The position numbers and the translations under genes are program-made. Under the pieces are notes generated by a model. It made no database searches. It was not told the DNA's origin and saw only the letters and a program-made list of their open reading frames with translations. This document shows positions 1 to 64,000 of a stretch of DNA of 64,000 bases, one piece after another. Each line of letters begins with the position of its first letter. Positions within the stretch are counted from its first letter, which is position 1. The stretch spans positions 3,410,001-3,474,000 of the forward strand of contig JBLDXI010000003.1 of assembly GCA_047495785.1 (NCBI GenBank). The letters are read 5' to 3'. The stretch comes from Lepidodermella squamata (taxonomy: Eukaryota; Animalia; Gastrotricha).

Positions 1-3000
1 TATCCTGCAAGCTCTTCTACTGAAAAATCAAACAAAGATGTCACGTTATCTGGGGAATGGAAATGGACATCTCCCGATTTGATATCTCAATCTACAAAAT
101 CGTCGACTGGAAAAACGCCAGCCTTTGTTTCTGAATCAGGAAGGTCAGGAACTCCGAGCGATCATACTTCCTATCACGAATCAACTTTACCTGCTTCAAA
201 ATTGAAGACAGAAGTTTCCTTTGCTCACGTGACAAGTCAGCAAACACCATCCGCGAATGTTGGCCCAACAACTCGACAAGATAATTACAAAAAGTCGACA
301 CCAAAACGCTACGATATTACGACTTCTGACCAACCTTCTCGTACGCAAGTCTCTACTGGGCATGATTTAAAGTCGACGAGGTCCGAAAGCTTAGCTAAAA
401 CAACCGCTTTTAGTGCATATCCATCGAGTTATTTCGCTGAAAAGTCGAGCATTGATTTCACGTTATCTAGGGAATTGAAATGGACATCTTCAAGGTCTGA
501 TTACCCTTGGCCTTCAAGCGCCAGCCCGAGTGGTGGCACGAGAAAAGATAACGAGAGTTCTTTGACGTCTGTGAAGCAAGGAAATGAGCTTGGATTCAAC
601 ACGACCCAATCTACACTGGATTCATCTCTTACTCAGAATGGCAAAGTCACATCGGCGACTGAATCGGGAAAGTACACTGAACCTTCTAAACTTTCGTCAG
701 TTGACAAAGGTTGGATTGGTTCAACTACTGATTCAAAATCCGATCTTTCAAGTACTGCCAAGCTTCCAAATAGGACAGAAAGTCGCCCTGAGACTTTGTA
801 CTCTGCGACGCAAATAATTCCCAACCTAAAAGGAAGCTCCACTTTAGGTCCAGCCCATACTGGAAAACCGGAGGGAAGCGATTCATCGCCGCGAAAGATC
901 ACTGAAACCAGCACTGTTCAGTCCATCTTGTACTCGTCTTTGCCTAGTGTCGTTAAAGTCAGCTTTGCGACTAGTTCAAGAGGCAGCACCAAATCTTCGA
1001 GACCTCAGTCAGCTGAAAATCGATGGACTACAGCAATTGCTGTGGATACAAAAGTGCCGTTTGGGTCTAGTACTGTCGACCTTCCTGGTCGTTCAGAAAG
1101 TTCTGATCGATCCCAAAAACTTTCGACCGCGCCTCTGCCATTTTCCTACGGAAGAAGAAGCTCCACTCCAGGTGCTTCCAGCCATATCTGGACGGATAAA
1201 ATAGCCGAGGTCACTTCGTCGTCGATCAAAAGGGGTAATAATGAATTTAGCAGCACTCAATCTGTACCACTCTCATCTTTACTTCAAACAGGCGATGTCA
1301 CTCCTGTGGTTGATAGCAGCCAACCTTCGAGATTTCATTCAGTTGATGATAGATTGGTCACTTCAACCACCAAATCAAAATCGGAATTGTTTCTTTCGAG
1401 TACTGTCCATCCTGGTAGTCTGTTGAGCAGTTCGCACAGTGAAACTTTTTCCTCTTCCACTCCGAAACTCATCAAGGAAATAGAAAGCTCTACTGATACT
1501 GGCTTCAGTCGGATCCAGATTTCAACCACAACCAATGAGGCGAACCATTCCCTTGTGAAAACCGAGTTGATCGGGTCGACCCGAGCTTCGAAAGATTCAT
1601 CAGTTTCATCTAGTGGCTCCTCAATCTCACCCTTGGGATCTTCAAGAAAGGACCTTGCAGCAACGACTGAAAAATCACGGCAAGATCTAGGTCTGAGCAC
1701 TCCAGGCAGAAGTCAAACCCCTAGTCTTGCTACGAGTGGATCCTCTCAGGAGCCATTGGGGGGAACCACCGTTCAGATTGATGTGAAATTTTCCTCGACC
1801 GGGAACCGATATACAGCCATTACTCCAGAATCTGGTCAATCGACTTCGCCTATCGATTCAACTCATTCAAGTCATCTTTCTAAGATCCAACCAAGTCAAA
1901 TACTTTCCACAGCGATGACTGGTAGAAAAGGTTCGAGCATCTCACCTGGCTCGAATGATGGCTTATCCACCGCCTCCGTCGCTACAGGTGGAGAAGGTTC
2001 ACCCAGTCAAGGAATTTTCCCTTCGACATCTCGGCTAAGTGGCTCTTCAACCGTCACTGCCCAAAGTTTACCATCAAGCTCAGTCATTTTCGGCTCTTAT
2101 TCCACTTTGAATGAGTTTGACAACACGTCTTCTAGCCGCATGTTTACATCTCGTCCTCGCAGCGAAAGCTCAAGGCATTGGGCTTCAAGTTCCTTGATAG
2201 ACAAAGAATCGACCAAGCCGGGCATTCGAAAAGAATCAACCCCGGGCAGTGGGTCCTTTGAGACGTCTACACGCGCTGGGCATCACAGCCAGCCGAGTTC
2301 AATGACAACTAGTGATTCATCGGTTGAAACTGATGTCTCCTTTTCACCTACGGGCGCCGTTCGACAGTATTCCACACCAGTCGCCCCCTATAGCAGCTCT
2401 GATCCCAGCAAAGCATCATTGAGATCTACAATCAAACAAGTCAGTACCACAATATCGGCTACTACCATTGGAGCTCATCTCTTAGAAACAGATAAAATGA
2501 GGTCTGGCACCACAATTAAAGATGGTTCCATATCGAAATCAGCAAGCGGCTTGCCTCTCAGTTCCACGCCCGCCGCGACGTATTCTCTGCCGTTTATCAT
2601 CTCTACAACAGGAGTGCCTGGACTCGAAGACGCCTCAACTTCACGAGTTTCGTATGCTAGCTCATTGTCAAGGGAACCTTTCGAACGAGACCCATCAACT
2701 CGCCGAGAATCCTATACAACTGATCAACATTCATCTCGATTGTCGCCCAGCCAATCTCCGACATCATTTTTGCAATTTTCGACCGGATTCAGATCAAGCT
2801 CTGAAGACGAAGGGTTACTCTACAAAACGACGAAATCGAGTAGGGAGGTTAGCTTCTTCAGTACTGTTGATAGAGCAATATCCAAAACTACTCGGAACCT
2901 AATGAGCTTCGGACCCAGTGGATCTACTCAGTGGTTTTCTGATAGACCATCGCCAGACCAAGGCGCGTCTTCCACTGTATCGATCTCGTCCTCAAATGCG

Positions 3001-6000
3001 CAAGGTGGTGTTACGACCGATGGCTCATCAGCCTTCGGAACTGATGCCGCTTCCGCCTCCCCAACGCCACCCAACATGACCCCGATAGGAAACCAAGTCA
3101 CGACTGGGTTTGGAACCTTGGAGCCTAGTCCAATCTCGCAGAAAGCATTTTCTGAGAGTCGCAGCTCGACTTCCACATTTTCGCTAGCGAGCCAATTCGA
3201 GTCGACTTCAAGATATTTCTCTTCGACCGATGTTCAAGCGGGCTATTCTAGCACATTGCCAGGGGCGTACTCAAGTGACTTGACATCCTCCAGATTCAAG
3301 GAAACTACATTGAGTGTTGATACTCAGAGAAGAAGTACCACGCTATCTCATTCTACTTCTGAAAGGTTCGGAACATCAATTGGCTATGAGATTGATACGT
3401 CGTCAAGATCATCGTCTACTGACTCGGATTTAACTGTGGAAGGTCCAGCGCAGACTGGTTCTACTGTTCCAAACGTAGTATCAGGCGAAGCCACTGAGCC
3501 GAAGGTTTCGAGTGGATCAGGGTTAACCAGCTCGACTTCTCAGAGAACTGGGGGAAGCGTATCGATGGCTGTGAGCTCTTCGTCCAACTGGCCGATCGAC
3601 AGAACAAAAGGTTCGACTTCAGATGCATGGACGCAAGAACGAGAAATGGCCACTACGACTTTACCATCGATAGGCAGAAGAAGTTCAGTAACAGAATTTG
3701 GTCGAACAATGATCGACCAAAGATCCAGCGACTCCTTCAAACAAACTACGACCGGATCGGAACGAGAGCAATCGACGTCCCTTGCTTCTGACCCGAAAAC
3801 AGCAACAACCAGCGAATCTAATCTCCCGAATAGTTTGCTTAGCTCTACTGCAGTGAAACCTGGCGATTTCACCCATGGTAGTGGTAACGTATCTACCCAA
3901 TCAAATGAGATCAGCCCAACGACTGGGAAAGCTTCAAGTCCTGGGCCTTCGCAATTTGGATTATCCTCAACCCTTAATGAGAAAGATGGCAAGACACTGA
4001 ACCCTACTGATGATTCTACTTCATCTACAAAGCAATCTAGTCTGATTCAAATGTTAAGCTCGACTTCAGGAATAGAAGATCTGTCTGGTTCAAGTGATGG
4101 CAGTAAAACACCAACAGTTACCAAGGCTTTTGAATCCTCAATTTATCAATCAGTTGAAGTTACTGCATCACTTTCAACCACTCGCGACCGCTGGAAATCG
4201 ACGACCATTCGAGAATCTGGTACACCTCCTGAAGAGCTATGGAGTTCGAGATTGATCTCTGGAGTTACCACGAAGTCGTTTTTGTCTACAACAGTAAATT
4301 CAAAGTTACCAACCAGCGGTATTTCGGCGGAAGGTTCTATTACTAGATTTTCAGGGCCCGCCATTGTGTCCAGCAGCAGAGAAACTTACTTTTCGTCGCC
4401 CTTCCAACGATCGTCAACTGACCTCTTTGAGGTTTCAAAAACAAAATTCTCCTCGGTTACAGAAGTTTCGAGATTGGCAATCCGATCTTCAACAGCTAGA
4501 GTACCATCATGGCCATTCACCCTACCCTCATTTGCCCCTTTGGTGCAAACTACCCTAGTGACCATTCTCATGTCAAGGACCACCTTGGTCTTCGGCGCCC
4601 CGACTACAGCTCTAACTGGCACTGGTCAACCTAGCGCTGCCTCCTCCGGATCTGGAATCTCGATTTCCTGCATAAATAATGACTCAAAGTCCGACTGCTG
4701 TTGCGAATCATCTACCTCAAGTTCTCCCTGGTTATTCCTAGTCCTACTCTGCGCCATTCAGATGCTGATCATCGCGATATTGGCAGCGGTAATTTGCGGC
4801 AAATGGCGCCAACTCATGCGAGACTTCGAGCAGAGTAACGGTCAGGGTGACAGTGAAATGATAGCCGGGTGTTGCATGGTAGCCCTGAGGCGAAGATTCC
4901 ACCGCCGAACGTCCCCTCTAGACGAAGATCAAGAATCAGTCGAAACAAGACGGCGATCTGGCAACAGGAATCAAACGTCAACTAGAGATCCGATTGTTAT
5001 CCAAGTTCAACCAGCGCCACCAACAGCTTGTCCTTTCCCGCTTATGCCGCCTCAGGTCTCGCAGCAACAAAATCCTCTGAATTCCCAACTTATTCAGGCA
5101 ATCGACCGGTTGTCTCAATCGCAAAATAACCGAACGACTTCAACTCGTAACGCAATGGTCCAAACCGAGGAAATTGAGCTGGAAATTGAGGACACCTTTG
5201 TTAGCCCAGAGATTGAGGAGGATGAAGACGAGGAAGAACCTGAGCTTCAAACAATTCGTGAAGAGAGCGAGGCGGAATTAGCAGCGGCGAAAACGCCTGT
5301 TAAAAATAAGGAGGACTTGTTGAAAAAGGTCGAAGACTATTACATTAGCGAACCATTTGAGCCGGAGGATGGAGAAAATGGCGATAGTTCTTTAGCTGAA
5401 TCCTGCGAATTGCCGAGCTTTTCCGAGGAAGAACCGTTATTCCGTAAACAAAACGGGGAGCTGGACGACAGTGGGCGAGCGACTTACACGAAAAGAGCTG
5501 CTCCGAAACCGAAACCCAAAACAAACATTCTGAACCTTAACTCGGGTCAAACAAGTGGTAACGGGAAGAATTTACTCAAGAAATCGAATACAGCTATCGA
5601 TTCGTGGAAAAAGGGCAAGATATTCGCTCGAGCTTTATCTGCAATTTCATCAACCAGTGGAGTGAGAACGGCCGATACGCTTCGTCGAACATCGACAAGT
5701 TCTACAACCAGCAATTCAATCGAAGAAGTCCGTCAAAAGCTGAGAAAGGCGCCTTTTCGACCTAAAAAATTGTCGAGGAGAACGACGAAATTTATCAAAT
5801 TACCGAAAAACCGTCGTTCCGCTTCAATGATTTCATTCCGGCGATTTCTGAAGCAGAAGCCGTTTCGGCCACGAACTTTGAAACGAAGCGTCTCAGCGTT
5901 TTCACGGACTTCAACGATGAGCTGTTATGATGGAAAAACTATGAGCCGATCAGCTTCTGCCTCGATTCGGATGGTTCGAAAACGCATGCAGCGGGCCCCT

Positions 6001-7338
6001 TTTCAGCCAAAGTTTGAACGGCGTAGTTTGAGCTGTCAGAGTTTTAATTCTTTCGATGGGTCAACTTTGAGCCGAAGAGCCTCAGCTGCGGTTGAATCAG
6101 TTCGACGCAAAATGCGAAGAAAGCCGTTTTGTCCGAAACTAGGTCAAAGGAGCCAATCGACCTACTCGCTAGCTAGCACTTGCTCTTCGATGAGTTTGTA
6201 CGATGGATCAACCCTTAGCCGAGCTGCGTCTGCCTCGATCGAACAGGTCAGGCGGAAATTGCGTCGAGCTCCGTTTCGTCCCAAACTGGAGCAGCGAAGC
6301 GTGACGAGTTACGCAACAATTGAGCTGGGCCGAAGTCGAGCGGCCTCGGCAGCGATTGAGCAAGTTCGAAAGCGACTACAACGCGAGCCTTTCCGGCCGA
6401 AATTTTCTCAACGAAGCGTGTCGACATGCTCGACGAATTTCTACGACGGATCCACCTTAAGCCGATCTGCCTCAGCTACGATCGAAAAAATCAGGCAGAA
6501 AATGCAAAAAGCCCTGTTCAGACCTAAAATTAACCAACGAAGCGTATCAACCTTCTCCGTTGAAAGCTCGTTTTATGACGGGAAAACACGAAGTAGAGCT
6601 GCTTCAGCTTCGATTGAGCTAATTCGGAAAAAGCTGCTCAAAGAACCTTTTAAACCAAAACTGAATCAGAACCGCAGAAGTTCGGCGATATCGATTCAAC
6701 AAAGCGAAACGATGACTGGGTTGAAAAAGTGGTCGTCCTCGATTTCGCTGGATGAAATTCGTGAAAAATTAAAGAAAGCTCCGTTTCAGCCGAAAAAGAT
6801 GCCCAGGTCATCTTCCAGCGCAACTTTGATCAGCCAAGTGAGTTCAGTCAGCCGTGACCAAACTTTGGCTTCAATTCGGAAAATGTTGCGAAAATCACCG
6901 TTCCGGCCTAAGAAAATACGGAATAGTGCGATGAGTTTCCGATCGAGGCGAACTGCTTCATCGATCTCGATTGATATCGGTAAATCGCCGTTCCGCCTTA
7001 ATAAAAAGCCACCGTCACGCTTCAGCGCAATTACGCCGCAACACAAGAAGGCGAAACCTGCGTTTTTCAGCCACTCGCATTCAAAAATGTGGGTGATGGG
7101 CAAGTATAAGCATGTCGATGCCAGGTATTGCCAGGGTTTGTTTCCGAAAGTTTGGGAATGTACGACGCCTGGACCGCATAATCATGTGGTCGCGCATCAC
7201 GGTCACGTGCACTCTTGCGCACCCTACGAGGTCGTCAAGCCACAACAGCCTGAAGAGCAATGGACGGAGTGTCATGATTGCCCACTAAGCAGTCGATCAT
7301 CAAAAGCGCCGGGCGATGAAACTATACTCGACCCCTAA
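1..7338 (+). CDS. Giant type-I transmembrane mucin-like protein (5'-partial, single large exon) with a repetitive basic cytoplasmic tail
   Basis: Frame 1 is open from base 1; the track start at 79 is a TTG, so the true start is upstream. About 1500 aa are Ser/Thr-rich, followed by a Cys cluster (CINNDSKSDCCC) and a hydrophobic helix PWLFLVLLCAIQMLIIAILAAVICG (~4726-4800) with KWR after it. Then come an acidic stretch, ~10 repeats of SxExVRxKLRxxPFxPK and a His/Cys-rich C-terminus. AATAAA at ~7520. Confidence 0.8.
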   Translation, partial: YPASSSTEKSNKDVTLSGEWKWTSPDLISQSTKSSTGKTPAFVSESGRSGTPSDHTSYHESTLPASKLKTEVSFAHVTSQQTPSANVGPTTRQDNYKKSTPKRYDITTSDQPSRTQVSTGHDLKSTRSESLAKTTAFSAYPSSYFAEKSSIDFTLSRELKWTSSRSDYPWPSSASPSGGTRKDNESSLTSVKQGNELGFNTTQSTLDSSLTQNGKVTSATESGKYTEPSKLSSVDKGWIGSTTDSKSDLSSTAKLPNRTESRPETLYSATQIIPNLKGSSTLGPAHTGKPEGSDSSPRKITETSTVQSILYSSLPSVVKVSFATSSRGSTKSSRPQSAENRWTTAIAVDTKVPFGSSTVDLPGRSESSDRSQKLSTAPLPFSYGRRSSTPGASSHIWTDKIAEVTSSSIKRGNNEFSSTQSVPLSSLLQTGDVTPVVDSSQPSRFHSVDDRLVTSTTKSKSELFLSSTVHPGSLLSSSHSETFSSSTPKLIKEIESSTDTGFSRIQISTTTNEANHSLVKTELIGSTRASKDSSVSSSGSSISPLGSSRKDLAATTEKSRQDLGLSTPGRSQTPSLATSGSSQEPLGGTTVQIDVKFSSTGNRYTAITPESGQSTSPIDSTHSSHLSKIQPSQILSTAMTGRKGSSISPGSNDGLSTASVATGGEGSPSQGIFPSTSRLSGSSTVTAQSLPSSSVIFGSYSTLNEFDNTSSSRMFTSRPRSESSRHWASSSLIDKESTKPGIRKESTPGSGSFETSTRAGHHSQPSSMTTSDSSVETDVSFSPTGAVRQYSTPVAPYSSSDPSKASLRSTIKQVSTTISATTIGAHLLETDKMRSGTTIKDGSISKSASGLPLSSTPAATYSLPFIISTTGVPGLEDASTSRVSYASSLSREPFERDPSTRRESYTTDQHSSRLSPSQSPTSFLQFSTGFRSSSEDEGLLYKTTKSSREVSFFSTVDRAISKTTRNLMSFGPSGSTQWFSDRPSPDQGASSTVSISSSNAQGGVTTDGSSAFGTDAASASPTPPNMTPIGNQVTTGFGTLEPSPISQKAFSESRSSTSTFSLASQFESTSRYFSSTDVQAGYSSTLPGAYSSDLTSSRFKETTLSVDTQRRSTTLSHSTSERFGTSIGYEIDTSSRSSSTDSDLTVEGPAQTGSTVPNVVSGEATEPKVSSGSGLTSSTSQRTGGSVSMAVSSSSNWPIDRTKGSTSDAWTQEREMATTTLPSIGRRSSVTEFGRTMIDQRSSDSFKQTTTGSEREQSTSLASDPKTATTSESNLPNSLLSSTAVKPGDFTHGSGNVSTQSNEISPTTGKASSPGPSQFGLSSTLNEKDGKTLNPTDDSTSSTKQSSLIQMLSSTSGIEDLSGSSDGSKTPTVTKAFESSIYQSVEVTASLSTTRDRWKSTTIRESGTPPEELWSSRLISGVTTKSFLSTTVNSKLPTSGISAEGSITRFSGPAIVSSSRETYFSSPFQRSSTDLFEVSKTKFSSVTEVSRLAIRSSTARVPSWPFTLPSFAPLVQTTLVTILMSRTTLVFGAPTTALTGTGQPSAASSGSGISISCINNDSKSDCCCESSTSSSPWLFLVLLCAIQMLIIAILAAVICGKWRQLMRDFEQSNGQGDSEMIAGCCMVALRRRFHRRTSPLDEDQESVETRRRSGNRNQTSTRDPIVIQVQPAPPTACPFPLMPPQVSQQQNPLNSQLIQAIDRLSQSQNNRTTSTRNAMVQTEEIELEIEDTFVSPEIEEDEDEEEPELQTIREESEAELAAAKTPVKNKEDLLKKVEDYYISEPFEPEDGENGDSSLAESCELPSFSEEEPLFRKQNGELDDSGRATYTKRAAPKPKPKTNILNLNSGQTSGNGKNLLKKSNTAIDSWKKGKIFARALSAISSTSGVRTADTLRRTSTSSTTSNSIEEVRQKLRKAPFRPKKLSRRTTKFIKLPKNRRSASMISFRRFLKQKPFRPRTLKRSVSAFSRTSTMSCYDGKTMSRSASASIRMVRKRMQRAPFQPKFERRSLSCQSFNSFDGSTLSRRASAAVESVRRKMRRKPFCPKLGQRSQSTYSLASTCSSMSLYDGSTLSRAASASIEQVRRKLRRAPFRPKLEQRSVTSYATIELGRSRAASAAIEQVRKRLQREPFRPKFSQRSVSTCSTNFYDGSTLSRSASATIEKIRQKMQKALFRPKINQRSVSTFSVESSFYDGKTRSRAASASIELIRKKLLKEPFKPKLNQNRRSSAISIQQSETMTGLKKWSSSISLDEIREKLKKAPFQPKKMPRSSSSATLISQVSSVSRDQTLASIRKMLRKSPFRPKKIRNSAMSFRSRRTASSISIDIGKSPFRLNKKPPSRFSAITPQHKKAKPAFFSHSHSKMWVMGKYKHVDARYCQGLFPKVWECTTPGPHNHVVAHHGHVHSCAPYEVVKPQQPEEQWTECHDCPLSSRSSKAPGDETILDP

Positions 7339-8200
7339 GCCAACCATTATGAATTTAATTCATCTCATTCATCAATTTTTCCCTTTTGCGAACAAGCAGC
7401 TTTTGTAAAATTCAATTGGTGATGTGATTGATTCAGCTCAATATTCTAGTTTTAATTAGCTCAATAGTACTCTCGAAAATCGTGATATATTAATCAAGTA
7501 ATTTTGCTGATTTATTTTAAATAAAAATGCATTTATTTAGAGTCGGAGTATGTTTTTTCTATTTTGTGTTCTATTTTAAAAAATTTGAGTTCCTTCACAA
7601 AAATTTTCCACTTTTTTTCCAAGTTCGCACTCAAACGCGTATTTAGCGAGACCAGCGATCAGCTTACAAGCCATACTTCAGCCAATATCGATTTCAAGTA
7701 TCGATTTAAAAAATCAGTGATTTATCCGGTATCAGCAATCCGTGAAGTCAGCATTGATAAAGAAAGGTTCTAATAGCTGAAGGCACCAGCTAAAATAAAA
7801 CTCGAAATGGCCCATCACGATCATAAATCGGAAAAATATTTATCGAAGAATCGAACTAGGAAAATTGAAAAATCGATTAATTTGCTGAGCCTCAATTTCA
7901 TTGCTGCGAATGTTTAGACCCTCTTCCTGTGGCACACCTTTCTACAACAACTGACCGATTATTATTTTTTGACAATTGATAACATTTGAACCTGTTTTTC
8001 TACATTGTTGTTTGAAATTCAAAATTCAAAACACGCGCCCATCGAAACACGTGAAAAAAGCCCGATCGCGTGTCATATCAGACACTACTTTTCCGCGAAA
8101 CTGCTTCATTCAAAAGTTTTTTCATCAATTTCGCGTATTTCAATTCCGTTCACAGGTCCAAAATCTCAATTTTTTCCAACAATAGATCGGTTGTATAAAA

Positions 8201-9160
8201 ATGAAGTTAATTACCGTAATTTTGCTTGTCAGCCTGTTTGCGGGAATTGGTAAGTTTTAGTAATAAAATCTCAATCTTTTACGAACAATTCGTGACATTT
8301 CCCCAGCATTTGCCGGTGGAAAACAACGTAAAGCCGCCCCGAAGAAGAATCAAAATGCCGCTGTTGAACGCGCGTCAGCCTCTGCCTCGGCCGAGAATAC
8401 TGAAGTTGGTTATCAGGAGGCCGCTGCTTCGCAAAAGACCGCCATCACCGAGGCTGACGTCGAGCTTACCGCTGAAGATTCGGCACACGACCTTCGCAAG
8501 AAAGTATTCGCCGAGGGCCTCTACGGCCGCATCGTCAACATCCGCAAGGCGATGAAAGTCGCTGAAGCGGAACAGGCGCGCCAGGCTCACCAGGGCGGCG
8601 ATGGCGAGGCTGAAGCCGAGGTGACCGAGGTGAAAACCTCCGGCTCAGCGGCTGCCGACGAGAAGTACAACCGAGCTCAAGAATACGACGGCGTGCAGCA
8701 CCGCCGCGTCAACGGCCTCGTCAAACACACGGCCGACTCAACCAAGGGCAACGTTGTCGAGTTCAAGCGCGTCAACTACCGCAACTACGACCGTGAACGT
8801 ATCGACAAGGTGAGTGTTGAACAGGCCAATGAGGAACACGAAGAATCCGCCTCTGCCTACGCCTCGGCTACTGCGGCTCGCAAGGCCGATCAGAAGAAGC
8901 ACTACGACCAGGCTAAACGCCACCGCGTCGCCATTTCCTACGGCTCAGTCGAGGACGAAGCTTCGGCTCAGGCTTCGGCTAAACACGCCCGTCGTGGCAA
9001 GGCTCATCAACGCAAAATTAGCGTGTCGAAGGGCCGTGAATCTCGCAGTGCTAACAGCTACGGCAGTGAAGAGCACGCCTCGTCGGAGAAGAACACCGCC
9101 CGCTCGCGCAAGGTGTCCAAAAAACAAGCCCCTAAGAAGGCTAAGAAGGGCCACTACTAA
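8201..9160 (+). CDS. Secreted Ala/Lys/Glu/Ser-rich protein, divergent member of the proline-free hairpin family (~300 aa; exons 8201-8249, 8307-9160)
   Basis: Signal exon MKLITVILLVSLFAGI, G|gtaagt ... ccccag|; the phase-1 join is in frame with track ORF 8552-9160. Core GNVVEFKRVNYRNYDRERIDKVSVE...ASATAARK aligns by eye with GEVIEFKKKTFTDKGHNKVNKFSFE...AATTASRK of the 55403 gene. Ends KKGHY. Confidence 0.85.
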
Positions 9161-9396
9161 AAACCGGCAAACTTATCTCTGTTATTCAAATTTATTTAAA
9201 TTGATTATTCGATTGAGCGTAATAAAATTGCAATGTGACCTACTTTTTTTATTGCATGAGGTCAAAGTCCTAGGTCGCACACGCGCAGGTTTTTTGTGCG
9301 AAAAAGCGCACGTGCCTCCCATCTCAATCGCCACCCTAAAAATTGCTCATTCAAATCATTATTTTTCAACCTTTCACTTGAATCAATTTAACAAAA

Positions 9397-9939
9397 ATGA
9401 GAAGCTTATTATTAATCACGATTTTCGCTTGCTTCGGTGAGTTCTTATACCTTCGATATTACGATTCTACAACACCATTTTTCATTTTAGCCGCTATTAC
9501 CTTTGCGGAGGAGTCGAGCAAGCGTCGATGCCGCGAGATCCGGGACGAGTATCACCAGAAGCACCAGGCCCTATTCCGTCAGTACCAGGAGAAGTACAAG
9601 GCCCTGTCGAGCCGTTATGAGCAGAAGAATAAGGCCATCATCAACGACTATCGCCATGTTTACTCGCAGGTTTGCCGCAATGTCGCCGCGCCGAGTGATG
9701 AAACCGACGATGAGTGGACGAAAACGCCGTTTGGTGAGCTCAATTTCCGCCATGACGATGATACTAATACTGACGATGAAGATGAGACTAGTGGAGAGTC
9801 GTTCATGAAGATGGAGGCGATGTCGATGCCAGACGCTAGCGAATGGAACAAAGGCACGAAGACGACCACATTCCGCCGTGTCACTCATCGTCGCGTCTTC
9901 AAAAACGACGATTCGCCGAAAAATAAGAATAGCGAATAA
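9397..9939 (+). CDS. Secreted ~162 aa protein with a Cys-bounded helical segment and an acidic stretch (exons 9397-9436, 9491-9939)
   Basis: MRSLLLITIFACF G|gtgagt ... ttttag|; the 54-nt intron is in frame and is read through by the ORF track. Spliced N-terminus MRSLLLITIFACFAAITFA is a typical signal peptide. Tyr-rich helical segment between two Cys, then an Asp/Glu-rich region. Confidence 0.8.
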   Translation: MRSLLLITIFACFGEFLYLRYYDSTTPFFILAAITFAEESSKRRCREIRDEYHQKHQALFRQYQEKYKALSSRYEQKNKAIINDYRHVYSQVCRNVAAPSDETDDEWTKTPFGELNFRHDDDTNTDDEDETSGESFMKMEAMSMPDASEWNKGTKTTTFRRVTHRRVFKNDDSPKNKNSE

Positions 9940-10222
9940 GATTCGAAGCGACTAGTATCAGCCTTGAACTGTGAGCTGTGATGAGCTGTGAACTATAATG
10001 TTCCATATAGCGTATATTTTCCTTTGAAATTTGAATAAATTGAAATCATATAAACCGCACTGTCAAGCATTAATTTGGAAACCTTCCATCCAGTCTGAAA
10101 AAACGCTGAAAAAATGGCAAAAAATAATTTTGGCACGACTCATCGCTCAACTTGTTGAAATTTATTTCGGATTGAAGCATTTCCATTTATTAATGACCTG
10201 CGATTTTCCGGTGATTGATGCC

Positions 10223-10416
10223 TTTTAGCAGGCAGACCGTCATAACCGCAAATACCCAAAACAGCAAACGCGACAAAACAGCAAATTGTTCAACTTGCGA
10301 CATAACAGCAGATAGTCGACGCATCTTTTGCATAGTAAGTTTTCGCTGTTTTGTCGCAAAATATAAAATAATTTGCTGTTTTGTCGTATTCGCCGTATTT
10401 GCCGTACCTGCTAAAA
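10223..10416. mobile_element. Short inverted-repeat (MITE-like) element
   Basis: Ends ttttagcagg / cctgctaaaa; internal inverted pairs gcaaatac/gtatttgc and cgacaaaacagcaaatt/aatttgctgttttgtcg. Confidence 0.5.
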
Positions 10417-11299
10417 TGCTGTTTTCTGCATCTTATTTAAAAAATTAAGGTGGGTATTTTAAATATCGCGATTCGAAAGAATCGTATGGCTCGCCGACGA
10501 ATTCTCGGCATTCTGAGCCAAGATAATTAATTAATCAATTGGCAAATTTTTTTCATATTTTTTAAATTATTATTGTTCAAAAATAGTTTAAATTTGTCGC
10601 ATTAATTTTATCTTGAATATTTTGAAAGTGTTTCTCTGCGCAAATTTAGTCCAATATTCCAAGCAGTCCGACTTTATGACTGATGCGAAATTTCAAGTTA
10701 GGTCTCAAACCGAGTCTGTACCGTAATCCGGTTATCGAATTGATGTATGCGACAGCGACCCTGAAATAATCAGCCTCGTATATGACTGAAATGTCTTTGT
10801 TTGTCGGTTAACTCGAGTTTAAATCCGTGACTTCATTGTATTATAGTCGACGTGCGCCTACGATATTTTAAGATGTTAATGATGTTTAAAATTTCGCACG
10901 ATTGTCCGCTCGAAATAGATCGTAGCTTCGATCTTCCGGACTGTCCTCGAGTACTAGGCTGCTGCCCGCCTTCGGGTGACAAAGCATTTTAACGTGTACA
11001 CCTTAGAATTGCACTTGACTATACTTTGTTGTCCAACTTTTGATAATGAACAAAATGGCGTGATGAGCAGCGCGTAAGGGCAACGAAAAATCATAATTAA
11101 TAATTAGTAATAATATTAATATTAATGATATTAATAATTATGACTGACATGGCTTCTACTATCTAGAATTACCACTACTACGCCATGATGATATTGTCCT
11201 GGTAATCGGGTCAAAATATTTCCCGTGCAGTATTAAAGAGCGGCATTTTATCGTGGTTTCTAATTCAAACAAACCATAATTTCATCAAAAATTAAAAAA

Positions 11300-11842
11300 A
11301 TGTCGGCCTTAACCCTGGTGATTCTTCTCAGCTGCTTAGTTTGCATTGCTGTCTCATGCCCAGCTAACACAAATCCTGACCGGCAAGACCCGTTCGATTT
11401 GGACAAATATATGGGGGCGTGGTATGAAATCTATCGAACTAAAAGCGTTCCGTTCACTGTTGGAACAGACGTCACAGCCTATTACACCAACTACAAAAAC
11501 GGAACAGTCGGCGTTGTGAACCGTCAATACTACCCTTCGAGAAGCGAATACGGCTTCACGTTCGGCTACGCCACAGTTCTGGGTACCTCTAAGCTGTGCG
11601 TTAAATTCCCAGCCGCTCCCGTTTGTGGCGATTATCAAATATTGTACACTAGCACGAATTACACCATTTCGTGTGTTTATTCTAACGTTGGCATTTTCGG
11701 CATTCAGTACGGCTGGATTTTGTCGAGGACTAACACGATTTCAGATGCTGACGCGCAAAACGCGTTCAACACCTTCTCCTTCAAGGTTAACATCGATAAG
11801 AGTAATTTCGTGAAAACAACCCATGGAACTGGGCCTGCGTGA
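11300..11842 (+). CDS. Lipocalin, apolipoprotein D/Blc-like, intronless
   Basis: Signal peptide, then CP, SCR1 FDLDKYMGAWYEIYR (GxW), SCR2-like YQILYTSTNY and SCR3 GWILSRT; 180 aa. Confidence 0.9.
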   Translation: MSALTLVILLSCLVCIAVSCPANTNPDRQDPFDLDKYMGAWYEIYRTKSVPFTVGTDVTAYYTNYKNGTVGVVNRQYYPSRSEYGFTFGYATVLGTSKLCVKFPAAPVCGDYQILYTSTNYTISCVYSNVGIFGIQYGWILSRTNTISDADAQNAFNTFSFKVNIDKSNFVKTTHGTGPA

Positions 11843-12400
11843 GTTTTCAAGCCACAAAATAATTAAAAAAATAATAATAATAAATTTAAATTCACAGGGC
11901 TGTCGTAAGCGGGGCAAGGAAAGAAAACGGAGGAACAGCTTTTGATATTTTATGGATCCTTGGTGGCATAATTGCGCAATTAATTATGCTATAGAACTCT
12001 TTATTACAATTGAAAAATGATACTCAAGTTCGAACTTGGTTAATCTGCAACTTGTAATTTCAATTCAAAAAATGAAAATAAAGCTGAAATATTTTGTAAA
12101 TTTCATCAAAGCTATTAGCGATCTAAAGAAGTTATCAGAAAAAAATCATAAAAATAATAGGTTCAACCATCGGATTGCGGTACCTATATCGGCGGAAAAA
12201 AAATCGAGTGAGACAACTGAAGCAATTCACACGCGAGTTCAAAACTTGTGAAATTTTATTTCATACGAAATATTAATTAAAACGGCCATTACTATACTGC
12301 CTCCCAATAGTCTAATATCTCTATTACAACTATTTAGGCCAAGATTTACAGATCAGATAAGCAGAATTTACATCAGGATCAAAGTCAGTAGGCTTTACAT

Positions 12401-13897
12401 CTATTCATGGCCTAGGTTGGCGATTTTCTCTTGAATCCAACCGATGTAGTTGTCAACCTTGGTGTAAACGCCTGGCTTCTTAGCTTCAGCGCAGCCATAG
12501 CCTGAATGTGATAGGAATAAATAATAAATCCGCAAAAGTGAGTCCGCCAGGCAACTTACCGAATGAAACGACACCATACAGCGTGAAGGTTCCAGTTTTA
12601 GGGTTCTTGTAGACAAGAGGACCACCACTGTCACCTTGGCAAGCGTCAGCACCGCCATCCAAAATTCCGGCGCAAAACTGAGTGAAAAATGAAAATTCAA
12701 AAAATTTAAAATATAATTCAAAATTTAAAATAAAAACAAAATGAACAAATTTTGAAAAATTGAAAGATTGTTAAATCAGCCTTCGAATTCTTACCATATT
12801 CGGTGTCAGGATATTTTGGTACTTTCTGTCGAGCTTCTTGCAACGAGCTTGAGTGATAAAATTGACCTTGACGTATCTCAGAACCGAGCTTGGCTCGCTG
12901 CGGCTTTTCTGGCCATAGCCCGAAACTATGAGTTCAGCTTTGTCCTTCAGCGTTTTCAGCATAGTGCTCGAGCGCGGCAGGCAGATAGGAAGGGCGTTCT
13001 ATGAACAAATAAAAAAATTATTCATTTATTTGGCAGTGAACAAATTGCTAACCTTGGTGAAATCAACAGGCGATTCCAATTCGATGAGGCCAATGTCGTT
13101 GTTGTACTTCTTTCCCTTCCCTAATAAATAACAAAATTGAGAGAAAATTCGAACAAAAAAGGAAAACTTACTCCAATCCTTATGAGGAATAACGCGCTTG
13201 ACTTTGCGAATAATCTCCTCAGCTTCGCGGCCGGTCTTATTAGATTTTCCGATGTGAATTGTAATAAATTCCACCTTAATTTTCCTGAAATCGAGTCATA
13301 AGTAAAAATATAATTCCATTCATTCATAGCTTACTCTGTGTCCAAGCAATGAGCTGCAGTAAGCACGAACCTTCAAGTAAAAAATTCGTTACTTTAAATA
13401 ATGTATTATTATTTTAAGAATAATTTACCTATCGGTGATTAGGCTGCCTCCGCAAATAGCGGCGCCTTTGTAGACCATCAGAACCTGAGATTACAAAACA
13501 AGTTGAGATAATTGTAGATAGAAGAGCAAAAATTTCGTACCTGCCACGGGAAGAATTCATGCTTGATCTCTTTTCCGCCGACGATGCGAGCAGTATCAGA
13601 CTCGAAGCTGTAGCCACTGCCGTCGTCTTGCTCATCAGACGGCGCTGCGAGGTCGTCGACATCGTAATCGGACGTGGTTGTTTGGCGCCTATCGTCGACA
13701 CTTTCACCTTCATCACCGCCATCAACACCGACATCATCAGGTTCCACGGCAGGTTTATCGATCAAGGCTGACACGGGGGATCCGCATTTGAGACCGAAAT
13801 CTGATGGCCTCAGCTTAGCCCTTTCTTCGTCGCCATCATCGAACGCAATAGCTGCGCCGATGAAGAGCAGCTGGATGCAAAACAACTTCATAAGCAT
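12401..13897 (-). CDS. Trypsin-like serine protease (S1A), copy 1, 8 exons
   Basis: Exons 13897-13541, 13484-13429, 13370-13335, 13284-13172, 13120-13053, 12998-12795, 12677-12560, 12501-12401; all GT-AG and phase-consistent. Signal peptide, acidic propeptide with CG, R|[25 protein letters not shown] (Asp189), PGVYTKV. Confidence 0.93.
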
Positions 13898-15030
13898 TTT
13901 TTCAAAGATTAATTGATGAAAATATTAACTCGTGTGAAGCCGTATTTAACGTGGATTTGGCGCCAAAAATCGTTTGTTTAACACGTGCCGCTACAAAAAA
14001 GGTCTGTTCCTTTGCTAAGAGCCATTCGTTTTGGGATCCAGTTGTGACAGCGTCCTATTTATTGGCATTTCCTTAATTTATGAACTTCGGTCATCATTAT
14101 CCTATTTCCCTCGATGCGTTAAATGACGCAAAGGACATCCCGTGTTGAGGGGTAACTCGATATGAAAACTCACGAATTCGCTTTGGTTGGAAGATTTCCA
14201 GTATTCAGAATCCAAAAAGGTGTCTTTGTTTTACATTAGACAGTTAATAAGTAGGGTTTGGCGAAATATTTGACATCGTGAGATTTTGATACCGCTTTCA
14301 AGATCAATGAGCGCGGAGTCAAACGATAGGTCGATAGTTGTCAGGGTTGCTGAGAAAACGGGCTTCAAAGTGTACAGTTGAAAATTGCTAATTTACAAAA
14401 CATGCGCGCATGTTTTTTATCGCATCAATTAATGTTTCACTGCGCAATATATTCTGATTTTATTTTCTTATGCGCAGTCGAGATTTCTTGGAGGAATCGG
14501 AGGGGCGGAATTTTGCGACATGTTCAAATGATCTATATGAGGCTTTCCACGTCGATTATCCTTTTCGGCGACACTTTGAGACTTCCCGTCTTTTGAGGTG
14601 CAATTGGGCCTCAACAAAAATTATAGGAATTCACAATTTGTCCCACTTCAAGTCAATACACGCTTTGCCATTTGCTGGAAAATACAGTAGAAAATTGGCC
14701 AAGCCCCACTTTTCACTTGTTAACGGTCATTTTACGTCGATCAATGTTATTAGCCGATCGATTTTCAGGAACATAGGAACATTACTTTCATCGGTTTCAA
14801 ATTAGCGAATATATCAGATCTCGGTATAAGTATATCGGGGGTAAAGATCTGAACGGATTTATTTGAATAAAAAATTTGGTGAACCAGCTGAAGCGATCGA
14901 TGCACAGTTTAAAATTGTATTGAACTTCATTTGAAACGGTAATTTCATCCAATTAATCTTATTACAGACAAGTAGTCAACAATCTCTAGAGTTATGAAAG
15001 CTCAGTTTTAAACATGATTTACAGGATCAT

Positions 15031-16911
15031 CTATTCAAAGCTCAAGTTGGCGATGTTCTCTTGAATCCAACCGATGTAGTTGTCAACCTTGGTGTAAACA
15101 CCTGGCTTCTTAGCCTCGGCGCAGCCATAACCTGGAATCAATAGGGATGATTATAATCCAATACTATTCTCCGACTATATTTTACCAAAAGAAACGACAC
15201 CATACAGCGTGAAGGCTTGAGTTTTAGGGTTCTTATAGACAAGAGGACCACCGCTGTCACCCTGGCAAGCGTCAGCACCGCCATCTAAAATGCCGGCGCA
15301 AAGCTGAAATGAAATAGAAAAAAATCAAGAATATATACAGCTGAACTCAAATTCTTACCATATTCGGTGTCAGGACATTAAGGTAATTCCTGTCGAGTCT
15401 CTTGCAACGAGATTGAGCGATGAAATTGACCTTGACGTATCTCAGAACTGAGCTTGGCTCGCTGCGGCTTTTCTGGCCATAGCCCGAAACTATCAGTTCA
15501 GCTTTGTCCTTCAGATTTTTTAGCATAGTATTCGGGCGGGGCAAGCAGACAGGGAGGGCGTTCTGGAAACATAAACGGAGTGGATATTCCAATGCCCAAT
15601 TTTTGATATTTGTACTTTGTACTTCAACTGCTTTTCGCCTACGTAATATTCGGAATTTTTGATCAAAATATTCTGCATTACAAGCTGAGCAAGAACGGTC
15701 TAGAAAGCTGAGATTACTTTGCTCGATCAATTTTCCTGGCAAGCCAAATGAAATTGGGGCTGGAAAGCTGAGGAATCCTAAAAGGTCCTGAACCTTTTGG
15801 ATCGAACTTTTGACAATAGGAAAAGATTCCTGATTTTACCAGTTTGAAATTTGATGAGGCAAAGTTATCTCAGCTTTCTACTGATGATCTATCCTCTAGT
15901 TAAACTATGATTCTTACTCAGTTTCAGAAGGAGAATAAGCCGTATAAGTGCGAATATAAAAAAACGCGTAATTAATCAAGTTTAACGTGTACATATAATA
16001 ATAATTATAATATAATGACCCACACATTTTCAGAACTTCTTCAAAAATGTTCAATAAATGAAAACCTTGTTGAAGTCAACTGCCGCGTCCAATTCAATGA
16101 GACCAATATCGTTGTTGTGCTTCTTTCCAACCCCTGAATCAACAAAAATGAGGCGAAATTAGAAATGAACTGATAAACTTACTCCAAGCCTTGTGTGGAA
16201 TCGCTCGTTTGACTTTGCGAACTATCTCCCCAGCTTCACGGCCTGACTTCTTCGATTTTCCAATGTGAATTGTAATGAATTCCATCTTAAGTTTCCTAGG
16301 ACCGAGACATAAATTCAAGATAGTTTCCAAACATTCAATACTTACTCTGGGTCCAAGCAATGAGCCGCAGTTAGCACGAACCTTTGAGGAAATATAAATA
16401 ATTTAATTTTTTTAATTTTAAAAAATAGTTTACCTATCAGTGATTAGAGTTCCCCCGCAAACAGCGTAGCCCTTATGGGCCATCAGAACCTATCAGTGAT
16501 TGGAAAAATAGGCAATAATTATTGATTGATAAATCGAACGCTGCGTACCTGCCACGGGAAAAATTCATGATTGATCTCTTTTCCGCCGACGATCCGAGCA
16601 GTATCAGCCTCGAAGCTGTAGTCACTGCCGTCGTTTTTCTCATCGTACGGTGCTGCGACGTTATCAGCGTCGTAATCAAAGTTTGCTCTAATTTGCCGCC
16701 TATCGTCGAGACTTTCACCATCATCTCCGCCTTCTTCGGCGCCGTATTCAGGCTGTTCAGCGGCTCTATCACTCAATGCAGTCACGGGGGTTCCGCATTT
16801 GAGACCAAGGTCCGACCTATCCCTTGCCATTTCTTCGTCGTCATCAGTCAACGCAATAGCTGAGCCAATGAAGAACAGCTGGAGACAATACAACTTCATC
16901 AGCATTTTCAT
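15031..16911 (-). CDS. Trypsin-like serine protease (S1A), copy 2, tandem paralog, 8 exons
   Basis: Exons 16911-16549, 16489-16434, 16381-16346, 16295-16183, 16133-16066, 15562-15359, 15303-15186, 15131-15031. Internal exon sizes (56/36/113/68/204/118) are identical to copy 1; catalytic motifs intact. The start may be ATG 16905. Confidence 0.93.
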
Positions 16912-17760
16912 CAATTAATCGTTGGCAAAATTAATTAGTGAGGCCGTTTTTAAGATGGACTTGGCGCGAAAAGCCTCTTGCTACACCTGCCGCCACAGAA
17001 AAGGTCTGTTCCACTGAGAGCCTTTTAATTAGGGATCCAGTTGGGATACCGTACGTTTAGTTACATCTCGAGTAGTGGCTTTGAAATGACACATGGGACT
17101 TCGAAACCTATTTCTGGTATCTAGAACATATTTCGACACCTGACAATGGGGGGTAACACGACCGATTTTTTCTGGTACAACGCTATGGATAAAATCGTTT
17201 TTTGCGCGTTTCAGGAGTCCGGCCAGGAGTCTAAGTGATTTCAAAATTAGCCATAAATCAAGGTAAAATCATCCGGACTTGCGGAAACCAGCATTCGATA
17301 GTCCAAGAACTCCTCTACATCTCTGTATTTGCCGAAAATTTTCTAAAAATTCACCTGGCTGGCAGAGTAGGAAAACCCGAAAAGTGGCCGATTTTAGGGC
17401 GGGATGCTCCAGGTCATGATGTCGGCCGTGACAATGACCCGCAATTCTAGGTCGATTTCTCACATTTATTTTCAAGCTAATTATTTCGTTCTTCGCACCA
17501 ATAAATTGCTGAAAAACGAAAAATTCCAACCATTAAAAAATCCGACACGTGTCTTAGTCTCACCGAGTGATGAATGAAACAGCGGTATGAATCAACAATC
17601 GCACGAAAAAATTCGTCGCGTGTGTCAAAGCGCGCGTGCTTCACGCATTTTGTTTTTCAAACTCAAAACACTGATTTATTCTACCGATTTCACTGAAATT
17701 AAACAAATTCTGAACCAAATTCATTTTTCGAATATAGATTAACCACTTATTGACTGTAAA

Positions 17761-18053
17761 ATGCGACCAGCTTTCATTTTCTTCCTCTTGGCCTTCATCG
17801 CCAGCCTGTGTGAGTTCCCAATATTTCGATTTTAAAAACAATCCAGCATTATTTCCATCCCTTAGTTTTCGTTTCGGGGGCTAACCCGGCTTCTGGCAAT
17901 CTGGAGGAGGCGCTTGAGAAGTACCTCGGCGACCACCCGCTGGCTCTGCAGTACCTGAACGATGACACCGATATCGACCAGTTCGTCGACCGTACCAAGT
18001 ACGTCGAAGACGCCAGCGAAGAAGTCTTTGTCGTTAACACTCACGATAATTAA
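17761..18053 (+). CDS. Small acidic secreted protein, 78 aa (exons 17761-17809, 17866-18053); absent from the ORF track
   Basis: MRPAFIFFLLAFIASL T|gtgagt ... cttag| gives FFVSGANPASGNLEEALEKYLGDHPLALQYLNDDTDIDQFVDRTKYVEDASEEVFVVNTHDN*. GC-rich codons, CGCGTG boxes at 17617 and 17633, AATAAA ~18176. Confidence 0.8.
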
Positions 18054-18503
18054 ACGGCGATTTCCTGTTACGACGAGAGCTCAACCTGGATCGAAATTCG
18101 AATTTATTTAATCTATCACCTTGCTGACGGCAACTATTTTCAACCGTGAATTCGCTGTTACCAGCTGTAATTGAAAATAAATAAAACTATGAATGAAGAC
18201 TGAACAGTTTTGGGTATATTTGGCCAATGTTTTTATCAATAATAAGAAGTTGAAAGGAAATGAAGACTCTGAAGCTCCAAATGACTTGAAAAAAGTGTGC
18301 GAATTATTTTCGAAATTATTTCGAAATTGCGGTAATTTTCCGAAAAATCAACGCCTAAATGACATCGGTTCTGCTCATTTATTTTTTATTTTGAGAGTAT
18401 TCTCCTTCAAAAACAGAGAAAATAGTTCACAAGGTTGTATTAGCTTTACTATATCCTGAATCAAATACATAGAGTTCTTTTGGAAATTACAGCTGGATTT
18501 GCT

Positions 18504-18686
18504 TCATGGCTGCTGCCATTGTAAAAAGGCGACATAAAGGGCACTCGCGATGACAATGAAAGCGCCGAAATAAGTTCTGAATCCGAGCGAAGGTTGCTCA
18601 TCGTCGTCCGCAATTTTGGTCGCCGATTTTACCACAGAAGGCGCTTGCCTCGACGGCTTGCCGCGGGATTTTGCAGAATTATCCAT
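18504..18686 (-). CDS. Possible small tail-anchored membrane protein (60 aa)
   Basis: ATG start, polar N-terminus and one C-terminal hydrophobic helix YFGAFIVIASALYVAFL. No other support. Confidence 0.35.
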   Translation of the reverse strand: MDNSAKSRGKPSRQAPSVVKSATKIADDDEQPSLGFRTYFGAFIVIASALYVAFLQWQQP

Positions 18687-19711
18687 TGAATATTCTGAGC
18701 TTGAGGCGAAATTGCTTTATCAGGGAAGGAATTGTGAAGAATTTTTACTCTACAGGCTCTCGCAGCATTTATCCACCTTAATTATCAGTTTGTGATACGG
18801 GTCGAGGTCGTAAACTGATATGAACTGGATAAATAACTGGAAAATGTAGTGAAGTTGGCCCCCATGGAGTCTGTATGTCGTATTTTTATTATGCCGTTAT
18901 CTAAGGCTAATGAAAAAGTTTGCTCGCTTTTGCCCAGTTATAAAGTTCCAGCAAAAATTAAGCCTCCATCCAGTTTTTTCGATTTTTCGCAATTCTGACT
19001 TATTCTCTTGTTAATAATAGATACTAACAACCACCCTGAACCGGAGATGTTTTATTCTACCTACATGGTGCCCTGAGATCTGTAGAAAAATTATCGATCT
19101 TGGGTTCCAAGTCGGTTGAAATCGGAAAAATCACTGATCTGTAAAATCGATACTTGGAATCGATATCTGCTTTGCAGGCTGAAGTATAGCTTCCGGTTCA
19201 TAGCACTAATTATGCGTAATACTGATCGGCTAGACATAATAAAAAAATTGAGATTCAATGAAGACGTGAAACATATTTTGCGATAATCTAGAGCTATGGA
19301 GTCTCAAGTTTCATGCTGAAACTCTACATTTAGAGGCAAGCCAAACTTCTTTAATTGCTCCAAAGCCTTGATCTTCGTGTTAAAGATCAGTCATACGATC
19401 CGAAAAAAATTCCATGTTTCACCTGAAAAGTTGAAAGTTCTCGGTTTACCCGGAATCGGTGGCGCCGTAATGAAATTAGTTCGAAATCGCTGATTTTTTT
19501 ATTCAATAAAACACAAATTTCTCTCACAAACACGGAAAATATTTTATTGCTGAATTAAGCAGAATTCTTTAAAGATTCCACATATATTTTAGAAATATTC
19601 ATTCATATCATATCACTGGTATAAATAACCGAATAATTTGACCGGATAAACTCTGAGAACACGTAAATTTCGAAATAAATACTAGAAAGAAGAGATTTAA
19701 ACTATGTTCAA

Positions 19712-21985
19712 TCATTTGTGTTTCTTGACCAAGAGATTGAGCAGCCGTTTGACACCTTGACCACCTCTGGGACCTTTCTTCACAGTCTTGTGACACGGCA
19801 AATCCGACAACGAACTGTCGTCACGCCTCGCCGCTTTCCGGCTGAGGCGGCGCGCCAACTCGTTGAATTCGCGCTTGTTAAGGTGGAATTTGCGGCAATA
19901 ATCCCCTGCGACCTTCTTCGCAAGTTCGATCGATCGGCTAGAAGGGCTGTAGCTCTTGGCGGCATGCTTACGCCGGAAGAAACCCCTCGGGCTAGATCGG
20001 CTGATGAACCTCCTCTTCGCGACGATGTGTTCGAAACTCGACTTCGAGATTGACATGTCGTGAACACCGTGATTCTCGCAGCCCTTTTTCCGCTTCAGGG
20101 CGTTGTTGATCAGGTTCCATTTCCACTTTTTCACGCCCTCGACAATGTTGCTCGGCCACTTGCGGCGCGACCGCCAGCGCTTGTTCTTCGCCTTGCATGG
20201 CATCTCGGTTGATTTTGATATCGATTTCGAAATCGATATCGAGACCGGTGTGCACTTTGTAGTTGCTGGTTGTGTTGGCGAGGGTTCCGGGAAGGGCGTC
20301 GGTGGTGGTCGCTTAGTCGTCGGCGCTCCGCAAGTCGAAGGCGGGTGAGTTGGTGGGTTCGTAGGTGGATGCGTCGGCGGCAGGGTTGGCGGATTTGTAG
20401 GTGGATGAGTTGGCGGATTCGTCGGCGGGTGAGTTGGCGGATTAGTTGGTGGATGTGTAGGTGGGTTCGTTGGAGGATTCGTGGGTGGGTTAGTTGGCGG
20501 GTGGGTTGGCGGGTTCGTCGGCGGGTTTGTAGGTGGATTCGTTGGCGGGTGGGTTGGAGGATTCGTTGGAGGATTCGTTGGCGGGTTCGTCGGTGGGTTA
20601 GTAGGTGGATTCGTTGGCGGGTGGGTTGGAGGATTCGTCGGCGGATTAGTAGGTGGATTCGTTGGAGGATTCGTCGGTGGGTTAGTTGGAGGCTGAGTTG
20701 GCGGATTATTCCCCACCGTATTCCCAGTAGGTGGATGTGTAGGGGGATTCGTTGGCGGTTGAGTTGGAACTTTCGGCGTCGTGGTTATCGGGCATCGGTG
20801 CGGCGTAGTCGGGCACTTGTGCGTCGTTGTTTCTGGCTCCTCAGCAGGACGGCACCGGCGGTGTTTCGGTTCCTTCGGGTACTTGGCCTCGCGACAAATC
20901 CAAACGCGGCTTGAGCTGGAATCGCGAATTCTCTTCACCTGGAAACATGAAAAACAACAAAAATCACCAAAGTTTCGCAAAAAAGCAATAAATTGCAAAA
21001 TTGCACCAATAAAAACGCCTAATCCAAAATTGGTGATTTTTTCAAATTAAACTTCCCCAGCAAAAATTTCAAAGCTATCCCAGTGATTCATTTGAGGCAA
21101 TTTGACATCGAAGTTGCTGTTAAATGGGCAAAATTGACTAATTTGACTGTCTCCGGCTGTAATTTTTCCTCTCTTGAATTTCTTTTTTCTTGAAATTAAG
21201 CTTCAATGGGGTTCCACGAGGTATTCAAATTTTGGGACCTATCGGGGTTCTGAGGCCCTGGCAAGCCACCACGGTACTGTTTGCGCATCCATAACATCCA
21301 TAACTTTGTAAAAACCAGATCGGCTCTCTGAAGTTATCCCAATGGCAGGACCGAAAATTGAACGATTTAGGTTGGCCACGATTTGTCCGAGATTTAATGG
21401 CCCTAATTTCGGACGGCATTGCATAGGCAGAAGCGTTACAAATATCACGGTAAATTAATTAAATTAAAAAAAATTCGAAAATTTCAAATTTTAAATTTTA
21501 CTGAATTTTTTTGATTTCCTGCTGTATTGGTTTTTTTTCAAGTTTTCATGTCTTATTTAAAATTTAAATTTATTTAAAAAATAATTCCCAGGTTTACCTT
21601 GAATTTTTTCGAGCCGTGGCTGTCACTATGCGAGCTTCTGTGGCGGCGTTTGCATTTAGCCCGCTTACTAGCGTCACAACTCAGCTTGAAATCAGATGCT
21701 GAACTGTCTGGCTTCGGTTTTCGACCTCTGAAAGTCTTCATGCCAATCGCTCGCTTGAACGCCTCCAGCGGGCTGTAAATCTTGTTACCATCAGGGGCTG
21801 GTTTTAGCAGCTGGCGGTAATCAGCCGGCAATAACGGGAATGTGTTCAAATGATGCCTGTTTAATCCATCAGCTCTGCAAACGTAACCTTTCAATGGCAA
21901 ATATTAACAAAAAAATCGGATTAATTCTCGGATTTTTACCTAATAAGGCTACAGCGACTAATGCGCCTAATAGCAATAGCCGCAT
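19712..21985 (-). CDS. Secreted extensin/mucin-like protein with (PPTN/H)~30, Cys-containing flanks and a basic C-terminus (exons 21985-21940, ~21887-21598, 20938-19712)
   Basis: Signal exon MRLLLLGALVAVALL G|gtaaaa. Exon 2 is track ORF 21574-21900 up to FK|gtaaac; its acceptor is ambiguous by a few codons. Phase-0 join to ttccag|GTG AAG AGA in ORF 19712-20998. Confidence 0.8.
20340..20705 (-). repeat. Coding tandem repeat, 12-nt unit encoding PPT(N/H), ~30 copies
   Basis: Counted from the translation; codons vary synonymously between units. Confidence 0.95.
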
Positions 21986-22257
21986 CCGGGTACAAATTAA
22001 TTAGGTAATTTTCAATTATTATTGTACCTATTGTCAAAGGAAAATAGAGTGAAGTTGCTTTTCCGTCAAAACGTAAAATCAATACGTTTTGTTTCCTTCA
22101 ATTTTTCGTTGAAAAACTCGTGCCTAGTAGCAGGCTTGCCGGTTGGCACGCGCCAGGAACAGTGAACACGCGAATTATTGAAAATTCAACCTGTTTTTAT
22201 TGTTTTTATTTCGAAAATATCCGACATTTATTTTTAACCTGGCGTTCTTGAATTTCA

Positions 22258-23544
22258 TCAGTACATTGCCTCAGACATATACATTTTCCGCTGTTCCTGG
22301 CAGCAAGCGATGCAAAACGTTACCACATGAGTCAAGGCCAGAATCGAAAAAGTAGCCTGGAAAGGGGAAAAAATGAATATTTCCCGTAAATTAAAATTTA
22401 TTCACTCACGCATATCGCAGTTGCTAGATCTTGAACCAACAACGTCTGGGCACTCGGAGTAGTAGTTGAAGCGAAAATCGTCGTAAATTTTTCTATCGCA
22501 GATGAATTCCCTACTGAGGTGGTCGTTGTAGTAGTCGTAGCTACTGTCGTAGTAGAACTGTTTGAAGCCGGCGTAACTGGAGGTGATGCTACGACGATGT
22601 CAGTATCAACGAGCCAAATAGCGACGGCGGCTATTGAAAAGTTAAGGACAATCATGGCGATTTCGAGACAGACGTAGCACGCTGAATTTATACGGCTTCG
22701 ATGCATGTGGGCGACTTGAACGAAAGCGATGGCGCAATCGGTTACAGCCAGGCCTAAAGCTGGCATCATGAATGGTAGGAGTTCGTTCGGCGTCGAGGCC
22801 GATAGGTAAATAAGTGTCGCACACGTCGTCGCATTCAAAATCTTTGAAAATAAAAATTAATAAAATTATCATAAAATTTCCCGAAAAATCCGGCTTTTAT
22901 TTATTTTGTTATTCATGCTAAAGACTGAAATTTATTCATCTGACCCACTACTTTAAAGCCTAGGTCAGACTAATGGCTTTGTGACCCAATTTGCCCTAAA
23001 TTATTGGCATCTGACCTCGGTAAGTGCGACTAATAGGTGGCATGGCATGACCTTATTCCTGTTCTTCAATATTACTGTCCCCGCCACTGGCCAGAAATTT
23101 ATTTAAGGTGGTCATTTATTCAAGACTGGGAATTTATCGGGCATACGGATTTTTTAATGGGTAAAATTAGTTGCATAAAATTTTCTTATTCGAAAACTGA
23201 ATCACGATCGATAATCAATCAATTGAATTTTGAATTAAAATTTAAATATTATATTTTTTTATTACCATTTGAATAATTTTGAATACACCATAAGGTGTTG
23301 TAGCGTTTTCTCGGGCAATGTCTTTGCTGCTTTTCCAATACCAGTGATGCATGTTCCCCAATGGTAAAATCGGCGGCATTGGCCGTGTTCGAACAACAGG
23401 CCGCCTGTACACCGGCCTGGACCGGTCATGCTGAACACGCGGTCGAGTATGAGGTGTGTAAGGTCGCGCATTCTCGAAATTAGGCGGCGGCGGTATGAGT
23501 TGAGGAGCGGGTCTTCGAAGGTATCGATGACGGCCGTTGAACAT
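22258..23544 (-). CDS. Four-TM MARVEL-like membrane protein (exons 23544-23266, 22841-22410, 22356-22258)
   Basis: Phase-0 joins QM|gtaata..caaag|ILN and AIC|gtgagt..ccag|ATF. Pro/Arg-rich N-terminus, then TTPYGVFKIIQMIL (resembles the MARVEL TM1 opening T-x-x-G-x-L-K-x-x-Q/E), four hydrophobic segments, and a Thr-rich loop between TM3 and TM4. Confidence 0.6.
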
Positions 23545-24049
23545 TTTTTCGTGAACACTCTACCTCAAGGGTTTTAAGCTTGAATAAGCTAGTGAACAGG
23601 ATGATATGAGACGCTTATGCAGTGTTGCGGTGATTGTATAATAAACATCTCTTACCTGTGAGCAGGTTTTTTGTTTACGCGAAAGTTTACTGCGAGGCGA
23701 ATTAGTTGTTGCTAAATAATGCAAGTAAACAAGGCGACTGTTCATGGTAATGTAAAAAAAGCCCGAGCTCAAGTTAAGGTAACATATTTTCTTGGTGCTC
23801 CGGAATTCACATATGAATTCACACGGAATTCATCCGGATCAGAACTCAGGATTATTTCAACTGATTTCCAAGGAATAAATTATCAACGATTTTAGGTTTA
23901 ATTGAATTAAAAAAATTTCGATTTATGAAATTAATTTGGGTGTCCCAAGTGCGTACCCCAAATTTAGGGTTCCAGCACTAAATTTGAGACTCCAGCACTA
24001 GATTTCCCCTAATCAAAAGAAGGTTTTTCGAATTTCTAGTCCTCACTAG

Positions 24050-24330
24050 AATCTCAAATTGTTTGTTATTATGCCTAACCGATAGACCTTCATATTACGT
24101 GAATTTTGCGCTATGAGCGATCAGTTAACGAATTATACTTCATCCTAAAGAGCCGATATCGATTCCAAGTATCGATTTTACAAATCAGTGATTTTGCCGA
24201 TATCAGCCGTCTTGGAACCCAACATCGATAATTTTTCTACCTAGCTTAGGGCACCATGTAGCTAAACTAAAAAATCTTAGGATCAGGGAGGGCATCAGTA
24301 TCGATCAAAAAACGAAAACGCTGAAATCGC
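24050..24330. repeat. Dispersed interspersed repeat family, representative copy; others at ~7630-7780, 19030-19200, 24965-25100, 28600-28830, 42790-42910, 44365-44410
   Basis: Shared core gatatcggaaaaatcactgatttt..aa.atcgatact.ggaatcgatatc in either orientation; boundaries approximate. Confidence 0.7.
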
Positions 24331-24450
24331 AAAGAATGTGAAACATTTAGCGCCCGTACCCAGGACGCTTAAATTTAGTGCTGGAGCCTCATATTCAGTG
24401 GTGGAAATATTTGGACCCAATTAATTTTTCAATAGCTTGGTTTTACTACA

Positions 24451-24911
24451 TACCGTATTTTACGAATTATAAGACCCTGCCCTGTATTTTTTTCAAACGA
24501 GGTTCAAGTCCTGCCCTGTATTTAGGGTCTGCCCTTTAATTCGGCTCTGCCCTTTATTTTTTCGAACCTAATCAGTCACCTGAACAGTACCTAGATCGCC
24601 AGTTAAAACAGCCGAATAACCACTATAGCTACTGCCTTCCACCAACTTCCACCTGTGACTACACGCGTGAAGTGTGTGCTCAAATGGATTAGGGTGGATA
24701 AAGGACGATTAGTGCACTTACTGACGAGAAATCGCAACCTATCCAACTTTAACCACTTACCCAGCAGGCGCCCATGTAAGCCACTTCATACAAGGCCCTG
24801 CCTATTAATAAGGTTCTGCCCTTTATTATTTCAAATGACCATTACCCTCTGCCCTTTATTCCGGTTCTGCCCTATAATTGGGTCCTGCCTAATAATTCGT
24901 AAAATACGGTA
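24451..24911. mobile_element. Tc1/mariner-pogo-type MITE
   Basis: Perfect terminal inverted repeat TACCGTATTTTACGAATTA / TAATTCGTAAAATACGGTA (TA TSD plus CCGT end); multiple subterminal ctgccct motifs; no coding capacity. Confidence 0.8.
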
Positions 24912-25400
24912 ATTCATTTACCATATAATTTAAGTAAGCTTATTTTCGAAGCTGGCTTTTTGGACTTCTGATATCGGAAAAATCACTGATTTTTTAAATC
25001 AATATTAGGAATCGATATCGGCTCTGTAAGCTAAGGTTGAGCTCGTAAGCAGACTACTGCGATTGGGCAAAGAAATCCCAACAGTGAGATTTATCGGTTG
25101 GGAATCATCGTCAAAGAATTGAGGTTTTTGGCAACATGGAAACCCGAAATCACTGCTGGAACCGAGGTGTTAATTTGGCACACCTTTTCTGAATCCCGTG
25201 AATGTGATAGGAAAACGAGGAATAGAAATGCACGCGAATACCGTTTTATTCCTTAAAATAGGTCCGGTCATCATAGGCAATTATAGTATTTATAGCAATA
25301 AATTTGAAAATCAATCACACATTGTATACGTTGTCAGATAAATTTGCTAATTTAATAATTGATCAATAAATAATAATAAAGATGTAGAGTGTCATTGCTT

Positions 25401-26197
25401 TCAATCGGAGTTGTCGCTCGAGTTGTCAGAGTGCTTGGCTTGCTTCTTGCGGTGACCGCTTTCGGAGCTCGACTTCTTGGGGTGGGCCTTCTTGGCGGGG
25501 AACTTCTTGCCGCCATGGTTGTAGTGCTTGCGGCCCTTAGGAACAACAATGTCGCGGCCGATCTTCTTGCCGAAGTTGATCTTCTTGTGGTGAACCGGCT
25601 TCTTCTTGATCTGCTTGCTCTCGCTGCTCTTGCTGCTGCGGCTGCTGCGGCTGCTCTTGCTGGCGACCTTGACAGGGCGGCGGTGGACCTTCTTCGGCTT
25701 CTCAATGCTGATGCTAGGGATGCTGGCGACCTTGATCGGGTGGTGGGGCTTCTTCGGCTTCTCAGCGCTGTGGCTCGCCTTCTTGTGCGGGCGGCCGTCG
25801 TTGCCGCGGATCAGGACGCGGAACAACCGGCGGAGGATGGTCCACGCCTTCTTGCCGTTCGCCTCGTTGTACTCCTTCAGCATAGGGCTGCCGCACTTCG
25901 GAGGCTGGGGCTTCTGGTGGTGCTTCTTATCCTTCTTGAACGGGCAGTTCTTCTTCTTCTTGTCGCATTCCGGCTTCTGGTGCTCCTTGGACTTGGAGTT
26001 CGCCTCAGGTTGGGGGTCATCAACAACGATTTCGTCCTTGGGAGGGTCGGCCAATTGCTCGTCACTGCACGGCTTTTCGTGGTTAGCAGCGACAGCTTAG
26101 GAAAAAAATTAAAAAATTATTAAGCTGGATTTTTCTATTTGATTTTACCAGCGATCAAGAAACCAAAAACGGCAATGGCGAGGAAAGAAAGACGCAT
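25401..26197 (-). CDS. Secreted Lys/His/Pro-rich basic protein, ~247 aa (exons 26197-26149, 26095-25401)
   Basis: MRLSFLAIAVFGFLIA G|gtaaaa ... cctaag|CT GTC GCT GCT, in frame with track ORF 25401-26054. Four Cys in the N-terminal half; SKSSRSSRSSKSS tract. Confidence 0.85.
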
Positions 26198-27365
26198 TTT
26201 AATTTGTATCGCGGAGATAGGTGAAAAACGTTAAAATCGATAACGTTGATAGATGAATATGAATGAAGTGAACGGTGCTGCTGAACTTGTTGTTTTTCAC
26301 TCGTTTATAAACAGGCCGTCGTCGGCGCGTGAACGATTACTGCGGCAAAAAAGTGTTGCGTAATGCGTTTTGCCGCCAAATCGCGCGTGCACGTCGCGAT
26401 CACGGGGCAGCTTCCTTGTAGTAGTGTGAAAGAGCACCAACGCGTGCGCTTACATTAAGGGCACAAGTCTATTTATGAATCAATCACCTGGTCGTCTGCC
26501 ACACATAATTTAGCCGTAAAATGAGAGCGCTTGCCATTCACAGATTTACAACTCACAGGCCACTAGAAAATAGAACAGTACCTAATTAAGATCAAGAAAT
26601 TCAGAAATTTAGAAATTTAAAATGAAAAATTCGCGTCGCTGCCTTCACGAGTTGACCGAATGCTGAAGCTAAGGCTTGAACAAAATAATCACCTGAACTC
26701 TTCGAAGGTTTCATTTTCCATCGAAGCGAAAAGCTTTACTTAATTTTCCGATCCATTCCATACGAGAAATAACCAAACCATCAATTTCGGTAAAAAAATG
26801 GAAGACAATCTTAGTAAAGCTTAAATTTTCGCGCCATGTTTGAAAGTAATGGCATAGACATTTTTTAAAAAGATGGCAAAGATGGCGGATGCGGGCGCGG
26901 GAAGTTGAAACGTAATAAATGAACTTCCGAGGCTTCCGGGATTGAATAAAACAATCTCGACTTGCTTGGGATGGTGAAATCCTGCTGAAGTGTTAAAATG
27001 AAACCATCAACCTCGGAATTCGATGAAAATTCTTCCATGATGCGCGAAATTAATCAAACTCTCAATCGAATTAATTTGTTTTGCTGTCCGATCGGCAATT
27101 CCGAAATTCCTCGTTGAATATACTGATGATTAGACCATACAAAAAAGACATCTCCCATACGACAATTCTGAATGAATTTATTCATATTATTTTCGATATA
27201 CAGATTTTTAATTAATAGCAATCTTTCCGTTAATCTTTCATGTTAAATAAATGATGCAGCGGTAAATAATGATCATAACATTTCGAATGTAGGTCACGCA
27301 TTTGACCTCAATGCGCACGCAATAAATTATCAAATAATATCGATATAATTAACACATCAGTTGAT

Positions 27366-30300
27366 TTAATGACGACGGTGGTACTTGCGAACGTGTTCCT
27401 TGAGCTGATCAGCGGCCTGGGCGTGTTCGAGGACGCGCAAAAACTCGCGCATCGGAACAACGCGATCGCGGTGATGGCGAGTTTCATCCTCGGAATCACG
27501 CGGCGGGATTTGCGCCAACATTTCCAGCAACGCGCGCTCCTCCAACTCGCGAAGGGTTCGTTTCGCCTCGTCCTCGTTGTTCTCGTCCAGGTACTCGGCG
27601 TTGTTGTCGCCATCACCGCTGTGATGCAACTGGAAACCGTGATGGCCAACTGATTTCATGTCGGTCTTCTCCTGAGACTGCTGTTGACGTTTCATCGCGG
27701 CGAAATGGCGCCTAACGTTTTCGCGCTGCTCCTCGGAAAGAGTCTTCATCTTCTTTTCTTCGTGATTTTTCACCTCTTTCGACTCGTTTTTCTTAGCCTT
27801 GGGTTCGCCGATGTGCTTCGATTTCTTTTCGGTCTTCTCCTCTTCAGGATTCTGTTGCTTCTTCTCCTGCTTTTCAGCCTTAGCCGCGAGCCTTTTGACC
27901 TTTTTGACCTTTTTCTCCCCAGATTCGGCGGCTTCATGAGACTCCGCTTTCTTGGCTTCAGGCTTCTTGACGGCTTTTTTCGGCTTTTCCTCTTCAGATT
28001 GCTTCTTCTCCTCCTCTTCATTTTCCTCGTGTTTCAAAGCTTTCTGAACTTTCTGGATCTTTCGGGTCGGCTTGGGCTGTTGTTCCTTTTCCTCTTCGGA
28101 GACTTCCACCGCTTTCTTGACCTGCTTTTTGACAGCGGTTTTCGGTTTCTTGACATGTTTCTTCACCTTGACGACCTTCTCCTCGCTTTCCTCAACGTCT
28201 TCCTCCTGGCGACGAACAGTTGGCTCTTCGTCATTCTCCTGTTCTTCCTCCTCGTTGATCGTCTGCAAGTGCTTCGACGATTTTTCGATCATTTTCACGT
28301 CGACCAGCCGATCGCCGACGTACGTGTTGCCGCGGATTTCCAACGGTTCGTGATTGACGATTTCAAGCTTGACCTGCTTCAGCATCTCGTCGCTGTTCGG
28401 GTGCACGTGATCGTCCTCTTCTTCCGGAATCGCTTCCATGCGGACCGGCTCCTCGTGACTATCGAAAAAAAAAATTAATTAATCGAATTTTGTTGAATTC
28501 AATAGAATTCAATATTGTTGAATTCAATAGAATTCAATATTGTTGAATTCAATAGATATGTTTCAATAGAGAAGCGATTTCGACATTTTCTTTTCATGAT
28601 CGATACTGATGCCTGGCATCTTATATTTTAGCTTCTTGGTACCCTAAGCTATGAAGAAAAATTATCGATTTTGGGTTCAAAGACATTTGATATCGGAAAA
28701 ATCACTGATTTTTAAGATCGATACTGGGAATCGATATCAGTTCTTCAAGCTGAAGTAATACTCGTAAACTGACCACCCAGAGCGCAAAATATGCGTAATA
28801 TCGAGGTCTATCGGTTAGGCATGAAAAGAAAAAATTGAGAATATAGAAGAATTGAACTTATAGAATTTCTGATAAAATTATGAAAATTCTAACAAATCTT
28901 CGCAATTTTCTGACGAATATTTCTATTTTTAAATTAAATTAAATTAAATTTTTCTATTTTTAAATTCGAAAAAGGACAGTTCTACACTGTTTCAGTTCGA
29001 ACAATTTGAAATATGGTTCTACACAAAGATATTTTGATTGATTTTCGTATTTTAACTTCGGCTTACTCGCGGCGCTGTTGGCGGTACTGCGAAAAATAAA
29101 CATTTTGACGCGGTGATTTCGCCGGGACCCGTTCGTAGACAATCTCAGGCTGTTCCAGGTAGACCGGGGTCTGGCGGCTTCGGACCGGCTTGCTCTCTTC
29201 AATCGGACTCTCGGCATATTGGCGGCGAGGAACTGGCTTCTCTTCATAAACTTCGACAGGCTTTTGCAGGTAACGGCGGGGCAGCTTCTTTTCGAAGTTC
29301 TCCGGGTTGTAGAACTGCTGATGAAGCGGCTGTTGCTGTTGTTGAGCTTGATCGGCGAATAATTCAGCCTGGCGGGTTCGGATTGGCTTCATAACAACCT
29401 GTTGGCGATTTTCAGCCTCGTAAAACGGCTGGCGGTTCATTTTCTCCTCGACCACAATTTCAGGCTGTTGCTGCGGCTGCTCGACCAAAACCTGGCGAAC
29501 TTGCATTTTCCGGCTCGGTTCAACCGGCTGTTGGCGAGCTTCGAACTGAGTGTTATCCTCATAAATCGGCTGCTGACGGTTCGACTTGTCATCGATAACC
29601 ATTTCATACTGTTGTTGAGGCTTTTGTTCGGCCAGCTTTTGATCAGCCATAACTTGAGCATTATTAGCGACCTGTTGTTGCTGTTGCTGTTGGAGCTGAC
29701 CGGCCGATTTCTCATTTCGAAGCTCAGCGTTGAAAATCTGCTGCAAGGTCGGCTTTTGCTTCAACAAATCAGCCAGGTTCGATTGACGCGGCTTGTCACC
29801 GAAAATTTCCGGGTGCGACAGCCGGGTTTGGGCCAAAAATTGACGAACCTGCTCGCGGCGCAAATTCTCCTCAGCACTGTCGCGAACAGCTTTCCTCGAC
29901 AAAACCCGCGGGTCGTTGACAGCAATTTGTTGCTGCTGCTGGGCTGGTTGAACCTTACGAACAGTAAACGTAACCGGGCCTTGTTGGGTATTTCGAAGGA
30001 CAGGCTGGTTAACAGCAATCGGTTGGCGCGATTTCGGGACTTGCTGATATTTGACCTGGTTCTGGACAACAGTGACCGGCGCGTTTTGTTGCGGCTTAGC
30101 AGCAACCTGAGGTTGAACCTTAGCCTGCTGGCCACCTTCCAACTGCTTGGCCTGTTGAACTAACTGATTCTTCCGTTGTTCATCGCCTGACACCTCGCCG
30201 TTCTTCTTCTTCTTAATCACCTTGGTAAGGGTTGTTTTAATCTCAACCGAATTGCCGCCCGTTTCCTTCAGCGTTTTAGTTTTCATCGTCTTGATTTCGA

Positions 30301-30670
30301 AAGAACCAGACTGACCGGCCTCTTGATAGGCGTTGCGGATCGATTCGAGAGACATACCACTCATGCCGTCGTCTTCCTCCTCGACCTCTTCGTCGTCGGT
30401 TTTCGGCTGGTCGGCATTTTCTCCTTCATTTTCTTGCTTTTGCTTTTCCTCCTGCTGCTGTTTTTGTTTCTGTTCTTCCTGAGCTTCTTTCGCCTTTGCT
30501 TGAGCCGCTTCAGCCGATCCTTCGTAATCAGCCTTCTTCTGCTTCTTTTGCGACGAGGCTAGGCCTAGAAACAAAGATCAAAATTTAATAAAATTTCTGA
30601 AATTTTTTAATTAAAACTTACTCAGGCAAACAGCACTGGCTAAAATTAAGGCGATAAGTAATAATCGCAT
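27366..30670 (-). CDS. Secreted 879 aa protein, Gln-rich then Glu/Lys-rich (exons 30670-30622, 30564-29067, 28458-27366); joins two track ORFs
   Basis: Signal exon MRLLLIALILASAVCL A|gtaag. The apparent stop of ORF 29063-30574 (GAG TAA) is a phase-2 donor GA|gtaag that matches acceptor ttcgatag|T CAC GAG of ORF 27366-28439. Total 2640 nt, divisible by 3. Confidence 0.8.
28490..28556. repeat. Short intronic tandem repeat (25-nt unit ttgttgaattcaatagaattcaata, ~2.6 copies)
   Basis: Directly visible; each unit contains the palindrome ttgaattcaa. Confidence 0.7.
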
Positions 30671-30819
30671 TTGCGGCAATAAAATCCTAAATAATAAAAA
30701 AAAATTCCCAGGTCAGTAACAAATTATCAAATGTCTTACAAAATTATCCTGAAATTTAGCTAAAAAAGATGAAAATCTTCAATGAAAATTAGAGTGGGTG
30801 AAAAATCATTTTTACGGCG

Positions 30820-30912
30820 GGCACGTGATATTACGCAATGCCATTTCCAACCTGATGAAAAAAGAACACGCGTGCTAGTCGCGCGCCAAACGGTAATTAT
30901 TAGCCACGCGAC
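30820..30912 (-). promoter_or_regulatory. Putative promoter module of the 30670 gene: CACGTG, TTACGCAA, CACGCGTG, CACGCG
   Basis: cacgtg 30822, ttacgcaa 30831, cacgcgtg 30867, cacgcg ~30905. Confidence 0.55.
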
Positions 30913-31304
30913 CTATATAGGCGCCTCGAATGTAATTTTGACACAATTACCTTGCCAAATATACCGAACTAAATTTTACTAAAATTAACTAAAATTAACA
31001 ATTGAAAATAATATAACCTCATTACGTAATAGTAATTAGGTTGGATGTGATTAATTTATTAATTTGCCGTATTTTTTAAAAGGGCTAGATGAGTGTGCTT
31101 GAAGGTTCAAATCGGATTGAAAATTGACCCCTTCGTTTTAGTTTTTTTCGATGAAAAAATCAGATTCAGAAAATCATTGGGTTTATTTTTGAATAATACG
31201 CTGACAATATTTCGCGAGCATGATAATATAATTTGGATTTAATAATAAATTAACTCTGATAAAATAATTAAATTAAATGAGGTTGAATAAGCGAATTTCC
31301 AGGT

Positions 31305-32102
31305 TTAAGGCTGGGCTGGTTTCTTCCACCACGATGGCCAATGGGGCGGAATGAAAATCGCCGGGGAAGTAGTCGAGCCGAGTTCGGGAGTCGCCATAGT
31401 CGTGGTTGTTGTAGTCGTTGAATCCAACTGCTCGAAATTGAATAGATTCCCAGCTTCAATCTGAACTTCATTGCCTTCAGCTGGTTGTTCGGGTGTCAAC
31501 GCATCACCACCAAAAGACGGAGAAAAGACAGCTTTCAGCATAACAGGCTCAGGCTCGGTTTCATCGGTCGGTTGTGGCAATGGTATAAACCCATCGCCAC
31601 TGAAAGAAGGAGAACCAGGTGCTTTCAGCACAGGCCCAGGCTCGGTTTCATCGGCGGTTTGGGGAGATAGGCCATTTTCGTTGACAGTTGACCAGAGTCT
31701 CGGGCCAGAATCGGCGTTATCATCACCTCGAATTCTCTTCACAACTTCACTCTTCCGCGGGTAGTCTGATTTTCTCAGTTCTTCCGAGCAATAGCCAGGC
31801 TTGATGCCATTCGACGAGTCGTCTTCGCCGCCGATTTTTTTCAGCAATTTGTAAATATTGCGGCGAACGACCCTTTCCTCGCGAACAACCAGCGGCTCGT
31901 CATCGCCGGTTTCAGGGTGGAATCGCTGAACTTCAATTGTTCGCTGGATGATCGATTGCGAGTTGTCTTTATCGTGGCTCTCGTCCGAGTCGTACTTGAC
32001 GAAGTCGAATGAGATATCGCCGGATTTTTGGCCCACGTGTTTGCATTGGCAATTACTGGCCAGTAGTATGACAGCTAAGGCAATCTTCCAAGTGAACAGC
32101 AT
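31305..32102 (-). CDS. Secreted acidic Pro/Thr-rich protein, 265 aa, single coding exon
   Basis: Signal peptide MLFTWKIALAVILLASNCQC; internal duplication (PQTADETEPGPVLKAPGSPSFSGDG / PQPTDETEPEPVMLKAVFSPSFGGDA); poly-Thr; Trp-rich C-terminus PPHWPSWWKKP. CGCGTG boxes upstream (~32266, ~32313). Confidence 0.8.
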   Translation of the reverse strand: MLFTWKIALAVILLASNCQCKHVGQKSGDISFDFVKYDSDESHDKDNSQSIIQRTIEVQRFHPETGDDEPLVVREERVVRRNIYKLLKKIGGEDDSSNGIKPGYCSEELRKSDYPRKSEVVKRIRGDDNADSGPRLWSTVNENGLSPQTADETEPGPVLKAPGSPSFSGDGFIPLPQPTDETEPEPVMLKAVFSPSFGGDALTPEQPAEGNEVQIEAGNLFNFEQLDSTTTTTTTMATPELGSTTSPAIFIPPHWPSWWKKPAQP

Positions 32103-33170
32103 GACTAAAACACAGACCTAGAAAAATAATTCACGTTATTTTTACTGACTAATTCAATTAAAATGAAGCAAAAGCAAACAATGTTCAAGAGTACAATTGA
32201 TAGCAATGACTCGGTTATAGGTATTGCAGCTTCAGGGTTTATAGGTATCACATGTGTTGAAAAGTCGCGTGGAAAGCCTCCAAAATGGTGTCAATAATTT
32301 GTAGAAAACAGCGCGTGCTTTTTTGGAGTCTGACTCGGTTTGGGTCCACACCTGTTTCCCAAAATTGATAGCACAAGCAGACAATAAACAGGACGACATT
32401 TATTTGCTTAAAAAATAACATACATCTGCTGGTTAAAACCTTTTCATGGCGGGATTTTTCCAACTCAGCAAAAAAATGGAATTTTTGAAGAGGAGAAAAC
32501 GGCACCGTATCCTGGACAAGGGACAGATGCGCGTATTTCCGTTTCTGATTAAACTGAAACTTTCAATCCCGCCAGTTTTAAAAATGCCTATAGACTAATC
32601 TGATGACTTATTTGAATTCAAGTTTGAGTTCATTTGAAATCGTCAACAAGGCTACTGTTTCGTCAGTTTTTGAGAAAATTGAGACGACAAAATTGGAAGT
32701 CGATTGGACCCTGTCCGACACACCTGTGAAGTGAAATAGACAAAAAATAGCATAGGTCATAGGTATACTTTTCTTATCTATCTGTTTGAATTTGAAAAAT
32801 TATTCAAAATTATTTGATTCCGAGAAGGGACAAGGTATACATAACAAGGTGATATATCAGTTCAGATTTTTCAAGAATTTGTTGATTGTTTGTTCTATTT
32901 AATTATTTCAGATGAAAGGAAGTCAAAAAATGTTAAACTCGAAATAACAGCATACGGCGTAGCAGCGCAAGCGACAAAACAGCCGTTAAATGATCTCAAA
33001 TCAACTCAGTTGTACCCAGTTGTACCGAAATTCTTCCGATTTGTTATTTCCAATTTCCATAGACAAGAGTCCCGAAAAAAATTCTCCGGGGGTTTTCGCT
33101 ATTGATTCAAAATATCCCAAAACACCCTAAACAGTGTCGGTAGAAAACCCTGAAAAATAAGCACAAACAC

Positions 33171-33709
33171 TATGTATAAATAAGACCCTAGGGAAGGCTG
33201 GTTTCGAGGAAAAACTCACATAATAAGGCGAGGCGAAGCCGAGTCTTATTATGCGATTTTTCCGAGGAACTAGCCGTACCGTGGGCCTTATTAGACATAT
33301 TACTCAAGGCGAAGCGTTCACCGTTCCCGATAAAACTGCAATTTAAATGGAAAAATGTGACATAATAGGTGATTTTCTGGTGTGAAATTCGACTTTAAAA
33401 AATCAACCTTAAAACTGTACGATGAAAACGGCATTTTTGAACGAATTTCATGCTGAAACAAGAAAGGTGATCTCGCTTCGCTCGAAGAGTTTCAAATGCT
33501 TTGTCTCGCTTCGCTCGATGAAATCAGCGTCCCCTCGCTTTGCTCGGGCGAAAACCTTGCCCCGTGATGCTCGCTGCGCTCGCGTTTCACGGCGGGGCAA
33601 GGTTTTCGCACCTTCGGTGCTCACTGTAAAAATGAAAAAATCCCCCTTAAATAAGCGGTTTCTTATTATGTTATTATGTTATTATGTAAGCTTCGCCTAG
33701 AGTAATATG
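33171..33709. mobile_element. Hairpin-rich non-autonomous element (GCGAAGC mini-hairpins; 20-bp inverted repeats at 33296-33315 and 33690-33709)
   Basis: Imperfect ~130-nt palindrome centred on GGCGAAGCC (33232-33240). catattactcaaggcgaagc and gcttcgcctagagtaatatg are reverse complements with 1 mismatch. Internal tcgcttcgctcg motifs and a (ttatg)n tract. Confidence 0.65.
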
Positions 33710-34217
33710 CAATACATTAAACTTTGACCTTGGAAGCCTCCGACATTTTTTATTGCTTTCTGGCTATCTTTCAAAGTTTTTACCGGCATTGTTCAGGTTA
33801 TTTCCGGATATTTCAAATTAATCTTAGTGAAAACACCTGTTTTTTTCTTTCGAATGTTCGTTGGGGTTATATGTAAGCAAGATCTCAAACGGCCCTGAGA
33901 AATTTCGTTTTTACCTTCCAAATGGGAAACACTCTGTATTGGCATACTTTCCTTTTTCGCATTCAACAAAAACCCGAAAAAATATCGGAGTGTCTCTTTT
34001 TTATTAATTTTTCATAATATAAATCGATCGGATATAGGAACTCAGCATGCATTTTCGAATATAGGATGTCAATAGTAAATAGTGTATTAGTAGCAGACTG
34101 AAATCTTGCATATTCATCGTATAATATTTACATTTTTCGATAAGCAATACTCATTTTCGATACAATAATTTGTGCGATTAGGCAATCTGATTAAAATTAA
34201 ATTTATTGTAATAAGAT

Positions 34218-36053
34218 TCAGATGTAAATTTTAGTGCCAACCGGCGCCACGTGCCGCTTCTTGACCAGATGATGAGGCTTTTCGTTTTGAGCCAACTTGA
34301 CTTTGCGCAGTTTTCGGAACATTTTCCCAAGATTCTTAATCGCCCGAAATTGATTGAGGTCTATTCGAGAATCTGACTTGTGGTGATGGTGCTTCTTCTC
34401 ACCAGTACCGTGACGCTGAACGATAGGCTTAACCTCAACAGGTGGTTCCGCATCATCAGTTACCGGAACTTTCTTGGCCCTTCTAGATTTCCAAGAATTT
34501 TGCAAGGTTGGAGGTGCTGGGGTCGCCGTTGTCGTAGTTGTAGTTGAAGTCGTAGTTGTTGTTTCTTCAACAGGAGTTGGGGTGGTATCAGCAATACTCG
34601 ACTCACCTTCGTGCGACGAGAAGACGTTCACGACGATAGCCGGTGGCTTCTCTGCCTCAGCCTCAGATGACTTCGGCTTCACAACTTCCGGATTATTTTC
34701 TGGTTTTGGCGGGTGTTTTCTGGCGACCTTTTTCTTCTCAGATTTTCGCTCATTATTGCCGCCTGAATTTGAGAAGATTTTCTTAGATTTAATAACTTCA
34801 ATCTGGCCAGATCCTTTCAACTCTTTCGGCGGGATGTCCTTCTCGTTGTAAAATCGCTTCGATTTAATGAGTTTCAACTCGTAAGACACGCCGTTTGAAG
34901 CCTTGTAGTGTTTCGATTTTATCTTTTTGAACTCGACAGCGGCTGGGGGGTTCCGACCATCATCTCGCCACTTTGTCTCCTCTTCGTCGACATTATCCGG
35001 CCCACGGGTGATTAAGCTGGGTTCAGAGGTGACTGCGGTTGCTGACGGCGTAATCGCTGTTACTGCAATGGCTGTTGCTGTTGGTGTGGCTTGAGATGGA
35101 TCCACTCCACTTTGCTGACTCAATTCAAAATCGCCGGAATGTCCATTACGTGATGCGTAATTGTGCCTCCTCGATCGATGTGCACTGGAGACTGCCGATA
35201 AACAAAAAAATATATTAAAAAAAATGAGAGAGAAATTCGAACATGATTACCGCAAGTTTGGGCAATTTCGGATAAAACCATGTTTTTCGGGGTTTCAAAA
35301 TCAGTCTCAATTCAGTCTCAAAATTTATAATATTTGAGGCAAACATGTTTAGGTTAATTTCAGATTTACCTGCAAATTTTTGTGATTTTACGATTTTAGC
35401 CTGATTTTTGGTGATCGAAAACATGTTTGCATCAAATTTGAATAAATTTCGACTCTCATTTGCATGTAGAATGGCATTGAGAGTTTTCAGTTTTTATTGA
35501 CCCTCAAATTTCGGAAAAAATTATGAATAGGTGGTGCATCAACTAATTTTCAAAAATAATGGGAAAAATACCCGCGTTTAAATTAAGTCCGTAATCACCC
35601 GATTTTCACCTGCCAAATGAAGTTACAGCTTATGACTTATGAAATTTCTTAAAAATAAAATCTTGCTCCAATAATCCCGAGAATTGCGGCATTCGAAAGC
35701 TCAATAGAAGGGCAATTTATGCCTCAAACCTGGTGTTTTTATCACACGGGATTGCAAAGCTTTTCGCCTATAAAGACGAAGTTTCCAAAGTTACCCTGTC
35801 CAAAATTTTCTTGCGCTCCGGTAGAATATAGTTTATTTTGTTTTTTTTGATAACTAATGACTGATCCTGAAATTTACAAATGACTTGAAAATGGCAACTT
35901 GCCAGGTAAAATCAAAATACAAGATTAATAGCTACTGCTTGAATGCAGAAAAATCTGAGATGCCGGAAACCGGTGGTATAAAAATTATTTATTAGAGTGA
36001 AACATACCGATTGCTAGGCTTGCGATTATAGCTAGAACCAATAGTGGCCGCAT
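34218..36053 (-). CDS. Secreted Thr/Lys/Pro-rich protein, 339 aa (exons 36053-36008, 35191-34218)
   Basis: MRPLLVLAIIASLAI G|gtatgt ... cggcag|TC TCC AGT GCA, in frame with ORF 34218-35123. Three KxIKSK(H/R/K)-aromatic motifs, poly-Thr, HHHH and a basic amphipathic C-terminal segment. Confidence 0.85.
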
Positions 36054-36514
36054 TTACGATAATTGCCCTGCAATATCAGAAGAGATGGTGCAACATCTAC
36101 GACGAAAAAGGTCAACAACGCGATAAAATAATTATTTGAATGAAGGTGTATAGCTAGTGTGAATTTTTCATGAATGGAAACATATCGGTGTCAAGCCAAT
36201 AACAAGTTACGTTTTAGAAAATAGTCGCGTGCCGTGTCGCACGTGATTAAATAAATGTTTCGAAAACATGAAGACGTTTACCATGCGTTTACCTCAAACT
36301 GTTATTTTCAAGATGACGAAAACAATAACAAAATGTACGTGTAAAAAATCTCAACAAGAAAAGCACAACATTTGACCAAAATTATTTCCGGATTTATTGG
36401 AATCCAAGTTGGAATGACATTTTTCAGACGAAAATCGCCAGATCGAGAAAATAAATAAATTAAAGATTAAATACACAGAAAAATCAAAGGCTTTATCATT
36501 CAAGACTCGTCAAT

Positions 36515-37948
36515 TCATTCGTCATTGTCTTTCTTGTTAGGTTCGCTGTTAGCCTGAGGCTTGGGCGTTTCTTTCTTCTGTTCCAGCATGACCTTGGCCC
36601 GTTTTCGACGTAAATACTTGCGAGCTTTGATCAAGTCTGACATATCCGAAATGCTGAGAGAAAACGACACCTCAGAAGCGCTCTTATTCTCGCCACTTCT
36701 CTCGATCGAGCGAGGCGGCTCAGGCTTGGGCGGGTAAATAATTCTCGCAATGCCAGGCTCATCGTCACGCTCGTCACGCTCTTCACGCTCGGCCGACTTC
36801 CTGCCGTAGAAATTTGCAAGTTTACGAGCCCGAGACGATGATCCAGATGAAGCAGAAAACTTTCTCGTTCGTTTCTTCGGCTCACTGGCCTGGTTGGACT
36901 CCGACTTTTTAGGCCCCTTAGGATTCCGTTTGCCACGACTGAAGCTGCCGGATTTCGAGCGGCTTTGCTGCCTTTTAAACGGTCTAATTTTCTTCGGCCT
37001 TCCCGCATCAGATTTACGTCGAATAATCTTCTTTTTGGGTGGAATTTTTACCGGCCGCTTCGATGGAAGTTTCCGCACTCCTTCCAGAGAATCCTTCTTA
37101 GGTTGCTGCTTCGGTTTCTTGGCTGGGAAAAGCTTGGTTCTTTTAGCCTTGCTACTTGAAGCCGGTCTAACAAGCTTTCTCTTCGCTGGCTTTTTCACAG
37201 GCTTGACGATTTTATTCTTGTTAACAACATTTTTCTTGACTGGCTTTTTCGGACTTGGCTTCGGCGGGGTTCGTTTCTTCTTGGCTAGCTTATTCGGGAT
37301 TGAGTCCGAGAACCTTCGGCCATCTTTCAAGAATAATTTGCCTTTTCGCGAATTGTTAGCGGCTTTTTTCACTGGTTTCTTCCCATGCTTCTCCGGCAGC
37401 TTTTTCGGAATCGATGCAGACGGTTTACGCGATTTGTTAGCTGGACGAGGTTTCTTCGAAGGAATGCCAACTTCAGCCGAGTAAATCGAGTCGACCCATT
37501 TGGGTCGGTTTTTACGTTGGACCTTTTTCTTAGGCACCTTTTTGGCTGGTTTCTTCCGAATTTCACCAAGAGATATCTCACTCGAATGGACGCTTCCTCT
37601 CAGTTTCATGATCAGCCTTTGAGCTGAAAGAGAAAGCTCAGATTGGTCGCAGGGCTTCGAATTTTTCGGTTGAGCTTTCGGCCTTGAAGATGAAGGCTTC
37701 TTGCCAGGTCCCGACCGACCATCGCTTTGTTGACGGCGGTAATTTTCAACTGGCTTCTTATTTCGAGGGGCATTTTCCGATGAATCAGCTGCAGGTGCCG
37801 AGCCGGCGTCTGACTTTGAGCTGGCAACATCTCCAGCCTCAGCTTTATGAAAAAAAACCCAAATTTTAAGGTGGAATTTTCAAAATTATGCGAACTAACC
37901 TAGGCAAAGCAGGAGAAAAACTGCGGCAGTGAATAATAAAAGCCGCAT
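36515..37948 (-). CDS. Secreted very Lys/Pro/Arg-rich protein, 458 aa (exons 37948-37900, 37842-36515)
   Basis: MRLLLFTAAVFLLLCL G|gttagt ... cataaag|CT GAG GCT, open into track ORF 36515-37609; many KKP motifs. Confidence 0.85.
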
Positions 37949-38411
37949 GCTCGGCCTGCTAATAAAAATATGTGAAAAATAATTCCTATAATACGTGAAA
38001 AATTAGGATAAAAAACCGAAAACGTTCTCGAAATTAACCTCAAGAACGTAAAACGCTGTGAGGTTCGCACGTTTCCTCATTATTAAACCACGCGCCTCGT
38101 CATGTTGTTTTTTCCTAAACACGCGATCTGGATAAAGGATTGTGAAAAGGTTCTTAATTTCAGCAGACCAACATTTGACCGGATTTGAAGCCAAAAGTGC
38201 ATTTTCCCAAAATTTCTGAAATTTGACCATAAATAAAAAAATAGCCGACCCTAACATTCTATACGTGATTTCCAGTATAAGGCCTATGGCCATCCCTTCC
38301 AAAAAAAAATGTTCGAAATTCCTTTTGGTGATCAATAAATATTTTGTTTCGAAAATCAACCTGTAACCCAGATGATTATTTTATTTATCGATTATCGAAT
38401 ATGAACCAAGT

Positions 38412-39408
38412 TTAGCAAATCGGGGAACAATTTTTAATCAAAGCTAATTCGGGATGATTTTCGATATTTACATCAATCGGATTAAACGCTTCTAAGACGA
38501 AAGTTTTGTTGGAAGCAGTCGTAAGCGTTGGCTTCACGTGTCTGCCCCAATTAAACATTGGATCCGGCCATATTGTAACATTCCACGTTTTTGTCAACAA
38601 ACTAAAAACAGTTTGGTCATGTCTATTCATAATGAAGTCGGGTTTATCTTTTCGGAAAAGGCTGGCTGAGCTTGAGACGATTCTTGGATCCTGCATGTAA
38701 GTCAGCCATTCGCTAACGAAAAGAATAGCTCGAGGAGTTCGGCGAAAAAAGCTGAACCCAGCTCGAACTTGGGCAGTTTCCGCCACCCTACCAGAGTCAG
38801 GCATACCCATCAAAATGAAAGAATCAGCTTTGGACCATTGCCATTCTGGAAAGCCCTGGTAAAACGCTACTACGTCAGCTTTTATCCGATCCTTTGAAAA
38901 ACGATTCATCAGCATTTGTAAAAAAAAGTTAATGAAAGCCAACCTGAAGGCATAAGTAAGGTTCAAATGAGCTGATAATGTCCCAATCCGAATCAAGGTA
39001 GAATAAATAGTCATTTTTTCTCATTGCGAGAAGTGTGTTGAAAATGATGTAGGGTTTCCACATCCATAGCCCATATCCGAAACCTTGGTCGAAAATGGCT
39101 TTGTTCCGCCTTCGAAAATCTTCGTCGATGAATGCAGGCGAGAACGTTACGCAAACATCGGCGCCATATTTTAAGGCGGATTCACAGCTTGCCTTTAACC
39201 GGGAGCCGTAGCTATTCGGGTTGCTGCCGAAATTTACGAAAATCAGCCGATTTTTTGGCGAGCATGATTTTTGAACACTTGAAGATCGATATGTGACCTG
39301 TATGCCGGGTGAATATACAAATTCTTGGTCTTCGAAAATATTCAAAGCTAAAGCTGATAGGGAATTAATGAAAAGAATGAAGTGTATCGCGAACCAGATG
39401 ATATACAT
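38412..39408 (-). CDS. Putative GT-A fold glycosyltransferase (WKP...DxD...RHDQ type), exons 39408-38944 and 38891-38412
   Basis: N-terminal signal/anchor; GYGLWMWKPYII; YLFYLDSD (DxD); NRHDQTVFSLL. The apparent frameshift between two track ORFs is resolved by a 52-nt intron CAG|gttggc ... ttcaaag|GAT. Confidence 0.7.
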
Positions 39409-39784
39409 TTTTCTGGCCTAGAATTTTCCACGGTGCTGCTTTGTCTTGGTGGAAGAGTATCAACCCACGTTTTCCGACCCATGTTTAAGTATTAATGTAA
39501 GCGATCACGCGGGCGATAGCAATAAGTGTATGATAAATATTTCATAGGCTCAATAAGTAAGACGCATAGTCTGAGATTGAACCCGCCAACGGACCGAGCT
39601 GCAGTAATTGATCAAATTCGATGATTCATTCAAAAAAATGGAGACGCAAAAATGGGTTTTATTCTATAATATATGATTATAATTCGCAATCGGAAATACA
39701 TTTTTTCATCAGTATCATTTCTTTCAATTTCGACTCAAAATGAAAATAAATTATTATTTCAGCGGGACATTGTCACTCGAATGT

Positions 39785-42391
39785 CTAATGGTGATGATAA
39801 TCGGCGTAGGGGTTGAAGTTTTCGCGACCCTGGTAGTCTCCCGAATAGTCGTAAGCGCCGAAGAAGCCCTGGCGATGGTCGTCGTAGTAGTAATTCTCCC
39901 TCTCCTTGCTCAATTCACACTGCCCGCCACTGACAGACTTTGCCTTTTTCTCACGCTTCGGCGCTGATTTCTTGTTGTAGCCGGACTTTTCTTCATCGTA
40001 ACTGCGAGACTTTGGCTTGGTGTAGCTTTTCTTCTCGATTTTAGGGTGGGACTTCTTGCCGTACGAGGCCTTTTTCTTCGGAGCCGAAGCCGACTTGCTG
40101 TAGCTGCCGGACTTGGAGACAACTTTCTTGCCCTCGTACTTTTTACCTTGAGTCTTCTTGCCCTTACCCTTGCCCTTCACAGAGGCAGATTTCGATCCTT
40201 TGCTATAGCTACCGGAGCCGTAGCTCTTCTTAGGCTTTGCGGCCTTTTTTGTAGGTTTTTTCGCCTTAGAGTAAGAGGCAGCCTTCTTGCCATACTTGCT
40301 GGGTTTCTTGTTTTGCTTCGGGGCGCTGTAAGACCGATCCTTTGAGACGGAGACAGATTTCCGGTAGTCATGAGTGCCGCGGGAAGCATTAGCATTGGCG
40401 CGTTTGCGGCCGTACTTAGCTCCAGCCTTGCGGGCGTGGGCAGAGTCGGAGACGGAAGTCTTCTTGTTGCTGGCCTTGTACTTGCGGGCATTGTGGGCAG
40501 CGCGGGAGACGGAAGCCGAGGCACGGCGTTGGTGGGCCTTGTTGCGCTTCGCCGACTTCGAGGCAGCAGCGGCAGTGGCAGCCGAGTCGTAGGACGCATA
40601 GGCAGCGGAGTGGGCCTTGCGAGCCTTCTTGCCGCCGGCCTTCTTTCCGGTCTTTTTGCGGGTAGCAGTGGTGGCAGCGCCATCAGAGTCGTAGTAGCCG
40701 AACTTCTTGGAAGACTTTTCTTCGCTGAACTTGTTTTCCTTGTTGTGGCCCTTGTCGGCGAAGCCCTTCTTCTTGAACTCAACCTCATCTCCAGTCTTGT
40801 CATGGTCCTCGTCCTTGGTGAAACCAGCCTTGCGTTGTGTGTGAGATTTACCGAATTTCTTGCCTCGCTTGTGCTTCTGAGCAGCAGCAGCTGCGCCAGA
40901 GTTGTAGGACGCCTTGCCGAATTGCTGGACAGCTCCAGAACCACTGGCGCGGAACTTGCGGCCACGGCGCTTGCTGCCGGCCTTCGATTTCTTTTGGTCG
41001 TAGGCAGAGTCGCGCTTGCCAGCCGAGGCGTAGCTGGCTGAGGCGCGTTCGCGGTTGGCAGAGCGGTTCTTGATAAACTTGCGCTTGTCGCTGGTCTTCT
41101 TGTTGTGGGAAGCATCGGCCGAGGCGTAGTCGACGGCACCGAATTCAGCTGCAGCTGAGGCGGATTTGCGGTCGTAGATGTCGCGTTTGTCGACTGAGAC
41201 AGAGTACGAAGCCTTCTTACCTCTTTTGCCTCCCTTCTTGTAACCTTCTTTCTTGAATCCTTTAGTACAAAAATATTTAGATTTAGAAGATAGAGTGGCT
41301 ATTGGGTGTCACCTGACGAACCAGCACGCTTCTTATTGTAACCACTTTTCTTGACTTCTTTCTTTCCCTCGCCTAAATCAATTCTTCATTAGAATATAAC
41401 TGGAGAAGTGTTATACTATTTCTTACTCTTAGACACTGACTTCTTGTAGCCGAACGAGCGATTGCCGTAAGAGACTGACTTGGAGACAGACTTGGAGGCC
41501 TTCTTTCCACCATAATGGCCAGATTTCTTTTTCGCCGGAATGGCCTTCGGCTTCTTGCTCTTGCCGTATGAAACCGACTTCGTATCAGATTTGCTGTTGG
41601 AAACCTTCGGCTTCACGACCTTCTTGCTCTTCTTCGGCGCCTGCTTCTCCTTAGGAGCAGCTTCAGGGGTGTAAGCGCTCTTCAGACGGATGGCACTAGG
41701 GTTAAATCCGCCCTTGCTTGGCTCTTGATAACCGCTGTTCGATCGTTCACTGGCGCTAGCAGATCGGCTGTCGCTCTTCTGAGCCTGGCGTGTCTTGTGG
41801 TTAATTGCCCCACGACGACGACCTACAATAAATTATATGAATCATTAATTATTTAATTTTCCCGTGTGGATCCGAAAATTCCCAGCTTTGGTAAAACGAG
41901 AAAGAAAAATTGAGAATTTTCAGCTCAAATTTTGAATAAAGATTGGAATTTGAAATGGGTTTTTCAAAGTGGAACCCTGAATTTGAGGCTAAAAAAGGTT
42001 TTTCGAGGTTAATAATATTGAAAAATTCGTCTTGACCTTAATTTCCGGTCTAATTAGGTCACCTAGGAAATTGTAAAAAAAGCGGCTCGATTTTGATTAG
42101 AGTGACTCACCATGTTTGGCTTGGTTTTTCTCCTCGCTGCTGTCGATGCTGGTTGAAAATGAGCCAGAGTTGTACTTGCGGCCTCTCAGCTCTAGCAAAT
42201 GTTTGCGAGCTTTCACAATATCGGAGAGATCGGACAAGCTGGTCGAGAACGAAACCTCAGTATGAACCTTGCGTCCTTTCTTCGCAAATGCTGTTGGCAG
42301 AAAATTTGAGACGAAATTGAACAAAAAATCTCAACTAACCATCAACGCAAGAAAACAGCGCTAGCGCGAGTAGCGCGAGATAAAAACGCAT
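39785..42391 (-). CDS. Secreted Lys/Ser-rich protein, 720 aa, hairpin-family member with Tyr/His tail (exons 42391-42340, 42290-42111, 41822-41427, 41372-41313, 41259-39785)
   Basis: All four introns are GT-AG and phase 1; total 2163 nt. The last exon carries the FKKKGFADKGHNKENKF core and ends ENYYYDDHRQGFFGAYDYSGDYQGRENFNPYADYHHH. Confidence 0.8.
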
Positions 42392-43685
42392 AATGCCTAG
42401 AGAATTAAATCCGAAATTTCGGGGAAAATAAGTTGTATAAAACTGTCTCTAATCGAACTAAAACATAAGTCTAGTTGGCTGATAATTTTTTGAATGAACA
42501 GATTTTTTCGAATTAACCACGTGCCGGTGTTGCGCAAGCTGAAAAATTCCGACCATTGAAAACAACGCGTGCTCAGCTTGTTTTTTAAAAAACGGCGGGC
42601 GGGTTGTAATTACAACAACAAGAATCGGCGCGCGATTGCTTTCGGAACAGTTGACCTGGTTTTTATGCTGTGTTTACGCAGGTGAAACCGATAATTGGAA
42701 TTCAGAAAAAAATTGGATAAAAATTACGCAATGGAGACGAAATTAACCCGAAAAATGATCTGCCTTTTTCTGATGCCAAAGATAATTTATTTTTAGCTAC
42801 ATACCTGGTACAATCGTATAGGTAAATAACTCTTATTTCTTTGTTTTCCAGACAGCTGTTATCGGAAAAATCCCTGATTTTAACTATTGATACTTAAAAT
42901 CGATGTCGTTCTGCAAGATTTAACCGACACATTATCGAAATTGTGATGTTAAATTCCGAATTATTCAACCTAACAGAGTGAGCTCTCAAATAAAAAATAA
43001 AGACTTTGACTCTAACGTGACGATTCTCATATCCGTGACCCCATGATATCCGTGGGTCACGTGAGTCGGGTCACGGATCACGGGTCGCGGGCTTGGACCA
43101 GTTTGACCTATATTTCTGATTAGCTCTCCTTTATGGAACCTTTATTGAATCGACATTGGAAATTTTCAACTGTGGAAATCTTAAATTCTTTTCCGGAATT
43201 CATTACAAATCCGTTTTTATTGTTGGTTATTAGGTTACCAAAGGTCGTTAAAATTTTTGTTGAAAACAAGCTGTGCACTATGTCAGTGTAAAATTATATT
43301 TTCTTGGGCTAGCAGTTGAAATTCGAACTGAAATTGGCTACTTTTGATTATCGGCTCTCTATAGGTTGGCGGCTTCTTCGAATCAGGCTTTGATATTACA
43401 ATATTTTACTCTTTCGAGGAAGCCTGATGAAATAAAGGCATTAACGGAAATCAAGGTCAACAAAAAGCATTGGTATAATGTTGCAATTTTCTTTTATTCC
43501 TGTGTTCGAAAATATTTGATTAGTTCCGAACATAGAATCTCACCATAATAGCTCATATATAATTGAAATAAAAATCATTCAATATTCAAAATCGATAAAT
43601 CGATTCGAAACATGCATCTCTGTAATTTTGATCACAAATAAATCGAAAAATATCGCTCGAATCAGTCGTGACTAGTGTTTGGATT

Positions 43686-45581
43686 TTAGTAATTGCCGCG
43701 GTATTGCTTCTTGCCGCCGTGCTGCTGGCCAGCTCCGGAGTAGGAATCGCTGAAACGCTTGGCGCCGCCCTTCTTCTCATGGGCTCCAGATGAGGCGGAT
43801 TGAGCCGACTGCTTGTTGTACGAGCGAGACGAGGCGCTGAAGCTCTTATCCTGGTACTGCTGCTTCTTCGGCTGCTGCTTCTTGGCCGGCGCCTTCTTAG
43901 CCTGCTTCTTAGCCGGCTGCTTCTTGACCTGCTTCTTCGCCTTGGCGTTGTTGTATTCGGAACGGGCGGAGCGAGACGCGTAATGGCCGCTGGCGCTGGC
44001 TTTCCTGTAAGCCGCAGCCGAGTTGCGGTACTTCTTCTCGGCGGCCGAGGCGGACTTCTCGGAGGCGTACGAGGCGTACGAGGCAGAGTGAGCGCGGCGG
44101 TCGTCACGGGTGCGTTCCTTCTTGTCCAACTTCCTGCGAGTCGCAGCCTTGTTGCGGCCAGACGATTCGGCCTAAGGAAAACCAAATAAAAACAATTTAA
44201 ACAAAACAAAACAATCTAGTTCTAATGAGGACATTTCGGGTAATTTTCAACAACTAGAATAATCATTCATTTCCCAAATTGACCCCGGAAATATTCCATA
44301 ACCTCAAGGCTATGAAAACAATTTAACGATGTTGTATCGTGAACCAGTTCACGAGTCAGAACCGGTTGATATCGGCAAAATCATTGATTTGTAAAATCGA
44401 TAATTTAAATCGATATCGATCAAATTTAGCGCTGGAACCCTCACAATTTTTTTCAGATTTTAAAACTTTCGAATTTTTAGGACTTTTTGTTCCGGTAAAA
44501 GAAATTAAAAAAATAGTTTCAACAATTTTAATCTGGAAAGTTTTGAAAATTCTTTCAATTTGGTGGATTTCAATTTTTAATTTTTTAATTGCTTCTAAAT
44601 TGTTCCTTTTCGTTGTATTCTCAATTCGGTTTTTATCCCCGATTAAATTCAAAAAAATATGAATCCTATTTTGGACAAAATCCAAAATTTAACGAAAGAG
44701 CCTCAAATTTAATTTACCAATTTTATTAAGGAGGAATTTTTCATTTTTTATCTTTTTTATCCTATCCTTAATTCGGTTTTTAATATTAGTTAATTAATTT
44801 TAGTTTGATTTAAATAAATAAAACCGACCTTCTTGTACTGATGAGCAGCAGCATCGGCGGCGACCTTGTTGATGCTCTTTTTCTTGGACTTGCTGAAGTG
44901 GATCTTCTTGTAGATTTCAATGGTAATCGAGCGGTCCTTCTCCATCGAAGCATCGACCTTGAGTTCACGGTTGCGGTTCGACTTGCCAGACTTCTTGCCG
45001 CGCTTGTGCTTGTTGCTGGCAGCAGCCTCGGCCGACTCGGAGATCTTCAAATCGAACGAGTGAGACTCCTGCGATTCGCTTTTGCGCGCCTTGCGGCCGC
45101 GGCGTTTCGCGTTCGCCTTCGCGCGACGGCTTTCGTAGGTCGAATTTTTGCGCTTCTTCTCAACAGCCGACGCCGAGTAGGAGGCCTTCTTCTCAGACCG
45201 GCTGCGCTTGTAGTTGCCCGACTTTTTCTTGGGCGCCGATGATTCCTGCTTCTTCGCCTTCTTGCCCTTGCTCTTCTTACCTTTCTTGGACTTCTTAGCC
45301 TTGCTCGGCTTCTTCGCAGCAGATGAAGCAGAGTACTTCTTGTTGCCATTGTTATCGTTATTTTTATTTTCAGTACCAGGCATGCCCGGGAAAATTGGCA
45401 CGTCGATCTTCACAACGGGAATTTGAGCGCCATTGTTGTTGTCGTTCTGGCCATTCTGGTCGCCGGCGTTGTTAACAGCTGGAGAAAAAATTGAGTAAAA
45501 TCCGGAATTTTAAGAGCTTGATATTGGAAAATTACCGACGCAAAACGCGGCAATGACAGCCAAAGCCAAAATAATCCTCAT
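43686..45581 (-). CDS. Secreted Lys/Ser/Ala-rich protein, 393 aa, divergent hairpin-family member (exons 45581-45536, 45478-44829, 44171-43686)
   Basis: MRIILALAVIAAFCV G|gtaatt; phase-0 join YKK|gtcggt ... ccttag|AES. KHKRGKKSGKS and AHSASYAS segments match paralogs. Asn-rich N-terminus; ends YRGNY. Confidence 0.8.
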
Positions 45582-46096
45582 CTTTCAGATAAATATGATG
45601 AGACTGAAATTAAATTAAAAAAAATTGAAATGAAATACCTTCTTATTTCGAATTAGTTATTCCTGAATAATGATTTTTTGTAGTAAAATCAAGCGTTTTT
45701 ATTAGTGAGCCAGTGACGGTGTTGCGTCACCGGGCTGCGATCGGTTTTTCTCTCACGAGTCGCGCGAATGTTGAAATTTTTCAGTCGAAACGCGTGCTTT
45801 TGCAAAATTGTTTTTCAAGGCTAAGTAAATGCGTTGTTTCATTCATTAGGTGATCACATGGACACGTGGCGGCTAATGGTCTAGAGATACAATAACACAG
45901 GTTGACCTATTTTATTTTAGGGAAATTTGAACCGGTTTCGGAAATTAATTCAACTCACAATTGTCGCAGACAGTTTTTATTTCAAATAAATTAAAAATTA
46001 TTTCAATTTTATTTAGATTTTAGATGCTCTTCATTAGTTAGTCCTCGACTTTGATTTTTATTCCTCTCCTTTATTTTCTTGTTAGATATCGGAATA
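45582..46096. promoter_or_regulatory. Probable bidirectional promoter between head-to-head secreted-protein genes
   Basis: ATGs at 45581(-) and 46097(+) are 516 nt apart; contains ttgcgtca 45722, acgcgtg ~45790 and cacgtg ~45863. Confidence 0.5.
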
Positions 46097-47191
46097 ATGA
46101 AGGCAATTTTAGCTATCACCGTTGCCATTTTGCTGGCTTCGGCCGGTGAGTTGTCATTTTACGCTTGATTTATCTGATTTTATTCCGTTCCAGTCTTCGC
46201 CGGAGGAGCAAGGAAAGGCGGTAACAGAGGTCGCAAGTTGTCATACTCAGCATCAGTCGACAAACGCGACACCTACGACCGCAAATCCGCCTCAGCTGCA
46301 GCTGAATTCGGTGCCGTCGACTACGCCTCGGCCGACGCTTCCCACAACAAGAAGACTAGCGACAAGCGAAAACTGATCAAGAACCGATCGGCCAACCGCG
46401 AACGCGCCTCGGCCAGCTACGCCTCGGCTGGCAAGCGCGACTCAGTCTATGAACAGAAGAAATCCAAGGCTGGCAGCAAGCGTCGTGGCCGCAAGTTCCG
46501 CGCCAGTGGTTCTGGAGCTGTCCAGCAATTCGGCAAGGCGTCCTACAACTCTGGCGCAGCTGCTGCTGCCCAGAAGCACAAGCGAGGCAAGACATTCGGT
46601 AAATCACACACGCAACGCAAGGCTGGTTTCACCAAGGACGAGGACCATGACAAGACTGGAGACGAGGTTGAGTTCAAGAAGAAGGGCTTCGCCGACAAGG
46701 GCCACAATAAGGAAAACAAGTTCAGCGAAGAAAAGACGACCAAGACCTTCGGAGAAGCCAACTCCGATGCTGCTGCCACCACTGCTACCCGCAAAAAGAC
46801 TGGAAAGAAGGCCGGCGGCAAGAAGGCCCGCAAGGCTCAATCTGCGGCCTATGCGTCCTTCGACTCGACTGCCGCTGCCGCCGCTGCCTCGAAGAGCGCG
46901 AAGCGCAACAAGGCCCACAAACGCCGTGCCTCGGCCTCCGCAGCCCGTGCCTCGCAAAATGCCCATGACTTCAAGGCTAGCAACAAGAAGACCGCCGTCT
47001 CCGACTCTGCCCATGCCCGCAAGGCTGGAGCTAAGAAGTCGAAAAAGCACGCGAAAGCTAATGCTTCCCGTGGCACGAAGAAGTCGAGAAAGTCGGAAAA
47101 TGCTCGCATTAATACTGTTCCTGCCAAGAAAAAAGTTGCCCATTCTTTCGATAGCGTCGCCTCGGAGCTAAGCAACTCAAGTGATTTTTGA
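46097..47191 (+). CDS. Secreted Lys/Ala/Ser-rich hairpin-family protein, 348 aa (exons 46097-46145, 46194-47191)
   Basis: MKAILAITVAILLASA G|gtgagt ... ttccag|TC TTC GCC; in frame with track ORF 46238-47191; DKGHNK core. Confidence 0.9.
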
Positions 47192-47445
47192 ACGAATCAG
47201 CAAAAATGAGTCATATTTATTTGATGAATTGTCGCATGATTTTTCGGACATTTAATATTAACAATTCTGCAATAAAAACTATTTATCATTGCCGATTCCA
47301 CTCAAAGACGTTTTTTCAATGATGAAATCACCTGTAATTACGATGGCTGAGTTCGGCGGTTTTGATCACGGCGACAATTAGCAATAAAAGCTTGTCTGAA
47401 TTTACGAGCTCATTCATTTTGATCCAACAAAGAACAGACCTAAAA

Positions 47446-47750
47446 TACCGTAGTGCCCGAAATGTTGGGCCTGTCCTTAATTTTGTTCGAAACAAGTCGA
47501 AACCCTGTCTTATATTTGAGGCCTGACCTTTATTATTTCGAGGAGAAGGCGATCATGAGGCGTAGTAGAATCCGAATTCCTTTAAACTATTTCTCAATTG
47601 ATCAAAATCTATCATAAAATGATGACACACGCGTGGGCGACCTGACTATTACTTGAGGCCTGACCGTTATTATTTAGAATGACCCTTGGACCCCGCCGTC
47701 TTTTATTTGAGGCGACTTTTATACGAGAGTAACTTTCGGGCAGTACGGTA
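47446..47750. mobile_element. Tc1/mariner-pogo-type MITE (second family)
   Basis: TIR TACCGTAGTGCCCGAAA / TTTCGGGCAGTACGGTA (1 mismatch), TA flanks, internal repeats tgaggcctgacc. Confidence 0.75.
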
Positions 47751-48532
47751 TAGGCAATCCGCTTCGACGTCGCAGAGCACCGTAGGTATAATATCACTGA
47801 CATTATTAGCCCATTTCGGTTAATTGGGTAAAATCCATAGAAATCTCAACGGGTAAAATCAGACGTTTTTTTGCAGAACATTATCCGTATCTTTCTAGCT
47901 TCTGGATTGTCCGAAACTCAAGTAGGTAATTAGATCCCACTTTTCATGCAAAGGTTCAAGTAGTGACTTTTCGATTTTCGATTTGGGAAACTTGACCCCT
48001 CTGCTAAATAAAACATTTCCAAAATTAATTAACGCTATAATGTTCCACATGCTTCAACCGTAATTAGAATAGCTTCATTTCTGCGAACTAGAGTACATTT
48101 CAAGATCCAACATTCAAAAAGAGCGGACCAACGGACTTTTCCAATAATCATTTCCTTAAGATTTAGTCGTTTCGGCTCACTCGGAAAAAAGGTTTTTCAC
48201 CAGTTGAAATTGCGGCTATTTTATAGATTTCACGTTTTAGAACCTGAATTCACCTGATCGGGGCAAATTTGTTAAAAATGAAAATATTTCCAATTTCTTC
48301 AAGCGTGATGTGTTGTTTACAATCAGTAAATCAAATCGCGTGATCAACCTTGATGAAAAACATGCTTTCCACGCCGTTTTCCACACCGGAATCGCGTGCT
48401 CGCTCGGTAGTTTTCCCGGTTGCGCAACACGTCGATTGATTGGATATAAAACCAACCCGGAATCAAGACCAATATCATCAAGTTTTAATATTTCTATATT
48501 TATTATTCAATTAAAACATATCTATTCCTAAA

Positions 48533-49854
48533 ATGCGTTTCGCTCTCGTAGCAGCAGTCGCTGCCCTGTATTGCGTTGGTAGGTCTATAAATTTTCAATT
48601 ATAGCCAGTGATTTAATTTTTTGGATTCGATTTTCAGCCGCCATCTCTGCTGATGCCTCGGCTTCAGTTGACAAGAAATCGGCGTCTGCCTCGGCTGGCA
48701 TTGACAACGTCAAGAAGACTGGTCTGACCTTCATCCACGGCAAGCGCGGTGGTCGTCGCGGTGGTAACGGTGCCTCAGCCTCTGTCAACAAGAACTCTGC
48801 CTCCGCCTCGGCTGGCGACAAGCGTGGCAAGCGCGGATTCTTTGGTCGCCGTCGTCGCGGCAACTTCGCTTCTGCCTCAGTTGACAAGAATTCCGCCTCT
48901 GCTTCAGCTGGCAATGGTGGCCGCCGTGGCGGTCGCTTCTTCGGCCACAAGGGCCGTCGCGGCAACTTCGCCTCAGCCTCAGTTAACAAGAACTCCGCCT
49001 CCGCTTCGGCTGGCAACGGTGGTCGCCGTCATGGTCGTTTCTTCGGCCACAAGGGTCGTCGTGGTGGCAACTTCGCCTCGGCTTCAGTCAACAAGAACTC
49101 CGCCTCCGCTTCGGCTGGCTCCAACAAGGGCCGCAGGGGCCACAAGGGCTTCGGCCGTCGCCACCACGCTGGTCGCTACTTCGGCCACGGTCGCCGCCGT
49201 GGAGGAAACTTCGCCTCTGCCTCGGTCAACAAGCGCTCCGCCTCGGCTGCTGCCGGCAAGTTCCGCGGCCGCCGTGGTCATCATGGCAAGTTCTTCGGCC
49301 GTCGTCACGGTGGTCGTCGTGGTGGCAACTTTGCTTCCGCCTCTGTAAACAAGCGTTCCGCCTCTGCTGCCGCTGGCAACTTCCGCGGCCGTCGTGGTCA
49401 CGGATACTACTTCGGACGCCGTCATGGCGGTCGTCGCGGCGGCAACTTCGCCTCGGCTTCGGTTAACAAGAACTCTGCTTCGGCTTCTGCTGGCAACTTC
49501 CGTGGCCGCCGTGGTCACCATGGCAAGTTCTTCGGTCGTCGTCACGGTGGTCGTCGTGGAAGCTTCGCCTCAGCCTCCGTCAACAAACGCTCTGCCTCTG
49601 CTGCCGCTGGAAACTTCCGTGGCCGTCGCGGTCACTTCGGACGCGGTCGTCGCGGTAACTTCGCCTCTGCCTCGGTTAACAAGCGATCTGCCTCTGCCTC
49701 GGCTGGCAATGGCCGCCGTGGTGGTCGCTTCTTCGGCCACAAGGGTCGTCGTGGCAACTTCGCCTCGGCTTCAGTCAACAAGAACTCCGCCTCTGCCTCG
49801 GCTGGCTCCAACGGCAAGCGCGGTGGATTCAAGCACGGTCGCCGTCACTTCTAA
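48533..49854 (+). CDS. Secreted 420 aa Gly/Arg/Ala/Ser block-copolymer structural protein (exons 48533-48578, 48638-49854); true frame absent from the ORF track
   Basis: MRFALVAAVAALYCV G|gtaggt ... ttttcag|CC GCC ATC TCT GCT; open to TAA 49852-49854. Eleven copies of ASASV(N/D)K(N/R/K)SASA(S/A)AG separated by GRRGGRFFGHKGRR-type blocks. TATAAAA at ~48445. Confidence 0.9.
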
Positions 49855-50188
49855 TTAACTCAAATCAAAATCTGTAGTTATTTATCGAGTGAAAACTGTA
49901 TTAGCAATTTGATGATCTGAGATGAATTTTTTTCGAATTCTTTATTTTCCGAAGATCTGAAATAGTGGCGAGTTAATAAAACCTAAGAATCATGTACTAC
50001 ATTGAGTTTTCTTGCGAAGTGCCAACAATGTTACACAAGCAATCTCGGTTGAGAATTGAGAAAATTACGCAAGTTGCCGATTTTGATTTTTCAAAAGGCA
50101 ACACTCACCGTCGAGCTGCCTGCGGATACCACAGGATTAAAATAATGTTGGTTATTGGTAGGCTCAAAGTGAATAAGTATAATTTATA

Positions 50189-50374
50189 ATTTTCGTTCAT
50201 CAGCATCTGCTTGAAAACAGGCGACTGGCTAGCCAGAATCAAACGATGGGCCTGAATTACCTCGCCCCCGATAGCAAAAGCCACGTCGCAATCGATGCTT
50301 CGAGTGAACATCCATTTGCTGTACAAATGCTTTGCGGTGGTCTATTGACGTGATTTTACTCGAACCCTCATTCA
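50189..50374 (-). pseudogene. Truncated, frameshifted copy of exon 1 of the adjacent BTB gene
   Basis: IDHRKAFVQ...SIDCDVAFA...VIQAHRLILASQSPVFKQMLMNEN is nearly identical to the first part of exon 1 of the BTB gene (~52430-52590). A 5-nt deletion (ATGGATGTTC vs ATGGAATCGATGTTC) shifts the frame, and homology stops after MNEN. Confidence 0.8.
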
Positions 50375-51104
50375 TTTCGATTTTTCGTGTTGGAGGGCCA
50401 CTGAACCTACTTGATTTGAATTCCCAAGGTGGCGTGGCCATGGGTATAAAATACTGCTTTTGTTATCTACCTGAGGTTTGTTCAAAAACGTTGGACACAA
50501 ACTTAAAAAGTCAAACCAACTGGCAGAACAATTTTTTTCTCATACAAAGTTGGTAAGGGTGTTCGTCAAGAAGCATGGCTACGAAGCGTTTTGTTGGTAG
50601 TAAAATTTAGCTTGAACTGGAGTATTGGCGGTAAAATTACTCATATAAAAAAGCTCTTTAATCGCTTTTTACTTATCACCCGTGACATTGAAACGGATGT
50701 AAACAAGCCTAAATCCGAGTTATTCAACGACGCTAACGATATGGATCAATCAGATCGCGTATGAGAGTTCCAAGCTAATGAACCTTTTTCTATCATGTTT
50801 CGATTTGCTATTAATTGCTTTTATTACTTATATCTGACGCATGTTCGTAAAATTCGAGGGAGAAATTAGTTGAAATTAGTCGAATAAAACCCAGCCAAGT
50901 GGTTTTTAGTCTCAAGTACCGTAACGGTGGTCTAATTTGGACAATCCGCCTTCGTTCAGCTCCTGGGGTTCAGTTCGTTGCAACGATTGACTACTTGTTG
51001 GAATACAATTGCTCATGAAAGCAAAGGACTAGCTATTTTCATTGCGTAATCATCACAGCGTGAGAAACTTATTAGATAGTTTTGGTTAGTCAGCGTTAAA
51101 CGGA

Positions 51105-52615
51105 TCACGAATATCTCCTCTCAGAGAGAAGGATTTCAACTTTTCCATTGGGTCGATCTTCCTCGAGTCGAAAAGCAGAGTTAGGATACTTCTGGATAGA
51201 TTTTTCGAACAGCTGTTTTTTGTTCATAGACGCTGGACACTCGAACTTGGAAAGGCGCAGCCTCATCTTATCACTTACTTCGCGGAAAACCGTGATTTTC
51301 ACTAGTATGAGGAAGCAAAATGATGAGAAATTTGCTATTGGATGTGGGAAATTTACCAAATTTCAACTTTTGAGGTTTGAAAACAATCAACTGTCGTCCG
51401 ACCTGCGTTGCCAGGCTGTAACCCAATGTTGTCCAAACTGAGCCATTCATGGACGTTCCGATCATGTAATCAATGCTTTCATTGTCGTATATCGATTCCT
51501 CTGCGTTCCCGAAGAGACGAAATCGCATTGAGTCAACAACACAAGGTTCAGCTAACTGAACAATGAGAGAACCATTCGGCTTGAACATGCGGCAATTGCC
51601 AAAGAATCCCAGAATCGAAGATGATCGCAATGTCAAGTCATCACCAGGAAAATCGCAAAGCAGTGTTATTGGATGGCGGAAGTCGTCGCTACTAACAGTT
51701 GCTCCGTTCTCAACTGTTGCCATATTGGTTGTTGCCAAGGCTGAGTTACGAGGTTGTCTGCCGCTGTTGTCGTCCGGCGTCTTACCTAAAGCGTTGAAAT
51801 CGATTCCACTTTCGCCAAGCATTTTGCACAAAGCTCCCATTTCGGCGAATGAAATTCTACCAGGCGGCGGCATGACGACGTACTCAAGCCGAACCTTTTC
51901 GAGGATTTTCGACAGATTCACTTTTGGATTGGCTTCATGCCAGTTTTTCAGAGCCATCAAAACTTCCAGTTCCGGCACGAAGAGGCCGTCCAAATCGAAA
52001 AGGTAGATTATGGCTTGTTCAGATAATCTTTTGAAGTTGGGGTCTTTCAGAATTTCTTCAGAGTGTAAGCACGCGAAGGTGGCGCATGATTCTAAAATTT
52101 CAGCATCGTCCAAAAACAGCGCCGCTAATAACAAGTCGTAGAATAATTTCATGTTCACGCTGGCCTATAGAAATTCAATCGGTTAGCCTCAACAGCTCAG
52201 CAAATAAGCAAATTTTTACCTGGAAAATTTGTTTCAACTCGCCCATTAAAGCGTCCACTTGATATTCATGCGCAATTTTGAGAATTTCGACGCTTTCTGC
52301 CGGCGACAGTTCGTCAAACGAAATAAAACCAGTGTAGAAATACTGAACGAATGCTTTGAAAGCTGGGGCTGTCTTGCCAGGCAAGTCGATTGGCTTATCT
52401 ATCGTCGATCGTGCCTCGCGGAAATTTTCGTTCATCAGCATCTGCTTGAAAACAGGCGACTGGCTAGCCAAGATGACACGGTGGGCCTGAATGACTTGGC
52501 CCTCGACAGCAAAAGCCACGTCGCAATCGATGCTTTGAGTGAACATCGATTCCATGTGCTGTACAAACGCTTTCCTGTGGTCTATTGTCTTGAGCCCAGT
52601 AGAAGCCTCGGCCAT
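51105..52615 (-). CDS. BTB-BACK-discoidin (F5/8C) protein, BTBD9-like (exons 52615-52220, 52164-51357, 51301-51105)
   Basis: BTB motifs DCDVAFAVEGQVIQAHRVILASQSPVFKQML and FVQYFYTG; BACK-like FKRLSEQAI...VPELEVLMALKNW; NMATVENGATV and IVQLAEPCVVDSMRFRL resemble the BTBD9 discoidin region. Divergent, so orthology is not asserted. Confidence 0.8.
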
Positions 52616-52973
52616 TTTTATACTTGTTGCTTATTTAATATATAATTCAATGTATGTAATGAATTGACTGGGTGATATTTCAGAAGCAACAGCAAAAAAT
52701 AAGGTCGCGCGTGGTTTGATGAAAAGTAGTAAAATATGAATCATTAATATATGAATCATGATAATGTTGGTTATAATGACTACACACTATAGCCTACCTG
52801 GTCCACCATAAGACGTAATTATGCCCAAATTATTTTTATTTTTATTTTATATTTTATTTTTCAAAAAAATGTATACCAAAAATCCTCGTTCAATTCTCGA
52901 TCGATTGGTCAAAACCCGGTCGACGACCGATAAAATCAATCGATTCTGTGGGGCTTGAAGTGATCTTGACCAA

Positions 52974-53468
52974 GTGGGGTAACTTGGCCGGTGCGTGGGG
53001 TAACCTGGCCGCATGGCTATTTGACTTGGCGATGAACCATCTGTCAGAAATTAGGACGATGATTCATCACGCCCTCTCATTTTAGTGCGCATTTCGCACG
53101 TTAAAAATCGGCCAAGTTACCCCACACAATTTAGGCAATTAGGTACTGCTCACGATTGCGACATCAGTTTTCCGAGTTCATAATTTAAAAGATGAGGAAT
53201 CTTCCTGTGAAGTTGGCGTTTTCCTCCGATCCCAGCAGACTTCCTTGTTATATAAGTGCTCGAAATCTCAGCGCCTAAAATTAACGAGTTGGTACTGACT
53301 TTTCTTGTCATTTACAAAACGATATTCAAACTAGGTAAAAAGGTAGTGGTAGCTCAGCGGTGGCAAGGAATGTTCCTATGAAAAAAATTCGTGAAGCAAG
53401 TTTTTCTCGATATTAAATCACCATCGATATTGTACGGCCAAGTTACAAATTACCCCACACCACGGTAT
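52974..53468. mobile_element. Degenerate pogo-like MITE remnant
   Basis: Repeated motif tggggtaac(t/c)tggccg and its reverse complement cggccaagttaccccac; right end ...ccccacaccacggta (CGG-TA terminus). Confidence 0.5.
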
Positions 53469-54304
53469 ATACTGAGCATGATTTCCTAAAAGGAATCTCG
53501 GGCTAGAAAATAAAAGTGCAGCCGCAGTATAATGGTATTCAGAGTGCCGTGAAAGTTTCAGATCCGTTTCTTTGCCCGTGAACTTATTTTATCATTTTTT
53601 GACACTGGATAACAAGCGCCATGCCATTCCAATATGAAACAAGTGCAATTGATTTTCTAAATTTGTAGCGATAAATTAGTTCGATTTACCAGCCGCTCCC
53701 TAACCCACCACCCACGATTCACTTGGTTCTCAGGACTTTCTGTCACATTTCCGCTCGCATTCTATTATTTCTACTCAAAATTTCCTTATAATTTTGGAGC
53801 CCATTTTCGTGAAAAAAACTAAGTCATTTTTTAGAAGCAAAGTAGATAGACGTTTTTCTAGCGTATACACCCGGGCAGAATTACCTGCGTTGACCTGATT
53901 GCAGTACACTTCGCTTTACAATTCGCTTTACCCTATAATGTAAAATCGTGTCGAAACAAAAAAATGAAAGCTGGGCACAAGAATCACTAACAACTCTGCC
54001 TTCATTAGTAACTGCTGACACCATCGAACCTACGTAGTAAACCGAGGCAGAAATCCCCGAGGCAGAATTCGGCTGCTTACTGCGGGGTAGTAACGGAGGG
54101 TGGAATAATTAAATACGGTTTTCATCAGAGTAAAATCGTCTGTATTGCAACCGACAAAAAAACGAAATGTTCGCAAAAGCAAAAATATTTATTTTCCAAA
54201 ACCGTTGAATGTTATCACTCAATAGAGGATACCAATTTTCGGCAAGTTTTATTGCCAAATCATACTTGAAAGTTTTCAAAAATAGCTGATTTATCGGATA
54301 ACAT

Positions 54305-55403
54305 CTAGTAGTAGTGCTTGCCACCCTTCTTGCCTCCCTTCTTGCCGCCCTTCTTGCCGTAGCCACCATCGCGATAGCTGGCAGATTCACCGGCATGGAA
54401 GTCGTGGGTGGCGCGTTCAGCCGAGGCGGAGGCACGTTTGCGGCTGTGCTTGGCTCCAGCCTTGCGGGTGTGGGCAGAGTCGGAGACGGCGGTCTTCTTG
54501 CTGCCGGCCTTGTAGTCGCGGGCGTTGCGCGAGTCACGGGCAACGGAGGCCGAGGCGCGGCGGTGGTGGGCCTTGTTGCGCTTCGCCTTCTTCTCAGCAG
54601 CGGCGGCCGAGGCCTTCGAGTCGCGGGAAGCGTAGTCGGCAGAGTGGGCCTTGCGGGACTTCTTGCCGTGGGCCTTCTTGGCGGTCTTCTTGCGGCTGGC
54701 AGTGGTGGCGGCGCCGTCAGAATCGGCCTTGGCGAACTCTTGCGAGCCGGACTCGAAGCTGAACTTGTTGACCTTGTTGTGGCCCTTGTCGGTGAAGGTC
54801 TTCTTCTTGAACTCGATCACCTCGCCGGCCTTGTCGCGGGCCTGGTCCTTCTGGAAAGCAGCCTTGCGCTTGTGGTCGGCGCGGCCGGTCTTCTTGTTGC
54901 GCTTGTGCTTCTGGGCAGCGGCGGCGGCGCCAGAGTCGGCGTAGGCGTTGTCGTGCTTGGCGAAGGCAGCCGAGTCGCTCTTGCGGATCACGCGGTTGCG
55001 GCGCTTGCTGCCGGCCTTGGACTTCTTCTGGTCGTAGGCAGAGTCACGCTTGCCAGCCGAGGCGTAGCTGGCCGAGGCGCGTTCGGCGCTGGCCGATCGG
55101 GTCTTGATCAGCTTGCGCTTGTCGCTGGTCTTCTTGTTGTGAGAAGCATCGGCCGAGGCGTAGTCGAAGGCACCGTTTTCTTGTTCAGCAGAGGCGGACT
55201 TGCGGTCGTAGGTGTCGCGTTGGTCGACCGAGGCGGAGAAGGAGGCCTGTTTGCCACCCTTCTTACCACCCTTGCCTTTTCCATAGCCGCCAGCGAGGAC
55301 TGAAGCGCAAAATCATATATTTTCCGAGATATTGAAAATTACGCAAATACTCACCAGCCGACGACAAAAGCGCGATAACAGCAATAGCGAGAATAACCCT
55401 CAT
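54305..55403 (-). CDS. Secreted Lys/Ala/Ser-rich hairpin-family protein, 347 aa (exons 55403-55355, 55299-54305)
   Basis: MRVILAIAVIALLSSA G|gtgagt ... cttcag|TC CTC GCT GGC GGC. GGKK repeats at both ends, DKGHNK centre, ends KHYY. No Pro, Cys or Trp seen in the protein. Confidence 0.9.
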
Positions 55404-56533
55404 GGTTAAATAAAATCAGAAGAAATGAATAGATTGATCACAACAGCTTGATGAATAGGTTGAGAAAATACACCGGTCTTAAATATCGCGATAAGAGATG
55501 TGTTACGCAAAAGCGCCGCAAAAATTATTTCCACGCGCTTATTTTTTTGGCGCGTGTTACTTTGCTGCGCTCAGCGCGGCCCAGCGTGGGAAAGGAGAAT
55601 AATGTTTTCAAACAAGCTAAAAAAGGAGATCCACCTTAATCCAATTTTTCATTCCTAATTTTACAAATCCCTCGCAATGAGCTGTTCAGTTCCTGATTGC
55701 CAAACTTGCCTTGATGATGTTGCGTTGAAGCACCGTAAAAACGCTGAATGATAAGAAAACAAGTCGGTGTTCAGATTTCACAAATCAGCAACGTTTCCGT
55801 GCCACAATTTTGTTTTTTTGAGGAGAATCTATCATTTATCTGCTTGTTATCAACCAGGGTATCAAATGTAGCATTAGGTATTTGTAAACATGAAATGGGC
55901 ACATGGGAAAGTAAAAGGTTTTGCAACAAATGCTGAAGTTCACCAATCGATTATTTCCTGTTGTCTCTTGGACGAGTTACCTGCCGCATTGCTAGGTATT
56001 TCTTCGTCTGGTGTTGAAACTCAAAAAAAATATCGGTTGAATACAAAGATGATTCAGATTGGCCTACATTTAAATAGGTCACCGTTAAATATGCTTAATT
56101 TCGGAATGTCATCAACACACTTTTTATTGCACTCTCTTTCTTTAGACCGTACAAGTTGCGGGGTCAAACTGAAAGTTCACCTAATAATCAATGGAAAAAT
56201 AACAATTGTGATGAATCCTGTCCGCTATTTGGCTGATTTTTCTAAAATGCCGTCCAGAAATAAAATTCGCGCACGCGTTTTACAACGGAAACGGTGTCAA
56301 TTACAGCCACGTGACCGGCATCACCGCTTGTTCTTTTCTGGGTTTAAAGTTTAAATTTTTTGTTTACTGGGCCGACACGCGCTTCCGACGCGTGCGCGAG
56401 TGAGGCGATGCATAAAAATTGCGCAACAGGTTCTACACGAGTTTTAAAAGGCCGTACGCTTCTTAAACGTTTTCATCTATTCCTGCTGATAGTGAAATTA
56501 TTACTTTTTCAATTTAAATCCTACTGAAGAAAC

Positions 56534-58238
56534 ATGCGGATTTTTTTCCCGATCGCCATTGCGGCGCTATTCTGCGGTAACTTCAAAACATTTTTAAACA
56601 TTCTAAATAATTTAAAAAAATTAGGAAAAATTAATGGAAAATTTATTTAATTAATTCACGAGTGATTTGCGCTTTCGGACACCTCAATCAATTTTCATTT
56701 TAATTTTTTCTTATTTTAATTCAATTTAAAACGGAATTTAATTTGAAATTTTAATTTTTTCTGTAATTCAAGTTGCTGTTTCGGCTAACAACCGTTACGA
56801 CTCTGAAGATTCGCGTTCCTACTCTGACTACTCGGAATCGCGGCCGCACCACGGTCGTTACCGGAAGCACGGCTACAGCAGCGGCAGCGACAGCTACTCG
56901 CACGGTTCCGGCGGCTATTACCGCGGCTACAATGCCCGCGGAAACCCGATCAGGCTGCGCAACGCCGGGCCTGAGCAGCCTAGCGAGGCTAAGCCCGCCG
57001 CCATCCCGGCCGGTGGTGAACTGGACGTTGAGAAGTTCAAGGAATCTGGCAAGACGAAGATCGAAGCTGACGCCAAGTCCCTCGTAGCCAATGGCCAGAA
57101 CGTCCAGACTTTCGACAAGGCGGAAACCTCGAAGAAGACCGCCGAGGAGACCAAGGCGTCTGCTAAGGCCAAGTCGGAGAAGGAGAAGCTCGACATCTCC
57201 GTCAGCGCCACTGTTGAGGACAAGAAGTCGAAGAAGGACGCGAAGAAGTCGTGGAAGAAGAAGGCCAGCCACCAGCGCAAGAACTACAACAAGCACTCGC
57301 GTTCTAGCCAAGCGTCTACCTCTGCCAAGTCCAGGAACGAGAAGGCCAAGATCCGCGGCCGTGGCAAGTTCAACAAGCACGGCAAGAACAACCAGGAGTA
57401 CGAGGTTGACGCCGGCACTGAGAAGAAGCGCGATACTGACGTCATCACGTTCAGCCGCAACACCGACAAGGGCCACGATAAGACCTGGACCAAGAGCAAG
57501 GGCAAGACCAATACCGAGGACGCTGAATCTGGTGCTCTGAGCGGTTCGATCAAGACGAAGGCGTCCAAGAAGCACGCTAAGGCGAACAAGAAGGGCAAGA
57601 GCAAGGGCACGAAGAAGGGCTACTCGGCTGCCTCGAGGTACGCCAGCTACTCGTCCGACCAGCACGACAAGAAGCGGAAGCAGAAGGCCCGCCTCAGCGC
57701 CGACGTCAAGTACAACAAGGGCAAGAAGTACGCGAGTGCCAGCTACGAGAACAAGAAGAAGGCGAGCGAGAGCGCCTCGACGAAATCATCGAAGAAGGCG
57801 AACAAGGCGAAGATCGCGGCGAAGGATAAGTCCGTCTCTTACCACTCGAATTCCGAAGTTTCTATCAGCACCAAGAAGCAAGTCGCCCCGAAGAAGAAGG
57901 CGGTTAAGAAGCCTTCGAAGTCCGTAACCAAGGAATCGTCTGGTTCTCATTCGTACGTTCCCAAGAAGAAGCAACCGAAGAAGCAACCGAAGAAGGCCGC
58001 CAAAAAGCCGAAGAAGTCTGTTAGCAAGGAATCATCTGGCTCGCATTCGCCTGAGCCGAAGAAGCCCCAGCCGAAGAAGCCGAAAAAGCCGGTGCCGAAG
58101 AAGAAGCAGTCATCAAGCGGTGACAGCAAGAAGTCGAGCTACGAGTCGTGGAGCTACGACGGTAAGAAGGGCGGCAAGAAGGGCAAGAAAGCTGCCAAGG
58201 GCAAGAAGGGCGGTGCTTTCTTCGACTTGGATCATTAA
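56534..58238 (+). CDS. Secreted Lys/Ser-rich hairpin-family protein (subfamily B), 502 aa (exons 56534-56576, 56773-58238); true frame absent from the ORF track
   Basis: MRIFFPIAIAALFC G|gtaact ... ttcaag|TT GCT GTT TCG GCT; open to TAA 58236-58238. Tyr/Ser/Gly/His N-terminal block, ITFSRNTDKGHDKTWTK core, KKP tail, ends FFDLDH. Confidence 0.88.
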
Positions 58239-58590
58239 CGATAATACCAGAGAGGAATATGTGCTTTATTTTACCTAAAAATGTGTTCACCTGCCTTGTC
58301 GATTTAAACATAGTTTATGAATGAATTATGTTAGTAAAATTAGTTGAGCGAGTGATATTATGGATTACGCAAATAAAATCTGGCAGCTGGAAACTCGGAG
58401 CCTGTTGTTTTTTTTCAATATTTTCCTCTCAAGCCGCATTCCTATCATCTCGTACTATAAGGTCAATTTTCCATGGCACCTGGCATCTATCGACAAAAAA
58501 GTTTTCGTATAGAGTTCGGAAAATTCCTATTAGGTTCCAGAATGATTTGAAGACTTATCGATTATCTGTCGATTATCGGTTGTCTGAAAT

Positions 58591-59030
58591 ACGTCGCTGA
58601 GTTCAACGGACCAAATTTTAGCGGACCAGTGTTTCGGACTAGGTTGGAGGTGTGCCATAGGATTAGTCGATTCCCCCTGAAAAGTGCCATCCAATGACCT
58701 ACTATGCACACCTGAGCTAATTAGCCTCACTCGTGCGGTTGCAAACATCCAAGTACTACAACTTGATTCGGTCCGCTAAATTGGGTCCGCCGAGTTCAAC
58801 AAAGCCAGGGTTTTTGGAACTCAGCGGACCCAGGTTTAGCGGACCGCTCTGTTTACAGCAACCCCCTATTAAGATGGAATGCCATTTTGGGTCATAATTG
58901 ATCTCATTAGATGCGCCACACCTTGCCGCACTTGGCACTCAAGTGGCACACTTCGATGGTATCCATGATTAGGATATAAGAGGTGATTAGTGTGGTCCGC
59001 CAAGAAATGGTCCGTTGAACTCAGCGACGT
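58591..59030. mobile_element. MITE with 9-bp target-site duplication (Mutator-like)
   Basis: TIR acgtcgctgagttcaacggacca / tggtccgttgaactcagcgacgt; direct repeat gtctgaaat at 58582-58590 and 59031-59039; internal palindrome ~58770-58846 built from the same motif. Confidence 0.8.
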
Positions 59031-60394
59031 GTCTGAAATGCAGTGAAAAGAAAAAATCTTGTTTTGCAATGGACTTAACCTGTCTAATGAGCAGATTGGG
59101 TGTGAACACCCTGAATTTAGGGTAAAAAATAATTTTAAATAAAAAATCCTAGGTTCGGTCATTAGCATAGATCATAGATTGAAAAATCCGCAATTGCAAA
59201 GAACTAAAGCCCAGAATGTTTTCGGAAAATATTTTTATTTTTCTTTCCCTATTGACACGTGCTTTTCCGATAGAGAAAAATTCGGGGATTAAGAATCTGA
59301 AAACCGTAGATCATCTACCGTTATTGAGATAATCCGGTGTCAAGTTGTCACGTGACCTTACCTTTTGTCGCACCTGGACGATTATCTCAAGAACGGTGAT
59401 AGCTAGGAAGCCGCTCTCAAAGAAAAAGTTCATCAGCGTGATGAGATCTATCTAGAAATGCATTCTGTTGGGTCATAGCGGTTATACTTCGTGCAAAATC
59501 GATTTTGAGGACACTTTAGTGCAGTTTGGTGACAGTCCCAAAAAACGGCTCCTAGCTCATCGCCAAGCCTACGAGACACTGGTCATTTATCCGTTTTCCC
59601 CGAATTTATACGATTTCCCAGCGCGGAGATATGCCTTTTAGACACCCTGGGGTTGTAGTCACCCTACAGGATTTTTTTAAAAATAGGGTGGCAGGAAAAG
59701 ATGCCGTTGGGCTCTAATGGGGAAACTTGATTTTAGAGATGGAACCTCATTTTTAGTGCTGCTAATATTATTTAGACTCGAAAAGGTTAAAAAGTAATGA
59801 GCATGAGATGACGACCATCAGATCAGTTCACCCGAAAAACTGAAGTATAAAAAACGCGCATTCTTTGCTGTGTAATTCATTTACAATTAAGGCAGCTCAC
59901 ATTTTAACCTGAACCTTTTTTCAGTACATACGAGAAACAGCAGCGCTAATTGCTAATTAAATTTTAAATTGGCGAACAGCAATTTAATAATTGCGAATTA
60001 AATCTGAAAAATATGTCCATTTTTATTAGCCTCATTTTCCAAACACGCGTCAATATATAAACGTCAAGGCTGTTGCGTGTATTCCAGCTTAGTACCACGT
60101 TTTGAATTTCTCGCTAGAACTAGAACTTGAATGTTATCATCTAATGTCCCCTAGGACTATATAAAATCTTTGTCCTACAAATGTTGGTTATTGGGGATCA
60201 TAAGGTGCAGCTACTTCCGATATCCCATTTCTGTTGTGTATTAAAGTTCGAAACACCATCGACTTCTGCTGCTTCTTAAATCCTAAATTTTCAGTTTCTC
60301 TATTAATCAAATAGCCGATCATTGGGTGGGCCAATATTTTAGTACAATGGCAGCCATCTGAAGGTAGATTGCATCTTCAATAATTAGCTCTAAT

Positions 60395-60583
60395 GGGTGT
60401 GTTTTTTTTTACTCACCCCGAAATTTCGGGTCTCCCACTTCTGAAGCTCATCTTGAAATGAAAACTTTAGAGCTGTATAGAAGACTTCTTAGCCCGATGC
60501 CCGAAAGCCTCTGGTGGTTACATTTTATCCGCTGATTGAGCCTGAGCTTCCCGAAATTTCGGGGAGATTAAAAAAGCACACCC
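60395..60583. mobile_element. MITE, PIF/Harbinger (Tourist)-like
   Basis: GGGTGTG...ccccgaaatttcggg / cccgaaatttcgggg...cacaCCC imperfect TIRs, with AAT on both flanks (3-bp TSD). Confidence 0.6.
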
Positions 60584-61109
60584 AATAATAAAAATATAAT
60601 AAAATACTAATTTCAAGCAATTGGGAAAATATGTTCTAGTTCAAATTTTTTGTCTAGCAAATTTAGGCCACTCGTGGGGCGTATAAGTGTGTTCACGTGA
60701 TTTTTTTCCTATCGTCACAAAAAATCAATCAATCGCGCTATAAGGTGTCAATAATACGAATTAAAATGCGGTCAGAGCCATCATTATGATATTTTAAATA
60801 ATTGATTTTTCCGATAGGAGCTGAAGTACCATGAAGCTAAACAAAATCACAAGGTCATGGGTCATCAATATTCCCAGTATCAATCAACACTTTTTGAGGT
60901 ACAATTTTTGAAATTAAATTTCATTTTATTGTCCATGATTTATCATTAATTATTTGCTCATCTGTCGTATTTTCATCGCCCGCTGTATTATTTCTTTTCA
61001 GTTTTCTGAAAATTATCATTGTCGGAAATTCGGTCGAATCGGTTTTATCGGTGCCCGTGCCAAGAACTTCTCTCAGCGCAAAAATAACCACCCTGTGATG
61101 CGTAGCAAG

Positions 61110-61190
61110 TCGCGTGCCAAGGAAAGACGCGTGCCGCGCGCGAATCCACCGGGGTTGCGCAACACCTGAGCGGCGGGCGTTTTATAAGAA
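61110..61190 (+). promoter_or_regulatory. Putative promoter module of the 61283 gene: CGCGTG x2, TTGCGCAA, TATA-like
   Basis: cgcgtg ~61111 and ~61129, ttgcgcaa 61155-61162, tttataag ~61181; the same combination recurs before other cluster genes. Confidence 0.55.
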
Positions 61191-61282
61191 AAAACACACG
61201 ACTCGTAAACATTTTTTCTTTGAAGTTTCAAGATATTTTTATAACTATTAATATTTATTTTATCAAGTATTGAAACTGTGTC

Positions 61283-63468
61283 ATGCGGGCATTGCTTACT
61301 ATCGTCGTAGCGGTAGCGCTGTTCGGTGAGTTTTAAAGACGCTTTTGCCGCGTTTCTTTATTCATGTTTTCCGTTCTTTTATAGCTGCCCTCACTGACGC
61401 CCAGCGAGGCCAGAAACCGGATCGAACACCAAAGGATGATACACCAAGGGAAGATCGTACTCCTAGGGAAGATCGTACTCCAAGAGAAGATAGGGCACCG
61501 AAAGAAGAACGAGTGGTTCCTGATGCTCCGCAAGAAGAGCGTTCTCCCAAGGAAGAACGACCTGCTAAAGAAGAACGGCCTGCGAAGGAAGAACGACCTC
61601 CCAAGGAAGAACAACCTGCTAAAGAAGAACGGCCTGCTAAGGAAGAACAGCCTGCGAAGGAAGAACGTCCTGCTAAAGAAGAACGGCCTGCTAAAGAAGA
61701 ACAACCTGCGAAGGAAGAACGACCTCCCAAGGAAGAACAACCTGCGAAGGAAGAACGGCCTCCGAAGGAAGAACAACCTGCTAAAGAAGAACGGCCTCCG
61801 AAGGAAGAACGTCCTCCCAAGGAAGAACAACCTGCGAAGGAAGAACGGCCTGCTAAAGAAGAACAACCTGCGAAGGAAGAACGTCCTCCCAAGGAAGAGC
61901 GGCCGCCGAAGGAAGAACAACCTGCGAAGGAAGAGCGTACTGTTCCAAGAGAAGAACGTGTTCCTGACGTTCCGAAGGAGGCTGCTCCGAGGGAAGAACG
62001 ACCTGCGAAAGAAGAACGTGCCGCGAGGATTCCAGTTGAGCGGACCGAAAGGAAAGAGATCGATCGTGAGGTGAGGCCCGAACGAGAAGAACGCAGTCGT
62101 GTGGTGCGGCCGGAAAGAACAGAGCGGCGCAAACCTCAGGATGAGGTGAGGTACAAGTCGAAGGGCCGCAAGAAGTATAGCGACAGCGACAAGGAGGTGA
62201 GCGCTGGTTATTCGGCCCGGGACACCGCTCAACGACGCAAGGCGAGAAGGAGCAGCTCAGAGCGCACCAAGGCGGCTGCGAAGAAGAAGTCGGCCAAGGA
62301 GAAGCTCGACATCGGCATCAGCGCCACTATTGAAGACGCCAAGTCGAAAAAGGACGCGAAGAAGTCGTGGAAGAAGAAGGCCAGCCGGTCGCGTGGTTCA
62401 TTAGCCAAACACTCCGATTCGTACAAGGCGTCTGCTGCTGCGAAATCCAGGAAGGAGGCTGCGAGGATCCGCGGCCGTGGCAAGTTCAACAAGCACGGCA
62501 AGTTCAACCAGGAGAATGAGATCGACGCCGGCACTGAAAACACCCGCAATACTGATGCCATCACGTTCACCCGCAATACCGACAAGGGTCACGATAAGAC
62601 CTGGACCAAGAACAAGGGCAAGGTCAACACCGAGTTCGGCGAAGGGGCTGCCCTGAGCGGTTCGATCGAGACGAAGGCGTCGAAGAAGAGCGCCAAGGCG
62701 AGCAAGAAGGGCAAGAGCAAGGCCGTCAAGGCGAGCAAGTCGTCTGCCTCGGAGTACGCCAGCTACTCGTCGAACCAGCTCGACAAGAAGCGGAAGCAGA
62801 AGGCCCGTCTGAGCGCTGATATCAAGTACAGCAAGGGCAAGAAGTACGCCAAGGCTAGCTACGAGAACAAGAAGAAATCGAGCGAGAGCGCCTCGGCCAA
62901 GACGTCGAAGAAGGCCAACAAGGCGAAGTTCGCGAAGAAGTCCAAGTCGGTTTCGTACAAGGCCAAATCTGAAGCTTCGTACAAGAGCAAGAAGCAAGTC
63001 GCCCCGGCTAAGAAGAAGGCTATCAGGAAGTCGAAGTCCGAATCTGAGGAATCATCTGGTTCTAATTCGGCGCCGAAGAAGCCCCAGTTCAAGAGACCGG
63101 TGAAGGTGGGAAAGAAGTCCAAAAGCGAGGAATCTTCCGGTTCCCATTCCTCAGGTTCAAAGAAGCCTCAGTTCAAGAGACCGGTGAAAGTGGCGAAGAA
63201 GCAAGGCAAGAAGTCCGAAAGTGAAGAATCTTCCGGTTCAGATTCGCCTGCTCCGAAGAAGCGACAGCAGAAGAAGTTCATCAAGAAGCAAGCGAAATCG
63301 AAGTCTGAAAGCGAATCCGTCTCATCGGCGCCGAAAAGGAACAAGAAGTTTGCCAAAGAATCTGAGAGCGATTCGCAAGAAGAGTTCAGCGGCAGCTACC
63401 AAGACAAGAAGAGCAACAAGTTTGGCAAGAAGAAAAACCGCAGCAGCTTCTTCAGCGATCTTCATTAG
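61283..63468 (+). CDS. Secreted 708 aa protein: (KEE[R/Q]P[A/P])n polyampholyte, hairpin-family core (subfamily B) and Ser/Glu/Lys tail (exons 61283-61325, 61385-63468)
   Basis: MRALLTIVVAVALF G|gtgagt ... tttatag|CT GCC CTC, in frame with the track ORF; core closely similar to the 56534 gene; ends FFSDLH. Confidence 0.9.
61549..61938 (+). repeat. Coding tandem repeat, 18-nt unit encoding KEE(R/Q)P(A/P), ~21 copies
   Basis: Read directly from sequence and translation. Confidence 0.95.
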
Positions 63469-64000
63469 ATTAATTTGAAACTGCTCTTGTCTCATTTATT
63501 AATCGATGCTTTACGTCTTTTTAGTGTGAAACTATAAATGTCTTCTGAGATAAATTACAAATTGTCAAAACAGAATGAAATTATTATACATTTATGAAAT
63601 AAAGCTGATTATTACACTCGAACTGAGTTTTTTATTATTCCTGATTGCCGATCGAGGTTTGATGCAGCTACCAACAAAACCTTGTCGTTTTGGAAACGAC
63701 TTAACACTCACAGGGGGTCGATAATTTCAAAGTAACATGCATTTCCACATTCCTACACGAAAACCGATAGATCCATAGATAGAAATTCAGCAATTCGGCG
63801 AAGTTTTTTCTAAAATTTTATTTGTTTCTACATTTTTATCCAAGTCGTTCATTGACCACAGCTTGGTTGAAAAACAGGGTTAGGTCAGGTTGAAAGCGAG
63901 AATCTCACGCCATGAATCATCGACAATGATTGAAAGTTTTATAAAAGTGAATATTGAGAAATATTTTTGTTTCAACCATCGAGCTGCCTATTTCAAAAAT

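Follow-up and report, generated by a model that had tools for sequence, protein, structure and literature searches.

In insects, the chorion and larval glue (Sgs) genes are small genes in tandem. Their products, low-complexity and fast-evolving, come in huge quantities from a single secretory epithelium. The genes carry short common promoter motifs close to the TATA box, and C/EBP-type sites are known in moth chorion promoters. The SCPP cluster of vertebrates originated by tandem duplication, and its products jointly serve a single class of extracellular material. Here, we describe 16 genes whose secreted products are for the most part very basic and which are spread across 55 kb of the 64-kb stretch of DNA analysed (the window; Table 1). 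The locus resembles the chorion and Sgs loci in its clustered genes and in a signal-peptide first exon followed by a short intron (15 of 16 genes here), a likeness of architecture from which homology does not follow. Its proteins have no sequence relationship to chorion or Sgs proteins, which are Gly/Tyr/Cys-rich or heavily Thr-glycosylated, whereas those of the cluster are strongly cationic and rich in Lys, Ala and Ser. With the SCPP genes, it shares the clustering of secreted disordered proteins, a common exon architecture and the loss of similarity between members; however, SCPPs belong to another lineage and are acidic or Pro/Gln-rich, while the cluster is basic, and no link to mineral was seen here.

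Table 1. Genes of the cluster and an example of the promoter cassette. Coordinates are those of the window, exons follow the direction of transcription, and upstream sites are in nt relative to the ATG unless a window position is given.
Feature	Position	Strand	Exons and gene model	Predicted product	Upstream sites
G01	8201..9160	+	8201-8249, 8307-9160	secreted, Ala/Lys/Glu-rich, 300 aa, pI 9.6, C-terminus KKGHY	CACGCG -169, -134
G02	9397..9939	+	9397-9436, 9491-9939	secreted singleton, 162 aa, near neutral; helical-looking N-terminal half, 2 Cys, acidic tail	CACGCG -117; extended initiator TCATTCAAA -50
G03	17761..18053	+	17761-17809, 17866-18053	small, acidic, secreted, 78 aa	CGCGTG -144, -128
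G04	19712..21985	-	21985-21940, 21887-21598, 20938-19712; splice signals only	basic, secreted, 520 aa, pI 10.8; tandem repeat 24/48 nt at 20340-20707	CGCGTG -187, -167
G05	25401..26197	-	26197-26149, 26095-25401	secreted, Lys/Ser/Pro/His-rich, 247 aa, pI 10.2	CACGCG -249, -192, -134; TTACGCAAC -166, TATA box next
G06	29063..30670	-	30670-30622, 30564-29063	secreted, Gln/Glu/Lys-rich, 516 aa	CACGCG/CGCGTG -240, -204/-202; TTGCGTAA -168
G07	31305..32102	-	single-exon ORF; signal-like N-terminus	acidic, secreted, 265 aa, pI 4.7	CACGCG -215, -169
G08	34218..36053	-	36053-36008, 35191-34218; 816-nt intron; splice signals only	basic, secreted, 339 aa, poly-Thr stretch	CACGCG -178
G09	36515..37948	-	37948-37900, 37842-36515	secreted polycation, Lys/Ser/Pro/Arg-rich, 458 aa, pI 11.05, net +91	CGCGTG -177, -146
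G10	39785..42391	-	42391-42340, 42290-42111, 41822-41427, 41259-39785; last two junctions from splice signals only	~700 aa, net +127	CACGCG -180; TTGCGCAAC -146
G11	43686..45671	-	three coding exons; 5'UTR exon seen 45639 to ~45671	family member, 393 aa, pI 10.5	CACGCG at 45791
G12	46097..47191	+	splice 46145/46194 in RNA	348 aa, Ala 20%, Lys 17%, Ser 13%, pI 10.6
G13	48533..49854	+	48533-48578, 48638-49854	420 aa, pI 12.0	CGCGTG -196, -140; TTGCGCAAC -113; TATAAAA -88; TCATCA -58
G14	54305..55403	-	55403-55355, 55299-54305	family member, 347 aa, ends GGYGKGKGGKKGGK and GGKKGGKKGGKHYY	CACGCG -153; CGCGTG -134; TTGCGTAAC -107; TATTTAA -82; TCATCA -51
G15	56534..58238	+	56534-56576, 56773-58238; 196-nt intron	502 aa, Lys 23%, Ser 16%	cassette at -158, -145, -115, -91, -61
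G16	61283..63468	+	61283-61325, 61385-63468	708 aa; tandem repeat 18/54 nt at 61544-61934	CGCGTG -172, -155; TTGCGCAAC -128
Cassette (G13)	48337..48480	+			CGCGTG twice, TTGCGCAAC palindrome, TATA, TCATCA initiator

Gene architecture and transcription

An earlier note on this DNA had proposed 16 starts with signal peptides, and an ATG is indeed present at each of them, on the strand given there or the opposite one. Every start is of signal type, with M-K/R (15 genes) or M-L (G07) followed by a hydrophobic stretch whose 10-residue Kyte-Doolittle mean lies between 2.75 and 3.49. The shared architecture described in the same note holds for 15 of the genes, G07 being the single-exon exception. In these, the signal-type stretch forms a mini-exon of 40-52 nt, whose GT donor usually reads GTAAGT or GTGAGT, and the intron that follows is in phase 1 in all 15; 12 introns measure 48-59 nt, the others being the longer ones of G15 and G08. 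A rule-based scan for such mini-exons on both strands returned 14 matches, all of them genes of the cluster, against a mean of 0.23 in shuffled sequences (n=30). AATAAA lies within 200 nt of the stop codon in 15 of the 16 genes.

RNA contigs bear out four of the predicted splices, as the earlier note had asked of the gene models, in a comparison that covered 6 kb and three genes (G11, G12 and G13) with samples carrying no tissue or stage label. For G11, runs X1 and X3 contain the joints 45536/45478 (57 nt), 44828/44170 (657 nt) and 45639/45581, the last a 57-nt intron in the 5'UTR; the 657-nt intron adds a third coding exon, and thus the gene starting at 45581 ends at 43686. In G13, the start of exon 2 appears as a loose end at 48578. 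Word depth, an overestimate owing to paralogues and internal repeats, reached 1.2e4-4.3e4 in the exons of G12 (X1) and up to 3.8e4 in G13, and was about zero in the spacer downstream of G12 (47.4-48.4 kb). The G11 variants in a related sample fall chiefly at third codon positions. For all three genes, the contigs show transcription and the modelled splicing; coverage is very deep in two of them.

Relationships and composition of the proteins

Seven genes (G01, G10, G11, G12, G14, G15 and G16, with G12 as reference member) are duplicates of one Ala/Lys/Ser-rich ancestor. By BLASTP, G14 is 68% identical to G12, and G15 and G16 share 74% identity over 242 aa; the family core of G10 is 87% identical to G12, and G01 is a distant member (BLASTP 1e-7 to G14 and 1e-6 to G12; also aligned). 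G10 consists, in order, of the signal, a 22-aa motif, a Lys-rich exon, the family core and a Lys/Ser/Tyr-rich tail ending in YHHH, and its motif recurs at the C-terminus of G09 (68% over 22 aa, E 2e-6, BLASTP). A lone CACGCG upstream of G10, with no further copy inside it, fits one gene rather than several. G15 has a Tyr/His/Gly/Ser-rich N-terminal part, followed by a distant family core and by Ser-Gly-Ser and Lys-Pro-Lys blocks, while G16 joins a distant core to an (EERPAK)n polyampholyte that makes up its N-terminal half, its blocks alternating between acidic Ser/Glu and basic Lys.

The nine genes outside the family show no full-length similarity to one another (BLASTP). For none of the cluster proteins was a relative found in Pfam, in PDB or among 1.84 billion proteins searched by profile. 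With hmmscan, none of the 16 bodies scored above the Pfam gathering score, chorion and glue profiles included; the sole chorion or glue match was a sub-threshold one between the Thr run of G08 and New_glue (18 bits, cut-off 31). The cluster is a real set of taxon-restricted genes for proteins with predicted secretion signals.

Strongly cationic and acidic members had both been reported, and both were found: 12 of the 16 proteins have a pI of 9.6-12.0 and a net charge of +13 to +127, and two are acidic (G03, pI 4.05; G07, pI 4.71). Compositional extremity applies to 14 proteins, with an amino-acid entropy of 3.15-3.96 bits; the lipocalin, BTB and transferase-like genes of the window reach 4.06-4.16. 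At 4.07 bits, G02 and G07 are hardly low-complexity. The claimed codon bias is likewise borne out, the AAG share of Lys codons being 0.52-1.00 in 15 cluster genes (1.00 in G05) and 0.22-0.44 in the other genes of the window. Composition and codon bias are consistent with heavy expression. Sizes range from 78 to 708 aa, mostly 250-700, Cys occurs in almost none of the proteins, and His/Tyr tags close many C-termini. The Pro/Thr member and the polyampholyte of the earlier note are G04, with a (PPTN/PPTH)n core, and G16; its 'Gly/Ala block copolymer', G13, had to be redescribed, since it alternates 11 times between a 15-aa Ala/Ser block (ASASVNK.SASA.AG) and 15-29 aa rich in Gly, Arg, His and Phe. 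In silk-like block copolymers (fibroin, suckerin, caddisfly (SX)n type), blocks of small residues that can form beta-sheet take regular turns with spacers that are Gly-rich or charged. The 11 units of G13 may be of this kind; no homologue was found, and AF2 of the related G12 gave helices (pLDDT ~50) rather than strands.

Compared by composition, the cluster resembles underwater adhesives of the coacervate type, notably sandcastle-worm cement, with its secreted Gly/Lys/His/Tyr-rich polycations and acidic partners. Tails of the GGYGK/GGKKGG type occur in G14 and G15, and in G15 and G16 Ser/Glu blocks with Ser-x-Glu kinase-type sites alternate with Lys blocks. Unlike Pc1-Pc5, the cluster contains no Gly/Lys/Tyr/His decapeptide array and no polyserine protein (a search for Ser runs in its proteins found only Ser-x-Ser patterns), and its acidic members are just 78 and 265 aa long.

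The same compositions would also suit disordered LEA-like or stress-tolerance proteins, which would not build a material but coat or fill the extracellular space upon drying or freezing. Ala/Lys/Ser-rich sequences without Cys, Pro or Trp (as in G12) and with 6-9% hydrophobic residues fit this, as do the very deep RNA coverage and the AF2 model of G12 (mean pLDDT 49.7), which has long low-confidence helices, not strands, as in amphipathic LEA-type proteins. However, the 16 bodies have no match at E up to 0.01 to the Pfam LEA profiles, which recognise the 11-mer repeat of group 3 (hydrophilin-type) proteins, or to other stress families, and the extreme positive charge, the Tyr/His tags and the Pro/Thr, Gln-rich and Gly/Arg members are unlike one protective class, so that we consider this reading improbable.

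Little credence is likewise given to a role in host defence, in which the products would be secreted antimicrobial proteins or multi-peptide precursors cut at dibasic sites, as when the Gly/Arg/His/Phe blocks of G13 are freed from between spacer blocks. Strong positive charge runs throughout the cluster, G13 has 36 dibasic sites and seven R-x-K/R-R sites flanking its 11 units, and clustering, fast evolution and absent homologues are typical of immune effectors; bZIP (C/EBP-type) sites, too, are found in immune promoters. Against this, the number of R-x-K/R-R sites in G13 is a consequence of 16% of its residues being Arg, most of the proteins are 250-700 aa long and lack a periodic cleavage pattern, a scan of the 16 promoters for kappa-B-like sites gave a single weak match, and very deep coverage was seen in two RNA samples that were apparently unchallenged.

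Shared upstream motifs

CACGCG is the most enriched hexamer in the windows from -330 to -100 upstream of the cluster ATGs: 30 of its 45 copies in the 64 kb lie in these regions (binomial 5e-27), so that two thirds of the copies fall within 6% of the sequence. All 16 genes have one to three sites, 117-306 nt 5' of the ATG, and CACGTG is present in eight of the promoters. A C/EBP-like palindrome, TTRCGYAA, precedes seven genes (G05, G06, G10 and G13-G16); its form TTGCGYAAC has nine matches against 1.5 expected, and five of the seven cluster sites lie 100-146 nt before the ATG. Before G13-G16, the C/EBP-like site stands ~17 nt upstream of the TATA box and the initiator ~24 nt further on, the order and similar spacing of the G13 cassette being kept before G14, G15 and G16 and looser before G05 and G10. 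The initiators resemble TCAKTY. The earlier note had claimed shared upstream motifs without naming these; the CACGCG enrichment upstream of all 16 genes and the palindrome before seven are newly found here.

Beyond these short motifs, the promoters share no alignable DNA, which argues that the motifs are not remnants of recent duplication. The presence of the hexamer before all 16 genes, homologous or not, together with a bZIP-type palindrome in seven, argues for common regulation, and the cluster is probably a co-regulated set. In insects, the juvenile-hormone receptor Met/SRC binds an E-box-like CACGCG/CACGTG site in the upstream regions of locust Mcm4 and of the early trypsin gene of mosquitoes (PMC4207617). 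The likeness of the cluster promoters to these targets is one of hexamer identity, and hints of an arthropod setting are limited to the TCAKTY-like initiators and the ApoD-like lipocalin described below. Hairy/HES-type proteins and further bHLH factors recognise CACGCG as well.

It is unlikely, in our judgement, that the genes are merely unrelated secreted neighbours with differing tissues and roles, and that their common features are general to secreted or highly expressed genes. The nine members without mutual similarity would fit such a view, and so would the depth of G11, which is far below that of G12 and G13 in a ratio that varies between the two RNA samples. CACGCG also occurs once ~95 nt before the transferase-like and BTB genes and may thus be more widespread among the promoters of this genome. 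However, it is absent before four further genes, secreted or close by (an ApoD-like lipocalin, most of whose nearest clusters are arthropod, two trypsins and the ORF at 27366-28439; 0 of 4), its copies are concentrated as described above, and a cassette in the same order precedes G13-G16.

Proposed material and its significance

We lean slightly towards a co-regulated set of taxon-restricted genes whose secreted, largely disordered products are assembled into one material; most plausibly, the products are components of one extracellular material. Shared signals, architecture and motifs, three transcribed genes and the lack of described relatives agree with the earlier suggestion of a toolkit for one gland or material, in which the single gland or material itself is the inferred part. 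A bHLH-type factor reading CACG(C/T)G and a bZIP factor would switch on all 16 genes together in what may be a professional secretory cell type. The dozen polycations, two small polyanions, the polyampholyte and the serine-rich block proteins would then be exported jointly and assemble outside the cell into a single material, which may be a glue or cement, a coat, a tube or the envelope of eggs or sperm packets. Assembly may proceed by charge-driven condensation, with later hardening via Lys, His and Tyr; no cross-linking enzyme was found within the window. Given how few and small the acidic partners are relative to the polycations, the scheme would require phosphoserine or a polyanion that is not a protein. 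More tentatively, and with appreciable doubt, the locus may specify an undescribed biomaterial of orphan polycations and polyanions, a polyampholyte and a block copolymer, under the control of a bHLH factor (possibly a hormone receptor) and a C/EBP-type factor; it would form a charge-condensed glue, coat or fibre that does not require Cys or Pro, and the locus would extend tens of kb past the window.

Were all of these proteins made in a single gland, the locus would list the components of a natural polyelectrolyte material and contain the promoter code that drives it. Being mostly 250-700 aa long, nearly free of Cys and largely free of Pro, the proteins should be easy to express and to test for coacervation, adhesion and fibre formation. 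The cluster would also illustrate that non-homologous secreted genes can join one regulatory set by gaining a six-base motif. Should one of the alternative readings be true, it would still be a clean case of lineage-restricted birth of secreted genes and of their tandem expansion.

Sixteen secreted-protein genes and their neighbours

The window is eukaryotic and gene-dense, with a G+C content of about 44%, and the genes flanking or interspersed with the 16 secreted-protein genes (G01–G16 in positional order, 8201–63468) are listed in the table below. All 16 coordinates proposed as gene starts in an earlier note proved to be ATGs (seven on the forward strand and nine on the reverse), and each opens a signal-like sequence of Met-Lys/Arg (Met-Leu in one) followed by a hydrophobic stretch. 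The shared architecture that the note had described was also recovered: 15 of the 16 genes have a mini-exon of 40–52 nt closing at a GT donor, AATAAA lies within 200 nt of the stop codon in 15, and the introns that follow the signal mini-exons are in phase 1 throughout, twelve of them being 48–59 nt long and the others 196 and 816 nt. A rule-based search for such exons on both strands gave 14 hits, all among the 16 genes, against a mean of 0.23 in block shuffles. It misses G07 (ATG 32102) because this is a single-exon gene, and G15 (ATG 56534) because its donor is GTAACT. A relaxed scan for additional signal exons picked up just the lipocalin and the trypsin-like genes and no extra cluster members, and none of the ORFs checked as extra members at 22–25.4 kb was convincing. 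Overall, the observation of a secreted-protein cluster stands, with four gene models corrected.

Neighbouring genes in the window
Feature	Position	Strand	Remarks
Giant mucin-like ORF	79-7338	+	2419 aa, enters from window start
Lipocalin, ApoD/Blc-type	11300-11842
Trypsin-like genes, two paralogues	12400-13897 and 15347-16914	both -
Glu/Lys-rich ORF	27366-28439	-	357 aa, between G05 and G06
Transferase-like, membrane-anchored protein	38412-39408	-	two overlapping ORFs, between G09 and G10
Truncated second BTB exon copy	50108-50341	-	~2 kb downstream of BTB-BACK gene
BTB-BACK gene	51271-52615	-

The giant ORF encodes a Ser/Thr-rich mucin-like ectodomain, a transmembrane segment (at about 4760) and a cytoplasmic tail of basic repeats of about 40 aa each (FYDGSTLSR...APFRPK); Pfam returned no family above threshold for it and no match for the transferase-like protein. 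Both trypsin-like genes encode a signal peptide and a long acidic pro-region ending in ...ARIVGG. By Atlas features alone, the C-terminal part of the BTB-BACK product is similar to BTBD9-type F5/8-C proteins; the truncated exon copy is probably a pseudogene fragment. The Glu/Lys-rich ORF, with neither a signal exon nor an upstream CACGCG, is probably an unrelated intracellular protein. Database searches found no relatives of the lipocalin and BACK-domain proteins and did not return even the two proteins themselves, three ORFs looked up by exact sequence gave no match, and Rfam and tRNA scans were empty.

Upstream sequences of the cluster genes

In an unbiased k-mer count upstream of the 16 ATGs, words containing CGCGTG/CACGCG ranked top. 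Between −330 and −100, no other hexamer comes near the enrichment of CACGCG (binomial 5e-27): the whole window holds 45 copies where 25 are expected, and 30 of the 45 fall in this interval, where all 16 genes have the hexamer, usually as paired sites 13–60 nt apart. At the equivalent upstream position, it is absent from the lipocalin gene, both trypsin-like genes and the Glu/Lys-rich ORF; a single CACGCG stands about 95–98 nt before the ATG in each of the transferase-like and BTB genes. A second motif, TTGCGYAAC, has 9 matches in the window against 1.5 expected, with five of seven sites standing 100–146 nt before cluster ATGs, and looser versions (TTRCGYAA) precede two further cluster genes. 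From G13 to G16, the elements form an ordered cassette: two E-box-like sites, a bZIP palindrome 20–30 nt on, a TATA box about 17 nt past the palindrome, a TCATY initiator about 24 nt downstream of the TATA box and the ATG 50–60 nt past the initiator. The upstream motif that the earlier note had reported as shared is probably the longer initiator of G01, G02, G08 and G10, which reads TTCATTCAAA and then ATTAT.

Apart from these motifs, the promoters cannot be aligned, even among close paralogues, and the motifs were therefore kept or acquired rather than passively inherited. Duplication of promoter and signal exon as a unit was rejected, since the −350 to +110 segments gave just 16–40-nt matches in blastn. 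In insects, CACGCG is a proven site of Met/SRC, the juvenile-hormone receptor (PMC4207617). The hexamer is common to Met/SRC target promoters and to this cluster, whose host need not be an arthropod. Further bHLH proteins, among them those of Hairy/HES type, also read CACGCG.

Transcripts and repeats at 44001–50000

The RNA comparison covered this single 6-kb stretch, set against contigs from three public sequencing runs. One of them (X1) behaves as RNA, with high exon depth and a depth of about 0 in the 47.4–48.4-kb spacer. Its word depths, 1.2e4–4.3e4 on the G12 exon and as high as 3.8e4 in G13, are raised by paralogues and internal repeats and were used solely to call these genes transcribed and deeply covered. 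Contig joints confirm the intron after the signal exon in G11 (45536/45478) and in G12 (46145/46194), and a loose end confirms that of G13, in which 48578 is joined to an exon beginning CCGCCATC. Two introns of G11 had not been predicted: one of 57 nt in the 5'UTR, immediately before the ATG, and one of 657 nt (44828/44170) that links the ORF at 44170–43686 to this gene. In a DNA-like run from a near-identical organism, G11 differs by about 2%, and 13 of the 21 differences are synonymous, which indicates that its modelled frame is under constraint.

G11 and G12 diverge from a 515-bp spacer (45582–46096) with one CACGCG at 45791. G12 may have a 5'UTR intron as well: 11 nt before its ATG, where the RNA contig stops, lies the end of a TTGTTAG acceptor. 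Cluster genes are flanked by dispersed repeats of high copy number in the intergenic segments 44201–44600 and 47401–47800, where word depth in the DNA-like run X2 is 5,000–14,000, compared with about 75 in single-copy sequence. Over the G12 body (46201–47200), X2 depth is 7–30 times single-copy, word depth being no copy number, and about 3000 distinct contigs with a likeness of 90–100% come from X1. The family to which G12 belongs may have many further copies elsewhere in the genome.

Composition, relationships and possible roles

Twelve of the 16 mature proteins have a pI of 9.6–12.0 and a net charge of +13 to +127, while G03 (pI 4.05) and G07 (pI 4.71) are acidic. The polyampholyte and the Pro/Thr protein noted earlier were both recognized, G16 opening as (EERPAK)n and G04 having (PPTN/PPTH)n at its core; G13 is an alternating series of 11 Ala/Ser blocks and blocks of Gly/Arg/His/Phe. 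The reported AAG bias holds as well: AAG makes up 0.52–1.00 of lysine codons in 15 of the 16 genes against 0.22–0.44 in genes outside the cluster, a preference that fits selection for heavy translation.

Seven genes (G01, G10, G11, G12, G14, G15 and G16) form one family. G10, G12 and G14 are 68–87% identical in pairs; G11 is 35–37% and G01 26–33% identical to these three; identity between G15 and G16 is 74%, and both align to the family core. The Ala/Ser block of G13 resembles, by eye only, the family's N-terminal SASV-DK...SASA motif, and G09 shares a 22-aa motif with G10, while G02 to G08 are singletons. A word-indexed search with G12, the reference member, found no relatives, nor did a PDB search; a profile of the seven members gave zero hits among 1.84 billion representatives at E up to 0.001, and Pfam returned nothing above threshold for any gene body. 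Arthropod leads from the Atlas (DUF4779, His-rich or cuticle-like clusters) were dismissed, their score of 0.75 lying below a meaningful level, and no matching publication turned up in a literature search on lysine-rich adhesive clusters of a comparable kind.

These 16 genes might simply be an unrelated neighbourhood; against this, the same 16 are marked by four independent features (signal mini-exon, extreme composition, lack of relatives and CACGCG sites). Given this convergence, the best reading is that they are a co-regulated set.

Hydrophobic residues make up 6–12% of family members, compared with 31–38% of the window's folded proteins. AF2 on the family alignment gave a mean pLDDT of 49.7, with two long helical stretches of low confidence, the centre being disordered; a beta-hairpin fold, which had been considered, was set aside in favour of these helices, although the model is not decisive. 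The most fitting description of the proteins is as disordered polyelectrolytes. Disorder would also suit protective disordered proteins, and a high positive charge would suit immune polycations; a kappa-B search gave a single weak match across the 16 promoters. The most economical explanation for abundant secreted polycations (a dozen) with a few polyanions is that they serve an extracellular material. Such a material could form by charge-driven condensation, with Ser-x-Glu sites that could be phosphorylated, tanning via Lys/His/Tyr and His/Tyr C-terminal tags as a proposed chemical feature. The earlier proposal that the cluster is the toolkit of one gland or material is supported in part, and the promoter signature strengthens it. 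The proteins are new families, and clustered, co-regulated structural secretory genes are a type of system already known.

Follow-up and report, generated by a model that had tools for sequence, protein, structure and literature searches.

What controls a run of genes whose products have, for the most part, no known relatives? The window (the whole 64-kb stretch of gastrotrich DNA analysed here) holds 16 genes for secreted proteins, mostly of low complexity, and to our knowledge nothing is known about gene regulation in this phylum. A first-pass annotation had proposed that these genes are run as one regulon by a bZIP and bHLH pair, acting through a TTRCGYAA site above the ATG and through clustered CACGCG/CACGTG boxes. 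The motifs prove to be real; within the window they are specific to these genes and occupy fixed positions, which makes a shared cis-regulatory code the best reading of the locus. In its probable form, the boxes constitute a common bHLH-type on-switch and a C/EBP-type site marks a subclass of the 16 genes. The single pair of factors for all genes has to be given up, as only eight of the 16 promoters contain a bZIP-type site.

A cluster of secreted-protein genes

The 16 signal-peptide ATGs were located without use of the motifs, across the 64-kb window. The genes lie at 8-63 kb of the window, a span of 55 kb, and are interspersed with about ten ordinary genes (lipocalin, trypsin-like, GT-like, BTB-BACK and others). 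Known relatives are lacking for most of the 16 proteins. A Pfam search of the cluster proteins gave no match, a word search with the g46 protein found no relatives, and a four-member profile of family A found none among 1.84 billion representatives. For g31, a language-model search of a protein atlas returned only sub-threshold look-alikes, with weak matches to MEPE/ODAPH-like clusters. A contig look-up for sequences encoding the lipocalin or g31 found neither, and an Rfam scan of the window found no RNA family. The promoters and their motifs are listed in Table 1, which includes g31, a gene missing from the first-pass list and the only cluster gene without a split signal-peptide exon. Two gene models extend beyond the table: a Pro/Thr-repeat ORF (19712-20998) downstream of g21 may be part of that gene, although the link is uncertain, and g34 is tentatively joined to a large exon (34218-35191) across an 816-nt intron.

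Table 1. Promoters of the 16 cluster genes and the motifs found in them (window coordinates; negative positions as distances upstream).
Promoter	Product or type	Span	Strand	ATG	Boxes	bZIP-type site	Other elements
g8	family A-like secreted protein	8032..8203	+	8201	8032 CACGCG, 8048 CACGTG, 8067 CGCGTG	none	Inr-like TCATTCA at -95
g9	162-aa secreted protein	9280..9399	+	9397	9280 CACGCG, 9309 CACGTG		Inr-like TCATTCA at -50
g17	78-aa secreted acidic protein	17546..17763	+	17761	17546, 17617, 17633		exon 1 of 49 nt, intron of 56 nt
g21		21983..22172	-	21985	22147, 22167		
g25	Lys-rich secreted protein	26195..26446	-	26197	26326, 26384, 26441	TTACGCAAcac, 26356-26363, read on -	TATAAA at -112
g29	Gln-rich secreted protein	30668..30910	-	30670	30822, 30867/30869 (palindrome CACGCGTG), 30905	ATTGCGTAAT, 30830-30839 (core 30831)	
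g31	single-exon secreted protein	32100..32317	-	32102	32266, 32312		TATAAA at -141
g34		36051..36245	-	36053	36226, 36240		Inr-like TCATTCA at -90
g36	Lys/Pro-rich secreted protein	37946..38125	-	37948	38089, 38120		
g40	composite gene with family A domain	42389..42571	-	42391	42518, 42566	TTGCGCAAcac, 42530-42537	Inr-like TCATTCA at -106
g44/g46	divergent intergenic promoter, 516 nt	45579..46099	g44 -, g46 +	g44 45581, g46 46097	45791, 45863, common to both	g44: variant TGACGCAAcac (TTGCGTCA), 45722-45729, facing g44	g44: CGCGCG at -185
g48	repetitive silk-like secreted protein	48337..48535	+	48533	48337, 48393	GTTGCGCAACac, 48419-48430 (core 48420)	TATAAAA at 48445; Inr-like TCATCAA at 48475
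g54	family A	55401..55556	-	55403	55532, 55551	TTGCGTAAcac, 55503-55510	TATTTAAG at -82
g57	family B	56272..56536	+	56534	56272, 56308, 56376, 56389	ATTGCGCAACag, 56418-56429 (core 56419)	TTTTAAAAG at -92
g61	family B, PAKEER repeats	61111..61285	+	61283	61111, 61128, plus CGCGCGCG at 61135	GTTGCGCAACac, 61154-61165 (core 61155)	TTTATAAG at -100

Paired boxes precede every cluster gene

Between two and four exact CACG(C/T)G boxes stand before each of the 16 genes; the first-pass annotation had spoken of two or more as usual, and every box that it listed is present. Groups of at least two separate boxes within 80 nt occur 15 times in the 64 kb, all 15 at 88-306 nt upstream of one of the 16 ATGs, and none was found elsewhere in the window. 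Across the window there are 45 copies of CACGCG (25 expected) and 19 of CACGTG (7.5 expected). The region from -260 to -61 of the 16 genes contains 35 boxes, whereas local dinucleotide-preserving shuffles give 3.8 (maximum 10), and at least two boxes are present in 14 of these 16 regions, where 0.5 would be expected; the corresponding figure for background 250-nt windows is 0.27%. When k-mers in the 250 nt upstream were ranked against the rest of the window with no prior motif, CACGCG, CGCGTG and CACGTG came out on top, CGCAACAC being the best 8-mer. CACGCG is also the commonest hexamer in the 16 promoter regions, which are 41% GC. The boxes follow no rule of spacing or orientation, occurring either way round and at variable distances.

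Such boxes could be a general feature of this genome's promoters, or of its CpG-rich unmethylated DNA, rather than a code of this gene set. The CpG observed/expected ratio is indeed 1.7 in the cluster promoters and 1.2 in the window, and one box lies about 90-103 nt upstream of each of three ordinary genes. However, the comparison with ordinary genes that the first-pass annotation had proposed, made here within the window on a control set of about ten genes including the secreted lipocalin and trypsin-like ones, gave no box or one box before an ordinary gene, and never two. Furthermore, other CpG hexamers are not enriched. In a scan of all one-base variants, only CACGCG (31-fold), CACGTG (13-fold) and CGCGCG (29-fold) stood out, every other variant being at fivefold or less. 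We consider a general promoter trait very improbable.

The same scan disposes of several other candidates. Together with the local shuffles it rules out a CpG-island by-product. It also rules out the AhR/Dys-type GCGTG pentamer, the CAMTA-type ACGCG core and Myc-type non-canonical boxes, as variants that retain these cores with the outer C or G altered are not enriched. CRE, CrebA-like sites and other E-boxes showed no enrichment in the 16 promoter regions, and the Grainyhead-like AACCGGNT occurs at two promoter sites and six in background, which are small counts.

Which kind of factor might read the boxes? The enrichment of CGCGCG suggests a logic of C(A/G)C half-sites, which we do not know to have been described for Hairy, Hes or Hey factors. 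A dimeric factor recognizing such half-sites, most simply a bHLH protein, would bind the boxes and turn on all the genes in one secretory cell type or at one stage. The first-pass annotation had assigned the boxes to the HES/Hairy class, whose members (Hairy, E(spl), Hes and Hey) are mainly repressors, and the R-CACGCG-H-Y flanks found here resemble the optimum of Hairy. On that assignment, the boxes could be silencer sites that restrict very strong promoters of structural-protein genes to the proper cell or time, with activation coming from the bZIP site or other elements. These factors have CACGCG and CACGTG as their published class C and class B sites (PMC1950541), and the core found here, exact in the one-base-variant scan, is the same CACG(C/T)G. 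The assignment amounts to this match of the hexamer. The remainder of the assignment fits less well: N-boxes (CACNAG), which those factors also use, are not enriched in the promoter regions (ratio 1.1), and eight of the genes share no candidate activator site apart from the boxes. In addition, several copies near the core promoter of every member look like a main driver rather than a brake, and Hes1 is also capable of activation through a class C site (PMC1950541). We therefore regard silencing as distinctly unlikely.

A C/EBP-type site marks half of the genes

An oriented TTRCGYAA-CAC element is present in eight of the 16 promoters. The eight sites, seven exact and one variant (at g44), had been placed 100-160 nt above the ATG in the first-pass annotation; all eight are found where it located them, 100-161 nt upstream of the ATG. 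No bZIP-type site occurs in the other eight promoters, even with one mismatch allowed. All 16 genes thus have the boxes in common, and the bZIP site distinguishes a TATA-containing subclass. Exact TTRCGYAA is found 16 times in the window against 6.4 in dinucleotide shuffles, an excess due to the seven exact promoter sites. RTTGCGYAAY occurs at nine places in the window (1.6 expected), five of them at the promoter position; taken one by one, the eight promoter sites match it exactly in four cases, with one mismatch in three and with two in one. Similarly, CGYAACAC is found ten times (2.1 expected), with six copies in promoters, all pointing to the gene.

The abutting TTGC|GCAA half-sites fit the C/EBP consensus RTTGCGYAAY (PMC3871648), which agrees with the C/EBP assignment of the first-pass annotation. 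Its alternative, a PAR-bZIP factor, is disfavoured, since TTGC accounts for 12 of the 16 half-sites and none of the 16 promoter regions contains TTAYGTAA. Six of the eight have an oriented CAC extension on the gene side and the sites keep a fixed place about 25 nt before the TATA-like box; neither is a feature that we know of in C/EBP sites. Two spacing regularities were noticed after the fact: the bZIP site stands 23-28 nt before the TATA-like box in six of the eight genes, and it follows the nearest box at 26-30 nt in five.

These half-sites also bear on a possible clock-output code, in which E-boxes of the CLOCK/BMAL type and a D-box of the PAR-bZIP/NFIL3 type would time the rhythmic secretion of cuticle or shell. 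Clock-controlled genes classically combine an E-box with a TTAYGTAA-like bZIP site, and three promoter sites here do contain a TTAC half-site (3 of the 16 half-sites). However, three quarters of the boxes (29/38) are CACGCG rather than the canonical CACGTG, and the prevalence of TTGC together with the lack of TTAYGTAA speaks for the C/EBP type. A clock output appears most improbable.

The 16 genes share a compact proximal promoter, with boxes about 60-150 nt upstream of the predicted transcription start. Eight of them add one oriented TTRCGYAA-CAC about 25 nt before a TATA-like box and roughly at -55 from an Inr-like TCAT(T/C), and this site may define a higher-output or differently timed subclass. 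Since paired boxes occur in all 16 genes and a C/EBP-type site in half, the genes are, on sequence grounds, very probably activated together, in a manner similar to the eggshell gene clusters of insects. The two-word code picks out every cluster member and nothing else in 64 kb, and could be used to search the whole genome for the rest of the gene battery. The code could further help to find the cell type that produces this material, be it cuticle, eggshell or adhesive, and provides a short candidate promoter suited to reporter assays.

Comparison with known gene clusters

Co-regulated clusters of structural genes with shared factor sites are already known in kind. In the chorion genes of the silkmoth, Bombyx mori, different C/EBP site types mark temporal subclasses (PMC4639761), and the bZIP-site subclass here is comparable. 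In both systems, genes for secreted, fast-evolving structural proteins lie in tandem and divergent arrays (here 16 genes over 55 kb, their motifs no more than 310 nt from the ATG), and short 5' flanks contain C/EBP sites and an ACGT-core hexamer. Here one divergent pair, g44/g46, has its boxes in common. However, the chorion hexamer is TCACGT, which is essential there, whereas the box here is CACGCG/CACGTG; T precedes it in only four of 38 cases, and TCACGT has a ratio of only 3.2, from four sites. GATA sites (WGATAR) are not enriched (ratio 0.7), the proteins and the phylum are unrelated, and function is experimental in the moth but predicted here.

The vertebrate SCPP (secretory calcium-binding phosphoprotein) cluster also consists of tandem genes for secreted, disordered and fast-diverging proteins, whose kinship lies in the exon structure around the signal peptide and not in sequence. 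The resemblance is in evolutionary mode only: there is no sequence relationship, and the MEPE/ODAPH-like match of g31 scores below a meaningful level. A literature search for both motifs together found only incidental co-occurrences.

Promoter words persist while their surroundings diverge

How did 16 genes come to share these words? In 15 of them, exon 1 measures 40-52 nt from the ATG and stops within the signal peptide at a phase-1 G|GT junction; the intron that follows is 48-59 nt in eleven genes. With one 5' structure in 15 of the 16, the genes are probably not independent, and as several are also demonstrable paralogues, their description as non-homologous in the first-pass annotation is doubtful. 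Given this shared structure and paralogy, the code may have been inherited and maintained rather than recruited by unrelated genes. The signal-peptide exon and phase-1 intron suggest either an old tandem superfamily or a reused 5' cassette, with the switch kept by selection.

Common descent of the 5' ends is plausible from the same structure, and the motifs could then be a historical trace, functionless words left over from one ancestral gene that was duplicated with its promoter. But outside the motifs the promoters show no alignment, not even those of paralogues whose exon 2 DNA is 79-89% identical, while the exact hexamers, their number, the oriented 11-mer and the spacing persist. Neutral decay would erase words of 6-11 nt along with their flanks, so that we find a functionless remnant highly improbable. 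Because of this lack of alignment we also reject an origin of the promoters from a single repeat or mobile element. The cluster offers a clear example of short regulatory words that have outlasted the coding and flanking DNA, both changed past recognition.

It is also conceivable, although unlikely, that the conserved unit is a portable 5' cassette (a box cluster, an optional TTGCGCAACAC with TATA, the 40-52-nt phase-1 signal-peptide exon and the intron of about 55 nt) that has repeatedly been joined to unrelated or reshuffled coding exons. We raise this because the DNA similarity of paralogues stops inside exon 2, because g40 combines pieces related to g36 and to family A, and because one cassette precedes mature proteins as different as an acidic peptide of 78 aa, a silk-like protein made of repeats and the Lys-rich families. 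If this were true, new secreted matrix proteins would be born already wired into one secretory cell programme.

Finally, the highest GC3 values (0.86-0.88) belong to several genes in the bZIP/TATA class, which we count as weak support for the proposed promoter code.

E-box groups upstream of 16 secreted-protein genes

By searching for signal-peptide-like ATGs independently of the motifs, and testing splice models afterwards, we found 16 genes for secreted proteins in the window (see table, which gives the handle of each gene). The words CACGCG (or its reverse complement, CGCGTG) and CACGTG, here called boxes, occur 45 and 19 times in the window, against 25 and 7.5 expected from dinucleotide-preserving shuffles, none of which reached either count. 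When these 64 CACG[C/T]G matches on both strands were grouped (at least two separate boxes within 80 nt), all 15 groups fell ahead of a start codon of this set, at a distance of 88-306 nt, and none lay elsewhere, a single group serving both members of the divergent pair g44/g46. Apart from these, 'pairs' arise only where one palindrome, CACGCGTG, is counted on both strands, as happens twice. Two further CACGTG boxes stand 93 nt apart, beyond the 80-nt threshold, with no convincing signal-peptide exon after them; they are either the sole near-exception to the rule or the mark of an unrecognised gene.

Between -260 and -61 of the 16 genes there are 35 boxes, whereas local dinucleotide shuffles gave 3.8 and never more than 10. 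The commonest hexamer of these regions (41% GC) is CACGCG, outranking AAAAAA, and an unbiased k-mer comparison ranked CACGCG, CGCGTG and CACGTG highest. In a one-base substitution scan CACGCG reached 31-fold, CACGTG 13-fold and CGCGCG 29-fold, and the box word is exact, since every other variant stayed at or below fivefold; GCGTG, ACGCG and CATGCG were excluded as cores by the same scan. This suggests that the boxes could be read by a dimer recognising C(A/G)C half-sites. The flanks follow R-CACGCG-H-Y, orientation is mixed and box-to-box spacing runs from 13 to 72 nt.

All of the motif coordinates in the first-pass annotation were correct, and its refuting condition, motifs just as frequent in ordinary promoters, was not borne out by the ordinary genes of the window: about 10 interspersed genes or candidate ORFs, including lipocalin, trypsin-like, signal-anchored GT-like and BTB-BACK (Pfam) genes, have no box or one in the 300 nt upstream, and never two. 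The box code is thus not something that all DNA of this region shares. Furthermore, the lipocalin and protease controls are themselves secreted, and therefore the code marks the cluster gene class rather than secretion as such. GATA, N-box, TCACGT, CRE, D-box and other E-box words showed no enrichment in the 16 promoters. Single boxes do lie some 90-103 nt upstream of the trypsin-like, GT-like and BTB-BACK genes (3 of 12 controls, which does not differ significantly from the background rate of 10%).

Coordinates of features in the window
Feature	Position	Strand	Basis
Signal-peptide ATGs, plus strand	8201 (g8), 9397 (g9), 17761 (g17), 46097 (g46), 48533 (g48), 56534 (g57), 61283 (g61)	+	Motif-blind search and splice models
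Signal-peptide ATGs, minus strand	21985 (g21), 26197 (g25), 30670 (g29), 32102 (g31), 36053 (g34), 37948 (g36), 42391 (g40), 45581 (g44), 55403 (g54)	-	Motif-blind search and splice models
Variant bZIP-type site	45722		
Perfect RTTGCGYAAY away from proximal position	11971-11980; 42723-42732; 51041-51050		
Inr-like words	8105, 9347, 26128, 35963, 42285 and others		
Single palindromes	24662; 47628		
CACGTG pair 93 nt apart	59256; 59349		
Single boxes at control genes	13982; 39506; 52708		
g40, apparently composite	39785-42391	-	
g40, signal-peptide exon	42391	-	
g40, stretch resembling g36 C-terminus	42270-42178	-	
g40, family A domain	41237-40374	-	
Lys/Gly-rich ORF, g40 region	39785-40180	-	
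g43, family A-like exon	43686-44170	-	
High-GC3 exons (g25, g54)	25401-26054; 54305-54991	-	
Mucin-like open frame	79-7338	+	

A C/EBP-like site at half of the promoters

The second element that had been proposed for the code, a bZIP-type site (TTRCGYAA), was confirmed at eight of the 16 promoters, as seven exact copies and one variant (TTGCGTCA); in the remaining eight no match to TTRCGYAAC turned up, even with one mismatch allowed. TTRCGYAA occurs 16 times in the window, and dinucleotide-preserving shuffles give 6.4 ± 2.6. The element extends beyond the core first reported, and it is oriented: TTRCGYAA-CAC (GTTGCGCAACAC), the gene-side extension being CAC in six of eight, while the other two have CAG and TAT. 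Of the 10 copies of CGYAACAC (2.1 expected), six belong to these promoters, and each of the six faces its gene. Four promoter sites match the exact C/EBP 10-mer RTTGCGYAAY, a published consensus (PMC3871648). The site had been assigned to C/EBP or PAR-bZIP factors; because 12 of the 16 half-sites read TTGC, it looks C/EBP-like and not PAR-like.

Three regularities of spacing were noticed post hoc and depend on inferred transcription starts. At six of the eight promoters the bZIP-type site starts 23-28 nt ahead of a TATA-like box. At four or five it starts 53-56 nt ahead of an Inr-like TCAT(T/C), and at five of eight the closest box on its upstream side begins 26-30 nt before it. Among the promoters without the site, only that of g31 has a clear TATA box.

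Perfect RTTGCGYAAY matches also occur between the lipocalin and trypsin-like genes (ATTGCGCAAT), at 333 nt before the start codon of g40, where there may be a second, distal site, and 3' of the BTB-BACK gene. An Inr-like word, TCATTCA or TCATC(A/T), is repeatedly seen some 30 nt past TATA-like boxes and 50-106 nt ahead of ATGs, TCATTCA being found in 5/16 promoters and 15/448 background segments; the word may be a general initiator of this genome. TTTTTCA is found in 9/16 upstream regions and 47/448 background segments; in the upstream regions it usually falls after the inferred start and ahead of the ATG.

Gene structure and descent

Splice models gave one layout for 15 of the 16 genes, g31 being the sole single-exon gene. 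Exon 1, with the ATG counted in, measures 40-52 nt and ends at a phase-1 G|GT inside the signal peptide; exon 2 is large, and its first codon, Ala or Val, completes the signal peptide. The first intron is 48-59 nt in 11 of the 15 split genes and longer in g34, g40 and g57; in g21 it is longer if exon 1 is joined to a Pro/Thr-repeat ORF and 52 nt without that join. Exons were joined only for checking reading frames, and database searches took single exons. That these genes have their exon 1 and phase-1 intron laid out alike argues for one origin of their 5' ends. The earlier wording, 'non-homologous genes', should therefore give way to a tandem superfamily that is old and much diverged, or to a 5' cassette that has been reused.

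Within the gene set, tblastn united g46, g40 (88%) and g54 (70%) as family A, with more distant similarity in g8, g44 and the g43 exon, and g57 with g61 (69% across the C-terminal half) as family B; the remaining genes had no detectable similarity. Neither g46 nor the family A profile found relatives among the public protein collections searched. Low-complexity products predominate (Lys/Ala/Ser-rich, Gln-rich, Pro/Thr repeats, PAKEER repeats and a silk-like repeat of 100-120 nt); one product is a 78-aa acidic peptide.

DNA similarity between paralogues ends within exon 2 (g46/g40 89%, g46/g54 79%, g57/g61 80%), and the 16 promoters do not align with one another apart from the motifs. Where the adjoining DNA is randomised, the promoter words have kept their exactness, number and order, which argues for selection acting on them.

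The g40 gene appears composite: a signal-peptide exon, a short stretch resembling the g36 C-terminus, a family A domain (DNA 89% identical to g46) and a Lys/Gly-rich ORF. The g43 exon begins at a good acceptor (ttccttag|GCC) about 620 nt past the g44 stop codon, and the interval contains neither a signal-peptide exon nor boxes nor a TATA that could serve g43. It may be a 3' exon that g44 uses alternatively, or else a fragment without a promoter. Elsewhere, a 2419-codon open frame, starting at the window edge or beyond, encodes a Ser/Thr-rich, mucin-like protein that includes a transmembrane stretch and has a tail that is basic and repeated.

Proposed function

Judged from sequence, these promoters most likely share a proximal module that would drive a set of secreted matrix-type proteins in a single cell type or at a single stage. 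Its common element would be the class C/B E-box, present in multiple copies, and the C/EBP-type site would set apart a TATA-containing subclass. The main rival holds that the boxes are bound by a HES/Hairy-type repressor, and CACGCG is indeed the textbook site of these mostly repressing factors (PMC1950541). Among published systems the closest parallel is the chorion locus of the silkmoth, which combines C/EBP sites and divergent gene pairs with a TCACGT hexamer that is essential (PMC4639761); its GATA sites and exact hexamer showed no enrichment at the window promoters.

The bZIP/TATA subclass may be the more highly expressed. GC3 is 0.86-0.88 in g25 and g54, a weak hint of higher expression in two members of that subclass, and 0.60-0.70 in g44, g46, g8 and g61, compared with 0.41-0.55 in most non-cluster genes; overall GC is 44% in the window and 43% in the published genome (PMC11660948). 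The GC3 of the cluster may reflect codon bias from very high expression.

Follow-up and report, generated by a model that had tools for sequence, protein, structure and literature searches.

A putatively secreted protein of Ala/Ser modules and cationic Gly-periodic linkers, encoded among neighbouring basic genes in a gastrotrich genome

One segment of a stretch of gastrotrich DNA analysed at its full length of 64,000 nucleotides (the window) raises two questions: whether it encodes a protein that is absent from the list of open reading frames and, if so, what such a protein might be for. A preliminary description, made from the letters alone, took the segment to hide a silk- or suckerin-like block copolymer in a frame without an in-frame ATG, and to encode a self-coacervating material.

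Reading of the sequence gave a two-exon gene of 420 codons, from an ATG at 48533 to a TAA ending at 49854, which are the limits originally given; the features are collected in Table 1. Exon 2 comprises 404 codons without a stop or a Met, and the phase-1 intron keeps it in register with exon 1. The frame was missing from the list because exon 2 has no Met and because there is an in-frame stop inside the intron, so the hidden frame had been correctly diagnosed. A secretion signal is found as a hydrophobic leader, a putative signal peptide, encoded by exon 1.

Table 1. Positions in the window of the module gene and of the features associated with it
Feature	Position	Strand	Details
C/EBP-type bZIP palindrome GTTGCGCAAC(AC), predicted	48419..48430	+	114 nt upstream of ATG; also at six neighbouring secreted basic genes
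TATA box	48443..48451	+	15 nt downstream of bZIP site
Two CGCGTG (Hairy-type, N-box-like) hexamers	48326..48400	+	196 and 140 nt upstream of ATG
Exon 1	48533..48578	+	46 nt; 15 codons (MRFALVAAVAALYCV) and 1 base; start codon and hydrophobic part of putative signal peptide
Intron	48579..48637	+	59 nt, phase 1, GT-AG; GTAGGT donor, TTTTCAG acceptor; in-frame stop at 48580
Exon 2, coding part	48638..49854	+	End of signal peptide, 11 modules, 11 cationic linkers, TAA
Ala/Ser modules (n = 11, 48 nt each)	48652..49806	+	Starts 48652, 48769, 48865, 48967, 49072, 49210, 49330, 49447, 49564, 49660, 49759
Gly/Arg/Phe/His/Lys linkers	48700..49851	+	15-30 aa each, between and after modules; a Gly every 3-4 residues
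AATAAA, candidate polyadenylation signal	49975..49980	+	From reading of the sequence
Same C/EBP-type element at six other genes	26353-26363, 42527-42537, 45719-45729, 55500-55510, 56419-56427, 61154-61165		Mostly 14-16 nt before a TATA-like box
ATGs of further basic genes	8201+, 26197-, 42391-, 45581-, 46097+, 55403-, 56534+, 61283+		Similar short phase-1 signal-peptide exon

When the module copies were compared, 4, 2 and 15 variable columns were found at codon positions 1, 2 and 3 respectively, third positions varying in 15 of the 16 codons. No two copies are identical in DNA, and pS (0.53), pN (0.08) and the resulting dN/dS of about 0.09 serve as a description and not as a test on independent samples, the copies being mutually related. 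The pattern of variation was reversed in the other plus-strand frames and all three antisense frames contained 9-12 stops, which answers the objection, foreseen at the outset, that the opposite strand or another frame might be the one in use. The DNA pattern of the module matched 11 times within the 64-kb window as against 0.00 in shuffles. Codon bias is strong, with a share of C/G-ending codons in two-fold families of 0.89 (0.37-0.65 in four control coding stretches) and CGY codons for 64 of 66 Arg residues, and this fits bulk synthesis; the neighbouring basic genes discussed below have a similar share (0.77-0.93). This two-exon, plus-strand coding gene is real, its module is under purifying selection and its linkers are variable in length.

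Transcription was assessed with run X1, which is RNA only by guess and behaves as RNA: its depth falls to 0-1 over the intergenic region 47561-48466, and it contains a joint matching the predicted 48-nt intron of neighbour 46097 to within an allelic shift. At the module gene the depth was 98 at 48508 and 48514, just upstream of the ATG, and 0 at 48586-48600 in the intron; coverage spans the 5′ UTR and both exons and skips the intron. Over repeats, depth sums many contigs and paralogues and is no measure of expression level. The module gene is transcribed. Contigs from runs X3 and X5 end their alignment at 48637, two of them carrying 15-21 further letters. The call for RNA-seq to confirm the splice was thus answered in part, by RNA-like coverage of both exons and none of the intron; the 48578/48638 splice is supported indirectly, by the zero intron depth and the contig ends, the joint itself being absent among the alignments displayed. 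Other linker variants appear in loose contig ends, so alleles or paralogues exist. Contigs of X5, a 2021 run under another organism label, cover 48637-49793 with copies about 88-97% identical, so the family occurs in another population or species as well. Upstream of the gene, 47490-47735 is occupied by a short interspersed repeat built of CTTATATTTGAGGCCTGAC-like units; it reaches a DNA depth of 10-20-fold in run X2 (2024) and differs in length between haplotypes.

The encoded protein has the block-copolymer architecture that had been proposed, modules alternating with Gly/Arg/Phe/His linkers. There are exactly 11 modules, each of 16 residues, with the consensus F-A-S-A-S-V-N/D-K-N/R/K-S-A-S-A-S/A-A-G. 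The constant-length repeat therefore stood, while the exact 16-mer of the original title is present in only four copies: Phe is first in nine and three end in SASAAAG. Twelve of the 16 positions are invariant and substitutions are confined to positions 1, 7, 9 and 14. Ala or Val occupies positions 2, 4, 6, 11, 13 and 15 and Ser positions 3, 5, 10, 12 and 14, so that the Ala/Ser alternation, already noticed on both sides of the NK dipeptide, flips parity across N-K-x. A chain reversal that keeps all the alanines on one side needs just such a change of parity, and N/D-K suits a type I′ turn. Both a β-hairpin and a β-arch fit the pattern.

The linkers, of 15-30 residues, include both of the spacers quoted originally as being of variable length. 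They consist almost entirely of Gly, Arg, Phe, His, Asn and Lys (32% Gly, 34% Arg plus Lys) and make up 56% of the chain. Acidic residues are, as had been remarked, almost absent: exon 2 has 5 D+E among 404 residues, against 93 K+R. There are also 0 Cys, 0 Pro, 3 Tyr, 1 Leu and no Gln, so with 0 Cys and 3 Tyr no cross-linking chemistry is evident. Gly spacings of 3-4 residues account for 46 of 71 gaps, compared with about 19 expected, and the linkers may be read as Gly-periodic, flexible polycations. With a net charge of about +88, 35 aromatic residues and what is probably a freshwater animal, self-coacervation as first suggested is doubtful; complex coacervation with a polyanion would be more plausible.

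Structure prediction was carried out with AlphaFold2. With exon 2 alone, one of the five models (pLDDT 65.6, pTM 0.64) showed all 11 modules as a six-residue strand, a three-residue link and a second six-residue strand, with a pLDDT of 70-90 on the modules; the other four models were of low confidence. A five-module fragment gave the same strand pattern (pLDDT 56.4). The reversal that had been placed at the NK dipeptide is thus reproduced in both predictions, in agreement with the parity flip. The best structural match of the full model was the curli protein CsgA (8c50; Z 20.9, rmsd 7.2, 252 residues aligned, 4-11% identity) and the next had a Z of 13.0, all matches being β-solenoids. The fragment matched a springtail antifreeze protein (Z 9.3) and then a beetle antifreeze protein and the CsgA fibril (both Z 8.6). 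Foldseek found no match to the predicted model in the PDB, and a shape search of the Atlas returned three unannotated bacterial or viral models (TM 0.5-0.65), which are uninformative. AlphaFold2 is known to turn near-perfect repeats into confident but unrealistic β-solenoids (PMC11795689) and the rmsd to CsgA is high; within these limits the models weakly suggest, as a lead, that the modules stack as CsgA-like strand-arc-strand rungs.

Homologues were sought with exon 2 alone, the 15 codons of exon 1 being too short to search. No match was obtained in Pfam (no family at E 0.1), in a word-indexed search of targets 0.55-1.75 times the query length, in an exhaustive phmmer search of 1.84 billion representatives, in the ESM Atlas by features with the whole or part of the protein, in PDB sequences and by exact look-up, or in metagenome contigs, queried both with the protein and with the DNA pattern. 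Blank results in such searches are weakened by low complexity, composition filters and the scarcity of gastrotrich data; the module protein has no detectable relative, and an absence of relatives is not implied.

At least eight further genes in the window encode secreted, Lys/Arg-rich, mostly Cys-free, low-complexity proteins, and in the seven basic genes modelled by script the signal-peptide exon is 43-49 nt long. An element T-T/G-R-C-G-Y-A-A-C lies 107-166 nt upstream of seven of nine secreted basic genes and of none of seven controls, and is present in 6% of background windows; these statistics are inflated, since the genes used for the test include six in which the motif had first been noticed by eye. 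It passed a blind test, a site at 42529 predicting a gene start that was found at 42391. All six matches to RCGYAACAC in the window lie upstream of secreted basic genes on the sense strand, and in five of the seven genes a TATA-like box follows the bZIP-type site after 14-16 nt. The genes at 8201+ and 46097+ have no element of their own, the latter sharing an intergenic region with 45581-. The element agrees with TKNNGYAAK/C, the C/EBP consensus reported for the promoters of silkmoth chorion genes (PMC4639761). The CGCGTG hexamers are weakly specific, being found at eight of nine basic genes and also at four of seven controls. Grainyhead sites, considered as a cuticle marker, were rejected: 18 were found in the window and 17.5 expected, with no enrichment. 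The bZIP-type site shared by seven genes suggests co-expression in one cell type, and thus that the module gene and six neighbouring secreted basic genes form a co-regulated set; on this promoter evidence the seven probably build one extracellular material, be it egg shell, cuticle or glue.

Several of these neighbours are related to each other. Three paralogues with a mirror-patterned core lie at 46097-47191 (+), 54305-55403 (-) and 39785-41308 (-); each has an N-terminal module-like motif with six extra residues in the turn and the same parity flip. BLASTP of the module against this motif gave E 0.33, which is not significant and is suggestive only, and no homologue was found for 46238-47188. 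The region 39785-42391 (-) is probably one multi-exon gene for a long Lys/Ser/Ala-rich secreted protein, with its ATG at 42391, a signal-peptide exon and further exons through 41416-41832 and 39785-41308, the exon joins being predicted. Two paralogous Lys-rich secreted proteins are encoded at 56534-58238 (+) and 61283-63468 (+), the latter with 21 copies of an 18-nt repeat at 61549-61934 (six residues, K-E-E-R-P-A type, zwitterionic). The genes at 45581/46097 and 55403/56534 form divergent pairs; the module gene is unpaired.

Elsewhere in the window, whose overall GC content is 44%, a plus-strand frame of at least 2445 codons without a stop occupies 1-7338; it has repeats within it near 5947 and 6463, shows no codon bias and matched no Pfam family. 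At 11300-11842 (+) there is a single-exon secreted protein, lipocalin-like by eye, whose open reading frame (11300-11839) had no homologue at E 0.001 in a large protein collection. Two paralogous serine-protease first exons, ending in a RIVGG-type activation site, lie at 13478-13924 (-) and 16519-16914 (-). A BTB-BACK gene is found at 51271-52630 (-; Pfam BTB 6e-20, BACK 1e-9), and a fragment at about 50105-50330 (-) resembles its BTB exon and is possibly a decayed copy.

Taken together, the observations are best explained by a secreted structural protein whose modules form a thin cross-β core and whose cationic linkers bind an anionic partner, made as part of a co-regulated set from which egg shell, cuticle or glue is built (probability about 0.6). 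The protein would be made with its neighbours by one cell type and secreted. Each 16-mer would then fold back at N/D-K-x, placing its six invariant Ala/Val residues on one side and the serines on the other, and the modules would stack within and between chains, either as a curli-like β-arch solenoid or as stacked hairpins. The Gly-periodic Arg/Phe/His linkers would loop out as a polycationic brush able to bind an acidic polysaccharide, a glycoprotein or a surface, and neutralisation of charge by this partner would lead to condensation and setting. Against stacking, each rung carries a Lys and, in four copies, also an Arg. About two thirds of this reading falls to egg shell or cuticle scales and about one third to the glue of the adhesive tubes.

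The rival that survives best, though it is unlikely, is a disordered secreted polycation with no stable β core, which would condense or cross-bridge anionic secretions electrostatically, in the manner of the basic regions of the flatworm cohesion protein Mlig-ap1, with the module as a neutral spacer or partner-binding site. The net charge, the large share of Gly-rich linker and the low confidence of four of the five models are all in keeping with this. Mlig-ap1 has G/R/K-rich, strongly basic regions that act in cohesion (PMC6410801, PMC8621496), and flatworms are regarded as closely related to gastrotrichs (PMC6468455). A mere spacer, however, would not keep 12 of 16 positions unchanged together with a strictly two-faced pattern and a flip of parity, and the C-type lectin, vWD, TIL and EGF domains of ap1 are absent.

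A role in defence, with the linkers as antimicrobial peptides on the body or egg surface and the modules anchoring or storing them, appears rather improbable. Gly/His/Arg/Phe-rich antimicrobial peptides such as armadillidin exist in invertebrates, and the linkers resemble them in composition and contain 28 dibasic clusters and seven R-x-K/R-R sites. C/EBP factors also drive immune genes, and the putative bZIP site is compatible with immune control. The part that is conserved, however, is the neutral module and not the cationic linker, there are no acidic pro-segments and Pfam gave no family match. The number of furin-type sites does not clearly exceed chance expectation (7 as against 3.9, P about 0.08); some cleavage at them may occur.

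Processing of a prohormone-like polyprotein at G-RR/G-KR into amidated signalling peptides is quite improbable. Gly precedes 26 of the 28 dibasic clusters (46% in shuffles), which is the classical amidation signal, but Gly stands after 21 of them as well, and all along the linkers it comes back every 3-4 residues, so that the G-RR motifs arise from Gly periodicity, which accounts for them better than amidation does. Moreover, the residues that would end up amidated vary (G, R, F, K, H, N), the conserved module is not adjacent to G-dibasic sites, and cleavage would yield many products of 1-3 residues and fall within five of the modules. A wrong frame, non-coding repeat or assembly artefact is largely refuted and scarcely credible: if the species has been called correctly, the assembly goes back to amplified DNA (PMC11660948), and short contigs cannot confirm a copy number of 11, but third-position variation, codon bias, splice signals, promoter elements and RNA-like coverage agree on the plus frame, and parts of the stretch are present in the sequence data of four studies.

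Within the structural reading, a more specific and tentative proposal, with the odds against it, is that of an animal functional amyloid built in a new way: isolated Ala/Ser β-arch rungs would form a curli-like solenoid fibre with a dense Gly-periodic Arg/Phe/His brush, and a battery of other orphan polycations under C/EBP control would be produced along with it. If this is true, no component of gastrotrich egg shell, cuticle scales or glue would have been defined in molecular terms before it, and it would set when polyanions trigger its assembly, with no Cys or DOPA cross-links. A literature search of incomplete coverage turned up no publication in which structural proteins of the cuticle, egg shell or adhesive tubes of gastrotrichs are named. 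With a module short enough to be synthesised and with a promoter signature, the gene makes the composition of gastrotrich materials directly testable. The principle of crystalline and flexible blocks is itself already known; if the module assembles, it would be an independent solution to this design, which silks and suckerins share, and its polycationic linkers are unusual. New here are the C/EBP-type site common to seven genes, the Gly periodicity of the linkers and, weakly, the CsgA-like stacking in AlphaFold2.

How the module protein relates to known systems can now be considered, beginning with the squid suckerins, whose hallmarks are Pro-flanked modules and GGY/GGLY amorphous blocks (PMC11931252). 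Like them it is a secreted block copolymer, in which Ala/Ser/Val-rich, presumed β modules alternate with Gly-rich blocks of 15-30 residues and His is present. Its alternation is comparable only in part to the suckerin one of M1 (Ala/Val/Thr/Ser/His-rich) and M2 (Gly-rich), the module being free of Thr and His and 16 residues long with NK inside. Unlike the suckerins, the protein has no Pro flanks, no GGY, GGLY or GYG and almost no Tyr, Leu or Thr; its module has a fixed internal turn, and its linkers are Arg-rich polycations (G/R/F/H/N/K). Membership of the suckerins or silks, to which the preliminary description likened the protein, was not borne out, the suckerin hallmarks being absent (0 Pro, 3 Tyr) and the search for homology to suckerin, silk fibroin or spidroin giving no Pfam family at E 0.1 and no sequence match, with low complexity weakening such searches.

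The cross-β silk of lacewing egg stalks (MalXB1/2, ChryC1-3) is Ser/Ala/Gly-rich, with a 16-residue unit, a positive net charge and short folded strands (PMC5485732). The module protein shares the composition, the unit length and the sign of the charge, but the lacewing 16-mers are contiguous, whereas here they are isolated by long cationic linkers (period 32-46 aa); there is no Cys/Asp motif and no homology was detected. Curli CsgA, the best match of the predicted model, has a strand-arc-strand rung with small inward residues, comparable to the one predicted here. CsgA and CsgB are, however, bacterial, their Ser/Gln/Asn ladder repeat is absent here (there is no Gln), Pfam gave no curlin match and the structural match rests on a low-confidence model. 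The silkmoth chorion locus is similar in its clustered genes, first exon of about 50 nt, divergent pairs (here among the neighbours) and C/EBP promoter elements (PMC4639761). This is an analogy of layout only: there is no sequence similarity, the module gene is unpaired and the proteins here are Cys-free polycations.

Macrostomum Mlig-ap1 is also secreted and has very basic Gly/Arg/Lys low-complexity stretches (the GRK regions), a compositional likeness only. It contains more than 3,600 residues of basic regions together with C-type lectin, vWD/C8/TIL and EGF domains, whereas the module protein has 420 residues, no domain found, no Cys in exon 2 and Ala/Ser modules. In caddisfly H-fibroin, (SX)nE phospho-blocks are combined with Gly/Arg-rich spacers. 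The alternating-serine blocks between Gly/Arg-rich spacers and the freshwater animal are common to both, but the module protein has no S-x-E site (0 by motif count), no terminal domains and about a tenth of the size. The module protein is thus a member of none of the suckerins, lacewing silks, curli, ap1 or caddisfly fibroins, and would work like a block-copolymer structural protein.
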